Below are positions 1 through 64,000 of a stretch of DNA of 64,000 nucleotides, piece after piece. Numbering within the stretch: the stretch's first letter is position 1; each line of letters starts with the position of its first letter. The translations under genes were made by a program, and so were the position numbers. The stretch is from Mizuhopecten yessoensis (taxonomy: Eukaryota). The notes beneath the pieces were generated by a model that was not told the origin of the DNA, searched no databases, and worked only from the letters and a program-made list of their open reading frames with translations. The stretch is taken from the NCBI RefSeq assembly GCF_002113885.1, contig NW_018408827.1, positions 105,553-169,552 on the forward strand, read 5' to 3'.

Positions 1-640
1 ATAGTCGTAGTTTTACAATTCTCACAGCGTTTAAATTGTTAGTTCAAGGTCTTTATGGTTAGTTAATGATCAATACGAGTTTTACGTTTTCCTCTATAAC
101 AATAAAAAGTACCAGCTTACGCATTCCAACTATGACATGCATCGCTGGAGGAGTTTAAAGCTAGGAATCTTAAGTTTGTCAAATAAATCTGGTGAATATT
201 ATGTAGGACTAGATCTGTTCTTTTTATTGTAACATACATTTACAACAATGATACAAATCGTATATTATTTGGCTATTATCATTTTTCCTCAACATTTATG
301 TCACTTACAGAACCGTCATAAACCAATACTAACATTGTGACATAGTTGAAAAGTGCATTGTATATACCGTATTTTCTATTCATATCCTCCTTTGTATATA
401 TTTACATTGTATATTTTTCAATATATGTCATATTTAAGTATTATTTATCTTGGAATTGAATATATTAACCTTTAATAGCACATTGCTAATATTTCTACTG
501 TATCTTATCATGGTTTTAATCTGTAGAGTATATCGTATAACGATATTCCATCCGATAGTTAATAGTTTGGTGTAAGACCAAATACTTGTTTAACCAAAGG
601 TTATCTAAGCATTAAACAGCATTCTGTTACGTGTGATGGT

Positions 641-731
641 CCTATAACTCGGAATAGGATTGCAGAAAAAATGAGAAACGCGGGTAAGCTCGTTATGATT
701 ATCACTCTGCAATCCTGTTCCGTGTTATAGG
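641..731. repeat. Short foldback/MITE-like element with 26-bp inverted repeats
   Basis: cctataactcggaataggattgcaga (641-666) is the reverse complement of tctgcaatcctgttccgtgttatagg (706-731) with 2 mismatches; the spacer is 39 bp. Confidence 0.7.
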
Positions 732-1059
732 TTTATGCTTATATTTACATTTTTCATTTTTTTTCATTTTATTTTCTTAGTTCGAAACGCACTTTTAAAT
801 TCGAGTTTCGCAGTGTTTGTTCAAGGGCTACAACAGCCCATGGTATTGCTCAGAGAATGTTGTCTCGTGACTTTCCCCGTAAAAGAAATATAGTTCGTGG
901 AAACAAACATATCGATACAATTTCCATAATTTAATCAATGAATATTCTTCAATTCACTTTTTATGATAATTTTATATAAAACAGTGAATATTCTTGAATC
1001 ATAGTGTTGGTGGGTTTTTTACCTAGTGCGGAGGGGAACAGCGATCCTGTAGTTAGTCG

Positions 1060-1451
1060 NNNNNNNNNNNNNNNNNNNNNNNNNNNNNNNNNNNNNNNNN
1101 NNNNNNNNNNNNNNNNNNNNNNNNNNNNNNNNNNNNNNNNNNNNNNNNNNNNNNNNNNNNNNNNNNNNNNNNNNNNNNNNNNNNNNNNNNNNNNNNNNNN
1201 NNNNNNNNNNNNNNNNNNNNNNNNNNNNNNNNNNNNNNNNNNNNNNNNNNNNNNNNNNNNNNNNNNNNNNNNNNNNNNNNNNNNNNNNNNNNNNNNNNNN
1301 NNNNNNNNNNNNNNNNNNNNNNNNNNNNNNNNNNNNNNNNNNNNNNNNNNNNNNNNNNNNNNNNNNNNNNNNNNNNNNNNNNNNNNNNNNNNNNNNNNNN
1401 NNNNNNNNNNNNNNNNNNNNNNNNNNNNNNNNNNNNNNNNNNNNNNNNNNN
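1060..1451. other. Assembly gap (392 N)
   Basis: Run of N. The three ORFs spanning it are artefacts. Confidence 1.
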
Positions 1452-2584
1452 TTTTTCATAACAGTCCCGCAAGGTATGGTTTCTTTTCATAAATGATTTA
1501 TCAAAGTTCTAGTCATGTCAGTAACATTTGTTTCTAATGCATAGTTATCATTTTAGACAATGGAACGGATATCTCATATAATGAAAGATAGTCTGTGTAT
1601 GTATCCAACAACTATCCTGTTCTACATCTAAACACTCTATTCTAAAACCTAAGATAAGTGTGGGGGAAGTTGCCCACTACTACATTTTTAAGAAGCATAT
1701 CACATACGAAATAATTATGTAGGANGTGCAACTACTACATTATACAACTAGTATCGTGTCTACGGCTTAAGCTTTGTCGCCAACTGATGTCATCTCACGA
1801 ATTTAAACAATTATTACACAAGCTACAGTTCAGTTTTTCTTTGGTTATAAGTATACCTTTAGTACATGTATATCTCACTGGAAATGAATATGAAATCCCA
1901 TTTGAGACAGAATGACTTGACGACCGACGAAGTTATTCACTGGATTTTTTTTGCTATTATCCAACATTGTCAATTAAAAAGGTTCTTTTGATCATACGAC
2001 ATACACAACAATGTGTCTCCCGTGAGCTATATTAACACGAAGCTTCCACTCACCTGTATGTAGAGAATAATTATAAAGTATCGGTGTACAAATAGACCCT
2101 TGGCCAGATATAACAACACCATACCGTAGAAGTTGAAAAGTAATATATTTAACAGTTATAACGTAAACAATAGTGGATACGAAGAGACAAATTACACTTT
2201 AGTTATAAGGTAGTTTTCTCACAGTAAGGGTAATTAAAGCTCGTTTACCCGCTAAATCACCCCAGTCATGCAAATCAGTGTACGCAGTCTGCGCATGCGC
2301 CATGAAATATTAGTACAGGCATTCAGAGACCGCATTTACCGTTGATCCTTATTTGTTAATATCTTTTGCACAACAAATCAAGTTTAAGAACAGACCCACA
2401 GGATTATACATGTATCCGATGATAAACACAATTACATACATAAATAATCATATAAAAGGTAATATACTAAAGATAGTTGTTAGATCATATATGAATAACA
2501 TGATTAAAGTGTTGCCACCAAATGAAAAAACGTGCGGTACAATTCAATATATTAAATTTAATTAAATAAGCATGTATCTTGTAG

Positions 2585-5500
2585 AACCTTACCAAGCACG
2601 GAATTGGGACGATTATGTCAATTACTTCGACAGCACAGCAAAGAAAATACAACATTTGCTGACTGGTACGACATTGGCGGAGAAAAAGCGTAGTAGAGAA
2701 ATCATCACGGGTATGTATTGATGTAGTGTATCAGTCATTGTTATCTGGTGTAGAATACATGATGGTGAATAACGTACAATGGATATTAAATAATCTACGT
2801 GCAAATACGAAATATACCACATATATTCCTTACACCGCGACTTAAAGGCAAGTCCACACACTATAAACGTGTGTTGTTGGTAACTTCAAATACAGACATA
2901 CGTGAGGTAATATGTTCTTTATTAACATGTTATAATATGTTATAATCGATGCATCATTTTATGATGATTAATAAGCTACAATAAAAACAACGTCAGACAG
3001 CACGATGCGGAAGACAGAAAAAAAATGTCACGTTCCCGTAACATTTGTTTGTTTTGGGTTTATCTTCCTCACAACGGCCATGGTGATATGAAGACGCGTG
3101 CCTAGGGAGACACCGCCTATAACAGAAAGTACATAGAAAGGACAGAAGACAGGAACGATAGGAAATAAAAAAAAAAGATCCCAAGTTTTGGAATTGGGCA
3201 GTAGATCAACTATAGTTCCCTGCATGTCCCGACCGTAGACGACACTGAAGAACCTCCACGATTATGCAGGGGTCCCACATTAATGCGACCATTACGATCA
3301 AGCAGTGGGATACAGCAAGCGTATTCTTTTTGCCGAACCAGCAAGGGTTTTCCCCGTAGCTGCTGTTGATACTGTTTTGTTTGTTTCATTATTATTAATA
3401 TTTCTCATAGAAGTCCTGCAAGGTTTGGATATTTTTTTCAAAAATTGATTTATTAAAGCTATAGTCATGCCGGAAACTTACTTACAGTTTTTGGCAGGAT
3501 TGCGGGAAGCCTTAATCTTCGAAAACAAATCAAACATATACTTTATTTGGAGGTTGTTCATTGAAGGTTTTTCCCATCAAACCACTAATAAGTTATGTTA
3601 TGCGAGACTATCAGGATCAATTGGTTTTTGTTTCCGAAAAAACATCCGGTTCACCTGGTTTTGCTTCTGAAGAAACCATCCGGATCACCTGGTCTTGATT
3701 TTGAAGAAACCATCCGGATCACCTGGTCTTGCTTTTGCAGAAACCATCCGGATCACCTGGTCTTGCTTTTGAATTTACCATCCGGATCAACTGGTCTTGC
3801 TTTTGAAGAAACCATCCCGTGCACCTGGTTTTGCTTCTCGAGAAATCACCCGGACAACCTTGCTTTGCTTCTGTAGTTTATATTTGTGTCGTATAGGGAG
3901 GGGTCATGATCGTCTTTCATATTTGTTGTCGTATCTGGTTGGCTCCTTATTGCTATTCTGTGTGTTATTGCTTGGAAATATTTTTGTTAATGTTTTTTTA
4001 ATTGTATACTATTTCTTAAAAATGCCGATTTACTATGCCAGTTCCGTTGACATTCCAGGAGAGGCGTCGACCTCGAATTTATGGGACAATCGATGGTGGT
4101 GGAACTATGCAGTGAACCAGTATGATTCTGAACCTCCGGCTCTGACAAACGCCAATTATATACACCGTTTAATGCCCAATCTGAAAATGATTATCATACT
4201 CCGGAACCCTGTGTCAAGGTAAGGGCCTAGTGTTCATCTCCGTTTATAATACAAGAATATAAACTGTATTTACTTTTTTGAAATAAGGCATTACCACTTA
4301 TATTAATCGTTCTTGTTTAATCTCCATTGTGTACGTGTTCATGAGGTAGTTAATATTGTGGTGTCCCACCAGCTAGTTGTGTTGTCATTAAGCATTGACG
4401 TCATCAACTCGTCCTTGTATGTTGCCATTGTACCTACCATTTCTCTTACTGTTTTAATATACACAGTAACACAACCATTTATGAAACTTTCACAGCCAAT
4501 CGTCTTTCGTGGTGTTGTATTTAGATTTAACGTCCTATTAACGACTTTTGTCATTTAAGGACGTGACTTCACTGTTACCTTGTGTGTTGTTTTCCATTTT
4601 ACCCAGTAACAATACAAAAAGTAAGAGTAAACTTGGTGATAAATTCCAGAAAACCATATTTATTATTCAGGTTGTATTCTGACTACTTAGCTGTTAGCGA
4701 AGGAGAAGTGTCGCCAAAACGATTCCATCAAGAAGTGCTAAAGGAAATACGTTCATTCCAGAACTGTTCCATTTACCACGATATTAGATACTGCCTGTAT
4801 CATAACTCTTTTAATGAGGTTATCATACGTCATCAATACCTTTTAATGAAATAATCATACGCCATCAATATATCGCAAATAGTATTGTAGGTGGTTTATA
4901 GGTTCCCCAGGTTCAAAATATACAAATAACACCAATATATTACATATAATAGGTCACCTATTGACACAATATAGTATACCTTTTTTAGTTGCAACGGGAA
5001 GGATAACACTAATTCAACACAATTTGGACTAAGTCATCTGGTTCAAAACCTGAAACACAAACACAAACTTTCAAAAAGATCGCAATTCAAAACAATTGTT
5101 TTATGAATAAATATTCAAAATGATCGTCTTATGACAGCTATCACAAAAAAAGGTACATTATTTAAGGTGGGTTTTTTTCAACGTTCATGAGGTCATATCA
5201 ACATTGGTTCTCAGGACATATTCCAATGATCGCGTTCTTATATTTACATTATTATTTGAATTTTCCGATGCAATCATACAAAATAAAATACAGATTTGTT
5301 TTCCTATTGGAACAGTGTGTTTTCGCGGTAAAATGTAAAACCGCCGGGGTCTTAGCGACAGCATGACTACAAAACAAACAAAATAAAGTTCCATTTTCAA
5401 AACTTCAATTTGTAGAATTTATATAAGTCGTATATTTTATCAGATACTTTACACACCTTATTTAAGCTTACTTTCCTTATAGCTAACAGCTTTATGAATT

Positions 5501-6584
5501 CGAGGAGGGTTTTTTATTAGCCCTTTACGTTCTTTTACATGTATATATATTTTTAAATGAATAAAAATAGAGATGAAAATATACCTCAGGCATATGTCAA
5601 AATCAAAATATAAGTATGTCCTTGTAAAAGAACCTTCTTTTTTATTCAATATTTCGTTGATGGAATGGGTTTCTTAGTACAAAATATAATGTATTATGAT
5701 TATTGTTTTGTAGGCTAATGTGACTAGCTCGGTACCCCTAAGCAATGGGTTCTATGTGGTATTCATCAAAGAGTATATGAAGTTTTTCCATCGAAACCAG
5801 TTTCATATAATACGACTTGACGAGTATTCCAAGAACAAGTTGGAGGTCATGAGGAATATTTTTCGCTTTCTAGATGTGAGTATGTATTTTATTACATATG
5901 GATGCATATGCTTTCTTAAATTGTTCATGCTTTACCTGTTTCTGTAGTCGTTCAAGGCGAAGCGTCAAGGGTTATTTTTTACGACCACTTGATCATCAGT
6001 ACACATAGCATTTTACTCGTTTGCTTTTAAATGCATTATCAAACATGATCGTTGTGAGTTCATCGGTAACACTAATTATAACGCACTTTAATTCAATGTA
6101 GTAACAAATACATTATGTGAATTGATGAAATATGTGAAATGTGATTATAAATAGAAATGTTCTAGGTTCAGTGGTTACTTAAAATTAACTCTTGGTAAAC
6201 CTGTATTTACTTCAATTAACTTCAGTAATATATACTTTTGTAAACTAATGAAAAAAATTGTCGAAGAACGTGGGAGTTAATACTTAGAAATGTAATAAGT
6301 TCCATTTGAAACGCAGATGTCAACAACCTGATTTTGATAATTTAATATTTGAATGATGAGTTTAACTGCTTATTTAAAAACAGTTTACATGACATCATCT
6401 TATTTATTTAGGGAACGTTGAACAACGAGTAAGAAATACCTCAAAAAACAGCAGAAAGAAAAAAGGCTCAGAGACTGGAGACATGTTACCGGAAACTCGT
6501 TCCTTACTAACTAAATTTTACAAACCATACTTAGTTCAGCTAGCCGATCTACTGGGGGACGAGCGGTACCTCTGGAAGGATTAG
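2585..6584 (+). CDS. CHST15: Carbohydrate sulfotransferase 15 (GalNAc4S-6-O-sulfotransferase)-like, 3' part (5 coding exons; 5' exons not found in window)
   Basis: Phase-consistent GT-AG exons 2585-2710, 4059-4218, 4671-4818, 5714-5879 and 6412-6584 (TAG). They give ...DDYVNYFDSTAKKI...IITGEASTSNLWDN...PNLKMIIILRNPVSRLYSDYL (3'-PB motif of PAPS sulfotransferases)...NGFYVVFIKEYMKFFHRNQFHIIRLDEY...GDMLPETRSLLTKFYKPYLVQLADLLGDERYLWKD*, collinear with CHST15-family C-termini. Orthology is not established. Confidence 0.85.
3601..3871. repeat. 34-bp minisatellite, ~8 copies, in CHST15-like intron
   Basis: Unit gaagaaaccatccggatcacctggtcttgctttt; starts at 3669 and 3703 give a 34-bp period, with degenerate outer copies. 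Confidence 0.9.
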
Positions 6585-6986
6585 ATTACACACATTATGA
6601 CGAAACTGTGTCCTTGGATTCAACAACAACAGTCCCAGCCTCCTGAACTAGTAAACTTTTTAACTGAACGCCGGGTAGCGTTTACGTTTACGATAACACT
6701 AACGATATTACAATATTAAAACTGTTAATAATTACACAGTTTTATGTGTATATGTTGTGTAGATTGAAATAGTTTCGTTTTTAATCGCATGTCACCCTGA
6801 GAAATTTACAATTCACATGGGTATGAAATGAAATTACTTCAAAATATATTATCAGGATACTGTCATTGCGGATGTAAGCTTTTCTAGCTTAACGGCACGG
6901 TACATAAGGCTTTTGTTATTACAGATGATAATTAGTATGTATAGTACATGAGGGGTTGGTTTGCGTTCTCTAGAGGTGCAAAATTT

Positions 6987-7057
6987 CGGAAAGTCGTTCC
7001 TTACTTACATCATTCTGTAAACCACACTCCGCTAGCCGATCTACTGGAGTACGAGCG
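6987..7057 (+). pseudogene. Degenerate partial duplicate of the CHST15-like last coding exon
   Basis: cggaaagtcgttccttact...gctagccgatctactggagtacgagcg aligns to 6490-6565 (cggaaactcgttccttact...gctagccgatctactgggggacgagcg) with substitutions and an indel. Confidence 0.7.
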
Positions 7058-8506
7058 TCATCAGATAATTGTGTTTAGCGAAATTTCATAATGACAAAAT
7101 CGAATACCTCGACGGTTTGTGCTTGTTCTACATAGTTTCTTTCTACTTATTTATCGAAAAGTCTTTGGTTTATCTATTTTTAAAACATTATGTAGGAATT
7201 CAGCATTTATCAGTGTTTGTTTTAATCAGCGTTTTGTATATTTTGATTCGACATGAAAATTAATTACATGGTTTATTTGACCATAACCTTGTTAGAGTAA
7301 ACCTTTGTTATTGGCTAGTGTTTACGTTTATTGGAAAACATAAAACGTATATATACATTGATAATGTTAAAATGATACGTTTTATACCTTAGAACTTTCG
7401 CTTGGTCCTGTTTTCACCATCCACTGGTGAAATCTAAATTCTTCCAGCGTTAATTTCGCCCTTCATAACCTTGTATATATCTAGGTTGGTTCTATAAGTA
7501 GACCAGTTCCATCGTCAGGTAGGTCCCTCTTCATAGGTCGTTTCCTCGCTTCCACGGAAGTCTCCTAAGGTGTGCCGACTAAGGTAATTAGTCTCAGTCT
7601 GGAACTGTTCAAATTCATCCCATATATATTTACTATATATGGTATGTTGTTTATTAAACATTCGTTACCCCGATAGTTTCCTGTGAAAAAAATCCTGATA
7701 AACAGTACATTTTTGGTGTTTGAAGTTTCAAGCTGCTTGTGTACTGAAGGAAAAATTTTAAGAAAAAATACTTACACAATACATTTTTATGATTGTACAG
7801 AGTAAAAACTGCTAGTTTTTAAGTACATTCTATATATTGTATGGCAAAGGTTACAAGATGTTACTCTTAAGAAGAGTTAACGGATATGGACGGAGTTTAA
7901 AGCGTATTCCTAAACTGACGATCCAAAGCCGAAAACTACAAAAATTCTGTGTTTAAGCACTCTGCTCCCAAGGGAGCCGTATTCCTTGTTTGTACACATT
8001 GAGTTTCATTGGCCAGAGGATGTACCGAGTCATTTAGTTAATATACCTTAATTCGCTCGATATACAAAAACTTGAGTCTGAGCTAGAGCATGCTCCAGAG
8101 TAAATGTGTTTTTCATCTGTCTTCAACTTCGGGTCAGGTGAACGAACAAAACGCAACACAGCAGGCTTTCGTAATCAGAAAAATTAAAGTATTTACGTGT
8201 TGTTCGACGTTGTGAAAGAAACAACAGCTTGTGGTTGTCTCTTAAACTGTTTTTTAAAATATTTTAAATTAATATTAATGATAACAATCGGTATTTTGCA
8301 TCAACATAAATCCAGAAAATATATAAAGAGAGAACAATAAAACAAAAGAAAAATATATTGTACAGGTGACCATAACATTGGGGAACATTTTATTACTAAA
8401 TTATGTCCAATAGCATTCAAAACAAGTAAATTAAATTACATAATGTTTAATTTACATTAAATGTACAAGAAGATCTTGCGGTACACATTCATGCTGCTTG
8501 CCTTTA

Positions 8507-11500
8507 CTAATGTAATCCAAATTGATGTAAAATGAATCGAAAAGGATCGATTTTATGGGTATATTTCTGAAACAAACAAAAGGGAATTAAAAAATAACAC
8601 ATAATAATGCATAATTCTGTCTGAATTATCATTTTTCCCTTAAATTTCCACAATGTGCTGCTTTAAATAGTTTTAGGACTTTCTGTGATATGAAAATATG
8701 TGTATATGTTAATGGATATTAACATCGACAATTGTGATATTCAGATATAAAAGAAATAAGATATTTCCAATGGCTTACTATTGAAATTAAGAATATCAAG
8801 TTAAGAAAAAAGCTCCAATTTTAAAAAAGACAAAGGAAGAACATTGTTGTAATAGAGTTGGCTACAAGAGAAAATGAAGTGAAAGGAAGGTCAATTAATT
8901 TAAAATCAGTCGGAACAATTAATTACACAAAACTAAATAAAAAATTGTACTATCTCTGAAAAAAACATCGACCATAACGTACCTTTGTAAATGGAATTCC
9001 GTTACATTGGGGTGGAGGTTTGAAAATAGACGGATTCCGAATACCTCGTGACGTGTCCAGCAAGTCAAAGTTGTACATAATACCACTTTGTCCATCTCTG
9101 CTTGCTATACCAGCTTCGGGTATAAAATTGGCACGCACAGGCCAACAATCGTTGCCGTCTGTTGAAAAATCAAAAAGGAAGAAAAGCAGTGTTACATGTA
9201 TCACAAAAGCACGGAATCAGAACCCAAAATCAATATGACAGAACAAAAACAGGAACCAAATATACACTACTGTACATGAAAACGAAACATATCAAGAACG
9301 TCCACAAGATTGTTTGGATGAAAACCCAAATTGCCTCATAAGTAAGGAGTAAGCATTTCTTCAATCGCAAGTTGTATTCTTCTCTATGTACCTAAATATT
9401 CTTGTTAAGTAACGAACAAGGGTGAACGAAGAAAAAATAAGTCTATAGACATTACATGTATAGTATACTTACCCCTGATGACAGATGCTGTGATTTTTAA
9501 TGGAATCGATCCTTCGACATCAAACATATAGTTTGCTACATTGGTATTAGCGCCTGCCAGAAATCCATGCACCACTTCCGTTCCACCAGCTAAATAAAAG
9601 TTGGAAAGACAGATACCAGAGGTGGTAATTGTGCAAAGTATCTTAAAGCTTTTAATCAACTTGAACAAAATGAAATACCCTACGTATGCTCAGAAACATG
9701 TTTCCAGCTCAAGACAACCAAAAATAAACAGGAAGTTGATAATTCGCCATATTTCTCTTGTTAACAGCTCAGTATATGTGTGGATGTGCGTGAGAGATAA
9801 ATAACGGTCGCCAGGACGGATGCTGTACACTAGCTGACAGGCTCATGATTTAGGAGCTACATGTATTTATAGCCGCAAACAGAGGGGTGATGACTGATGT
9901 AAGGGCGACAATCTAACCTGCTGTTTATAAGGGGTTGTATCTGTGTATAAAATAAATTTATTAGGAGATGTCTCAGTGTACAAAGTAAGTTTATCAAGGG
10001 TTGTCTCGGTGTATAATTGTTTATTTTTTTTATTCCGCCCACAGATGTTTCTTAAAGTTTATTTCCAGCTTTAAAAATAAATATGCAGCTTCATTATGCA
10101 CATTAGACAAATATTATATTAACCGCCTTAACAGAAATGGATCAATCTAAACAATAGGACAAACACAATGAGCTTAAACATAAAACGAAAACAGCAACCT
10201 TTTTAATGAAATTAAACCCATGAAGGAGAAATTACTGTTTGTACGGAATCATCCAGTACAGTAGGACTGGTATCCTCAAACGCATTGTTTGTCCTTGTTA
10301 AATATACTACAATAATATCGTCATGATGTGTCCAGTCCAATCTAAGCGCTGTCGGTTATCAAGTTAATGTTAGTTTTAATCATGGTAGTCAATTAAAACC
10401 CTTGGTTAGATATAAAACATCAGATGTATCTTTTTTTAAGATAATAACCCCGCGATCAATGAACTATATTGGTGTAATCTCCAATGCTCCGGTATTGTTT
10501 AGAGTCTTTCGAAGACGATTATTGTATTACATTTATATATACGTTGTGTTTATTGTATTTAAGATACTGGTGAAAGGAACTATAAACACGACATTTCATT
10601 ACAAATACTAAACACGTAGGAGATGCAAAAACGTGGGGGTTTTTTGTATGCAAATGCTTTACGTGTAATATGATTACGTAAAATTCCTGTTATAAGCTTT
10701 GAATCTTTGAAACAATCGATGACAAAACTTCATTAGTTTTATTATTAAAAGGAACAAAACTACAAATGTACTACACCGTTTACAAGAAAGGATAGTATCA
10801 AAATCGGTCGAAAAAATTAGTCAGCCGAATCCTGTTTGAAGACCGTCTTCGTATCCAACTATCAAGCTGGAGCGTCTCAGTTTCGTTCCCATTGGTATAA
10901 ATTCATGTTAAATATCCATGTTACAATTCAAATATTAATTTTCCAGAATGAAAAGAATTCGTATAGAATCTCAAAATGCGGTGTCAATTTTTTTCAATTT
11001 AATTCAATTTTATTGGTAAATATTATGCAAATGCATGATTTCAATATGTAAACTGTTTACTTACATAGGATGCATTGTCTGGTCATGTTTTGTTCAAGAC
11101 TTGACTTCTGACACGAGCCGTCAGCACCAACCTGGTACATAATGCCCTAAAGCAAAAACACGTACGGATTATAAAACTGTACAAGTCAGGAAGAAGCCCT
11201 CATTTGCCCATTTGCAATATTTGAAACTTTAAGTTGTAAGGCAGTCGTATGTACGTAATATCTCCAAAGGAACATTGTTTCAACACTTACATGTAGAAGA
11301 TACTTTTTGTTTACAATTTTACTTGAAAGAACCAATTGACCAAATGTATAAGAAGAGTATTTCGTCTATTAGATTATCTTCACACAAGATAAATGTAGAA
11401 AGTGGAAGATACTTTAATGTAGCTAGAGCAAATAGGGTGTGTACATTGTGTGATAATGGAGATGCTGTACATTGTGTGATAATGGAGATGTTGTACATTT

Positions 11501-14500
11501 TGTGATTAATGGAGATGTTGTACATTGTGTGATAATGGAGATGTTGTACATTTTGTGATAATGGAGATGTTGTACATTATGTGATAATGGAGATGTTGTA
11601 CATTGTGTGATAATGGAGATGTTGTACATTATGTGATAATGGAGATGTTGTACACTGTGTGATAATGGAGATGTTGTACATTGTATGATAATGAAGATGT
11701 TGTACATTGTGTGATAATGAAGATGTTGTACATTGTGTGATAATGGAGATGTTGTACACTGTGTGATGATGGAGATGTTGTACATTGTGTCATAATGGAG
11801 ATGTTGTACATTGTGTGATCATGGAGATGTTGTACATTGTGTGATCATGGATATGTTGTACATTGTGTGATAATGGAGATGTTGCACATTGCGTGATAAT
11901 GGAGATGTTGTACACTGTGTGATTATGGAGATGTTGTACATGGTGTGATAATGGAGATGTTGTACATTGCGTGATAATGGAGATGTTGTACATTGTGTGA
12001 TAATGGATATGTTGTACATTGTGTGATAATGGAGATATTGTACACTGTGTGATAATGGAGATGTTGTACATTGCGTGATAATGGAGATGTTGTACATTGT
12101 GTGATAATGGAGATGTTGTACATTGTGTGATAATGGAGATGTTGTACATTGTGTAATAATGGATGTGTTGTACATTGTGTGATAATGTAGATGTTGTACA
12201 TTGCGTGATAATGGAGATATTAAAGACGAATTGCATTTCAACCTGAAGTGTCCTCTGTATTCAAACTTACGAGTCAGATATTTGAAGTCTTCCTATTTCC
12301 GTCGTCCTAGTGTATTCAGTTACTAAGTGTTAACATGTTAAAGAGTTATCTAATCTTGGTAAATTTATTAGACTTGCATTTTTGCAACGCTCTCTGTCGT
12401 TATAGTTCTACATTTATATATCTCGTGTGTGTTTGCACATGTTTCCATAGTGTGTTAATGTATCAATGTACAATTGTCACTCTCCTGAACAACTGCATGA
12501 ACTTTGTACAAATTGTAACTACAAATGTATCATGTTATATGTAATGTATCTCATAAGCCGTAAAGCTTGCAGAATAAATGAATTGAAAGTGTATGGAAAC
12601 CAGAATAATAAAGTTTATCCAGGGACTAGCGGGACCAGCTGTTAATGGTGTTTGCAATGCACAGAAAACCATCTTCAATACTCCAGCAGTTAAGTTCACT
12701 TTCGCTCTCTGCACTCCTTGAAAAATTGAAGGCACGCGGTTAGGTATTTGATTGGTCTCAGGCAAAATGGTATATACAATATTAGTGCCCATACTCGTAG
12801 AAGGGGAAGCAGGAGATTACATCAGTGTGGAGTCAGGAGTCCCTCGGGGGTCGGTGCTTGGGTCGTATCTATTTTTATATTACATTAACGATATGCCGGA
12901 TAACAAGTAAGGCTATTTGCAGACGACACCATAGTCTATTTAACGATATAATGGGATGCTGACAAGGACCATCTACAAGAAGACGTAAACAGACTGTCAG
13001 ACTGGGGAGAGAAATGGATGATGAAGTTCCACCCTGATAAATGTAATGTTCTATCAATTACAAAGAAGAGGACCCCTACCATGTATAACTACATTCTTCA
13101 TGGTCATACACTAGAACATGTAACATCTGCTAAATATCTTGGAGTCACCATATCTTCAGATTTAAAGTGGAATACACACATCTCAAATATATGACAGCGA
13201 GCAAATAACACCATAGGATTCCTAAAGAGAAATCTCAACATCAGCAACAGTAATCTAAAGGAGAAAGCCTATATGAGCCTAGTGAGATCTACACTTGAGT
13301 ATGCATGCACCACATGGGACCCATACCAGCAGAACAACAAATATCGCCTGGACATGGTACAGAGACGGGCTGCGAGATATGTCAAAAACAGATACCATAA
13401 CACCTCATCTGTTGGCTCCATCATTGAACAACTGAAGTGGACATTTTTAGAAGAGAGGAGAAGAAACGCTAGACTAGTGATGATGTACAAGATCCACAAC
13501 GGCCTAGTCACCATTGAAACATCAGGCAAACTATTACCACCAGACCGGCTCACTCTTTACATGCATAGCCAATCCATCCAGATTCCATCATGTAACACCA
13601 CAACAAGGGGGGATCATTTTATCCGAGAACCATCAAGGATTGGAACGCACTGCCCATCAGCACAGCAGCCGCTATGAGCTTTGAAGCCCTCAAGGCTCAC
13701 CTTCAGACGTAGACTCCACCCAAATGTTTTAACTTGCACCACCCAAATGTTTTAACTTGCACTTACTGTTAAGCACACACGTTTTTCACGTTTTTAACTT
13801 TTTAACCTTTTATGCGCACACCTAAAGTGGCAGAACAATCAATAGGATGATGGCGGTCACTCAGCGGTAGAAGTACTCCATCTTAACCATTTCAGGCCAA
13901 ACATCTCACCATCGACTTTATATAAACAATCTTTGTTACAAATTACCTGACAGATTGATGATGCAACTAATGAGAAGGCCTCCTGCAGACACGTGGTCTG
14001 ATCGTCCCTGTCCTCAGCAGATAACATTAATAAATACATTTCATCAATTAAAATACTGTTTTTCTTGTCTATTAAGTGGATGACCGACCACACCTGTCGG
14101 TAATACATTAACTAATGTGTTGTTCTGTTTAACTTATTTGAATTTAAGCATTTAGTCATAGATAAATAATATAAGACTCTTTCATGCCCATGGGTGTAGA
14201 ATAGGGAAATTCCACCCTCGGGATTTTCAAATTTGGCTAAACTGTCGACTTTAGATAATTTTTCTCTCATTCTAACAACCAGAATAAGCTCAGAAACCAC
14301 GAACATGAGTTTGGACTGGCCACAATTTTGAAAATATACAATTCCCTTCCTGAGCTTTCTAGGCGAAAACGAATCAGCCAGCCAGATTTAACATATCCCT
14401 TTTTTGCAAATACTGTTTGCACAGAAAAAGTAATCACATCTTTCTAACGTGTACGGTAAATATATCGTAAAAGGTTTTAATTTCATTACGTCGCCTTTTC

Positions 14501-14986
14501 CGCATTGCGGCATCGGAGAGTTCCAAATTCGTGACGTCACGTTAGTGTTGAGCCAATGTGACGTCACGTCACGTCAAATTTGGTGTAACTTAGACATTTT
14601 CTACAACCCTTTCCTACCCTGGGCAGCTCTGGGAAATGAGAGAAACAAATATACGTCATACTCACCTTTCCAAAGTCGCTGAGGTAAATTGTGTTGTATG
14701 GTTCGGGTTTAGGTAATAGTGGGGATACCTCTGTTCCCGCTAGTTTTAAGAGAAGACGTCTGTTGGTGTAGTCGTATGAGAGCGCCACTGTCCCATTGAT
14801 GTAAGAGTAAGCTGTTCGGGGAGACTTTTGACTTGCTCCTGCTTTTCTATCGATAAACACGTTCCCATATCCTACGAAAGCAGTTCCTTCGAACTGATCA
14901 GGTGCACAGCATATTTCCTCTGCATGTAACGGCTTCTTACATATCAGAATCAAAGCAACTGTTGCCAAACCAAACCAAACCCGCAT
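8507..14986 (-). CDS. Ependymin-related protein (EPDR family), secreted, ~251 aa, 5 exons
   Basis: Phase-consistent minus-strand exons 14986-14666, 11146-11065, 9589-9473, 9158-8983 and a probable last exon 8566-8507 (KYTHKIDPFRFILHQFGLH*). Features: signal peptide MRVWFGLATVALILIC, N-terminal CCAPDQFEG, SYDYTNRR, GIMYQV..SCQKSSL..MTRQCI, DCWPV, and C-terminal GIRNPSIFKPPPQC, the invertebrate ependymin cysteine/proline pattern. An AATAAA lies on the minus strand at ~8388-8393. The alternative is read-through of exon 4 to the stop at 8950. Confidence 0.85.
11275..12590 (+). mobile_element. 5'-truncated non-LTR retrotransposon (LINE) 3' end, interrupted by a minisatellite
   Basis: FYLKEPIDQMYKKSISSIRLSSHKINVESGRY..ARANRVCTLCDNGD, then after the repeat IKDELHFNLKCPLYSNLRVRYLKSSYFRRPSVF. 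This is the Cx2C...HxxxxC C-terminal knuckle of LINE ORF2. A 3' tail aataaatgaattgaa is at ~12573-12587. Confidence 0.75.
11440..12218. repeat. 26-bp minisatellite, ~30 copies
   Basis: Unit tgtacattgtgtgataatggagatgt spanning 779 bp. It explains the repetitive ORFs at 11319-12241. Confidence 0.97.
12793..13876 (+). mobile_element. Decayed CR1/L2-type LINE reverse-transcriptase fragment with 3' UTR
   Basis: SGVPRGSVLG..YINDMP, RLFADDT (RT catalytic motif), WMMKFHPDKCNVL, KYLGVTISSDLKWNTHI, AYMSLVRSTLEYACTTWDP, VQRRAAR. It contains frameshifts and an in-frame TGA (~13193), and lies antisense within ependymin intron 1. Confidence 0.9.
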
Positions 14987-15707
14987 CTTGACTAATATTG
15001 CAATCCTGTTGTATGTTATTAACCAATGCTTAAACAGTACAGCTATCAGTGAAAGCTAGAATCCTTTTATTCATGTATGATAATTAAGATACTATGAGTA
15101 CTGAACACAATGCTATCAGTTGTTTATGAAGATAGCAGCAATACTATCTGTCGTTCTATTCACGTTCTACCTTAGATAAAGTATCAACAATTCAATCAAG
15201 ATACGACGTGTCATATATATAAACTAGATGTGTATATTATTTGTTGATGTCAGTTTAAGAGAGGTTTTTGCTTAACTTCGGTAATATATGGCATATAAAA
15301 ATAGCGTTTTAATTATGTTCATATTTTTCGTAAATATCATCAGTGATATTGACCCCAACAGAAACATAATTTAATCACAATTAAAGAAAAACTGCGCACA
15401 GCGGGAGCTCGCCGTTCAATGTAAGCTTCCACGCTGTGCATTGATCATGTTGTCTGTACCGTCAGGTCGATTACCCGAATGATAACATACCTTTACGTGT
15501 AACAAAGGGCAGCTAGATACTACTCCACCTGTATGGGAGAGAAATCATATAATACTGTTAAGAAATCTGATAAACACGAATTAAACAAAAAATAAAAAAA
15601 AATATCAATAGCTCCGGAAAGTGTTAACATTAAGTATTAAGAACTGTTTTGTTACTTCAGCTATCTAGCTGGTACATGTATATTACTGATCATGAGGATT
15701 TAGTTTT

Positions 15708-16050
15708 TTTGTTTAACGTCCAATTAACAGCTATGGTCATTTAAGGATATACCTCCATGTGATGTGTATGCGCGATTGTGTGTATGTGTGCTGAAGGCAG
15801 GGTATGTTCGTGAAATTGCCTCCTTGTGAAATCGCAGATCTGATGCACAATTTTTAATGTTGTCTCACTGAAATATCATGCCGAAGGCACCCAGCACGGC
15901 ATTCCGCCCGGTCACATTATGCTGACAACGGGTGAAATAGTTGCCCTTACCCTTAATGGTGAACGTTAAGTAGGGAATAAGAACTTCCGTTTAAAGGACT
16001 CTGGTATGTCCCGGCCTTGGGACAGAACCCATTGCCTACACCACCTTGTC
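15708..16050 (-). mobile_element. SINE-like element
   Basis: Its 3' tail (tttaacgtccaattaacagctatggtcatttaagga) is shared with 4524-4564 and, in reverse complement, with 32781-32820. Its body tctcactgaaatatcatgccgaaggcacccagcac recurs at 31386-31420. A tRNA-like head remnant lies near 16005-16040. Confidence 0.65.
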
Positions 16051-16649
16051 AAATGATCACCACCAAATCCAAAAAGAGAGGTATTGCAAAGCAAGGCGCT
16101 AGAAAATAAAAGGTTCACTGTAGTTAGAAGCAGAGAGAGATACTGAGATCCCAAATATTGCAATGGATGCAGCAGATCTATTTGGTCCCTTCCCGGAATA
16201 GAGGGCCAATCCCCAATTCTGCTGGGGGTTCAAACATTAGTCGCCTTTTAAGATACATGCAGATGTTATAGCAGGTATATTCTGTTTTCGATATCCGACC
16301 CGCAGAGATGGATCATGAGGAAGATGGACATGGGACAATATTGACATGAACAGTTTTCTATTCCTTTTATTATAAGTTTAAATTTATGTATAAATTATTT
16401 ACAAGATATGCATTTTTTAAACTCAATTTCTATTGATCTACTGGGCATAACAGTTTTCCTTCTTTCAGAAGATCGCGTTTAGATATGGAATAAGACATTA
16501 TTAATCATCAGACATTTGATTTAATAAATGTCTTTGAAAACATGTCTGAATAACATATATATGTAATACTTTTTGGTAACACGTGGAATGTTATTTTGTT
16601 ATATCACTTACATGAATGCATTTACCAACATAAGTACTTAAAAAAAGAT

Positions 16650-18880
16650 TGATATGTTCCTCCACTTGAATGTGTTACACCCTGTTCATTGTGTATATGG
16701 TATTATCTGATATGAAACATAGCATAATACTGTTTACAAATATGTACGTAAGGGAAAATGTTTGCTTGCAACGATTAAGAACCGGCACCAGATATGTAAC
16801 AAATAATTAACCAGCAGATACAAGAAGGCTCCAGACTTTATAAAAGAAACGTTTTTCATACCAGTTAGCCTTTAACTATGTTGATATGGCATTTACAGTC
16901 TCAACGAATTCATAGCTTTGTTGCGCACATGAAAATTTGTTTGATAGCAAAACTGTTCCCTTTGTATAAGATTATATTTGCCAAATCAAAACAGTTCAAT
17001 GCGTATATTTACCATTTAAGAGTATTTTAATATCATAAATTAATTAATATACTTTTATTAAAATGCTGGTTATAGTTCAAATTAGTGAAAGTATTGTATA
17101 TGCCTGTGCATTGAAAAGTAAAGCCCTCTTCTAAAGAGGGTAAATGGTTTCAAACTTTACGGTTATTACGACATAGCAATGATGACGTCAACACGTGGAT
17201 GCCACCTGGATTGGGTAGGTTTATATAGCGACATACAGTGGTAAAAGTACGACATGTTTAATATTAACAATACTTACATATATACCTTTGACAGGAATTG
17301 AGCAATAATTTTAACTGAATATAATAAATATATGCAAAATTGACTACACGTAATAAATAGCTGCACGATTAATGTTTTGTTCATATCAGTTGGTTGCGTA
17401 TATTTAATTGTAATAGTTTTTTATATGCGTTAATAATATATGTTAAATTTCGTGGACTTCTGCTAAGTGCACAAAGTTTGTTTCGTTACATTTATATAAG
17501 ATATAACCCGAAAAGCATAGAAAATACCTAGACACATCTGTAAGACATGTATTCCCTCTTGGCCTTGATAAACTAGTTTCATTGTTTGATAATTATCTAT
17601 CACTAGTACATGTAACAATGGCTTTGATCCAGTTGACCTATATATAGCAGTGACATTGACGTTCACTTTGGTACCCTGGAATACGACCTCATGGCCTCTG
17701 TATAAACTTTGAAACAAATATTTTATGTATTCTCTTTTCGGCAAAGGAAGTAAGAGTTGTTTCCCTTTTATTGTAGTGATTCTAATGCGACCAATTTCTA
17801 TAAACTGGTAACGTTTAAATAACTTGAAATCATAATCTTACTGGAAATTCATCACGTTCCTTCCTTAGCAATATCTTACAATTCGTGTGGATTCCCGTTC
17901 GCTGTTTCAGTGATTTGTTGTTCTCCGCTTTCGCTTTTGGTTTCGGCTAACCAGGAAATGTCGGAAACCTTATCGAGAGGACCGTCAGTATGATGTAATC
18001 CTGAGACAGACGTAAGTATGAATTTAGCATTTATTTAATGATTAATGATGTTTTCTAATGCAATTATTTGTTGTGTGTGTTAATAAAGTTTTTTGGATTA
18101 TTTGCTGTGTGTAGCCAATTATGCAGGCCTACAGTCGACTCAAATAGAGAGGACTTTGTAAATTGTGAAGGGGCGGGTGGCGGGTGTTTAGATTTCAAAT
18201 CACTTCCGGGATCGATCTCATATTATAATGTATATTCGTTGCATTATGTAAGAGTCACAAAAAGTAGAATACTGCGTTTGCTAATGTCAAGTGATGCACC
18301 TCTAACTTCAATTGTGGTTTCAGCTTTTTTCCTGTAAGTGTGTGCATGTACATAACAGCCACTTATATTTATATATCTGGGTTTAAAAAACCAAGCATTT
18401 ACTTTTGCTTTTCTTCTCAGGAAAACCCAACAAGATTTTGTAAACCAGTAGGTTTATGAAAACCCAGCATTCAATGACACTACCACAAATTTTGTATTTA
18501 TAATTTTATAAATCAATCATATTCTGTCCGAAAAGCATGTGCACGCAAGCTTGGTTATTTATTTATTTATTTGTGTAAACCAGTAGGTTTTTGAAAACCC
18601 AGCATACAATGTCATTAGCACAACATTTTTATTAAAATTTTATAAACCAATCATATTCTTTCCAAAAATGATATGCATGCAGGCTGGGCTATTTATTTAA
18701 CTAAACGTGAAACAACCAATTAGAATTGAAGAAGTCTGAATCAAACTTGGTCAACCAGACGAAAGAGTTAATGTCAATGATGACCTCCAGTCAGTGATAT
18801 GATTACTTCAGTAAATTATTAAATATTGCTGAATAGCTTTTTGGGTTGTTAGATATATCTTTTTGATTAATTAAAGAGAA
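16650..18880 (+). promoter_or_regulatory. Upstream/promoter block and probable non-coding exon 1 of IFI44-like copy A
   Basis: Collinear with 52810-55455 upstream of copy C. It contains TGACGTCA+CACGTG (17183-17197), the IRF-E/ISRE-like gctttcgcttttggtttcgg (17927-17946) and a conserved GTAAGT donor at 18012. Confidence 0.7.
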
Positions 18881-20159
18881 GAGGTCAAGTAAGCTGAACA
18901 TATATGTGTGTTTAGTAAGGAAGGGGTTTAATTGCAATGTACAAATTAGATCGGAATAGGTAAACTTATGTTTAATGTTATGGGGCTGTAACTAATGTAT
19001 TCAAAACCCATACTATGCTAGTATTATCGACGTATTTATCATTAATCATATTATAGAACCATGTTTTGCAATTCATTGTACTTTTTAATTTCAATCCGCT
19101 TACAAGTCCTGCGATTCAACACTGCATACGTAATATTTCTAGTTATATACTGAAATACAATATATCCAAAGCAATTATTAAATGAATGGATGACAAACAA
19201 CTTTTGCAAAGTTAATTGGTTACAATCAATGTAAGAAGAAAAATTATACTCACAATAGTTACTGTCAATAACTTATGAAACAAGCTAATCTACTTCTCTA
19301 AAAGAAAAGATAATGAAAAAGATTACAAACTCTCATCATACATTGAATGTTAAACTAAAGATTGACCCTGATTTAAATCGGTTATCTCATATTTGTACGA
19401 CTATGTACATGTATAATGTATATCCAGTACACAGAAATGAACATCTGGTAATAAGATGAAATATATTTTCAGTTATTGGAGTAGCCACATTTAGAATATT
19501 GTCAGGACCAGGACGTGTCAAATAATCAGTGACCAGGTCTATCTAAAGTTATAAAACGAACAACATAGACACAAGGAAATTTAAGACATTTTATAATGAA
19601 ATAGATCAGCTGAGATAACCTCTTAAGTCAACGTCTGGTTTTGAATACGTGGTTTCGAGTTACTGATAACGCCGCATGTGTGCAAAACATCAGCCAGGTA
19701 AATGCTATATGTTCCCGCTTTCGGTACACAAAACACATGTACATGGATTCAGGTTCACGCTGTGATTACAATCTTTATAATAATATAAAGGCTTTATTTA
19801 TTTATTTACATATTAAGCATGAATCTAATCTTATATATGGTCAAGATACAATGTATGATAAAATGTACAATATTTACAGTTTTGGGTGACTGGATATATA
19901 AACTCGTCTTGTACACGCATTTCATTTGCTGTCAGTCAAATCCTCTACAGCACAGCACGAATTGTATCGTGATATCTTTCGACTCACTGAGCTCTGAAGT
20001 GCAAACACAAAGACACTCTCTGGAAGATTCAACAATTGGAATGATATACAACTAACAAATAATTTACGTATACACTTATAACTAACATAGGAAGCTGTCT
20101 TAAAGTTAACCAAGACATCACAAGTGATACAGATCCTCTCATTCACACATTGCGACATA

Positions 20160-20478
20160 TGTAAGAGGAAATAAAGTCGCTAGAGCGATGACAAAGTTTG
20201 TTCTACAAATAGTAACAATATCTTGACCTTCAACGTAGAATGCCGAAAGTAATAATTGTTCAACAAAGTTTTTCTAAAAATGGTATCAATGACCTTGACC
20301 TTCAACGTAGAAACCTGAAACGCCAATATGTTCACGGCATTGCCATACCAAACACTTGTATAACGTTTCATGAAATTCCTTTGAGGAATAAAGTCGGTAA
20401 AGCGATGACAAAGAGTGCAATATACGTACGTACGGGCGGAATCCTATAACCCCTAGAACTTTCGTTGCGAGGGGATAC
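20160..20478 (-). mobile_element. Non-autonomous Helentron/HINE-like fragment
   Basis: Repeated gaccttgacctt and gaggaataaagtcg motifs, a (gtac)n microsatellite, and a terminal hairpin-like acccctagaactttcgttgcgaggggg typical of bivalve interspersed repeats. Confidence 0.5.
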
Positions 20479-21342
20479 TTGCTGTTTGTTGTTATTTTTA
20501 TGCAAACTGCAAATACTGCAAGGGAATATAACCCATTTCATCAGGAGAGATACACACATCAACCACACATCACCCACAAACACTTACATTTACAATGTAC
20601 ATATGCAAATATGTGCCAAGTTTGTTTGGTACACGAACAGTTGTTGAAAGCTTATTTAGGATGTTTCGAAAATTGTTTTTCCTTTGCCAAGCAAATGACC
20701 TGTGTCGCGACTCTAAACCAATAAAAACAAATTACTAATCCACGAGGCACCGAGTCAGTTACGCCAAATGTCAGAAAATATAGGGATAGTTCGTACAAAT
20801 AATACCCTTTTACTGCTGGCAGGTACGGAACGGATAGCATGTTTATCCATTCCGCCTCTTAGTGGATATTTAGATGTGGTCATAAAGATGCTGCTGCTGG
20901 TGTCCTCCTTGTCTCTGTTCATCGATTTCCTCTGCTACCCTCCTAACTTAGATGGATTCTAAGATGTGGTTGTGTATGTTAGTATGGTTAATAAATGGGT
21001 ACTTCAGTGTTTTAACATATATACATGTAGTCTCTCTTTTATGATGGTTGCTCTCTACAAAAAAATGATACATGTAAGTATGGGAATTTATTAATGAAAA
21101 TATTTGTCATTAAGGTAACTGTATTTGCAGCAGTCGTAAATTTGACAGTCGCTTGGGATAATTTAAAGGGCTTTAAAATATTATTTATGTCGGTTTTCCT
21201 CGTATTTGCCAATACAGTACAATGGTCGGTCACCGTTAGTTGTAAAAATATCCAAATGGTCAAATATGCGCAAGTCTATGAGGACATTGGCTTCCTGCAT
21301 TTGTTCTGGCTCCATAAACTGTATCTTTTTGCAGTTAACACA

Positions 21343-24300
21343 ATGACGACCAAGCTAACGCAGACCCACACGGATCAACTTTCCAAATGGATTGACCCGT
21401 CAAAAAGCCATGCGTTTACTTTACTGTACAAGATCAGCCGTGACGGATTTAACGCTCAGACTTTCTATCGTTACTGTGACAACAAAGAGTCGACCGTCAC
21501 CGTCCTGTACAATACAAATAACTCAGTGTGCGGAGCGTACACAGCTGCCAACTGGAATTCCAACAGTTCATGTATCACCGATGCATATGCATTCTTGTTT
21601 AGGCTAGAGTATAACGGTACAGCACAGCCGATGAAGTTTCCTAACACAAGTAGAGGCGGCACAAACGCGATTTACGGGGATGCAGGTTATTGGCCAACAT
21701 TTGGATGTGGGCATGACTTGCACTGCTTCAGTGGAACTGTAAATAGATCCGGTAATTATTTCCGATTGAATGGTTCTGCCAGTATAGGCTATACGTACAA
21801 CATGCAGGGACAAAACTACAACACTGTGATGAACGGTCATCTACAAGTCCTGAATCTGGAAGTTTACAGTGTTCGAGGTAGTTGTTAAATTGAACATGAG
21901 GCTTAAACTGTCAGCCCTTCGAATGCATGTATATATAAACATTCGAAGGGAACAAAAGGTAACTAGGTGACAACATTGGTTTGGATTTCTGTCGAAAACT
22001 AGTTTTTTGTGAAAATCTCTTTAATTATTGACAGATTTTATCTAAAGAAAAGCGATTATAATATTATGACATAAAATAATATATCGGAGAGTTGTTCAAA
22101 CAGTTTTGAGAAGTTCTCAATAAGATATTTTAGGAGGAATGAAAAAAAGGATTTTTACAAACAAAAATAAAATGCAAACAAATATACCATAAATACCAAA
22201 ATCACTTGCGTTTAACAAAATTGATATTTTGTTGTATACTTCATCGTAAACTACGACTGGAATGAAATCCTTCCAAAACAAAATAACTACACAACTATTC
22301 AATATAATTCAAAATAAACCAAAGATCCGGATATCACAAATTAAAATACCAAAAACTTGCCTTCATAAAGCAAAACGATATCAATGTAATTGCAACGCCA
22401 TAACAAGATAATTACCAAGGAATAACAAGGTAGTGACAACGCAATGACAAGGAAATAACCACGCGATAACACGTTAATAACAATACGATAACAAGCTAAT
22501 GACAACGCTATAACAAGGTAATGACAAAACGATAAAAAAAATAATGATCAAGGAATAACAAGGTAAAAACCTTGCGATCACACGGTAATGACCACGCGAT
22601 AACACATTAATAACCACGAGTTAACAAGGTATTAACCAGGCGATAGCAAGGTTATGACCATGCGATTACAAGGTAATAACCATGTAATAGCAAGGTTATA
22701 ACCACGCGATAACAAGGTGATAACTACGGGATAGCAAGGTTATAACCACGCGTTAACAAGGTAATAACTACGCGACAACAAGGTAATGATAATGTGATTA
22801 CAAGGTAATGATCACGCGATAACAAGATAATAACAATCCCATTATAAGGTATTGAAAACGCGATACTAAGGTTAAGACCACGCTGTAAAAGGTTATTACA
22901 CGTGTACCACGCGACTTACAATTTGAAATACTTATGTATTTAATCTTTTTATCACCTTTTTAATAGCCTTATATATTGAAATACAAAAAGGAAATGATTT
23001 CTATCAAGCTTCGTACACTCACAGGCAGTGCATGATAGTCACAGTTGTTAGAATAGATCCAACGATATAATGTTATATAATTTTAATGTTTTTGGTACAG
23101 AGAAAGAAGTGAAGGAACAGATAGAGGAAGAAGAATTACTGCAAAGTAAGAAAAAAAAACAGATCATGGAAAAGCCATGGATGCGTAATATCGACTGGAG
23201 TTCCTCCGTATGTATAGGACTTGTTTGATAAATTTTGGAAATTTATTGATTTACGTAAAATGTGTTGTTGCCTGTGGGCATCACTTTGAACATGTTTTAA
23301 AAAATCAAATAAATCGATTTATTTAATAAACTGACACATCAAAATATGGCAGTAATTTTTAGGATCACTTTCAGGATGTTCTCTTTTTTTCCGAGGTTTA
23401 AAACACCTTCAAATCTCATTTTGATCTAGTTTAATTTTTTTTTAATGAAAACTGAAATTCTGAGCAACCTTGAAGCCAAATTTGTATCTGAAAAACGTGT
23501 CTAAAATAGATGCCTATCGCTTGCATACCGCTTTATAAAAAATCAACTAAATCTACGCCATTTGGATATCCCAAAAATGTGTATTTATTAACGTTTTCCA
23601 TTTTAACATAAGATATATCGCTAAAAGCGTCACTGTGTCGCCATTCTTAACTGTAGCAGATTGATGATTGTTGCGCAAGTTTTACTCATATGTCAAAACA
23701 AGTTTGATACAGGGTTTTATAACTTCGAACGGAAGTACATACTTTAAGAGAACTTACTGTTGTGGGTTTTCTTGTAGTTAAAGAGGTGGTCGCTTGCTAT
23801 GTTTTCTGTGACCTCGTTGTTAATGAACCTCAAGCGTTTAGATGTGTATAAATAAAGTTTTACCGATATGTTTTGCATAAAATTGTAAAATTAAAACAAG
23901 TATATAACGAAGAAAGATATTTCCGCTTTAACTTAGTATATTTTATCAGTACTTCTCTAAGTCTTCAAATTCATCAATTAAGGGATGATTTTACGAACCT
24001 GCCGCTCTATTTCAAAATTGGTTAAGACTAATTTTAATTTCTAACTTTCTGGTCCCTTGCATCACCGATTAGTCCTAAAAGGATGAAACAGCTGTATGAA
24101 TCAGTATACTGTAATTTATATTTGGCATACTAGGTACATGTACTCATTAGTCAAGAGCAATGCTGTCTTTTTCGTTTCGATTTCAATCTATAAATGACGG
24201 ACGTTTATTTTGATTAGACTTTTGTGAGAAAGAGTTTATTATTAATTTATGTTATACATACAGTTTGGGAAAGAGATAAAGAGCAAAGTGGCCACCTATA

Positions 24301-27300
24301 AACCATTATCCGGACTAGATCTCCAGCAGGCGAGGATCCTGTTGGTCGGTCAGGTCGGATCTGGGAAGTCCAGCTACTTCAACACCATCAACTCCATCTT
24401 CCGGGGACACATCAGCGCCCAGGCCAACGCTGGCAGCGCTGAACATAGTCTTACAACATCTGTGAGTATAACTAGAAATATGTCAAAATGACATGAAAGT
24501 CACCCCATCTCCTGTATAATAAATCATTGACCAAGCTACAACTGACAGATTTGCACCTGTCAATCAAAATGGTCTGACAATGACTAGGTGTATATGCATA
24601 CACGCTGTTTAGGTAACCATGCCAACACATGGATATAATAATAAAGCATGTGGTTGATTTACTTGAAGAAAATGTTCTGTGTTTTATGACCATAAAACAC
24701 TAGCGCTGCAAATAATTTCATTTGTTTTATTTCTGTGACATTCTCTGGCCTTCTGCATCCCAATTTCAAGGCCTTCCACATTCAAGCGGGCCGAAGTGCC
24801 AAGATGAGATATTACATCTGTTAAAATGAAAAACAAATGATATAAGAGAACTGAACATGCATATTAGAGCAAATCATTTTCACCAAAACTAAAGGCTGAT
24901 AATTTAGGAATTTCCCATCCCTATCACTAATTTGTACTGGTATTGTATTGATGGTTATTTGTCTCCATATTATCAGTTGATAATTCTCAGTAAAAATAAT
25001 TTGTTGGTAGTATGTCAATGTATTCACATATTAAAACATTAATCGGTGGCACATATAATTATCGGCAAATTGTCGTCTCGATCAGAGTCAATTAACCCAT
25101 TATCCTTTGTTATCTGTCCGTCAAGTTTTCATTTAAAATCCTTCTCCTAAATAACACCTGGCCATGCTACAGGGAATTGACTTCCTGAATTATTACAGTT
25201 AGATCCATATCCAATTACCATGTATACATGTACATACATTTCTTACAATGGTTGCTCCCAATGCCAAGTCGATCCCTGGGGAAACGGTTGTGATCCCCAT
25301 ATATATACATGTATGTATACACTAAAAGGATAAAGAAACGCAGGGTAAATATTTGAGGTGATTTATGTTATATTGAATGTTATATACAATATTTTATGTT
25401 TTGATCACAACGAAACTTGTCATTAAGCATCATTGACTATACGTACCTAGTAGTCAATTGTTGAATAAAGAAAACATGTTACTTATTGAGATCAGAGAGG
25501 TTATACAAAAAGGAGTAACTTGCAGATTTTAAAATCTTTAAAAGCCGTCTCCTCATGTTCAGAAAGTTGAGCATATTTCAATCAAATTGGTTAGGAAGCA
25601 TTCCTGGCATCAGGGCACACGAAGTGGTCACCCATTACAATTGGTCTCTTAATATACGTTTAGCTGTTACGGAATAGGAAGATTCAAAACTGGTTTCTAT
25701 AAACAAGTGGTATCTTTATATAAGTGGTCTCATGAGCAGGTTTGACTTGATTACTTCTGGTGAGATATTTGCCATAATTGCTTATACATCCAGGTTAGCA
25801 ACGGGTCATGTGCGCCTCTTGTTACTAAACTAGGTTAAATCAAACTATGGTCTGGTTTACGTGAAACTAGGAAAGTTGATCATATGAAACTATGAACTGG
25901 CCCATATAAACAGTGAAAACGAACGTAAAACACATACAAATGTCGTTGCAAACGGTTGGTAATATTTACAGATGCCAACAAATGCATATAAGTGACACTG
26001 CATCATTAAGCTGCTTCGTACCTTTAGAGTTATTGATGATGGTAGGGGCCAAAACGTGTTTAAATTTGAATTTAAATTTTAAGTTTCACTATTATGAACT
26101 GGCTCAAGTTGATCTAGAAACTGGGTCACGTTCTCGTTAAGGTTCTTTTTGAATCCTCTGCATTTGCTGATTCAATTTCAAGTTGAGTAAGCATTTTTAT
26201 TGCTTTTAGTTTCTCTATTTTGCACAATTTAGTACAGGACATATCAGGTAATGGACGGATATGCTGGGAAACCTCTCAACTTTCGGTTATGCGACACACG
26301 TGGTCTTGAGGAAGACCAAGGTCTTGATGATCACGATATTGACTATCTACTTGAGGGTCACGTGCCAGACAGGTACAAGGTGAGTGTGTAGGTTTCTTTT
26401 TACAAACAATTATCTGTTTTTGTTTCGTGGGAATAGTTGTGCTTAACTTGAATAGTATCTACATATAGAATGTATATATATATGTATTCAGTGCGTTAGT
26501 CTGTCCCACCGTCTATCTTTCTGTCCATCAGTGGAGGGAAGTTTTTCAATAGTACTGCTACTTTCTTCCTGAGGCATATTTTATTTAATTTTGTTTATGT
26601 GATCAACTAAAAGTTGTGTGCTTGTGGTTATTTGTATTTAAGCTATTTTTTTTTAGAGTTATGCTCTTTTTCTGGTCTTTTTTATTTGGGAGGATTTTGA
26701 TTAGCATTGACACACACAGGCCATGTGCAGATTCTGTTAAAGACTAGTTAGGCAATTGCAGCAGAAATACTTATTGTATTGTAGCAGTGTTTTGAGTGTT
26801 CTTTGTTAAGCAAATACTTAGCAGTGATTAGAACATTTCCAGGAGTTATTGTTTTTGCTGCTCAAAAGTATATGCGATTGCCAGGAATAGTTTGGAAACA
26901 TTCCGGAATTGATTCTTATCAACATACAACCATCTAGAGGTTAAATACCAGGTGATGTTATCCATATTGATACAGTGTAATTTTAGTGCTGGTGTGGCTA
27001 CATTTTAGTTACAAATGAACAAACAGTTTTTCAAAAGAATATTTTTACTAGTGCCATGTTAATCTTAAATTCTCCATCATCTGCCGTTGTCTGTACTTAA
27101 ACAAATCATGTTTTGGCTATTTCTAAAGAGTACCGGACAGATATTTATCAAATTCGATATGCGGGTTTCCCTCTGTACTTGGTTGTGAATTTAACATTTA
27201 GAGTTGGATTGTAAGAACGAAATGGCCAAAAGCCATTTGTTTAAAATTTTGACATTTTGTTTATTTTTTTCATTTTTGAGGAAGTTCGGCGTAGTTCTTC

Positions 27301-30300
27301 ACATAAGTTCCCTTTTATGCATTTAGAGACTGATTCGAGGACCAAAATGGTCGTCATTCAGCAATCATCGATTTTGACAATTACAATTTGCTATCTTTAT
27401 TTTTTCAAGAAGTTTACAGATATTTTTGAAATTTTGATATGTATTGGTCTTCAGAAATGTGTGATCGATCAACACACCATATTACAATAATTAAGATTAT
27501 TTTCAATTTTACAATGCATGTTACACATTATTACAGTGACCGTTCAGGAATAGGTTTTGCTCCAAGGTAACAGAACAGGTAAATTTAAATAACAATTTTT
27601 GACCAGAGTTTTACCTGGCCTGTGCCTGACACATAGAGTTGATATGTAATACCGTATGACCGTTATGAGAACACAACTGGACGTTTAGTATTTGTTATTT
27701 GCATTCGGTTTGGCCTATAGCTCCCCTTCACCTGGAATTTTACACCCCGACGAGTTACGTTAGTGCCCCGGGTGAGGAAAACTGCGGTCCGGGTACCTGT
27801 ACAAAGTGGCTACATTTTTTTTTTATGTTAACCTGTATACAGTACTGTGTTGTAATTTTGCATGTGTCGATTAAGGTCGTTTAAAAAACACCGAAAACAC
27901 CATTTCTAAATCTAAGAAAGTATAAACAGAAAGATAATTTTATAGATGTAACTAGAATATAGAAACATACTTAAAAATCAAGTTTTTCTGTTTAAACACG
28001 AAACTGTTTATATTATTAAGCCATTCCTCAATTTACACCAACCACGATTGCTATTGCACAACGTTCGTCCATCGTGCGCACAAACGTACACCCATCGTTC
28101 GTACACCACACATCGTGTAACGTTGTGTGATCACACAACTGTAAGAGTACATGCATTCATTTGACTCTACTACTTCACCTGATATGTTGATTTCGTTTGA
28201 GGCACATGGTCAATTACAAGTAGCAATGCTTCACAAAATGAAGGTTTTTTCCCTTTGATTTGGTTTTTAAAGTAAATTCTTTTTAAGCATCTTTGGCGCG
28301 GCGACTTTGTATTTGTAAGTAGCTTCCTACGATGCAGATCGACAAAGTCTGCGAAAAAAATACTGTATTTTAAAGCTTTTGAACAGCAATGACCAGTATT
28401 CGTGATTAAACTATTTAAATTGCTTTTCTTTTTAACAAAACAGAGTCATGACGTTTAGCAAGCAGCTTGTTGGCCTTGAATCCTATTTAAGTCCGCTAAC
28501 TTAAAACGACTTTAAGGGGCTAGAGGCGTCCCATGCAAAGGAACCTTGAAAATGAATGATTTTGACTCGCTGAGATTGTGTCTAATAACTGAACGGCATG
28601 GGGTACTAAACAGTTTGCTAAACAATATAATCTCGATCTATGTTCATGGTTACAAGGGACAAATTTGATCCTTTTTTAAAAATAAAATAACGTTGGCAGA
28701 ACTAAGTCCTATTTTCAGAACATTTGGCTGGTTACACTTCTTCGCATTGAATACTACGACGTTTACATGAAGGAGATAACTTTTCTTATATTCAGGACCA
28801 CGTTGGTCAAATCTATTAAAGCCTAAACTATTTCTTCTGGATAGTCAAGAGGCATTGAAAATTGTAAGGGCTACCAGTTTGTTCAAAAAGAATAACCTTG
28901 ACTCACGTTCAGGGTCAATTTCAATCATTGTATACCCTGATGACAGCACGCTTATCAGACTGCAACATGTCGTCCACCAGGTAAAAACTTAGAAACAGGC
29001 TTCAACGTTTGGTACGTGTGATTTCTACATTCATGTCTCAATTACAGAGGACACTGTGTATTTTAAGGCATTCTCCTATAACCAAGGAGATGAACTACAA
29101 CACGTTGTGGACTTACTGGATATTGGTTGTTTAAGGTTTCGTATAAATACAGTTGTGGGACCGCACAACGCACCAAAAATAGCGTGCGCACACCGTGCAT
29201 ACATCGTTCACACACCGTCCGCACATCGTCCACACATGGTGCGCACAACTGTGCGATTTAGCAATCGTTCGCCCCGTTGTGCGCTTCTCTCTGCACAACT
29301 GTGCGATTTGGTATCATTTTTAGATCAAAATTCCGGAATGACAAAAATACGGCTTGTATGCGATAATGTACACTGTGTATATATCTGTAATTTCTCATCA
29401 CAATAATCAAGATTATACAATTTCACAATGCGTGTTACACAGTATTACAGCGACCGTAAGACTGTCAAGAATGGGTTTGGCTCCAAGGTAACAGAACAGG
29501 TAAATAACAATTCCACGAGTGTCCGGAGTTTTACCTGACCTGTGCCTGACACACAGAGCTGATATGCGATACCGTTTGACCGTAATGAATAGTATTTGTT
29601 ATTTGCATTCGTTTGCCTATAGCTCCCCTTCACCTGGATTTTCACACCCGCGGCCTTACCCGACAAGTTACGTAAATGCACCAGGCGGGGGAAAACTACG
29701 GTCCAGGTACATGTACAAAGTGGTTATGTTTACCTGTATACGGGATTGTGTTGTAATTTTACATGTGTCGATTAAGTTTGTTAAAAAACACAGAAAACAA
29801 AATTTCTAAATATAAGAATAAATAGGCAGAAAGATAAGTTTATAGATGTTGCTAGAATATAGAAACATACGTAAACATCAAGTTTATATGTTTAAACACG
29901 AAACCGTATAAATTGTTAAGGCATTCCTCAATTTACACCAACCACGATTGTTATCGCACAACGTCCGTCCATCGTGCGCACATATGTGCGCAAGCAATGA
30001 TCGTTCAGCTTTTTATCGTTCGCCCATCGTGCACACACCGTTCACACACCGTGCACACATCGTGCACACACCGCACATCGTGTAACGTTGTGCGATCCCA
30101 CAACTGTACCACTCACTATGTACGTATTTGTATTTGCACCAGTTCAACCCTGCTGTTCCACTATCGCCAGACGAACCTGGGTTTGTGAAGAACCCGACAT
30201 TGTCCGATAGAATCCACTGTGTTGCATTTGTCCTGGATGGTAGTACTGTGGATGTCATCCCACAGAAAGTGATGAAGCGAATCAAGTCCATGCAATTGCG

Positions 30301-31940
30301 AATGAATCAGAGAGGTAAATTTAGCCATATGATCGAGGGTTCTCAATGTAATTCACAAAGGGGAGAATTTATTTGTTGCGTGTATTTCTTGTAAAACTGC
30401 TAAATATATGTGCATATTTATATAATTTTCGTCTTGAGGATACGCATGTATTTAAAAATGAAATAAAGTTTGAAGATCAGTTAACCATTTGCAAGGGCAT
30501 TTGAACTGATCATGAAGTAGCAACCGTCTCGCCCAAACTTCTCCAAATAACCAAGAGGCATATAGGTTCATAACATTTTTCTGTAACATGCTGCATGACG
30601 AGATGTAAAGTTTGTTTAATAAATTACACTTCACAGCCGTCAAGGTTAAATGATTTAAATGAAACAAAACCTTTCAACAAACTTCTGAATAATCTAGAGA
30701 CCTTTAGTCATGCTGTTTTGCCGATAGCTTGATGGTTTAAAGGGCCGGCTGTGCAAAGTTTTTAAATGAATAGACGTTATTTACTTGCTAGGTCAGAGTG
30801 GTTAGTTTCGTCTAAAATACTTCAAATGGTTTCTGTTAAAATCCATAATACCTAGAATAATGAGATATTGCTTATTGCTTGCTGGGGAAATGGACCATTC
30901 GTTGTTTCAAGGAATTGACCCTGACCAACATTTTAGGTTGCATGAGTACTAAGGTACTGTAGGTAATCATGTAGTAGCATTATACCACTGTGGTCCAAAA
31001 TTATGGTTATAAAGGATAACCATACATATTCACAAATTTATACCGATTTGTATCTGCTTTATAAGATTAATGACAACTGACAAATAGCAACACTATTTAA
31101 GATACATCGTTTTCTTAAAAAATCCAGGAAATTCACAAAAATATATGTAAAGATATCAAACTTTGGACATTGCTTAAAGACTAGCCAGACAAAGTAAAAT
31201 AAATGATAGTCACTGGTGTTGGATGAGTAAGACGAGGAGTTGTGACAGACATTACCTAAATAAAAACAATTCCTTGCCCATGTGTTTATGTAGTTCATGA
31301 CAATCTTATAAAAAGTAATAGTAGTTTGGCATTAAGTAGTATACATTTAGCTGTTTACTAAGGCTATGCCGACTTCATATTGCTATCTCACTGAAATTCC
31401 ATGCCAAAGGCACCCATCACAGCATTCTGCCCGATCATATTATACTGGAAATGGGTTAATTAGTTGTTGCCATTTCCCTATTTACTAAACGTCAAGCAGG
31501 GAATAACAACTACCATTTTGTATCGATGTCATATCTTCATTGTGCAGTCATCTTAACGAATTTATTGAAACTTGTTCTTTACAGGGATTCCCCAGGTTGT
31601 GCTTCTGACGAAAATCGACACAATATGTGAGGAGATCTCAAATGACATCAGCAAAGTGTTTTTCAGTCCAAGGATGAACGACTGTGTGGACAGGGTCGCC
31701 ATGGTCATGGGGCTGCCCAGGTCGCACATACTTCCTGTCAAAAACTACGAATGTGAGGTAGAGCTTGATCAGAACATTAACATTCTGTCACTTCTCAGCC
31801 TCAGACGAATTCTCAATTTCGCTGACGACAACCTGTACAACGAACTGAATGAGATTAAGGCTGGCAAGACGTATAGATTAAGTATAGTTTTGATATTGTT
31901 GTTTATATCTTTTTACTCATTTGTGGCGATACTGATATAA
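21343..31940 (+). CDS. IFI44L: Interferon-induced protein 44-like (TLDc + P-loop GTPase-like), copy A, ~504 aa
   Basis: Coding exons 21343-21877 (TLDc: LLYKISRDG, AFLFRL, PTFG, EVYSV), 23101-23207, 24264-24461 (G1 GQVGSGKS), 26233-26379 (G3 DTRG), 30143-30314 (IHCVAFVLDG) and 31585-31940 (G4-like TKID). All are GT-AG and phase-consistent, totalling 1515 nt. The symbol denotes family, not 1:1 orthology. Confidence 0.9.
22400..22900. repeat. Degenerate 22-bp minisatellite (~22 copies) in copy A intron
   Basis: Unit approximately ataacaaggtaataaccacgcg. Confidence 0.85.
27484..28141 (+). mobile_element. 5'-truncated copy of the ~0.95-kb TA-flanked MITE
   Basis: Aligns to 29400-30106 and ends in the same TIR (…cacacaactg) followed by TA. 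Confidence 0.8.
29150..30106 (+). mobile_element. Non-autonomous Tc1/mariner-like DNA transposon (MITE), 957 bp
   Basis: TIRs cagttgtgggaccgcacaacg / cgttgtgcgatcccacaactg, with TA on both sides (29148-29149, 30107-30108). Further copies at 27484-28141 and 36271-37173. No transposase ORF. Confidence 0.88.
31370..31520 (-). mobile_element. SINE fragment (same family as 15708-16050)
   Basis: tctcactgaaattccatgccaaaggcacccatcac…cattatactg matches 15864-15930. Confidence 0.6.
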
Positions 31941-32671
31941 AGGTCCGCTTTAACAGTTAGGTGACCGCACTATTCACCAAAAAATTAGTGCGTACAATAT
32001 TGTTATCAACAAAACGTGGAGTTAAGAGGAGTTTAATAACCATTGGTATTTGACAGTAATTTACGGAGTTACGTCCCTTTTTTTCAATTGCTGAAATCAA
32101 TTGCTCGATATGTCGAGTATTTTGCAACGTATTTAATTCAAACATCATAGAAAAGATAATTGCCAAAAGAGCTCGAATAATTTCAATAATCATTATTATC
32201 AGACACAGTTTTCTGAGTAATGCCCCTTTATTTAATTGCTGAACAGTGCCCCTTGATGTATCGAGTAATTTACAATGAATTAACCACAAGCTCCATAGGA
32301 ATTATAACTACATATGTACCATGAGTTCTCAAAAAAACCACAATTATCTACAAATGTAACTGTAATTTACTGAGGTATGCCAATTTAATCACTTACTGAA
32401 CAGTGTCCCCTCGATAAACATATTTCGAGTTATTTACAATGGATTTACTACATACTTCATATGAGGTTATTGGCCATGATAGCTTGGTTGGATAAGCACT
32501 ATCATCTGATTGCAATTTACGGTGTTAACCCCTTTACGTTAATTATTTTGACCAGTACTATTTGAGGCTTAATCATCGTAACATTTTTTCAAAGTGATTA
32601 GCGGTGCAAGTTATCGAATAACGTCTCTAAATTCAGCAAACGCTGACCGTCCACGATCCCTAGCCCTCGAG

Positions 32672-32828
32672 TACTTGGTCACGGGTTCGAGGCCTACGTA
32701 TGGCCGTCGCAAGATAATGACCGCAGGTCGGTAATTTTTCTCTGGGTACTTCGGTTTTCCTCCACCACCGAAACCTCGCACGTCCTTAAATGACCATAAC
32801 AGTTATTAGGACGTAAACACAAACAATC
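32672..32828 (+). mobile_element. tRNA-derived SINE (V-domain-like)
   Basis: B-box-like gggttcgag, a central tttctctgggtacttcggttttcctccacc resembling the V-SINE domain, and the tail gtccttaaatgacc…aggacgtaaacacaaacaa. Confidence 0.65.
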
Positions 32829-34960
32829 ATAAATTCTTGTACTGTCATCACGAACGTATCAAGCTGAAGCAGTGACCAAAAACGATGGATCCAACGAGGT
32901 TACTCATTTTACATAATGTCTTCAATGCAATCATTTATTTAATCCAGAATATTTCGAAAATATTTAATAGATTCACTTTATATTTAGGTTTGATGTGGAC
33001 GACATCAATACGCATATTTTTTGCAGGAAACATTTTGATCTGACCAGGTCAAATTTTGAGTTGTATTTAGGGTTCAATTTTCATGTTTGTTATTTCAGGG
33101 TAACAACTTAAAAAAGTTTTTTCTAACGTTCTACAAGGTTTAGGGTCTTGCTATCTAATATGTAACATGCTCAGGTAATAAGCAATCAAGTAAGTAAAAC
33201 AGATTGACTTTAATAAATTTTCAAGATCGCAGAGGTCAAATGAATAAAAAAGTTCAGATTTCTGTAAACCAGAATTTTTAAAATAGTTTAAGGTATTTAC
33301 AATATATTCTGGTGCGATGTGCAGAACGCCAATGCACATATTTATTTTCATGAATTTTTTTTGTGCCAAAGGTAAATTTTCGGTTTTCGATAGGGGTCAA
33401 ATTTCAAATGTGCTATTTCAAGATAGCATCTTTGAAACAAAAACTTCTCCTGAAGTCCTACAACGCCAGAGTCTTGATACTGTATTTAAAATAGGAAGAG
33501 GACAAGGTTCGTAATATTTAGCAAAGAGAATTCATAAATGAAGATATTTAACGTGATTTAAATGAATTACCTTCAAATACATTAAATGTGAATTTAACAA
33601 TGACTGCCAAAATTCAACTTACAATTTACAATTTTGGAATTATTTCAATACTTTCAGTACTTTGATTTTTATTAACGAAAAATAGAGCTTACTTTCAGTA
33701 GTATGGTTTACATAAAGCTTTTTTCTTCACAGAGGGTTAAGACCATGATGTTCAACAAGGGTTTGTAATCAAAGACCAAATCAGTCCTAACAGTGAAATG
33801 CCCGTCAAATTCTTATAAAAAAAAATATGTTCTACTACTTGATGTGAGTTTTTTTTTATAAATGTTCAGTACTATATGCATTTGTCCTATATTATACAAT
33901 GATTTCAATGTAATAACAGTTTTCATTAGTTTATTACCATCGATTATTGGACGATAGACCATGAGTGCGCGTGAATTATTTTCCAACCGACCAACGCTCT
34001 CTAAAAATCAAAATCAAATGCATCGGTAAACAAGTAAGTCGCAGAATAGGTTTTATTTGTCAAATGAGGCCGGGTATCTGTAATTAATTTTGTATGTATT
34101 TGAAGTTTTGCTAATGTTCAAACAGAGAAATCTATTTGACCTCTAAATCTAATTAAAACCTGTCAAGCTCATGGTCAGAATGTTCCGCTGCACTGACTGC
34201 GAAGGTGATTTGAAATAGTGTTTGCAAATGATTTTATGAGTGACGAGCAATGTCGATATAGATTGGTGGCTTTGATTGATTGCAATAAACATCTGGCATA
34301 AAGCATGACGTCTGTGTTGATTATTTATCGTCTGACGACCTAATGACGACTAAAATTAAAAACATCATTCTCAAACATACACAGGTTAAATAGACATAAT
34401 AGGACAACTGCACGCAGTGTCAAAACTGATAAAAACGCGCAGCTTGTGATGAACTGAAGACATATAGGCATCACATGACAAAAGCGCGCGCAAAAGAACC
34501 TTATTTAGATTATTAGATTATCTAGGTCACGTTGCTTATCAAAGGCGTAGAGACACTGAAGTTGGCACTAAAGATACTTTCGTTACATTTTGCATCGATA
34601 TCATAGTTATTGTCAACATATGCTTGTTCAATATTGTGGAATATATAACTCGGGATGCCAGAGTACAAGCAAACTTTATTCAATATTTTTCCAACATTTT
34701 CTCATCCTCGCTATAACTTCCACCAAATACACGTACATAAGTTGATTATATCTAAAAAAAAAAAACGACTACGTGATAATGACTGAAGTAGAGCGGACTT
34801 TGCACATTTTTAAGCGGCGGGTGTTTAGGTTTCATGTCCTTTTTCTTGACAGATGTCATAATGTCATACATAATGAATATATAAGCATTGGGTATTTAGA
34901 AAATAGTAGTTGATTAACAAAGCAAATATACACATGTGAATTAAGCGTCCGTTTCATACG

Positions 34961-37359
34961 TTTTTAGGTCACCTGAGCTTTGCTCAAGTGACCTATTCTG
35001 ATCGCATTTCGTCCGTCGTCGTCCGTCGTGCGTAAACTTTTTACATTGTCGACTTCTTCTCAGGAACCAAAGGATCATTTTTTTCAAACTTGATCAGAAT
35101 CATCCTTGGTAGATTAGGCTACAAAATTGTAAAATTTGGATTCCTACCCCAACCCCAGGGGCCAGGGAGGGGTCCCAAAGGGAAAATTAATCAATATTTC
35201 AAAAATCTTCTTCTCCAGACTCAGAGGTACTACAGTCAATTTCTCTGCATGGATGGAAAGATCAGCAAGGGCTTTATGTAAATTAAAAAATTCAGTACCC
35301 CGGGCTACCCGTTCTCCCTTGGGGAGGGGGTCACGTTTACTATAGTTTATATAGAGAAATAACACTTTTGGGTATATTTTGTCAATTGTCAGTAGGAAAT
35401 TATTCTTGACTGGTAAGAATCATCCTTGGAGGAAGACGGTATCAAATTGTAAAATTGGGATTTCTGCCCAAAACCCAGGGGCCAGGGCGGGGTCCCAAAG
35501 GGAAAAGTAACCAATATTTCAAAAACCTTCTTCTTGAGACTCAGAGGTACTTCAGTCAATTTCCCTGCATGAATGGAAAGACCATCAAAGGATTTATGTA
35601 AATTGTAAATTTTAGTTCCCCCGGGCTATCCGTTCTCCCTAGGGAAATAACACTTTTTGACATATTTTGTCAATTTTTAGCTGGAAATGATTAATACTTG
35701 GTTAGAATGATTATGATGCCAGATGGCAATTAGATGGTACAAAATGTAGGAGAAAATCAGATCCTGCCACATCCCCAGGGGCTGGAGGAGTGGGGCCTAA
35801 ATGGAGTAAATGGTTAAAAAGTTCAAAAATCTTCTTCATCAGACTCATATGTGTAACAAACAAATATCTTCATGGATAGAAAGGTCCTTGGGTGCATTAT
35901 CTATTTGAAAAAATGATATTTGTCCTTGCCCTATGGCTGGAGAGGTGGGGCCAAAAGGGGGAAATGGCTGATATTTTTAAAAAAAATGCACTCAGGTGGT
36001 AGAAGATTCATATTTCTTTTTTGGGATGCACATTTAGGTACATTATATAAACTGTTAGTTATTTTACCCTTTGGTCATCTGTTCTCCTTGGTTTATATAG
36101 GGAAATAACACTTCTGACTATATCTTGTCCATTTTCAGCAAGAAATAATTCAAACTTGATTGAAATAGTTATAATGAAATTGAAATCAATAAGTATCAGA
36201 AACTAAGATCCTGTCCTATCCCTGGGGTTGGCCAGAGAGGAATATTGGCTAAATAACAATAGATATTATACAGTTGTGGGATCGCACAACGTTACACGAT
36301 GCACGAAGTGCGAACGATAAAAAATTGGACGATCAATGCTTGCGCACATTTGTGCGGACTATGGACGAACGTTGTGCGATAACAATCGTGGTTGGTGTAA
36401 ATTGAGGAATACTTGAACAGCATATACGGTTTCGTACATGTTTTTAAACACATAGACCTGATTATTTATTATGTTTATACATTCTAGCTACATCTATCAG
36501 CTTATCTTTCTGTCTATACTTTCTTAAATTTAGAAATGGTGTTTTCGGTGTTTTTTAAACAACCTAAATCGACACATGTAAAATTACAACACAGTCTTGG
36601 CGATACAGGTCAACAAAGCTACTTTGTACCTGTTCCTGGACCGTAGTTATCCTCACCCGGGACACTTACGTAACTCGCCAAGGTGTGAAAACCAGGTGAA
36701 TGGGAGCTATAGACCAAAACGAATGCAAATAACAAATACTACACGTCCAGTTATGTTTTCATAACGGTCATACGGTATCACATATCAGCTCTTTGTGTCA
36801 GGCACAGGCCAGGTAAAACTCCGGTCACTCATCAAATTGTTATTTACCTGTTCTGTTATCTAGGAGCGAAACCCATTCTTGACAGTCTAACGGTCACTGT
36901 AACACTGCGTAACACGCATTGTAAAAGCGTACATAATCTTAATTATTGTGATGAGAAATTACAGTAATATATACAGTGTACGAGCCTTCCGTATTTTTTT
37001 CATTCCGTAATATTGATCAACAAATTGTACCAAATCGCACAGTTGTGCGGAGAAAAGCGCACAACGGGGCGAAAGATTGTTAAATCGCACAGTTGTGCGC
37101 ACCATGTGTGGACGATGTGCGGACGTTGTGTGAACGATGTATGCACGATGTGCGTTGTGCGGTCACACAACTGTATTTCTCAATAGCAAAATAATGTATT
37201 TGAATAGTTTTTAGAGTTCTTATCTTTTGATGACATGACAAGTATTGTATTTTACTTTGTTTACATGTTGATTTCCACATCACATCTAAACAATAAAATA
37301 AAGCTACCAGTACCTATGCTATAACTCAGGTGACCGCTGAGGCCATTGGGCCTCTTGTT
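34961..37359 (+). mobile_element. Helentron-associated interspersed element (HINE)-like repeat with internal tandem repeats and a nested MITE
   Basis: Starts tttttaggtcacctgag and has the subterminal inverse ctcaggtgacc at 37325-37335. It has a (gtc/gtcc) microsatellite at ~35011, internal repeats (ttcaaaaatcttcttc at ~35198, 35518, 35822) and a 3' palindrome gaggccattgggcctc followed by ttgtt. Confidence 0.8.
36271..37173 (-). mobile_element. TA-flanked MITE, inverted copy of 29150-30106, nested in the HINE
   Basis: Same TIRs, TA at 36269-36270 and 37174-37175; the internal sequence is the reverse complement of the 29150 copy. Confidence 0.88.
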
Positions 37360-38127
37360 CTTTAAAAATATATATCGTTAAAACATATACCAAAACCACG
37401 AGATCAGATAAGATTTGCTGTCTCAGTCCCTGACAAAATACGTCAAATGAATAGCTATAGACTAAACGAGTATTCGTATATTTCAAAGATGTATTTGATA
37501 AGCATTAACAAAACTACGGCAGTTTCATATATATGTTGATCAATTATGCAACTTACAGTAAAGAGCAATTTCGAGTAAAGCTCAATCACTGATTGATTTG
37601 CTTTATTCATTAGTGATTTCGATTTCGACCCATAAGATGCAGACATGCTAAGTGTGCTTGAATACAAATTAAACTAATGGTGTTACTATGACGTCATACT
37701 ATATTAGGCAAAATGATCGGGAGTGATCACATTTTATCTCAACTGTCAACGTAAAATGATGCGAGAGCCTTATCTAAACTCAAAGAAGATCAGTATAAAC
37801 AACATGACAGTTACCGTAGTGACAACAGACCATATGTAGCCGATACAATCATAGAGATGTAGGGATGTATTGCGTAAACTTAATTAGCAACGGCAATGAT
37901 AACATACTAGAAAAATCAACGATATTTCAAAAAACGAGGCATCGCTGACCGCATAACAGCGATAGGTGAACATAATACAACAATCTAAGCAATGTTTTTT
38001 TACATTTAATCATGCTAAGAATAGTTTATACAGTCTGCTCTACCAGTTTATTTATTGATAAAACAGACGTTGTAGACATTTTTATTGTCACCAGTGTCGC
38101 AGAGATTGTCATACATTGTATACATAT

Positions 38128-38273
38128 GCAAGACCAAACGAATCAGAAAGCACGAGTTTATTGCGCGGACGAATATATTAACGGGTGCGCGGAGCGCACG
38201 AGTGAATATATACGTCCGCGCAATAAATGAGTGCTTTCTGATTCGTTAGAAAAACACAAGTGTGTGGTCTTGC
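38128..38273. repeat. Long imperfect palindrome (core of a foldback element)
   Basis: aacgaatcagaaagcac…tttattgcgcggacg…gtgcgc-gga-gcgcac…cgtccgcgcaataaa…gtgctttctgattcgtt (38137-38247), plus the outer pair gcaagacca/tggtcttgc. Confidence 0.85.
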
Positions 38274-41200
38274 TTTTATCACATACCTTCCGTATTTGGT
38301 AGAGATCGATACAAAGAATTTATAAACTTTGATATCTTTTGCAAATACCAGTCGCATGACAAGGGGATTCCCATAAAAAAATGCTTGTATTACTATAACA
38401 AAATTCAACAGGTGTGTGATAAATAATGTAACTGGACAAGCTTCCGTCTTGATACATTCTACATTGTATAACCAGACTATCATCCGTCTAGGTTATATAT
38501 CATCCGCCGATCTCTATCGTATAAATGGATACTTCAGCTAGAAGGGAAGTACAGCGTTACTATCCCGCAACTTGGCACCCTTTAAGCAACATGAACTATA
38601 AATAAGATAATCGTTATCAGTTATATGCGTCATATCAAACATCGCTGCCCCAGACCCAACTCTACCACAGTACAGGTGAGCACTTGGTTCGTACTAGAAA
38701 AAGGTATGTCTGACGTCTTTAAATTATTACAGTTTGTTCCAAGGTATAAAGTCGATGTAATACATTGTACTGTATACATGTAGTTGGGTACAATAATTTA
38801 TTATATCAATTAAAACAAAACTTATTTTATTATATCACAATCTATACGAGCCTGAGAACTGTGCGATTTAACAATCGGTCGCCCAGTATTTAATATACGA
38901 TATTTTTCACTTTTTCTAATTCTTCAATACATTATCCACATAAATACATGACTGCTAAACTGTCTATAACAGGGTTGTACTGTCAGGTACAGTACAAGTA
39001 CACGTACGTGGGCAGCTGTACTAAATTGATTGCATGGAATTGATCGCCGGTAAGAGTTTATTTGTTATTTGACTGTTATCAAAACACAATTTGTACTTAC
39101 CTGTATTAAATGTGTCTTTAACGCTTTGTATGGAAATTTCACACCTCCTTCACAGTGGACTTATGATACAAAGCATGTTCCCGTTACCTGGTAATGAACA
39201 GGTAGCGGGTAACAAGTAGGACTGCTTTGTTTACATTGTATCAGACCGTATATCTACACACTTGTCTATTCAAATCAAATCAAATATGTTTCTTCCTATG
39301 ATAAGATATTACAAATAAAAAGAAAAAATGGACATATATTTACATGTCGATTACTTTATCTCCACATCATAATAGTCTCAATTCAGCACTTCCTCTCTTA
39401 TATTAGAGAGAGCATATTACACAACAGTTCAGCTGTAAAATGAGATGGCAGCCTTTTTCAAGATGTCCGCGCCATCTTGAATAAAGTTTACATGTACGAA
39501 AGGTAAAAGACTAATACGAAATTGTGTTTATTTACAAGCCATTCCTTATATATTAAGGGTAGACTGGCCCCGTCTCTAGAATATTGAATTATTAAGAAAA
39601 AGGTTTAACTCAAAACAATTTGATCACTTGGATGTCTGTTCTAAACCAGGGGGAGATAAGCTAGTAGTAAAATGCAGCCGAGAAATTCTTCATAAAAACT
39701 TAGGGGCTGGTAGCCAGTCTAATATTAAGGTTGTAATTTATCTTATTGAGTATCTCATTATGCGCACATTGTGTAAAGTTACATATTATATGTAATGACA
39801 TACTGGTCATTTACTATACAAATGATGTAGCTTGTTTAGGTCGGACGGTTGCTGGCAATCTCCTGCTTTCAAAACATTCCATCGGGGACAGTGTTGTAAC
39901 GATCTCTTTAGATGTATATACACGATATGACAAAGCTACATATATGTATAAACTGTTCTGCAATTTGTACCTGATAGGTGTCAGATAAAATCCTTTTAAT
40001 CAATTAATCGTTTCACTTTGATAGACGATCTATAACTGATCTTGTTAATATAACTGAACAATCCGCCATATTTCAAAATTGATTCGTAAATAAACCTATT
40101 GAATAACAGGTATTTCCAAAATAGTTATATTGATAATTTAATAATTGATTAAAGTATTATGCATTACAATGTGTACAAAAGTAAATACAATATTAAATGT
40201 CCTTCATCTTCGAACACACATACATACTCTCCTGTGCGCATCAAAATATTTACATTTCGCTTTTGATACTATCAGCAAAATGATCTAAGTTATTCAACCT
40301 TAACTATAAAAAACACGCTATTTGTAGGTAACATAATGACGACCAATCTAAAACAACCCGATAAGGTTCAACTTTCCACATGGATTGACCCGTCCAAACG
40401 ACACAATTTTACCTTACTGTACAAGATCAGCCGTGACGGATGTAACGCTCAGACCTTCCATAGTCTCTGTGACAACAAAGGGCCCACAGTCACCGTCCTG
40501 TACAATACAAGTGAATCAGTTTACGGGGCGTATACTGCTGTCAGCTGGCAATCAAATGGTTCTTATAGCATCGACGCAAAAGCATTTTTGTTTAAACTAA
40601 AGTATAATGGTACAGCACATTCCATGAAGTTTCCCAATAAAACGGACGGGAAAAAAGCAATCTATGGACACGCCAACTATGGGCCAACATTTGGAAGTGG
40701 ATATGATTTGTATTGCTTTAGTGGAACTATAAATAAATCCGGAATTATTTTCCCATTGAATGGTTCTGCCACATTAGGATATGCGTACGACATGCAGGGA
40801 CAAGACTACAACACTGTAATGAACGGCCATTTAGAGGTCCTGGATCTTGAGGTTTATAGTGTTCAAGGTGAGTTTACAGTTGTCCTATTACAATAAGGCA
40901 TCACAATCAGTTGTAAAATTGATTAATGTAATAATAAAACAAAAACTGATGTTGTCTATGTCAGGTCTTGATTTCGCAAAGTCCTCCAGTTTGAATTTTT
41001 AGGTAAATTTATCACTTGCAGTCTATATAAATAGCAGCAAATGTATTGACTACATCAATCGTTTATATCCTTGAAATCAAACACACTAAGAATGCATGTG
41101 ATTCATCCGTTTACCTTGATCTCTACTTACAGCACTGCCTACTAAGACGGCTTACTACCAAGCCGTTCAATTGATGTAACAATTATAATGTTCTATCTCG

Positions 41201-41639
41201 AGTTTCCCTGTCTTTAATAGCATCATTCCTGCTCCCAAAGCCTAAGGTTTTCACACGTCGCAATTTTAGCATATTAATGAAGAATATGGGCAAGCTTTAC
41301 GGTCACTGTCATGATCTAACTGGGAAATACGTCATTTCCTTGTGTGACATGGTTTTTGATACGGTTTTGTACATAGTTGGGTAGGATGCAATACGCAAGT
41401 CGCACCATATTTTTGAGAAAACAACAACACGGCCAGACTGGGAACCTCCAAGACAGACACTGTAACAAATTGCGCTACAAGGTCGCCAGCGACCAGTCTA
41501 GTTCCGCTACATTCTTCCCTTCTTTTTTTCATAGTCTTCTTTTTTGAAGACAATGCTATTTATAACTGAGGTTCGGGTATCCCCTTGCTTAATGTTCACA
41601 TAATAATTGAAACAAGGGTTGGCTACTGTTACCACCGTT

Positions 41640-41735
41640 ACAGAAGATGAAGAACGCATGGCCAGACCAGGATTAGAAGCTGGAACCTCCAAACTCGAGT
41701 CGGACGCTTTAACCTATTGGCCTATCTGGTCGCCG
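41640..41735 (-). mobile_element. tRNA-derived SINE head fragment
   Basis: Minus strand reads ggcgaccagataggccaataggttaaagcgtccgactcgagtttggaggttccagcttctaatcctggtctggcca (A/B-box-like). A related fragment is at ~41430-41505. Confidence 0.55.
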
Positions 41736-44700
41736 ACGATCAAACCAGTCCGATTTCTATACAAATACCATATAAATGTTTGAGTTTTGTTTTTTTCTGT
41801 AATCAATCCATAATACCATAGTTAGCCCTGTTTCTATTTTTTTTTTCTATACAAGGACTGATTGACCCATAAGGAAACCCCATTTTATCGTGACCTAATT
41901 TTGCAAAACCAAAAAAAATGGTCCGTTTACTCCTGCCTAAGCATAAAAGCAGGGGCATATTTCCTTTCTACAATCTACTAAGTCGTTTAACCTTTAACCC
42001 ATTTGGTTTGCTAGTGATTCTAGTGTGCTTTTTTGTCTATTTTTCGTACAGACGACCAAAACATATTTTTTTTATATTGTGAAGAGAGACAGCTTAGTGA
42101 TAATATCAGAGTTGGATGCGGGCTGATGTAGCAGAAAGCAGTTATGTTATGACTCATCGGACAATATCAACGCTTGAAATATAATTAAATATACACAGTT
42201 TGATTGATATATTCAGGAAGCATAAAATTAAATTTAAAACAAAAATGAAATGATTATTTGCCAATGTTTTTGTTGAGGTTTAATTCAAATATAGTGTTTT
42301 TCCAACAGATACAAATATGATACAATTTTATGTACAAATGATGAAATTTCTACATTGTATTGGCCTAAATTGACATACTGGGACACATTTACGGAATGAA
42401 CGTAATTTTTAAGGGTCTATGCTATCTTGTTATACCATTTATAAACAGCGAATACATATTGTTAGCAAACATGATGAGTAGACCATCTCTACAGTTTTAT
42501 ATTCTTTTGTAAAACATGTATAAAGAACGAATTCCTTGAATAGCTCCAAACGATGTATTCCTATTTATGTTCTTGATACGGAATGAAAGTGAGATAATAT
42601 ATTTGTTATAATCATTAAGGAAAATTCCATGACAAAAACAACCATAAGAAGTAAACAAAGTGATCTTCCGATTTCTGCTTAATGGTAAACACTCCATGTT
42701 TCGTGTTCCATGTCAAATCTGCATGTACCAACAACGCCTGCGTCCTCTAAAATCCTATTAAATTCTATTAAAGATATGGTTCTGTTTTCATTTCTACTAG
42801 TTGAATCCGTGGTATATTTTTTATATATATTTTTTCAACTCGACGTGTACAAAGGTTATGTGATATATACGGAGACATTTACTGAACTGGTTTCCTTTAC
42901 TTAAAGATATGTATGTTAGCATTAAAATATATAAAGGATGTGTAGAATACATACGATACTTCAGTAATTGTATGATCGCAAGTTGTTTACACATACTGCC
43001 GAGCAATCTGAAAAAGACATGGCAGAATGACCCACAGAAACAATATAGATGTATGTGGCTTATGTTTTAACAAAAACAACAAAGTACATATTTGTTGCAA
43101 CTCTGCACATGCTATAGAAAAATCTTAAAATAAACAATTGGAACGAACTTATTTTTTTTTATATCAAAAACCTTTAATTGTTACAGAATACATGTTTTGA
43201 TGTTTTCACAAAGTGGGCGTCGTGACGTTAACTACAGTATCGATTAACAGAACATATGTTGACTATGGTATATAAAATTATAAATGGTTTATAAACTCAA
43301 AACAGCAAGGACTTTTTCGTTGTATTTTTGTTATTTATTAATTGCAGTGCAAATATCTAGAAGAATATCACACGATTAAATAAGTTACTAAATTATTTTC
43401 CTCAAATCAAACACAAATCACACTTTTTACATGAGCAATACTTCGTAAGAAATCACAATAATAAATGACATTATAATAACTAACCCTACTTATGCATACA
43501 AAAATGATCAGCATATATTTTTGCAAAATGATAACTGCAAATCGAAGATAAGTAACTATTCCCAACATTATGAATATCGTCTTTCCTTTTGATTGTTCAC
43601 ATTTCCAGAACGCATGCTCCTTCAAAAGCCCTGGATCCGGAACGTTGATTGGAGCCAGAAGGTAAGCCAGCCTAAACACCTTTTATTCTACCATTACCTA
43701 TTGAAAGTCCTTTCACTATAATATCATTCCATTGTGCTGTTTGTTACGTCATTATATAATATAGTATGCGTTGTATTCAATTTTTACTGTGTTGCACTGT
43801 GTTTTATATTTTCAATCAATTAAGTGTTATTGATATATTTTATTCGTTTCAGTTTGAGCAGGAGATAAAGGAAAAAGTGGCCACCTATAAACCATTACCC
43901 GGATTGGACCTCCAGCAGAGGAGGATCCTGTTGGTCGGTCAGGTCGGGGCAGGGAAGTCTAGCTACTTCAACACCGTCAACTCCATCTTCCGAGGGCATA
44001 TTAGCAGCCAGGCCAACGTTGGAACTACGGAACAACATAGTCTTACAACATCCGTTAGTGAAAATGATAGCATTAAACCAAGGATAATGTAGAATTACAG
44101 TTACAAAGCATGTACTCTTTTTAACATTAAAAAAGATATTTTATCGATAGGAAAAATGATTCCATTATCGGTATCTTAACAAAACATCCACTTGGAAAAT
44201 GCATTTCAATTTGAAGTTAAGCCATACATGTATATTTCCCATTTGCCTCTTCTATTGATTCACACACAGTTTATGCCTCAGGTATAGAGACAGCGATATG
44301 CTTGTCCAAAGCCGGACTACATAACTCAATACAGGCTTTAATTTTGTTTACTTGTTCACGAATTTTAGTACCGGATGTATGAAATACATGACGGATATGG
44401 CAGCAAAACTTTCAACTTTCGGTTATGCGACACACGTGGCCTAGAAGAGAACCAAGGTATTGATGATCAAGATATTTGTTATTTACTTGATGGTCACGTG
44501 CCTGACAGGTATCAGGTATGTGTTTAAATTACTTATTATGTCTTGCCTTTTCCTTGTAAGCAAAAATATAATCATTAATTCAATTTTACTTGTCTTTTAT
44601 ATATTGAATGATTAATGGAAGATAAAACACGTGAACCCCGTCCCATTTTTTTTATCAACATTACCTATTCAACTTCAACACTCTTTCAAGAAGCTCAATT

Positions 44701-47188
44701 AGTATCCCATTCTCCTACCCAGACAAACAATGAATGACCGATATGTTACATCATTGTGTAGCGTTTTGTATATATAAACACCTGATTTTATAATATGGAA
44801 TGTTAGCAACGCATTATCAAATCATTACTAGGAACATCAAGTATGTAAGCATATTTGTCAAAGTGTTATTTGTTTGATACAGAGAGCCAAGCAAAGTACA
44901 TATCTCAGGGCACCATTTAGCCATTTCGTACATTTAGGACTCCTTAGGTCAAATAATGAATATAAAGTATGAATATATTCAGATACATATGCTGATGAAA
45001 CCCCTTATAACGTTACAACTTATAATTAACAACTTTTGGCTACAACAAGTTCATGTATCATAGTCTAAAACTAGTATATATTGCAAACCTTGGGGAATAA
45101 TCATCTACCCACAAGCAGACCCAACCATCTTGTTACGTAAACAAGTTACCAGAAAGTAAGAAATGTGAACGCACTCATTCAAATGTTTTGTTTATCGATG
45201 CTGAAAACCCCACAAATTTAACCATTTAACACCACTACATGGCCATATTCTTCCATTTAGCTTCTAGTTATTACATTGTAATAGTAAAGTACTAGTAGAT
45301 CGTCACACTGTTTTCAGGGTTTGTCGTTCGAACAATGTTCTCATTACGAGACGTGTATAAACTCGAGAGGGACTGCATCACAAACTGTTTGCCATTTGTT
45401 AAAATCTATTTAAATGACTATTTTTGATAACGAAATATCTAATCATTAGCTATTCCTGATGTATTTTTACGCTCAAAAATAATTGTTTTTCTTATAATAT
45501 TTTCATGATTTAATAATGATTTGTATTTGACGGTCTTGATTCTTACGCGGGGTACTTTTTAAATGAAAGTAGTGACGTCACCTCATCTTTCAACTGTTTT
45601 CTAGTATTCCAACACTTAAAACACTTGCTAATGGATTTATAATGTGGAAGGTAGCGTACAGAAGTAAACATATGCTAATGTTGTTATCATGTATTGATGT
45701 TGTCACAGCTATTGAAGATATCGGTCTGAGGTTTACTTAATCAGAATAGACACCATCCCGTCTGTGTGAAATAGATATGACCAATAACTGTTCCGATGAT
45801 GCGAAAGCATGCAAGTAAATGGTACCGATAGTCTATCTCAATTAAATCCGCTGACCCTGTTTCTAAAATAAACATTTTGTGCAACGGTATCATCTCAACA
45901 CTGCTTTCGCAACGCCTGAAATTACAAAAACAAATCACTTGTTCGAAGCTCCAATTTTTGCACGTCTTTTAGAAATATCAGGCAACGCCCTCTTTTATGA
46001 TAAAACAACAGAATATTTCAATTCGCACGTGGCACTCTTTAGAATCTGTATTCTTCGGAACTAGTGATATTTATATGACGTTCAGCAAACAGTCAAAGTT
46101 TTATAGATGTATAAATTATGCCCTTGTTTATGTTATCCTCAGTTCAACCCCTCTATACCAATATAGCCTGACGCCCTGGGATTCGTGAAAAATCCAATGC
46201 AGTCTGATAAAATCCACTGTGTGGCTTTTGTCCTGGACGCTAGTGATGTTGACGACATTCCCGAGAAAGTCCTGGAACGGATTAAAGCAATGCAGCCGCG
46301 GATGAACCATAGAGGTAATTCATTTTACATAAGTATCCACATTCCTCGCTATATATTGGTTAATGCCATTCAAATATTGTTATTATTTAACACCCGCAAT
46401 TTATCGAAAACTTCTCACGGAACTTTTTCGAAAACATCAGGAACCGGATTTAAAAATATATGCAAACGCTGTTTTGAATGATTTTAACGGCGGTCATTTC
46501 AGAGTCTCAAAACTAACTCTAAATGATTAATCGTATATGATGCAATAATACATTCCATAGTTGAGCGAACTTGAATAGTATCTCAATTTCGACAATCAGA
46601 GCCGAATATAGCCAGGTTTGCTATCTTACCGGAAAGGGGCATAGAGCACATGTATGCATGCCCATCTGTACATGTGTGAAGTGTCATTAGTGTTCATAAA
46701 GTGGTTTTTAGGGGTTCAATGGTATTTTATACATACCACATTTGATCAACATTGGACAATTAATGAAGGGTAAGAGTATAACGTTTCAGTAAGCCATGAT
46801 ATGTAAGTTTAATTGTTTGCAGAATTAATATCTAGGCTATGGTCATAAAAAAAACACGTACAGGGTTTCCTTTTAGGTTCAATTCGTCCTGGCATTAATA
46901 AAGGTAGAGTTGAAAAGAGGCTTCATCTTGAATTCGAGATTCCACTTTTGCAATCACTTTTTCTCAAGATATTGGTTATAAAGGGACCAGTAAGGACATC
47001 ATTTTTATTTTTACTTATGTTCATTTTTTTCGTAGGTCAAATTTCAGGACAAATTCCTCAATATATGTAATTGCTAAGATATGAGGTATATATATGTGTA
47101 TATATATATCAAATATTATCATTAAATAAATATTCAGTTGATATTTAAAAGTTTTAGAGATATTGCTAAATAAATCGATGAACAAGTA

Positions 47189-48963
47189 GGAATGAATACA
47201 GTGTATAGTGACAATGAAAAGGAATGGATACAGTGTATAGTGACAATAAATAGGAATGGATACAGTGTAAAGTGACAATACACAGGAATGGATACAGTGT
47301 ATAGTAACGATAAACAGGAGTGGATACAGTGTATAGTGACAATACACAGAAATGGATACAGTGTATAGTGACAATACACAGGAATGGATACAGTGTATAG
47401 TAACAATAAACAGGAATGGATACAGTATATAAGTATAGTGACAATAAAAAGGAATGGATACAGTGTATAGTGACAATGAAAAGGAATGGATACAGTGTAT
47501 AGTTACAATACACAGGAATGGATACAGTGTATAGTGACAATAAAAAGGAATGGATACAGTGTATAGTGACAATGAAAAGGAATGGATACAGTCTAAAGTG
47601 ACAATACACAGGAATGGATACAGTGTATAGTAACGATAAACAGGAATGGATACAGTATATAGTGACAATACACAGGAATGGATACAATGTATAGTGACAA
47701 TAATCAGGAATTGATACAGTGTAAAGTGACAATACATAGGAATGGATACAGTGTATAATGACCATAAAAAGGAATGGAAACAGTGTAAAGTGAAAATAAA
47801 CCGGAATGAATACAGTGTATAGTGACGATAAACAGGAATGGATACAGTATATAGTGACAATACACAGGAATGGATACAGTGTATAGTGACCATACACAGG
47901 AATGGATACAGTCTATAGTGACAATACACAAGAATGGATACCGTATATAGTAACGATAAACAGGAATGGATACAGTGTATAGTGACAATACACAGGAATG
48001 GATACAGTCTATAGTGACGATAAACAGGAATGGATACAGTATATAGTGACAATACACAGGAATGGATACAATGTATAGTGACAATAATCAGGAATGGATA
48101 CAGTGTAAAGTGACAATACACAGGAATGGATACAGTGTATAATGACCATAAAAAGGAATGGATACAGTGTAAAGTGAAAATAAACCGGAATGAATACAGT
48201 GTATAGTGACGATAAACAGGAATGGAAACAGTATATAGTGACAATAATCAGGAATGGATAAGTGTATAATGACCATAAAAAGGAATGGGTACAGTGTAAA
48301 GTGAAAATAATCAGGAATGGATACAGTGTAAAGTGACAATTCACAGGAATGGATACAGTGTAAAGTGACAATACACAGGAATGGATACAGTGTATAATGA
48401 CCATAAAAAGGAATGGATACAGTGTAAAGTGAAAATAAACCGGAATTGATACAGTGTATAGTGACGTTAACAGGAATGGATACAGTGTATAGTGACAATA
48501 AACAGGAATGGATACAGTATATAGTGACAATAATCAGGAATGGATACAGTGTATAATGACCATAAAAAGGAATGGATACAGTGTAAAGTGAAAATAAACC
48601 GGAATGAATACAGTGTATAGTGACGATAAACAGGAATGGAAACAGTATATAGTGACAATAATCAGGAATGGATACAGTGTATAATGACCATAAAAAGAAA
48701 TGGATACAATGTAAAGTGAAAATAAACCGGAATTGATACAGTGTATAGTGACGTTAACAGGAATGGATACAGTGTATAGTGACAATAAACAGGAATGGAT
48801 ACAGTGTATAGTGACGATAAACAGGAATGGATACAGTATATAGTGACAATAATCAGGAATGGATACAGTATATAGTGACAATAAACAGGAATGGATACAG
48901 TATATAATGACAATAAACTGGAATGGATACAGTCTAATGTGACAATAAACAGGGATGGAAACA
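47189..48963. repeat. 32-bp minisatellite, ~55 copies, in the last intron of copy B
   Basis: Unit ggaatggatacagtgtatagtgacaatacaca. It explains the 407-aa and other minus-strand repetitive ORFs. Confidence 0.97.
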
Positions 48964-49050
48964 TGAACGCTTTGGTAATTACTACAAAAAACTCAATCAA
49001 TGTTTTTTTCAATGAAATCAAATAATTTTCCAAGGTTGACTTATATTTTT

Positions 49051-49288
49051 GGAGAATGGGATACTAACTGAGCTTCTTGAAAGAGTGTTGAAGTTGAATA
49101 GGTAATGTTGATAAAAAAAAATGGGACGGGGTTCACGTGTTTTATCTTCCATTAATCATTCAATATATAAAAGACAAGTAAAATTGAATTAATGATTATA
49201 TTTTTGCTTACAAGGAAAAGGCAAGACATAGTAAGTAATTTAAACACATACCTGATACCTGTCAGGCACGTGACCATCAAGTAAATAA
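49051..49288 (-). repeat. Near-perfect inverted duplicate of 44479-44715
   Basis: Base-by-base reverse complement with about 2 substitutions and 1 extra A. It includes the last 37 nt of the DTRG exon and its donor site. Confidence 0.95.
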
Positions 49289-51769
49289 ATATATTTTTTG
49301 CTGGTTTAAACAAATAGATAAATAAGCCGAATGTGTTGCATCTTGCTTTATGCATCTTGCACTAAAAGCAGTTTCATTTAAGTTCTGGTAAAAATTCAAT
49401 ATGATCTGCTGACATATAACTACAATGTAGTACAAAACTAGCGAAAGGAAACAAAGAAAGGCACAGAATACTTCCATCCCGCTACTTAGTGTAATCATAA
49501 ATTTGTAAAAACAGATGTCATTATTAAATTTGCGCTGACGTGCCCATGCCATTATTAAATTTGCGCTGCCGTGCTCACATTCTTTATTTTTAGATTTCAT
49601 GAAACAGATTATCAAACACAATACATAGAGTTGTAACTACATGTAGTATATATATATATATATATATCTAAACTCTAAACAAGATACCATTTTTTTCTTA
49701 AACTTAACCCCCTCATTCTTTTATGATAGAACTGTTTGATCCAAAAAGATCACCTCGTTTCATAAAGATCTGTCCCTATTATATATTTCAGCTATGGCTT
49801 TATTAAGAAAGGTGTTGTTATATTCCAATAAGTGAGTTTCTGATGTAAGATTGAATCAATTCTGTTCCGTTATGAGTAGTTTGTAAATTCCATTCTTTCC
49901 TTCACAGGTATACCCCAAGTGGTATTGCTGACTAAAATCGATGAAATATGTGAGGAGACTTCAGAAGACCTCAGCAATGTCTTTTTCAGCACAGTGGTAA
50001 AAGAGTGCGTAGACAAGGTTGCTTCGTTGATGGGTCTGCCCCGGTCACACATTCTTCCTGTCAAAAACTACGAATGTGAGGTAGAGCTTGATCAGAACAT
50101 AAACATTCTGGCACTCCTCAGTCTCAGACGAATTCTTAATTTTGTCGACGACTTTCTGTTCAACAAATCTGATGAGATCGCAGCTGAAAAAATGAAACGC
50201 TTGAAAGTTAGTGACTAGACCTAGTACATAGAGGACCTATGGTATAGTTAGTATCATTTGTTTTTAGGTAAATCAAGCTTTCAAGATAATAGCTGTTGAA
50301 CTAAAAACGATTTTCTAAAAGCATCCGTTTATTTATTTTTTCTTGTGAAAAAAACACTTTCAAAATACCTTAAATGACAGGCTATGGATTAATCAAATTT
50401 GTAAGTTTTAACAGAATCAATGGCTACTCATTTGATGATAACAAATGTGTTTCATCCAGTGACACGTGTAGACGATGCTCTCTATTTTCTACATCTTCAT
50501 GTATCAACACTGTACATATGAACCTAGATATCAACTTATGTTGTAAATGCTACACTTTTCAACGACATATATGATTAAACCTTACACATCGATATTGATG
50601 GCCTTCGATGTTGGTGGCTTATTTTTTACCCGATGGTATAACGTTCATTTTTTAAAAGATATAAAAAACATCATATTGATTGAATTTAAAAGCGTATTCG
50701 ATCTATGACATTGTCAACTTTTATGCTGATCTTTGTTATACGTTGATTTTGTGATAAGGTATGCAAACAAGGTTGTGTCACATTTAAAGAAATATTTATT
50801 AAACTGAGAAGCTAAGTTTCTTATCTACATGTACTTAAATGTCTTACAATGCATCAAGATGGTAATGCAGCCAGTACAATTCGTGGATACCAATATTGAG
50901 GTGACTGAGGTGACAATGGTGACGGGGGTAAAGTCTTATTCAAGTTAGTCAGCAGGGAAAACATATATACAACACAGCAGATGAGGTCATAGTGCAGCTT
51001 ATAAAGGGACTATTGCCGTATATTTCATACCTAGGAAACAGGAAATCGGTGCTCTAAATGGTTAAATAGACTGAAAATAAAGAAACATGCGTAGCTATTC
51101 CGTCAACTTTGTTGTATATTAACATTTCTTTCGAAATTGAAAATCTCGGCTGGTGTTTGTATATCGTTTATCTCGAAGATTGCCAATTTGATCACATGAT
51201 CTGTCACGTGACAATTTTGTTTTCTCTCCGTCAAAACTAAAATAGATTCCGAAGTTAATGTAAACACAGACACGTGTGTCAGATTTTACACCTTGTGTTC
51301 CCTTTTTATACACTTTTAGTTGCAGGATAATACAATATAATTTTAAAACCAATCAATTACAATAATCACAAATAATTAAGGCAAGTTGGTCATGGTCTGC
51401 GCTGTCGACGAAATTTGTGGAGGCTTAATAGGGGTATCACTAATCTTTTTGAGCGGCACATATTGATAAACATTAATCAACTTCTTTTTAAGTTAACTAT
51501 TGGAGTGTGATCAAGGAGAATATATTTCCATCGTGTTAATAACCTCTACTGTCTAAATAATAAAATACAATCAGCATGCTGCTCTATACCAACAAATTCA
51601 TAACCACAATTTATTTGATAGGAAAATGATTTCTCTTTAATAATGACTCCAACATACTTTCAAACAATGTTTAAATAGTGCATTCAATATGATGACTTTC
51701 AGAATTAGTTATATTTGTCTCAAAATTCAAAGCAACTTTGTGAATGCTCATCTTAACTCTCAGTAAGGC

Positions 51770-51859
51770 TGACATGCATGATAATAAACAGAAAGTTAAA
51801 AACTGTCAGTAGGGCTTACATGCATGATAATAAACAGAAAGTTAAAAACTGTCAGTAGA
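51770..51859. repeat. Local tandem duplication (~48-bp period, 2 copies)
   Basis: acatgcatgataataaacagaaagttaaaaactgtcagtag occurs twice. Confidence 0.85.
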
Positions 51860-52809
51860 CGATAACGTAGAATTTTCATATAACGTCATACCTACAATAG
51901 TAATGAAATGGAGTCTTATGACCTTCTTGATATTCTTGTTTTATGGATAAGTATGTTGCCATATTTCAGGTAGATTAAACACGCTTATCTATTTATCTAA
52001 CGGTAACGGTCACATCGCCTACTAAAATTGCTTTTAACGACCGCGTAATCGTGTGTACTGTAGCTTTACGTTCACATCATCAGGGGCGGATAGGGGGTGG
52101 GGGGGGGGGGGGGGGGGTCACTATTTCAGATTTTAATACTTCAGCACCGCATGTACATAAATGTACATGTTACACGATTAACTTTAGTGTCGTTGTCTTG
52201 TCCAGCAGGTCAGTAATTACCAGTAATTTTTATGACATATTATAATGACATTACGACCAATGATATTTATTTTGACAAAGTATCAATTATTTAATTTAAT
52301 AATTTAATTTTAAAGCATCCTTTGGTTATGAAATTTACCAGGCCTAGCTACCAGTTATCATTAATTAAACAAACAAAAAAATCATGTACGTACTTTAAAT
52401 CAGATGAAATGTATCTAAAGCAGCCTTACTTGGGATCAGTTACTTGTACCTGTAAATTACCAGAAAACCGCTAAATGTTTGGTATCACTGGTCAATCGTG
52501 AAGGAGGTGTGCAATTTCCACACAAAACAGAAATAACTAACACAGGTAAATCCAGATGCGTTTTTTCATTACGTACATGTTTATGTACTAGTACTGTACT
52601 TTACAGTACAACCTTATTATTGATAGTTTTACAGGCGTTTTCATAATATGTAGCTTGCATTCAAGAAAAAATATTCAAAACATACCGATAGGATATATAA
52701 TAAACACGTATACGATGTACCATATTTCACTCGAGCCATTCCGATTTTTGTATTTGCTGTAGCATTTACGTCGCAGAATACATGTTCCAATTACTTCAAA
52801 ATATATTCA

Positions 52810-54736
52810 TATGTTCCGCCACTCGAGTACATTACACTCTGTGTGCAGTGTACATGTATATCATATTCTCTGATATAAAACATTTCGCTATCATAAAGTT
52901 GAAATATTTTATTGTTGAAATGTTATAAAATAAGCATGCTTACTTTGAGGGATTCTCGTCCTTTAACATAGCAGTGGCAAATTTAAAACCAAGGAGTTCT
53001 GTATCCCTTGCGATAGAACTGGGGGAATAACATTATATTTGAACCAAAATACGTGAGTCTAAATTGTACCATATGCCGTTTACTTCACAATGTATATTAA
53101 TATGTACGTCAGCGTGTAAACATTTGCTTGCAACGACCAAGAACCGGCCACAAGATATCTAACAAATAATGAACCAAACACAAGTATGATCCAGAATTTA
53201 TTAAAAATTAATGTTGTCTATACAATTTAGCACATAACTTTGTTGATATGGCATTTACAGTCTAAATGACTGAAACAGCGTTGTAGCGCACATGAAGATT
53301 GTTTTGTTGGCAAAACTATATCATTTGTATAAAATAATATTACCATATCAACACAGTTCAATACGTATATTTACTCCCTTTTTTAGTATTTTAATATCAT
53401 AAATTAATTAAAATATTTGTATAAAAATACCGCATATAGTTCAAAATGGTGAAGGTATTGTATATCCTTGTTCAATGAATAGTACACCCCTGTTCTAATG
53501 AGTGTCATCAGTTTCAAACTTTACGGTTATTACGTCATATAAATGATGACGTCAACACGTGAGCCATTGGATTTACAGTCTAAATTAATGCCACCTGAAT
53601 TTGGTAGGTTAATACGACTTTAAATGATTTTTTAACTCGTGGAATATTTACCATACTTATATTTATACCTCTGAGAGGAGTTGAGAAATTATTACGAACT
53701 AAATTTATAATTATATGCAAAACTGAACGACGTAATTAACAGCTGAACGATTAATGTATTTAATTGTAATAAGAAGGGAAATATTATATACCTTTAGTTC
53801 AAATCAAAGTTTTTATTGGCGGATTTATGCAAAGTGCAAAAGTGGGATTTTTCGATAAATACGATATAACCCCGAAAACAGAAAAAATATCTGTAAGATA
53901 AATAATGTATTCCAGCTTGGCACTTTCAAACTCGTTTAATTTTTTGAAAATTTGCTATCAATAGCACATGTAGCAATTAATGGCTTTGATCCAGATGACT
54001 TACTGTATAAATAGCAACAGTGACTGTGGCGTTGACCTTGGTACCTTACGAACTCATGTAAGGTTTTCTTGCATGACCTTCGCATAAACTTTGATGAAAA
54101 TCTGTTATGAAATCGCTTTTCGGCTTAAGGAAGATAGAGTTGTTTCCCTTTGTGTTACTAGCCTTAGAGTGACCGATTTCTACACGCTGATAACGTTTAA
54201 ATAACTTAAGTAATAAACTCTGGTATCTTGTATACTAAAATTCCTCTCGTTCCTTCTTTATCAATATCATTCAGTTCGTGTCGATTCACGTACGCTCTGT
54301 TTCGGTGATTCATTGTTATCCGGTTTTACTTTCGGTTTTGGCTTTCCACGAAATTAGGGAAATACCGATCAGGAGGATCGTCATTATTTGTTAGAGCTAA
54401 CACGGGAAGTAAGTATGCATTTAGCATTTATTTTATCATCAATGTTGTTTTCAAATGATGTTTTCTTGTGTGATTATTTGCTGTGTGCAGCCAATTATAT
54501 TAAATGTTAGATTGTTTACAAATGCAGGCCTACAGCGATCAGGAGATGACTCGAGTAGCGAGGACTTTGTACATTGTGAAGGGGCGGATGTCGGTTGTTT
54601 AGAATTCAGATCGTTTCCTTGATAGATCTCATATTATAATGTTTATTATTTGCATTATTTAAGAGTCATAAAAATGGAAATGCTACTTGTGCTAATGTCA
54701 AATCATACACCTTTAACTTCAGTTGTGGTTTAAGTT

Positions 54737-54809
<73 letters not shown>

Positions 54810-55455
54810 ACACATCCCCCTTCACAAACCCCATATACACCCCATCACTACACGTCCGACACATAAAACTAGATATTTTATATTGAAAAGGAGATAGTTA
54901 CAAGCAGAATTGCATTTTTACATCTCAGCTACAGTATACAGCTATACCTTCATCAGGCAGGCTGATCACATTTCTATACATACAAATAGTATGGACATAA
55001 AAGGTTTCATTGGTACATACATTAAGATGAAAAGTATGAATGTAGTTTTGTTTTCTAAAAATGTGTGCATGTACAAGTGTACATAACACCTACTCAGGTT
55101 TTTAGCAATCCAGTTCATTATGGCCGGGTTTGGTTGGGGTTTTAAATAGAAAACAAGCATGTACTTTTACTTTCTTTTAATACATTTCTCAGAAAACCAA
55201 ACCGGAATTTTGTAAACCAGTAGGTTTTGGAAAAACCCAAGCATTCAATATCATTACGACAACATTCTTATTCATGCACACATATTTATATAACCAAACG
55301 TGATACAACAATTAAAACTAAAGAAGTCTGAACAAATTAGTATCACTGTCAGACCTGGTGTAAGAGTTAGTGTAAAGGATGAGCTCCAGTCAAATATTGC
55401 TGAATAGCTTATTGAGTTGTAATGGATGTGTATATGATTGATTAAAGAGGAGAAG
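52810..55455 (+). promoter_or_regulatory. Upstream/promoter block and probable non-coding exon 1 of IFI44-like copy C
   Basis: Paralogous to 16650-18880. It contains TGACGTCA+CACGTG (53547-53561), the ISRE-like ggttttactttcggttttggctttcc (54322-54347) and a GTAAGT donor at 54409. Confidence 0.7.
54739..54806. repeat. (AC)n microsatellite, ~34 units
   Basis: Read directly. It begins a ~320-bp segment absent from the paralogous position upstream of copy A. Confidence 0.98.
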
Positions 55456-56759
55456 TCATATTTCTTATTGACTGACATTTCAAAAATTGTTTTGACTAAA
55501 TTTATTTCTAAATGCGTGTCCATGTAAGCTTTTACGATCAAACTGTGTATTTCACAATCTTAAGTCGATTTGTCAATGTTTAGGGTCACCTGTATGATCA
55601 CGGTATCGTAACAAAACAGGAACTGTTTATGTGGCTGGTGTGTAATGACAATTTATGAACCCATTACATGTACATGTATAACACTTTTACGAGAACGGGT
55701 GAAATATTGTATGAGAGCATTGGGTCGAGCAAGCTACATATAGGTAATTAGAGACAACCACAGGGACATGTCACACGCTATAACATAACAGACGACAAAC
55801 ATAAATATAGTCGTTGCAGTCTACATGTAAATTAGAAAAAGGAAACTAACAGACTATTAGCTAAAAAAACACCCCTCTATCAGTAAATTCGACATAACTG
55901 TGCCAAATACTTCTCTATTTTATAATCCTTACAATCAACAATTTATTCATTGTTAATAAATCATGTTCAAGTAATTCAACTTATCTACCAAACTGAACGT
56001 TTTCATACTTTTTAATAACTGTAAACACAGAGACACCGAGGGAATTCCAATATGACAATGATTGTCTTCCATCAGTTATATATTTTTAAAATATGTAAAA
56101 AAAAACATAATGAAAAATAAGTTGACTGATTTACACTGACTAATCAGGAAGGGATCCGGAGAAACAAATTTTTACCTGGTCACAAAACCAACTCGACAGG
56201 CACTAGGCCTTCATATCCAGGATTGTCTAGCCCTGCAAACTATGGGTTGAATATATTTATTTGTTTTGCATATCCTGAAAACTGCCATTTAAATTTACTT
56301 ATTTATTTACGTCTCAACTCATTGAATAGTACATACATAAATACATAAATCGTCATTAAAATACACACATTTTAAAACATATTTCTCAACACTATAAAAT
56401 GAGCCTATTGCTATTGAATAACAGTGTATTAGAGACGAGTTGCATGCAATCATACATCAGTAAATCATCACATAATTCATCTAAAATATTAGCCTATAAG
56501 TCAACCTTATCTTTGCTAAAATGTATTCGTTTTATCATGGAATCATATAGCATATACATGAGATACAGCAGTTAGAAATATGATAATCAGTGATTCAGTA
56601 TAAATACATTAATTATATTCATATCATAAAATAATATCATTAAGGTCATATACATAAATTTAACAGAACATATTTAGAACATTGAGCATAGAAAGATTCA
56701 CCAAGGTATAAAATATTTCTGAATATATATATATATCATTTTTCTTTCAAGTAAACAAA

Positions 56760-59700
56760 ATGGCGACAGAGCTCACACAAGCCCACAAGGATCAACTTTC
56801 TAAATGGATTGATTCCACTAAGAACCACAAGTTTACCTTACTGTACAAGATCAGCCGTGATGGATGTGTAGCTCCAACCTTCCATAGTCTTTGTGACAAC
56901 AAGGGGCCGACAGTCACCGTCCTGTACAATACTGACAAGTCGGTATACGGGGCTTACACTGCTGTCAGCTGGCATTCTAATGGTGCCTATAGCGTCGACG
57001 CTAAAGCGTTTCTGTTTAAACTAGAGTATAACGGTACAGCACAGCCAATGAAGTTTCCCAACAAAACAGGCGGAACAAGCGCAATCTATGGGGATGCGAG
57101 TTATGGTCCAACATTTGGCGGACATGACCTTCATTCTTTTTCTGCTACAGTGAACAAATCCGGAAATAATTTTCCTTTAAATGGTAACACCAACGCATTC
57201 GGAGGAACCTATGACGTACAAGGGCAGAACTACAACTCTGTGATGAATGGTCACTTACAGGTTCTGGACCTCGAGGTCTACAGTATCGAAGGTAACACGG
57301 GGCACATCCATTAATACTGATTTTGAATGTTAAATGCTTGCAAACGTCTACTCATTGCATCAAAGCTATGTAATTGAGGTATTCTTGATAGTGGCTGTTC
57401 TAGATCCTCCAAATGGCTGGTAAAATAAACTATGGTTTTCAATGTTTATAAAGTAAATCAGCCAAAACAAAGTGATTCAGTGAAAAAATGAATTTTTGAC
57501 GCATAAATGATATACATGTACGTTATGATATAAAAATGCATTTTAGAATGTAAGTACCAGGGTTAAGTATGAATGTTGGGTTTGCGTAACAGTAATATTT
57601 GAAATGACATAATATATGTTTTGAAGCTGTCTGTCTGTCTGTCCAACAATAATATTTTTTAAAGAAGTACATGGCTTATGCTCATGTCAATATTATCTCT
57701 CCATCTGACTACTTACAGAACAGGAGCTGCTACAAAAGCCGTGGATTCGGAATGTGGACTGGAGTCGTAAGGTCTGTAATGTATACATATATTTGTATAG
57801 CAGTATTTGTATAACTGTAATGTATAACAGTATTTACGTTTTAAACTGTTTAGATGTATCGCTGTATTTCACTTTTTTGTTGTTATTTTTTAGATTGATA
57901 ATGATAACCGATTAATTAGGCATCTATATCAATCATAGAAAAACAAGCATTTCAGTAGAGTAAATATTGTGAAATGGTGAAAATTATATTACTTTGAACA
58001 TTATAGTACAGGTATTATGATAAGTCATGCGTCATACGTAAAGTACTCTTTTCAGCATTCGCGATACTCACTTCCTTTCTCTGCACCCCTGGAATATGTC
58101 ATGACGAAATTGAAAGCTATTAACTTGGCACTGTGTGGATGAGACAAGAAGATAAGTTTGATCCTTTGATGTACTTCAAAAGATCTCGCGATCGCATACC
58201 GGTAAAACTAGCTGTGTAGTCGGGTGTCGCCTTCACCAAAATCAAATAACTTTATTGCGCATTCAATTTTGCTATGACATATTCCAGCATAAGTGACCGC
58301 AATCTGTCTAGTATCAAAGATGTCCATGTTACATAGTTTAGTAGACCATAAAGTAAATAATGCGTGTTTTCCTACACAGAGTGAAAAGTACGGCCAAAGA
58401 GGGTTTAACCATGGTCAATTATAGTCGGTCAGTTACTATAAATGGACAACCAAATTGCAACAAAACCATGATTTAAATATGGTCTAACTTACATTTGAAT
58501 ACTTTCACATACATATCTTTATAGTCCTTCATCTTTAGAGTGCTGTTCATAATCAAATTGTTCTCCGTCCGTAGTCGTTCATCTTTTCACAATGCATTGG
58601 ACAGATATCTCTCAAATTTCATATAAAGGTTTCCGTTGTTCAATATTTGTGCATTTTGTTTTCTTTTAGACTAAACAGGAAATCGAGATGGCCGCCAGGC
58701 AGCCATCTTGGATTGTAATAGATCAAGATTAATACTTCTTTTTCTCAAGACGTATAACAGATCTTTCATGAAGGTTATCCTTGATTGGTAGTTGAGCATG
58801 TTTCTTTATGAGACTGTTTTGAAAAACAGTATGACAACAAGGCCGTAATCTTTTATTCTGACAGCTCGAGATGGTATCAATATTTCACAAAATGTGTCTG
58901 ACAGAATAAAATTTTTTAAATTTCATATGTATGTTACAATATTCCCTTCGACATCGGTTGTGCATATTTTATTTTGAGACTAATCAGGGGGAAAAAAAGA
59001 ACAACAAAAGCTGACTGTAAAGTATATCTAAATACACATATATATCAGGTTGTTTTTTTATAAATGAGCAACCTGTACTAGCTGTCAGTTGTAATGGGGC
59101 TAGCTTTGGTGCTTACTGCATTAACAGATGATTTTTTTTCAAATCTTGTGTCACACAAATCACTGCTGCCATAGTCTGTGTTGATGCAATTATCTTAAAT
59201 TGAAATGCCTTCTAAAACTTTACACAATAATGTATGCCTTCTTCCAAAGTATCATTGTAAGCCTATCGCTCACTGGGTTATAGCCATTTGTATATATCGG
59301 CTTCATAAGGCATTGATTGGTTCATTCTATATTCAAAGTGGGATAAGAATTCTCGGACTTCTTTTGACGACATTCAGTTTATGATGAGGCTTTGTAGAAT
59401 CGTTTCAATTTTGGCAAGTATGATGGAGTATGGTCATGTCAGGTGTCACCATGGTGGTTGCTCGTGGTCAGTTAAATGAGCATGGGTGATTATATGTGAC
59501 CATGGTGTAATTTGTTTTATCTCCAAAACAGATACATTAACGGGATGTGAGTAGCATCGCTGCTTTCTAAGAAACAAAACAATTCAGATAATAAGATCTC
59601 TAATTAATCTAGTTTCTTGGTATACAGTTTGAGGAAGAGGTAAAGAACAAGGTGGCCACCTATAAACCGTTACCCGGATTGGACCTCCAGCAGGCGAGGA

Positions 59701-62386
59701 TCCTGTTGGTTGGTCAGGTCGGGGCAGGGAAGTCTAGCTACTTCAACACCATCAACTCCATCTTCCGGGGACACATAAGCGCCCAGGCCAACGCTGGAAG
59801 CGCTGAACATAGTCTTACAACATCTGTAAGTATAACATTAAATAGCAAACCAAAACATGTGTAACATTCTTTTGAATCTGCATCATGACGTCAAAGACTA
59901 GGCCACTTCTATTTATTTTTTATTTATTATATTTTTTATGAAACAATTGGATCAGCAGATCAGTTCCATGTTTTCAATGTTTCATGTGAAAAGGTTACTA
60001 AAGAAAACGATTCAGCATATCTGTAGGGACCGTAATAAGGCATATGGTGATACAAAATGAAGTAAGACAGAAGAAATGACTTGAAACATGTCAACGTTCC
60101 AAGGATGTTTAAACAGCTGAACCTGTATCAAGTCATAAGTATGAGTGATAGTGCCCAATAAAATATTTTGATAGTTATAACATACAAAAATGCCAATCCG
60201 AGGCGTATATTTCACAAGAATGCCATGTCATTGCGTGGTATTCATTGTCTATAAACCCATCTCACCTCGTCATCTCTCCATCAAGTCTACATTTAAAAGC
60301 CTTCTCCTGAATAAGACATAAGATTTGAACTAAGTTTGGTTGGCATGATCATAAGTTCAATGAGATTCAATCTTGTATAGATAAAGGGGCGTGCCGGAGA
60401 GTTTGAAATATCCTTTCAGCAAAGTGATTATAATTTTGCATTCATATAGTCGGTATGACCTTTGAGGTAGGTGGGATATAGTGCCCTTGAATTGGGGGAT
60501 TTCGGATAATATAGGGCTGTACCACTGGGATCCAATTATATAACCACATACATTCAAAGTGGGCATACAAAACGAATTTGAGCTGGGGTTCACCCTTCTG
60601 ATGGACTTAGTCTGAAACTGCATATATCGTCGATGGGCACAAAGTGGCAAACAAATCAATATATCATCTAAATCAGGATTTATCCTAAGGTCCGTCTTCT
60701 AGAGTTTCTGAGTCAAAACATATCCAATATGGAAATCCGCACCTTAACGCCATATTGAAATTGCTAGGCATGATGGAATGTATGAACTCATGCTAACAGC
60801 ATTTGCCAATGGGCCCAGTCCTGCCACAGAGGTTTGATTTTCTGAGTAATTACACAGATATAATTGGATCCCTATTCCATAACCTTATATACGTACATTT
60901 GTTACAATGGTTGTCCTATGGATCCCTGTTGAACTGTTTTGACCCTCAATTTATACATAAGTATATTCATATTGATCACAACCAAACTTATCATTAAGCA
61001 CCATTGATCATACGGACCAAGTGGTCGAGTTTTGAATTCAGAAAGTATTAATTTTGTTGAGGGCTTAGATGTTATATTCAAAAAGGAGTAACTTGCAGAT
61101 GTTTAAGTCTTTAAGAACCTACTCTTCGTGTTCAGTAAATTGAGCATATTGTAATCACACTGGTTAGGAGGCTTCCCTGTAATTAGGGCACACGGTTTTT
61201 TGATAATGGAAAGTGTCGTCTCCTTCAGTGCTGAGAGGCGAACCAAAAATAGGAAAATGTTTGTAGTACACTACAATCAGACCTGTTTTATAGGTCATCT
61301 TCAAGAGAAGTCCAAGAAGTGGTCAATCATTGTAATTTGTCTCTATATAAACGTTTAGCTTTGATACAATAGGGTGCTTTAAAATCAGTTCCATTAAACA
61401 AGTGATATCTTTATAGATGTGGTCAGCAGGATTAGCAGGATTACTTCTGATGAGCTGTTTATCATAATTGCTTACACATCCAGGTTAGCTAAGGGCCATC
61501 TTCGCCTCTTGAATTGTAGTGGATCAAACGAAACTGTGAACTGGCTAACGTGAAACTAGAAACTACTATAAACTTATGAACTGGATTTCATGAAAGTATG
61601 CAATGGCATAGATGAACTTGAACTGATTTACATAAAACCTTTTACTACATTAAAACTAGGTACTTACTCAAGTGAAAAATGAACGTAAAACACACACACT
61701 TGTGATTACAAAAGTTTGGTAATATTTACAGATGCCAAACATGAATGACACTGCATCATGCAGCTGTTTCGTTCTTTTAGAGTCATCGGTAATAGTAGGG
61801 GCCAAAACGTGTTTGAATTCCAATAGGTCTAAACTGCTGTTGAAAAAAGAAAAACAGTCAATGTGGCTATCAAATGGCAAACTCCAGGGACTAAGAAATC
61901 CACCAGCAGAATCTACCACCTTGTACAAATGTATCTTGAAGATGAAGGTAACACACAAGCAGGTGTTTGCACCTGAAACTATGAACTGATTCACATGAAA
62001 CCGTATACAACCTCAGGTAAAACTTAACACATGTATTGACTTATGTAAAACTATACTGGCTTGATAAATTATGAGGTGACTGAACTATCAATATTATGAT
62101 CTGGCTCAAGTTGATCTAGAAATTGGGTCATGTTCTCGTTAAGGTACTGGTTCTTGCTGAATTCTCTGTATTTGCTGATTCAAAATAAACTTGAGAAAGC
62201 GTAATTATTGTTTTTCTCTCTCTATTTTGCAACGTTTAGTATAGGACATATCAAGTAAGGGACGGATATGCTGGAAAACCTCTCAACTTTCGGTTATGCG
62301 ACACACGTGGCCTTGAAGAGGACCAAGGTCTTGATGATCATGAGATTGGTTATCTACTTGAGGGTCACGTACCAGACAAGTACAAG
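56760..62386 (+). CDS. IFI44L: IFI44-like copy C (TLDc + GTPase-like), 3' exons beyond window end
   Basis: Exons 56760-57291 (TLDc), 57719-57771, 59628-59825 (GQVGAGKS) and 62240-62386 (DTRG) are open and phase-consistent. The last two coding exons are expected after 64000. Confidence 0.88.
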
Positions 62387-64000
62387 GTGAGTGTGTATGT
62401 GTCTTTGTACAGACAATTACCTGTGTTTGTTCCTGGGGTTAATATGTTACAAGCCATTCGTTTCTTTTTTATTTTGACAGATTTCGTTTTTTCCTCACAG
62501 CTGTCATGCGTTGGTTCCCTTTTGTGCATCTACATAGTGCATTTCGAAACTGATCGGAGGACCAAAATGGCTGCAAGACCGACATCTTGGATTTTAAAAT
62601 GAAATTTGCTATCGCGTTTTTTTTAAACAATTGACAGAAATATTTGATTTTTTTTAAACTTTGATATGGTTTGAAGGTTCCCCTGGTCTTTAAATAATAT
62701 GCATGATCGATCAATACATCATAGGTCTGAAGTTTTATCAGAAAGGTGCAATACACATAGATATAAGTAAAATTCAATTTATGGGTGGTGGAAAGTATTA
62801 TTACGAGTAGTTTCATTACGAAATTAGAAAAATAACAGAAAAAACGCCCAAAGATATTTGATTATTGCTTTAAAAATATTCAGTGTACATGCATTCATTT
62901 GATTCTCCTACCTCTGCCGAAATGTTGATTTCATTTGAGGCATATACAAGAAGCGGTTTATTACAATTAGTAATGCTTCACAAAATGAAGCTTGACGTTT
63001 GAGCATTTGATTTGGTTCGTAAAACGTCTTCTTGTTAAATACCTTTGGCGTTGGGGCTTTTTATTTGCTAGTGGCTTCCTGCTATAAAGCTTGACAAATT
63101 CTGCAAAATATACTTTGACTACATTTTAAAGTCCCAGTAGTCAAAATGTGAAATGGGATTTCAGACAATAAGTTTGTAAACAGCAATGACCAATATTGAA
63201 AATCAAACTGTTTATATCGCTTTTCTGTTTTTTAGAACCAAACAGCACAAAGTCATCGCGTTTGGCAGGTAGCATTTGCGAAATGAAATGGTCCCGTCTC
63301 TTACTAAAGTCCTCAAACTTTAAACGTTAGAACAGAAGGAGCTAGATTGGTAATATTTGGTTACTAACTTTCTGGCGTTGAGTGCAAAGACAATTATTGA
63401 AAATAAATTATTTTGAATTAGGACAAAGTGATCAACTTTATTTAAATGCTGAAATGGCTTCCAATACTTTAACGGCATGGAGTACTAAACAGTTGGTTTA
63501 ACGAAATAATCTTCATTTATGTTCAAGGTTACGGGGTCCTTTTTACAAAGATTAACTAACATAGAAAGAACTAAGGCCTAGAGTCAAAACATTTGGCTAG
63601 TAACACTTGCTAGCATGGAAAGCTACAAAATTTGCATAAAGAAAATAACTTTTCTTATAATCATAGTCAATCGGGTCCAATGTGTTACAGCTAAGACAAT
63701 TTCTTCTGAATAGTCAAGAGGCATTGGGGAATGTACGGACTACAAGTGTGTTCAAATGAATAACCTTAACCAAATTGTAAGGTCATAGGGGTAAAATACA
63801 ATCATTAAATAGCCTGATGACAGCATGCCTAGCAGGCTGCAACATGTCGGCCACCAAGTAAAAACTGGAAACCAGGCCCCGGAATCTCGAAACATCTTTA
63901 ATTCTCAATTCTTAACTTTAAATTCCTACGCTAAGTACATACTTAGCTGATAAGTTCTTAAATGGTGGATCTGAAAGGCGTTCTGAAATATTTGAGAACG

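What the first reader, a model, noticed from the sequence alone, without database searches (positions are those of the whole stretch)
16650..64000. Tandem IFI44-like (TLDc-GTPase) array whose three members appear to be diverging: tail-anchored, truncated and canonical forms
Seen: three head-to-tail copies with the same exon architecture. Copy A has a linker extension and a hydrophobic C-tail, copy B a premature stop that removes the G4 (TKID) half, and copy C is canonical as far as it is visible. Established: IFI44/IFI44L are vertebrate interferon-stimulated genes, the family is expanded and virus/poly(I:C)-responsive in bivalves, and other TLDc proteins (OXR1, NCOA7, TLDC2, TBC1D24, MEAK7) bind V-ATPase. 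Inference: the locus could be a co-regulated antiviral module producing membrane-anchored, soluble and GTPase-dead variants of one effector in an animal without recognisable interferon.
Basis: partly seen in the sequence, partly recalled or inferred. Interest (0 to 1): 0.75.

Follow-up and report, generated by a model that had tools for sequence, protein, structure and literature searches.

The report
Scallop IFI44-like gene array, birth-and-death
Three neighbouring copies of a known antiviral-type gene (IFI44-like) are part of a larger, partly decayed scallop gene array; one copy looks freshly broken, and another is transcribed with a new greasy tail, made from former untranslated sequence, that could pin the protein to a membrane.

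Summary
Three + strand IFI44-like (TLDc + GTPase) genes share six coding exons, all with AG/GT splice sites. The exons tile a 470-aa scallop IFI44-like protein end to end.

- **Not haplotypes:** dS between copies is 0.57-0.87.
- **Copy A:** it has an 18-codon longer exon 2 and a 20-residue hydrophobic C-end.
- **Copy B:** one TCG>TAG nonsense codon sits in exon 5, but its TKID exon is still intact downstream.
- **Copy C:** complete and canonical once read beyond the window.

The window cuts an array of at least seven copies. Three look intact (A, C, D) and four look broken or truncated (B, B', E, F), which is ordinary birth-and-death evolution.

B lacks the non-coding exon-1 block shared by A, C and D. 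Its duplicate B' is deleted, and skipping exon 5 would shift the frame. B is most likely a young pseudogene.

A's tail arose by small 3' indels that removed a conserved C-terminal motif and the stop codon, so the frame reads into former 3'UTR. An independent DNA run and RNA contigs from two runs carry it. A also shows relaxed constraint and a possible frameshift allele.

Similar hydrophobic tails occur in IFI44-like proteins of a pearl oyster, a freshwater mussel and a sea anemone. Earlier scan notes cover lipid-anchored IFI44 GTPases elsewhere in this genome, not this array.

The parts
17850..18011 (+). Copy A: conserved non-coding exon-1/promoter block, ending at a splice donor (GT at 18012). 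It carries ISRE-like half-sites.
   Evidence: 76% identical to blocks upstream of C (54245-54457) and D. The donor GTAAGTATG is conserved. No such block was found upstream of B, B', E or F.
21343..21877 (+). Copy A coding exon 1: start ATG plus TLDc domain.
   Evidence: Pfam TLD E 6e-20. Ten private, mostly radical replacements at sites invariant in the paralogues.
23101..23207 (+). Copy A exon 2: linker of 35 codons against 17 in B and C. It contains an A9 run.
   Evidence: The extension is homologous to copy E's exon 2. Haplotig L027 has A8 here, which is a frameshift.
24264..24461 (+). Copy A exon 3: P-loop (G1, GQVGSGKS).
26233..26379 (+). Copy A exon 4: G3 (DTRG).
30143..30314 (+). Copy A exon 5.
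   Evidence: The 30314|31585 GT..AG joint is seen in an RNA contig of run X20. That junction sequence is shared with paralogues.
31585..31940 (+). Copy A exon 6: G4 (TKID), C-terminal helices, derived tail, stop TAA at 31938-31940.
31870..31937 (+). Copy A derived tail: 23 codons, of which 20 are hydrophobic. It replaces the conserved C-terminal motif.
   Evidence: Homology to C, D and E ends at 31869. Positions 31917-31983 match D's 3'UTR about 300 nt past D's stop. KD 2.82. Identical in the DNA run X1 contig. Present in RNA contigs of X19 and X20 with the frame open.
40336..40867 (+). Copy B exon 1: TLDc.
   Evidence: Pfam TLD E 8e-22.
43609..43661 (+). Copy B exon 2.
43853..44053 (+). Copy B exon 3: P-loop.
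44369..44515 (+). Copy B exon 4: G3.
46143..46314 (+). Copy B exon 5, with in-frame TAG at 46164-46166.
   Evidence: A has TCG at the same codon, and the other copies have Ser or Ala. No second B-like exon 5 exists in the assembly.
44479..44715 (+). Copy B: left arm of an inverted duplication. It covers the end of exon 4, its donor and the start of intron 4.
   Evidence: 99% complementary to 49051-49288.
47188..48963 (.). Copy B intron 5: 32-bp minisatellite, about 55 copies.
49051..49288 (-). Copy B: right (inverted) arm of the duplication, in intron 5.
49908..50218 (+). Copy B exon 6: TKID, intact, canonical C-end, stop at 50216-50218.
54245..54408 (+). Copy C: conserved non-coding exon-1 block (donor GT at 54409).
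56760..57291 (+). Copy C exon 1: TLDc.
   Evidence: Pfam TLD E 5e-23. 80% identical to the Argopecten protein.
57719..57771 (+). Copy C exon 2.
59628..59825 (+). Copy C exon 3: P-loop.
62240..62386 (+). Copy C exon 4: G3. Exons 5 and 6 lie beyond the window, at window-relative 65448-65619 and 66683-66993.

Best explanation
The window shows the first three members of a tandem IFI44-like (TLDc + P-loop GTPase) array of at least seven copies, evolving by birth and death in a scallop.

Copy C, and its recent duplicate D outside the window, are the working canonical genes. Each encodes a soluble protein of about 470 aa.

Copy B is a recently disabled gene:
- A single TCG>TAG change stops translation after about 318 residues, before G4.
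- No first-exon/promoter block like that of A, C and D is detectable.
- Intron 5 is rearranged.
- Its mRNA, if made, should be removed by nonsense-mediated decay.

Copy A is intact and transcribed. Small indels at its 3' end removed the family's conserved C-terminal motif and stop codon, so translation runs 23 codons into T-rich former 3'UTR. This gives a 504-aa protein whose only hydrophobic segment is its last 20 residues.

Such a tail should be captured by the BAG6/GET triage system (inferred). The protein would then either be inserted as a tail-anchored protein with TLDc and GTPase facing the cytosol, or be degraded. A is a young, lineage-specific variant under relaxed constraint, not a designed third isoform.
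For: Architecture and family.

Array size and state:
- A, C and D are intact.
- B has a nonsense codon.
- B' has lost exons 3-6 by a deletion of about 7.5 kb inside a [B-C]/[B'-D] segmental duplication.
- E has no TLDc exon, and its exon 2 is out of frame.
- F has a stop in exon 3 and TNID in place of TKID.

Selection:
- Pairwise dN/dS is 0.11-0.30, and dS is 0.57-0.87 among A, B and C.
- On the A branch of the GTPase exons there are 9 replacement and 8 silent changes. C, D and E pooled have 17.5 and 39.5.

Copy B:
- TAG at 46164-46166.
- No exon-1 block.
- Joining exon 4 to exon 6 reads VYPKWYC then a stop.

Copy A's tail:
- Homology to C, D and E stops at 31869.
- Positions 31917-31983 match D's 3'UTR at 82%.
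- No paralogue has the tail, nor do 16 short mollusc homologues. Those share a K-x-x-x-[LM]-x-[IV]-[RK]-[ED] end instead.
- KD is 2.82 over 20 aa, and A has no other hydrophobic segment.

Reads:
- The DNA run X1 contig is identical over 31800-32199.
- RNA contigs of X19 (632 nt, depth 116) and X20 (2424 nt, depth 89) run through the tail and stop with 3 and 2 differences.
- Two of those differences fall in the tail (Ser>Leu, Ile>Lys). Neither creates a stop, and no indel is listed there.
- C-type and D-type exon-6 contigs occur in the same runs at depths of 261-1112.

Literature: hydrophobic C-tails from non-coding translation are taken by BAG6 for degradation or membrane targeting (PMC10364623).
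Against: - B's stop was not checked in reads. It could be a rare allele or an error, and B's remaining ORF is clean.
- The TAG also creates a possible in-frame alternative acceptor (ATATAG|CCT) 24 nt downstream of the normal one.
- A-specific RNA evidence covers only 31800 onwards. Upstream exons are cross-mapped by paralogues, and both RNA runs come from one study.
- One RNA-seq run (X23, 19% of it read) has no reads on A's exons.
- No protein data exist: membrane insertion, stability and function are all inferred.
- Tail-bearing IFI44-like proteins in other animals suggest the tail could be more than an accident.
Confidence: 0.55

Rival explanations
1. Copy A is also on its way out. The hydrophobic tail acts as a C-terminal degron (BAG6/proteasome) or is simply tolerated, and A contributes no distinct function. 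The locus then holds one working gene (C) and two decaying ones.
For: - A lost a C-terminal motif conserved across molluscs.
- A has 13 private replacements at sites invariant in the paralogues. Ten are in TLDc and many are radical: C>F, GP>ES, G>W in the YGPTFG motif.
- The A branch shows a replacement-to-silent ratio of 1.1, against 0.44 in C, D and E.
- The probable haplotig L027 carries A8 instead of A9 in exon 2, a frameshift. Its pN/pS against the reference is 0.39.
- A's RNA depth is 5-10 times lower than that of C and D in the same runs.
- Most non-coding-derived hydrophobic tails cause degradation.
Against: - A's ORF is fully open across 504 codons with canonical splice sites and intact G1, G3 and G4.
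- The A branch is still below the neutral expectation (binomial p = 0.04).
- A is transcribed, and the tail frame stays open in three sampled haplotypes.
- C-terminal hydrophobic tails recur in IFI44-like proteins of other species.
- The A8 run in a 4-kb unplaced contig may be an assembly error.
Confidence: 0.25
2. One reading: a co-regulated antiviral module that deliberately produces membrane-anchored (A), truncated GTPase-dead (B) and soluble (C) forms of one effector, with B's TLDc-plus-half-GTPase product acting as a regulator.
For: - A, C and D share a conserved exon-1 block with ISRE-like half-sites.
- A, C and D transcripts co-occur in X19, and A and C in X20. All are absent from X23.
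- B versus B' shows 11 replacement and 10 silent changes, fewer replacements than neutrality predicts.
- B's exons downstream of the stop are intact.
- Oyster IFI44 is induced by OsHV-1 (PMC4111845).
Against: - B lacks the shared exon-1 block.
- Both B-type copies are independently disabled.
- The stop lies 148 nt before the last junction, which predicts NMD.
- The strict ISRE consensus GAAANNGAAA is not enriched in the window (7 found, 4.7 expected) and is absent from the block.
- The array holds further broken copies, as expected from neutral turnover.
- No expression data exist for B.
Confidence: 0.1
3. B's stop is an assembly or sequencing error, or a rare allele of the sequenced animal, so B is a normal canonical gene in the population.
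For: It is a single base change in an otherwise clean ORF. It was never checked against reads, and bivalve heterozygosity is high: about 2% between A and its haplotig.
Against: B's intron 5 carries a recent inverted duplication and a 1.8-kb minisatellite. There is no exon-1 block. The sister copy B' is clearly dead.
Confidence: 0.1

Closest known systems
Mollusc 'interferon-induced protein 44-like' genes, for example Argopecten irradians XP_069123068.1 and the oyster IFI44 used as an OsHV-1 response marker
   Same: Same TLDc + GTPase architecture. The six exons of A, B and C tile the 470-aa Argopecten protein at 60-94% identity. Hits are named IFI44-like in Mytilus, Dreissena, Gigantopelta and Pinctada. 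Oyster IFI44 rises after herpesvirus infection (PMC4111845).
   Different: Copy A has a longer linker and a hydrophobic C-end in place of the conserved charged C-terminal motif. Copy B carries a nonsense codon.
Vertebrate IFI44 / IFI44L
   Same: N-terminal TLDc followed by a GTPase domain with a TKxD-type G4. Fish IFI44-like proteins match exon 6 at E 1e-9 to 3e-10. IFI44 is the one TLDc protein with the domain at the N-terminus.
   Different: Only 33-38% identity in the last exon. Interferon control is not established in molluscs. The vertebrate proteins are soluble (my knowledge).
IFI44-like predicted proteins with a C-terminal hydrophobic segment: Pinctada imbricata KAK3105694.1, Sinanodonta woodiana KAL3861466.1, Nematostella vectensis XP_032220527.2, and two unnamed contigs
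   Same: A hydrophobic stretch (KD19 of 2.1-2.5) sits directly after the same GTPase C-terminal helices. Five of 145 cluster representatives have one. In P0028 the tail also starts where the canonical end would be.
   Different: The tail sequences are unrelated, so these are independent gains. The Nematostella protein has no TLDc domain and the Pinctada model is partial. All are gene predictions without experiments.
mEAK7 / yeast Rtc5p (lipid-anchored TLDc proteins on lysosome or vacuole that bind V-ATPase)
   Same: A TLDc domain held at a membrane. The TLDc exon of C weakly matches mEAK7 chains solved on V-ATPase (E 1e-3). TLDc proteins are V-ATPase binders (PMC8608904).
   Different: Their anchor is N-terminal myristoylation, not a C-terminal helix. 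They have no GTPase domain. V-ATPase binding by IFI44 is not reported in the papers read.
GIMAP/AIG1 immune GTPase clusters (from my own knowledge, not tested here)
   Same: Tandem clusters of immune-associated P-loop GTPases in which some members are tail-anchored and others soluble. The P-loop exons give weak sub-threshold AIG1 hits.
   Different: A different GTPase family. No Pfam AIG1 match reaches threshold, and GIMAPs have no TLDc domain.

Membership tests
IFI44 / IFI44-like | N-terminal TLDc domain (Pfam PF07534) | tested here: met
   Exon 1 of A, B and C scores 72-82 bits against a cut-off of 24.5, at E 6e-20 to 5e-23.
IFI44 / IFI44-like | C-terminal P-loop GTPase domain with G1 GxxxxGKS, G3 DxxG and G4 TKxD | tested here: met
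   GQVG[SA]GKS in exon 3, DTRG in exon 4 and LTKID in exon 6 are present in A, B and C. In B, G4 lies downstream of the stop.
IFI44 / IFI44-like | Full-length colinearity with proteins annotated as IFI44-like | tested here: met
   The exons cover residues 1-470 of Argopecten XP_069123068.1 in order. Named hits come from molluscs and fishes.
IFI44 / IFI44-like | Induction by virus, poly(I:C) or interferon-type signalling | not tested
   The only data are presence in two RNA runs and absence from one, with conditions unknown. ISRE-like half-sites are present, but there is no strict consensus.
Tail-anchored membrane proteins (copy A) | A single transmembrane-length hydrophobic segment at the extreme C-terminus | tested here: met
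   The last 20 residues have mean KD 2.82 and are preceded by K/R residues.
Tail-anchored membrane proteins (copy A) | No signal peptide and no other hydrophobic segment | tested here: met
   The maximum 19-aa KD in exons 1-5 is 1.07 or less. The N-terminus MTTKLTQ is polar.
Tail-anchored membrane proteins (copy A) | Post-translational insertion with the N-terminal domains cytosolic, giving a stable membrane protein | not testable with these tools
   This needs fractionation or imaging of the tagged protein. BAG6 triage can equally end in degradation.
Pseudogene (copy B) | A disabling mutation in a conserved ORF | tested here: met
   TAG at 46164-46166 against TCG in A. Exon-5 skipping shifts the frame. 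This was seen in the assembly only.
Pseudogene (copy B) | Loss of promoter or first exon, or of transcription | tested here: inconclusive
   The exon-1 block of A, C and D is not found upstream of B. A different first exon cannot be excluded, and no reads were laid on B.
Pseudogene (copy B) | Neutral substitution pattern (dN/dS near 1) | tested here: not met
   B against the other copies gives 0.14-0.28, and B against B' gives 0.28. Any inactivation must therefore be recent.

The most novel reading that the evidence does not exclude
Copy A is a selected, working tail-anchored TLDc-GTPase: an antiviral-type effector newly tethered to ER or endomembranes by a transmembrane helix born from its own 3'UTR. 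It would be one of several independent gains of the same architecture in IFI44-like genes (pearl oyster, freshwater mussel, sea anemone). Membrane tethering would then be a recurrent adaptive theme for this poorly understood family, possibly bringing TLDc next to V-ATPase.
Probability: 0.25. Interest if true: 0.6.

Novelty: new variant of a known kind. Interest (0 to 1): 0.35.

Why it matters
IFI44 and IFI44L are widely used antiviral markers, in people and in farmed bivalves alike, yet their mechanism is unclear. This locus adds no new system. It is a lineage-specific array of a known, already annotated family, with the usual mix of live and dead copies.

Its one useful twist is copy A. It is a natural, transcribed case in which a small indel turned 3'UTR into a transmembrane-like tail on a TLDc-GTPase. 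Independent parallels exist in other invertebrates.

If the tail proves to work as an anchor, it gives a simple handle on where IFI44-type proteins act (membranes, V-ATPase). It would also be a clean example of how new membrane anchors are born. If it does not, the locus is a textbook case of immune-gene turnover.

Tried and rejected
- **Uncollapsed haplotypes for A, B and C:** rejected. dS is 0.57-0.87, and exon DNA identity is 73-90%. A separate 4.3-kb contig (L027) is a probable haplotig of A's 5' part only.
- **Rescue of B by the inverted repeat looping out exon 5:** rejected. The repeat is real, but joining exon 4 to exon 6 shifts the frame to an early stop.
- **Strict ISRE search (GAAANNGAAA):** 7 hits against 4.7 expected, and none in the conserved upstream block.
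- **Word-based protein search with exon 6:** it could see only proteins of 65-206 aa. It therefore gave family names, but no same-species or full-length relatives.
- **RNA depth on A's exons 4-6 as a measure of A's expression:** rejected. The variants show those contigs are C-, D- or E-type. Only 31800 onwards is A-specific.
- **Second B-like exon 5 in the assembly:** none was found.
- **Literature search for tail-anchored IFI44:** nothing relevant. Another search was uninformative.
- **Megablast of the intron repeat against phages:** a pointless check, with no hit.
- **Joined spliced protein models:** All searches and all dN/dS sums were made exon by exon.


Full report
**What is there**

ORF listing and translated self-comparison show three + strand repeats of the same six coding blocks. 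Reading the boundaries base by base gives the three models:
- Copy A: 21343-21877, 23101-23207, 24264-24461, 26233-26379, 30143-30314, 31585-31940.
- Copy B: 40336-40867, 43609-43661, 43853-44053, 44369-44515, 46143-46314, 49908-50218.
- Copy C: 56760-57291, 57719-57771, 59628-59825, 62240-62386.

Every intron is GT..AG, and intron phases are the same in all three.

Family assignment rests on four results:
- Exon 1 is a TLDc domain (Pfam PF07534, E 6e-20 to 5e-23).
- Exons 3, 4 and 6 carry G1 (GQVG[SA]GKS), G3 (DTRG) and G4 (LTKID).
- Exon 6 finds proteins named 'interferon-induced protein 44-like' in Mytilus, Dreissena, Gigantopelta and fishes.
- The six exons of each copy tile the 470-aa Argopecten irradians IFI44-like protein XP_069123068.1 from residue 1 to 470.

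**The organism**

The runs are coded 'organism A'. The best full-length relative is from a scallop. Earlier scan notes call this genome Yesso scallop. The assembly size of 987.6 Mb in 82,659 contigs fits my memory of that assembly. I did not verify the name.

**The window shows only part of the array**

The window is C5500:105553-169552. With flanking DNA fetched, the same contig holds, in window-relative coordinates:

| Copy | Position | State |
|---|---|---|
| A | from 21343 | intact, altered C-end |
| B | from 40336 | nonsense codon in exon 5 |
| C | to 66993 | complete and canonical |
| B' | 73144-86868 | B-like fragment, truncated |
| D | 92455-102760 | C-like, intact |
| E | 119237-125300 | no TLDc exon found; exon 2 out of frame with the A-type acceptor |
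| F | 133727-140400 | stop in exon 3; TNID instead of TKID |

Further relatives lie on other contigs. Blocks [B...C] and [B'...D] are a segmental duplication at 84-95% identity. Within it, B' has lost the part from mid exon 3 to beyond exon 6, about 7.5 kb. This is a birth-and-death array with three intact and four damaged members.

**Not haplotypes, and not simple decay**

I computed Nei-Gojobori counts per exon and summed them, without building a joined model.

| Pair | dS | dN/dS |
|---|---|---|
| A-B | 0.78 | 0.21 |
| A-C | 0.57 | 0.19 |
| B-C | 0.87 | 0.16 |
| C-D | 0.16 | 0.18 |
| B-B' | 0.08 | 0.28 |

A is a mosaic. Its TLDc exon is nearer to B (dS 0.60, against 1.55 to C). Its GTPase exons are nearer to C, D and E (dS 0.28, against 0.85 to B). 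That points to exchange between paralogues.

**Copy B**

- The stop is a single TCG>TAG change at 46164-46166. The other copies have Ser or Ala at that position.
- Everything else in B, including the TKID exon, is open.
- The predicted product is about 318 aa: TLDc plus G1-G3.
- The stop lies 148 nt upstream of the last exon junction, so nonsense-mediated decay is expected (inference).
- A 237-bp inverted duplication, 99% complementary, places an inverted copy of the end of exon 4, its donor and the start of intron 4 into intron 5. It sits next to a 1.8-kb minisatellite of 32-bp units.
- Skipping exon 5 would not help. Joining exon 4 to exon 6 reads VYPKWYC and then a stop.
- B has no counterpart of the conserved non-coding exon-1 block found upstream of A, C and D.
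- The TAG itself creates ATATAG|CCT, a possible in-frame acceptor 24 nt downstream of the normal one. It would delete 8 codons, including the conserved FNP motif. This is untested.

**Copy A**

*The linker.* Exon 2 has 35 whole codons against 17. The extra part is lysine- and glutamate-rich and holds an A9 run. It is homologous to exon 2 of copy E.

*Origin of the tail.*
- All six other copies end in a charged motif, for example KMQHMKIRD. The same K-x-x-x-[LM]-x-[IV]-[RK]-[ED] end appears in homologues from other molluscs.
- A's DNA homology to C, D and E stops at 31869.
- A multiple alignment suggests an 8-bp gap plus substitutions over the old stop.
- Positions 31917-31983 match D's 3'UTR about 300 nt beyond D's stop (82%, E 7e-15).
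- The last 23 codons are therefore partly former UTR. They are 48% T.

*Properties of the tail.*
- The final 20 residues have mean Kyte-Doolittle 2.82 and follow K/R residues. They are A's only hydrophobic segment.
- Among 41 open pieces of at least 19 aa read from paralogue 3'UTRs, only 2 exceed 1.6.
- The chance of 23 open codons at this base composition is about 0.17.
- Such a tail is therefore uncommon after a random frameshift, but not extraordinary.

**Reads**

I laid four runs on 26200-32199.
- **DNA run X1** (2022, a different study from the 2016 runs) has a contig identical over 31800-32199 at single-copy depth. The tail is not an assembly error.
- **RNA runs X19 and X20** (one study) have contigs of 632 nt (depth 116) and 2424 nt (depth 89). 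Both begin at 31800 and contain A-specific coding sequence. They run through the tail and stop into the 3'UTR, with 3 and 2 differences.
- Two of those differences lie in the tail: 31918 C>T (Ser>Leu) and 31936 T>A (Ile>Lys). Neither closes the frame, and no indel is listed there.
- **Upstream exons are not A-specific evidence.** The RNA contigs laid on exons 4 and 6 carry C-, D- or E-type variants. They show that canonical copies are expressed in the same runs at depths of 261-1112. They do not show A's level. The 30314|31585 GT..AG joint confirms the exon 5-6 splice for the family, but its sequence is shared between copies.
- **RNA-seq run X23** (19% read) has no reads on any exon here, only on an intronic repeat. 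Expression is therefore conditional.

**Is A healthy?**

- A has 13 private replacements at sites invariant in the other copies. Ten are in TLDc and several are radical: C>F, GP>ES, and G>W in YGPTFG.
- A 4.3-kb unplaced contig (L027) is 96.6% identical to 20155-24458 across its whole length, introns included. It is most likely the other haplotype.
- L027 keeps the ancestral residues at four of those TLDc sites but has radical changes of its own. pN/pS between the two is 0.39.
- L027's exon 2 has A8 instead of A9, which shifts the frame. This is either a null allele or a homopolymer error.
- In the GTPase exons, A's private changes are 9 replacement and 8 silent. C, D and E pooled have 17.5 and 39.5 (Fisher p = 0.15). 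A is still below the neutral expectation (p = 0.04).
- Overall, constraint on A is relaxed but not absent.

**Relatives with tails**

My novelty claim rested on the absence of tailed relatives, so I ran the exhaustive profile search with A's exon 6.

Of 145 new cluster representatives, five carry a hydrophobic segment (KD19 of 2.1-2.5) directly after the same C-terminal helices:
- Pinctada imbricata KAK3105694.1.
- Sinanodonta woodiana KAL3861466.1.
- Nematostella vectensis XP_032220527.2 and its isoforms.
- Two unnamed contig ORFs. In one of them (P0028) the tail also begins where the canonical end would be.

The tails are unrelated in sequence, so these are independent gains. All are predictions only. 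A literature search for tail-anchored IFI44 found nothing relevant.

**Mechanism**

*Shown:* the gene structures, the family, the array, B's stop in the assembly, the origin of A's tail, and A's transcription through the tail.

*Established elsewhere:*
- TLDc proteins bind V-ATPase (PMC8608904). IFI44 is listed among TLDc proteins, but no V-ATPase test of it is reported in the paper read.
- Oyster IFI44 rises after herpesvirus infection (PMC4111845).
- Hydrophobic C-tails made from non-coding sequence are captured by BAG6 for degradation or membrane targeting (bioRxiv 10.1101/2022.07.20.500724; PMC10364623).

*Inferred:*
- C and D act as soluble TLDc-GTPases.
- B is a young pseudogene.
- A's protein is either inserted as a tail-anchored protein with both domains in the cytosol, or is destabilised by the tail.

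**Verdict**

The family and its expansion in bivalves are known and annotated. The 'three-form module' is better read as turnover in a larger array. The only real novelty is a transcribed, UTR-born hydrophobic tail on one copy, whose function is open. Interest 0.35.

Noticed in passing
window 29148-30108 (also 27481-28143, and inverted at 36269-37178): A dispersed repeat of about 960 bp in A's intron 4 and in the A-B spacer. It contains 11-bp CGTGCACACAC-type repeats. DNA k-mer depth reaches 9e4 against 10-13 for single-copy sequence. It is transcribed on both strands in all three RNA runs, and loose ends at 29147/8 and 30108/9 mark its borders.
   Followed up: partly
window 44479-44715 and 49051-49288: A 237-bp inverted duplication, 99% complementary and 4.3 kb apart, brackets B's exon 5. 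The right arm is an inverted copy of the end of exon 4, its donor and the start of intron 4. It could form a long double-stranded stem in the pre-mRNA, but exon-5 skipping would shift the frame.
   Followed up: partly
window 47188-48963: A 32-bp minisatellite of about 55 copies at 85% match in B's intron 5. It creates long spurious minus-strand ORFs.
   Followed up: no
window 17900-18012, 54300-54409, and window-relative 89792-89986: A conserved block upstream of A, C and D ends in a shared GTAAGTATG donor, so it is probably a non-coding first exon. It carries TTTCGCTTTT/GGTTTCGG and GGAAA..GGAAAC half-sites. The strict GAAANNGAAA consensus is absent from it.
   Followed up: partly
L027 (G000:C82622, 4282 bp) against window 20155-24458: A probable uncollapsed haplotig of A's exons 1-3. 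It is 98% identical in introns yet has 11 amino-acid differences in TLDc. Coding divergence (2.8%) exceeds non-coding divergence (2.0%). An A8 run against A9 in exon 2 shifts the frame.
   Followed up: partly
window-relative 119237-125300 (copy E) and 133727-140400 (copy F), outside the window: Copy E has A-type exon 2 homology but no TLDc exon upstream, and its exon 2 frame is shifted. Copy F has a stop in the P-loop exon and TNID for TKID. Both are further decayed members of the array.
   Followed up: partly
window 22376-22883: A 22/44/66-bp tandem repeat (ATAACAAGGTAATAACAACGCA-type) in A's intron 1. It is not coding in any frame.
   Followed up: no
window 11440-12221: A 52-bp-period minisatellite at about 92% identity. 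It gives repetitive spurious ORFs on the minus strand.
   Followed up: no
window 3797-5947 (+), and 8950-9204 and 14564-14986 (-): Upstream neighbours. Exon-like ORFs on the + strand give weak, sub-threshold sulfotransferase hits. On the minus strand there is a signal-peptide-bearing ORF with a CCAPDQFEG motif, plus an ORF with a weak Ependymin hit. This probably means a sulfotransferase gene and an ependymin-related gene.
   Followed up: partly
window 32030-32300: About 90 nt after A's stop, the 3' flank enters a dispersed repeat with more than 60 copies at about 70% identity across the genome. The X20 RNA contig continues about 2 kb further downstream, so A's 3'UTR may be long and repeat-rich.
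   Followed up: no
P0025, P0022, P0168, P0028, P0059 (other species): IFI44-like predicted proteins with C-terminal hydrophobic segments occur in Pinctada imbricata, Sinanodonta woodiana, Nematostella vectensis and two unnamed contigs. P0028 has a near-identical canonical sibling (P0008). This suggests that tailed and canonical paralogues coexist in another bivalve.
   Followed up: partly

What the first reader, a model, noticed from the sequence alone, without database searches (positions are those of the whole stretch)
44479..49288. 237-bp near-perfect inverted duplication that captures a splice donor and loops out the exon carrying the premature stop in copy B
Seen: 49051-49288 is the reverse complement of 44479-44715 (about 99% identical). 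That segment is gene-specific sequence, the last 37 nt of the DTRG exon, its GT donor and 200 nt of intron, not a transposon. The arms bracket exon 46143-46314, which holds the TAG, and the second arm sits ~90 bp after the 32-bp minisatellite. Inference: the pre-mRNA could fold a ~237-bp duplex that masks the donor and favours skipping or back-splicing (a 172-nt circRNA). It could also supply an ADAR/Dicer/RLR substrate from within an antiviral gene, and small RNAs from the exonic part would partly match copies A and C. Skipping does not restore frame (phase 0 to phase 1).
Basis: partly seen in the sequence, partly recalled or inferred. Interest (0 to 1): 0.7.

Follow-up and report, generated by a model that had tools for sequence, protein, structure and literature searches.

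The report
Young polymorphic inverted intragenic duplication
A 238-base backwards copy of an exon-intron boundary sits 4.3 kb downstream in the same scallop IFI44-like immune gene; it is real and present in some animals but not others, yet the one transcript seen is spliced normally, so it looks like a recent DNA-repair by-product and not a proven RNA switch.

Summary
49051-49288 is the reverse complement of 44479-44715, with 2 mismatches and 1 T-run indel. These are the only two copies in the 988-Mb genome. Arm 1 is the last 37 nt of the DTRG exon, its GT donor and 200 nt of intron, in paralog B of a tandem cluster of TLDc + P-loop GTPase (IFI44-like) genes. The bracketed 172-nt exon carries a TAG.

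It is not a mis-assembly. Contigs of an independent DNA run cross the left junction (87+48 nt) and reach the right one with the k-1 limit of 30 nt. A run from a third study is heterozygous for an allele that lacks 49047-49295 and has nine other letters there.

Arm 2 is flanked by a 9-bp direct repeat, found at 2 of 63,662 positions by chance. The junctions have 0-2 nt of microhomology. It is therefore a young, still segregating insertion of a local inverted copy.

On the RNA side, one RNA contig reads DTRG exon + 172 nt + last exon, which is normal splicing with the exon kept. No other paralog has such a piece in 264 kb scanned. The scan noted a similar exon-end echo in a CDKL gene elsewhere in this genome, also with normal splicing.

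The parts
44479..44715 (+). Arm 1, the source: last 37 nt of the DTRG exon (44479-44515), GT donor (44516-44517) and 200 nt of the following intron
   Evidence: The exonic part aligns in frame with paralogs A and C, so this is the original copy.
49051..49288 (-). Arm 2: inverted copy of arm 1, inserted in the intron between the TAG exon and the last exon
   Evidence: Junction contigs occur in independent DNA runs X1 and X14.
49042..49050 (.). Left copy of the 9-bp direct repeat TATATTTTT that flanks arm 2
   Evidence: Read. A flanking repeat of this kind occurs at 2 of 63,662 positions in the window.
49290..49298 (.). Right copy of the 9-bp direct repeat, one extra A (49289) after arm 2
49047..49295 (.). 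The 249 nt absent from one haplotype of run X14, which has CGCAACTTC in their place (presence/absence polymorphism)
   Evidence: tables 5 and 5c. Depth is 6.66 for the allele without arm 2, 8.1 for the right junction of the allele with arm 2, and 14.4 in the flank.
44369..44515 (+). DTRG (G3 motif) exon of paralog B, 147 nt, ends in phase 0
46143..46314 (+). 172-nt exon bracketed by the arms, with a premature TAG at 46164-46166
   Evidence: The 170 unplaced letters plus the ambiguous AG in RNA contig X15 record 18 match its length.
47188..48963 (.). 32-bp minisatellite, 55 copies, 87 bp upstream of arm 2
   Evidence: Relatives at about 70% identity lie on at least 6 other contigs.
49908..50218 (+). 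Last coding exon (G4 motif TKID) of paralog B. The 3' UTR runs at least to 50565 in RNA contigs.
43853..44053 (+). P-loop (GQVGAGKSS) exon of paralog B
40336..40867 (+). TLDc-domain exon of paralog B, starting at the ATG
   Evidence: PF07534, E 7.7e-22

Best explanation
This is a real, evolutionarily young structural variant that still segregates in the population. A 237/238-bp piece of genomic DNA spanning the DTRG-exon/intron boundary of IFI44-like paralog B was copied in inverted orientation into the next-but-one intron, 4.3 kb downstream and 87 bp past a 1.8-kb minisatellite.

The junctions are nearly blunt: 0-2 nt of possible microhomology and one extra A. The insert is framed by a 9-bp duplication of the target. 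I therefore read the origin as a local DNA repair or replication accident. Either a nearby fragment was captured at a staggered break, or a two-step template switch returned 9 bp behind its point of departure. It was not transposition. This part is inferred.

At the RNA level the arms can pair only in transcripts that still hold the intron after the DTRG exon when arm 2 is transcribed, more than 4.3 kb later. Most molecules therefore splice normally, which is what the one assembled transcript shows. A minority could form a 237-bp duplex and be edited or back-spliced. That is inferred and untested.

In the reference haplotype the host gene copy already carries a nonsense codon, so the variant is most likely a neutral passenger.
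For:: two arms about 99% identical with sharp ends; only two copies in the genome; arm 1 sits at the position and in the frame conserved in paralogs A and C, so it is the source.

DNA run X1 (study P1): one contig covers 48964-49098, which is 87 nt of flank plus 48 nt of arm including the arm-2-specific letter at 49068. Another contig covers 49259-49638. The arm interior has twice the flank depth (29.9 vs 15.5), as expected for two collapsed arms.

DNA run X14 (study P3): one contig skips 49047-49295 at depth 6.66, the arm 2 right junction has depth 8.1, and the flank has 14.4. That is a heterozygote; the right flank is single-copy, so the skipping contig is an allele and not a paralog.

the 9-bp flanking direct repeat is rare by chance (2/63,662; 1/4,629 in AT-rich context); two of the three arm differences (49113, 49231) vary between runs, so the arms differ no more than alleles do.

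RNA run X15 record 18: 66+37 nt of the DTRG exon, then 170 unplaced nt (+AG = 172), then 49906-50083. This is normal exon inclusion at depth 11.5; no other antisense exon fragment in 264 kb covering 11 paralog loci.
Against: The allele without arm 2 is not a clean empty site. It has nine letters (CGCAACTTC) that occur nowhere else in the window. The exact pre-insertion sequence, and even the polarity (insertion versus later imprecise deletion), are therefore not proven. No outgroup was available.

The right-junction contigs reach only 30 nt into the arm, which is the k-1 limit of the contigs. The filled left junction of X14 was not among the pieces listed.

Normal splicing rests on one contig of one RNA run, and contigs drop rare isoforms. 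That library also holds intron pieces at depth 2-5, so pre-mRNA (or DNA) is present, and a minor duplex-dependent product is not excluded. The 170 unplaced letters were identified as the TAG exon by length only.
Confidence: 0.72

Rival explanations
1. The hairpin acts at the RNA level. It masks the donor and promotes skipping or circularisation of the 172-nt exon, and/or it supplies a long dsRNA for ADAR, Dicer or RLR from inside an antiviral gene, with a biological consequence.
For:: the inter-arm duplex is -399 kcal/mol against about -40 for either arm alone; no competing inverted repeat of 20 nt or more lies within 43500-50500. The geometry (200 intronic nt upstream and 238 nt downstream of one exon) is the one known to favour back-splicing (established knowledge); in oysters Ifi44 is among the genes constantly hyper-edited by ADAR (PMC9044936); copy B is transcribed, and intron pieces are present in RNA run X15.
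Against:: the assembled transcript is normally spliced with the exon included. No RNA contig covers the arm 2 interior, and raw RNA run X23 gave a single read, so expression there is very low. The intron holding most of arm 1 can be removed long before arm 2 is made. The variant is polymorphic and unique among 11 paralog loci, so it is not a conserved device. Skipping shifts the frame (172 nt), and the host copy has a TAG. Matches in trans to A and C are poor.
Confidence: 0.12
2. Assembly artefact: reads of the exon/intron boundary were placed wrongly, in reverse, beside the hard-to-assemble minisatellite.
For: Arm 2 lies 87 bp from a 1.8-kb minisatellite. The genome is highly fragmented (82,659 contigs).
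Against:: contigs of two DNA runs from two studies other than the 2016 one that probably yielded the assembly (X1 of P1, X14 of P3) carry the junctions. The arm interior has double depth. One run is heterozygous for presence and absence, with depths that add up. There are no Ns between the arms.
Confidence: 0.01
3. The insert came through RNA: a fragment of unspliced pre-mRNA was reverse-transcribed into a nicked A/T-rich target by a LINE enzyme (target-primed reverse transcription), which leaves a target-site duplication.
For:: a 9-bp target duplication. Read in the insert's own orientation the duplicated target is AAAAATATA, it starts with an A-run, and one extra base sits at the 5' junction. 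All of this is common at LINE-mediated insertions (established knowledge).
Against: There is no poly(A) tail beyond the five As that belong to the target. The source has no A-run after its 3' end (...CATTCTCC then TACCCAGAC). The insert keeps its intron. A retrocopy landing 4.3 kb from its source, in the same gene of a 1-Gb genome, would be a large coincidence, whereas local DNA mechanisms predict proximity.
Confidence: 0.07
4. Reversed polarity: arm 2 is the older state, and the X14 allele is a later imprecise deletion of it with a 9-nt filler, as if it were an excision or repair footprint.
For:: the allele lacking arm 2 keeps 5 and 4 nt of the two direct-repeat copies and has nine unrelated letters between them, which looks like a repair footprint. 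Long inverted repeats are known to be unstable.
Against: The deletion ends would have to fall within 4 and 7 nt of the arm ends by chance. The arms are about as similar as alleles are, so the duplication is young in any case. Both copies of the direct repeat show the same joined form TATATTTTT, so the difference in the nine letters predates the duplication or lies on the other lineage.
Confidence: 0.12

Closest known systems
Intronic complementary sequences that flank circularised exons (Alu pairs in human genes, the inverted repeats around mouse Sry, Drosophila laccase2); from established knowledge
   Same: Complementary stretches lie in the introns on both sides of a single exon, and there is no competing pair within either intron.
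   Different: Here the upstream arm also includes 37 exonic nt and the donor of the preceding exon. The arms are a gene's own sequence and not transposons. The pair is polymorphic. No back-splice read has been looked for, let alone found.
Template-switch / microhomology-mediated replication errors and templated insertions that create inverted copies of nearby sequence (MMBIR, PMC2621351; short-range template switches, PMC7954356)
   Same: An inverted copy of sequence a few kb away in cis, small changes at the target (9 bp duplicated, and nine letters different in the other allele), next to a repeat array that may stall forks.
   Different: The junctions show 0-2 nt of microhomology and a 1-nt filler, which is more like end joining. 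The copied tract (237 nt) and the distance (4.3 kb) are larger than in short-range switches and far smaller than in the human CNV cases.
Hairpin-RNA or young miRNA loci born by inverted duplication of a gene's own sequence (plants; Drosophila hpRNA); from memory, not tested
   Same: An inverted duplicate of genic sequence that could give a long perfect hairpin with the potential to yield small RNAs matching the parent family.
   Different: The arms are 4.3 kb apart inside the parent gene's own pre-mRNA. Only 37 nt are exonic. Identity to the paralogs is too low. No small RNAs are known.
ADAR hyper-editing of Ifi44 transcripts in the Pacific oyster (PMC9044936)
   Same: The same kind of gene in another bivalve is a constant hyper-editing target, which implies dsRNA within or across such genes.
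   Different: The structure responsible in the oyster is not described there, and editing was not assessable here.
Exon-end echo hairpins in a CDKL intron of this same genome (earlier scan note s1-517139)
   Same: Copies of an exon's last letters lie near its own splice site, able on paper to fold over the donor. Splicing was reported normal, and the feature was read as a by-product of local duplication.
   Different: Those copies are decayed and lie just inside the adjacent intron. This one is near-perfect, 4.3 kb away and polymorphic. I did not re-test that note.

Membership tests
IFI44 / IFI44L-like proteins (host gene) | N-terminal TLDc domain | tested here: met
   PF07534, E 7.7e-22, 78 bits against a cut-off of 24.5. 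Searches agree.
IFI44 / IFI44L-like proteins (host gene) | C-terminal P-loop GTPase with G1, G3 and G4 motifs | tested here: inconclusive
   The motifs GQVGAGKSS, DTRG and TKID are visible in the exon translations. Pfam gives only sub-threshold AIG1 and RsgA hits on the P-loop exon.
IFI44 / IFI44L-like proteins (host gene) | Sequence relatives annotated as IFI44-like | tested here: met
   among 103 bivalve and cnidarian relatives of the TLDc exon, one is named 'interferon-induced protein 44-like [Saccostrea cucullata]' (53% identity). The best hit is an uncharacterised Mizuhopecten yessoensis protein (63%). The names are automatic annotations.
IFI44 / IFI44L-like proteins (host gene) | Induction by virus or interferon-like signalling | not tested
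   Only literature on oysters was seen.
Transposable element / MITE | Many dispersed copies | tested here: not met
   two copies in 987.6 Mb, one of them the gene's own exon/intron boundary.
Transposable element / MITE | Terminal inverted repeats or other element ends | tested here: not met
   The ends GGAGAATGG... and ...AGTAAATAA share no terminal repeat. The whole insert is gene-derived.
Transposable element / MITE | Target-site duplication | tested here: met
   A 9-bp direct repeat, rare by chance. This feature alone does not make it an element.
LINE-mediated retrocopy | Poly(A) tail and loss of introns | tested here: not met
   The insert keeps 200 nt of intron and has no tail beyond the A-run of the duplicated target.
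Template-switch / MMBIR product | Inverted copy of nearby sequence in cis | tested here: met
   the source lies 4.3 kb upstream in the same gene.
Template-switch / MMBIR product | Microhomology at both junctions | tested here: inconclusive
   There are 0 nt against the reference. Up to 2 nt are possible at the left junction if the source was the X14 allele whose flank matches from 49049 (table 7). There is a 1-nt filler at the right junction.
Inversion by staggered breaks (inverted duplications at inversion breakpoints) | The segment between the duplicates is inverted relative to the ancestral order | tested here: not met
   The bracketed exon keeps the gene's orientation, as in paralogs A and C, and is spliced into the mRNA. 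The allele without arm 2 joins the same flanks in the same orientation.
circRNA-producing exon with flanking complementary introns | Complementary sequences in both flanking introns | tested here: met
circRNA-producing exon with flanking complementary introns | Back-splice junction reads (46314>46143) | not tested
ADAR hyper-editing substrate | Clusters of A-to-G differences in RNA but not DNA of the same animal | tested here: inconclusive
   no RNA contig covers the arm 2 interior in X15, and there is one read in X23. Intron coverage is patchy elsewhere too, so the hole says nothing.
Assembly artefact | Junctions absent from independent data | tested here: not met
   the junctions are present in X1 and X14.

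The most novel reading that the evidence does not exclude
The allele with arm 2 makes part of the pre-mRNA of an IFI44-like gene fold into a 237-bp perfect duplex. That duplex would be hyper-edited by ADAR and/or would drive a 172-nt exon circle. Because the allele without arm 2 still segregates, the species would offer a natural on/off genotype for asking how a bivalve handles self dsRNA made inside an antiviral-response gene.
Probability: 0.12. Interest if true: 0.55.

Novelty: new member of a known kind. Interest (0 to 1): 0.3.

Why it matters
The finding shows, with independent read data, a small local inverted duplication caught while still polymorphic, with both junctions and the alternative allele readable. 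That is useful for learning how such hairpin-forming variants arise in the highly polymorphic genomes of bivalves. If the duplex affects RNA, carriers and non-carriers would form a natural experiment on intron pairing, circular RNA and self-dsRNA handling in an invertebrate immune gene. As it stands, the evidence points to a neutral variant in a gene copy that already carries a stop codon.

Tried and rejected
Mis-assembly is rejected by the junction contigs and the heterozygote. A transposon or MITE is rejected by copy number and the lack of element ends. Inversion by staggered breaks is rejected because the middle segment is not inverted.

I asked whether this is a recurrent feature of the gene family. 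I fetched 200 kb more, mapped exons and scanned for inverted repeats. Arm 2 is the only antisense exon-derived piece, so it is a one-off.

I looked for a nearby template for the nine letters CGCAACTTC of the other allele and found none in the window.

The ESM Atlas gave only 'TLDc domain' for the first exon and nothing usable for the last exon. The findings look-up near the site returned only an unrelated promoter-motif note.

Some things were deliberately not done. I did not send the 1.8-kb minisatellite to read laying, because the tool states that it turns away long repeats.
Full report
**The observation**

The repeat finder and my own alignment confirm that 49051-49288 is the reverse complement of 44479-44715. 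The arms are 237 and 238 nt. They differ by two substitutions (44536 paired with 49231; 44698 paired with 49068) and one extra T in a homopolymer (49113). Similarity ends abruptly at both ends.

A search of the window's whole genome finds exactly these two places (987.6 Mb, 82,659 contigs; window = C5500:105553-169552). The right flank is single-copy. There are no Ns between the arms.

**The host gene**

The window holds three tandem paralogs on the + strand: A at 21343-31886, B at 40336-50215, and C from 56760. They are about 70-77% identical in protein, exon by exon.

The first recognisable exon is a TLDc domain (Pfam PF07534, E 7.7e-22; atlas). The next exons carry a P-loop (GQVGAGKSS), DTRG and TKID, but Pfam gives only sub-threshold GTPase hits.

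A word-indexed homology search with the TLDc exon finds 103 relatives, mostly bivalve. The best is an uncharacterised Mizuhopecten yessoensis protein at 63% identity. One relative is named interferon-induced protein 44-like (Saccostrea, 53%). TLDc plus GTPase is the IFI44 architecture; IFI44 is listed as a TLDc protein in PMC5614904. I therefore call the gene IFI44-like, and the organism most likely a pectinid scallop. The assembly statistics fit my memory of the Yesso scallop assembly, which I did not test.

The exons were searched apart by reference. I left out the step of joining them into a spliced model.

The exon limits of B, taken from splice motifs and paralog alignment, are:
- TLDc exon: 40336-40867
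- P-loop exon: 43853-44053
- DTRG exon: 44369-44515, with the donor GT at 44516-44517
- 172-nt exon: 46143-46314
- last exon: 49908-50218

The 172-nt exon reads F N P S I P I and then TAG (46164-46166), where copy A has TCG. Since 172 = 3x57+1, skipping it shifts the frame.

**Is arm 2 real?**

I used the one run search on 43750-50250 and the one read-laying run on 48964-50700. I chose a stretch that starts after the minisatellite because the tool states that it turns away long repeats.

DNA run X1 (study P1, not the 2016 study P2 that probably yielded the assembly) shows the following:
- One contig covers 48964-49098, which is 87 nt of left flank plus 48 nt of arm. It runs through the arm-2-specific letter at 49068 and stops exactly k-1 beyond it.
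- Another contig covers 49259-49638, which is 30 nt of arm (the k-1 limit) plus the right flank.
- The arm interior has a depth of 29.9 against 15.5-16.5 in the flanks, as expected when the two arms collapse into one contig.
- The loose ends at 49051 and 49288 are the flanks of arm 1, read in reverse.

DNA run X14 (study P3) shows a contig at depth 6.66 that skips 49047-49295 and has CGCAACTTC in their place. It also shows an arm 2 right-junction contig at depth 8.1. The flank depth is 14.4. This animal is heterozygous.

Arm 2 is therefore genuine and a presence/absence polymorphism.

**How young, and how made?**

Two of the three differences between the arms (49113, 49231) take the other state in X14's collapsed contig. 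The arms therefore differ no more than alleles do.

Arm 2 is framed by TATATTTTT (49042-50 and 49290-98), with one extra A at 49289. A flanking repeat of this kind occurs at 2 of 63,662 positions in the window, and at 1 of 4,629 positions in AT-rich context, that one being this site.

There is no microhomology between the source ends and the target in the reference. One X14 allele of the arm 1 flank matches two letters further (loose end at 49049), so up to 2 nt is possible at the left junction.

Several origins can be set aside:
- The insert has no terminal repeats, no poly(A) tail, and keeps its intron. This speaks against a transposon and against LINE-mediated retrocopying. So does the source lying 4.3 kb away in the same gene.
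- Inversion through staggered breaks would also leave inverted duplicates. It is excluded because the middle segment keeps the gene's orientation.

I conclude that a local repair or replication accident made it. Either a nearby fragment was captured at a staggered break, or a double template switch returned 9 bp behind its departure point. The 1.8-kb minisatellite 87 bp away is a possible trigger; this is inference.

One point is unresolved. The allele without arm 2 is not the clean site predicted by a simple target duplication, and its nine letters occur nowhere else in the window. Both copies of the direct repeat share the joined form. The nine-letter difference is therefore either older than the duplication or lies on the other lineage. 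The alternative, less likely reading is that the X14 allele is a later imprecise deletion.

**RNA**

The inter-arm duplex is predicted at -399 kcal/mol, against about -40 for each arm alone. No competing inverted repeat lies in 43500-50500.

The evidence from reads is thin, and what there is shows normal splicing. In RNA run X15, contig 18 (451 nt, depth 11.5) consists of:
- 66+37 nt of the DTRG exon. The 37 nt lie on arm 2 in reverse, hence the tool's 'opposite strands' joint.
- 170 unplaced letters.
- 49906-50083.

Since 49906-49907 (AG) equal the last two letters of the 172-nt exon, this is DTRG exon + 172 nt + last exon. That is normal splicing with the exon included.

Intron pieces occur in that library at depth 2-5 (48964-49067; 49689-49900). 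There are none inside arm 2, but also none in 49312-49659, so the hole is not specific to the arm. The raw-read RNA run X23 gave one read.

Kinetically, the intron holding 200 nt of arm 1 (1,627 nt long) can be removed well before arm 2 is transcribed.

The exonic 37 nt match A and C at 31/37 and 30/37, with exact runs of 11 and 8 nt. This is poor for small-RNA targeting in trans.

As context, oyster Ifi44 is among the genes constantly hyper-edited by ADAR (PMC9044936).

**Is it a family habit?**

The cluster on C5500 has at least seven tandem paralogs, and four more loci lie elsewhere. I fetched 200 kb more. Arm 2 is the only antisense exon-derived piece. It is also the only long, near-perfect inverted repeat that touches a gene model. 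It is a one-off.

An earlier scan note describes decayed exon-end echoes in a CDKL intron of this genome, with normal splicing (s1-517139). I did not re-test it. It fits the idea that local duplication near exon ends recurs here as a mutational by-product.

**Verdict**

The structural interpretation is confirmed and extended: the variant is polymorphic and carries a target duplication. The functional interpretation is unsupported so far, and what little RNA evidence exists goes against skipping as the main outcome. This is a new member of a known kind, and of modest interest.

Noticed in passing
window 27481-30033 and 36300-37154: A set of inverted repeat pairs (64-174 nt, 84-93% complementary) links the intron of paralog A before its 172-nt-type exon with the A-B intergenic region. 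These are probably two copies of a mobile element in opposite orientation.
   Followed up: no
window 47188-48963: The 32-bp minisatellite has relatives at about 70% identity in arrays on at least six other contigs (C3738, C314, C2066, C76736, C168, C5497). It is therefore a dispersed satellite family, perhaps element-borne.
   Followed up: partly
window 40867/43853: The TLDc exon ends in phase 1, but the P-loop exon starts in phase 0 in both copies A and B. A small unrecognised exon probably lies in the 3-kb intron between them.
   Followed up: no
L018:9317-9667 and L019:2728-2868 (G000:C5500:178869-179219 and 192280-192420): Pieces 93% identical in protein to copy B's TLDc and P-loop exons lie downstream of copy C, amid long N runs. 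This is a partial or gap-broken B-like paralog.
   Followed up: no
window 50054-50099: In RNA run X15 a 46-nt contig in the last exon has depth 388 against about 22 around it. This stretch is shared with much more highly expressed paralogs.
   Followed up: no
window 50124-50700: DNA run X14 has no contig laid over the end of the last exon and the 3' UTR, although X1 and RNA run X15 do. It may be a divergent or deleted haplotype, or a filter effect. The tool warns that a hole proves nothing.
   Followed up: no
window 11440-12218 and 22376-22883: There are further minisatellites. One is 26 bp x 30 at 92% identity. The other is 22/44/66 bp and lies in the intron of copy A between the TLDc and P-loop exons.
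   Followed up: no
L023:1548-1756 and L023:6258-6466 (G000:C5549): A 209-nt inverted repeat at 91% identity lies 2 kb beyond the 3' end of the compact paralog on contig C5549 and does not overlap its exons.
   Followed up: no
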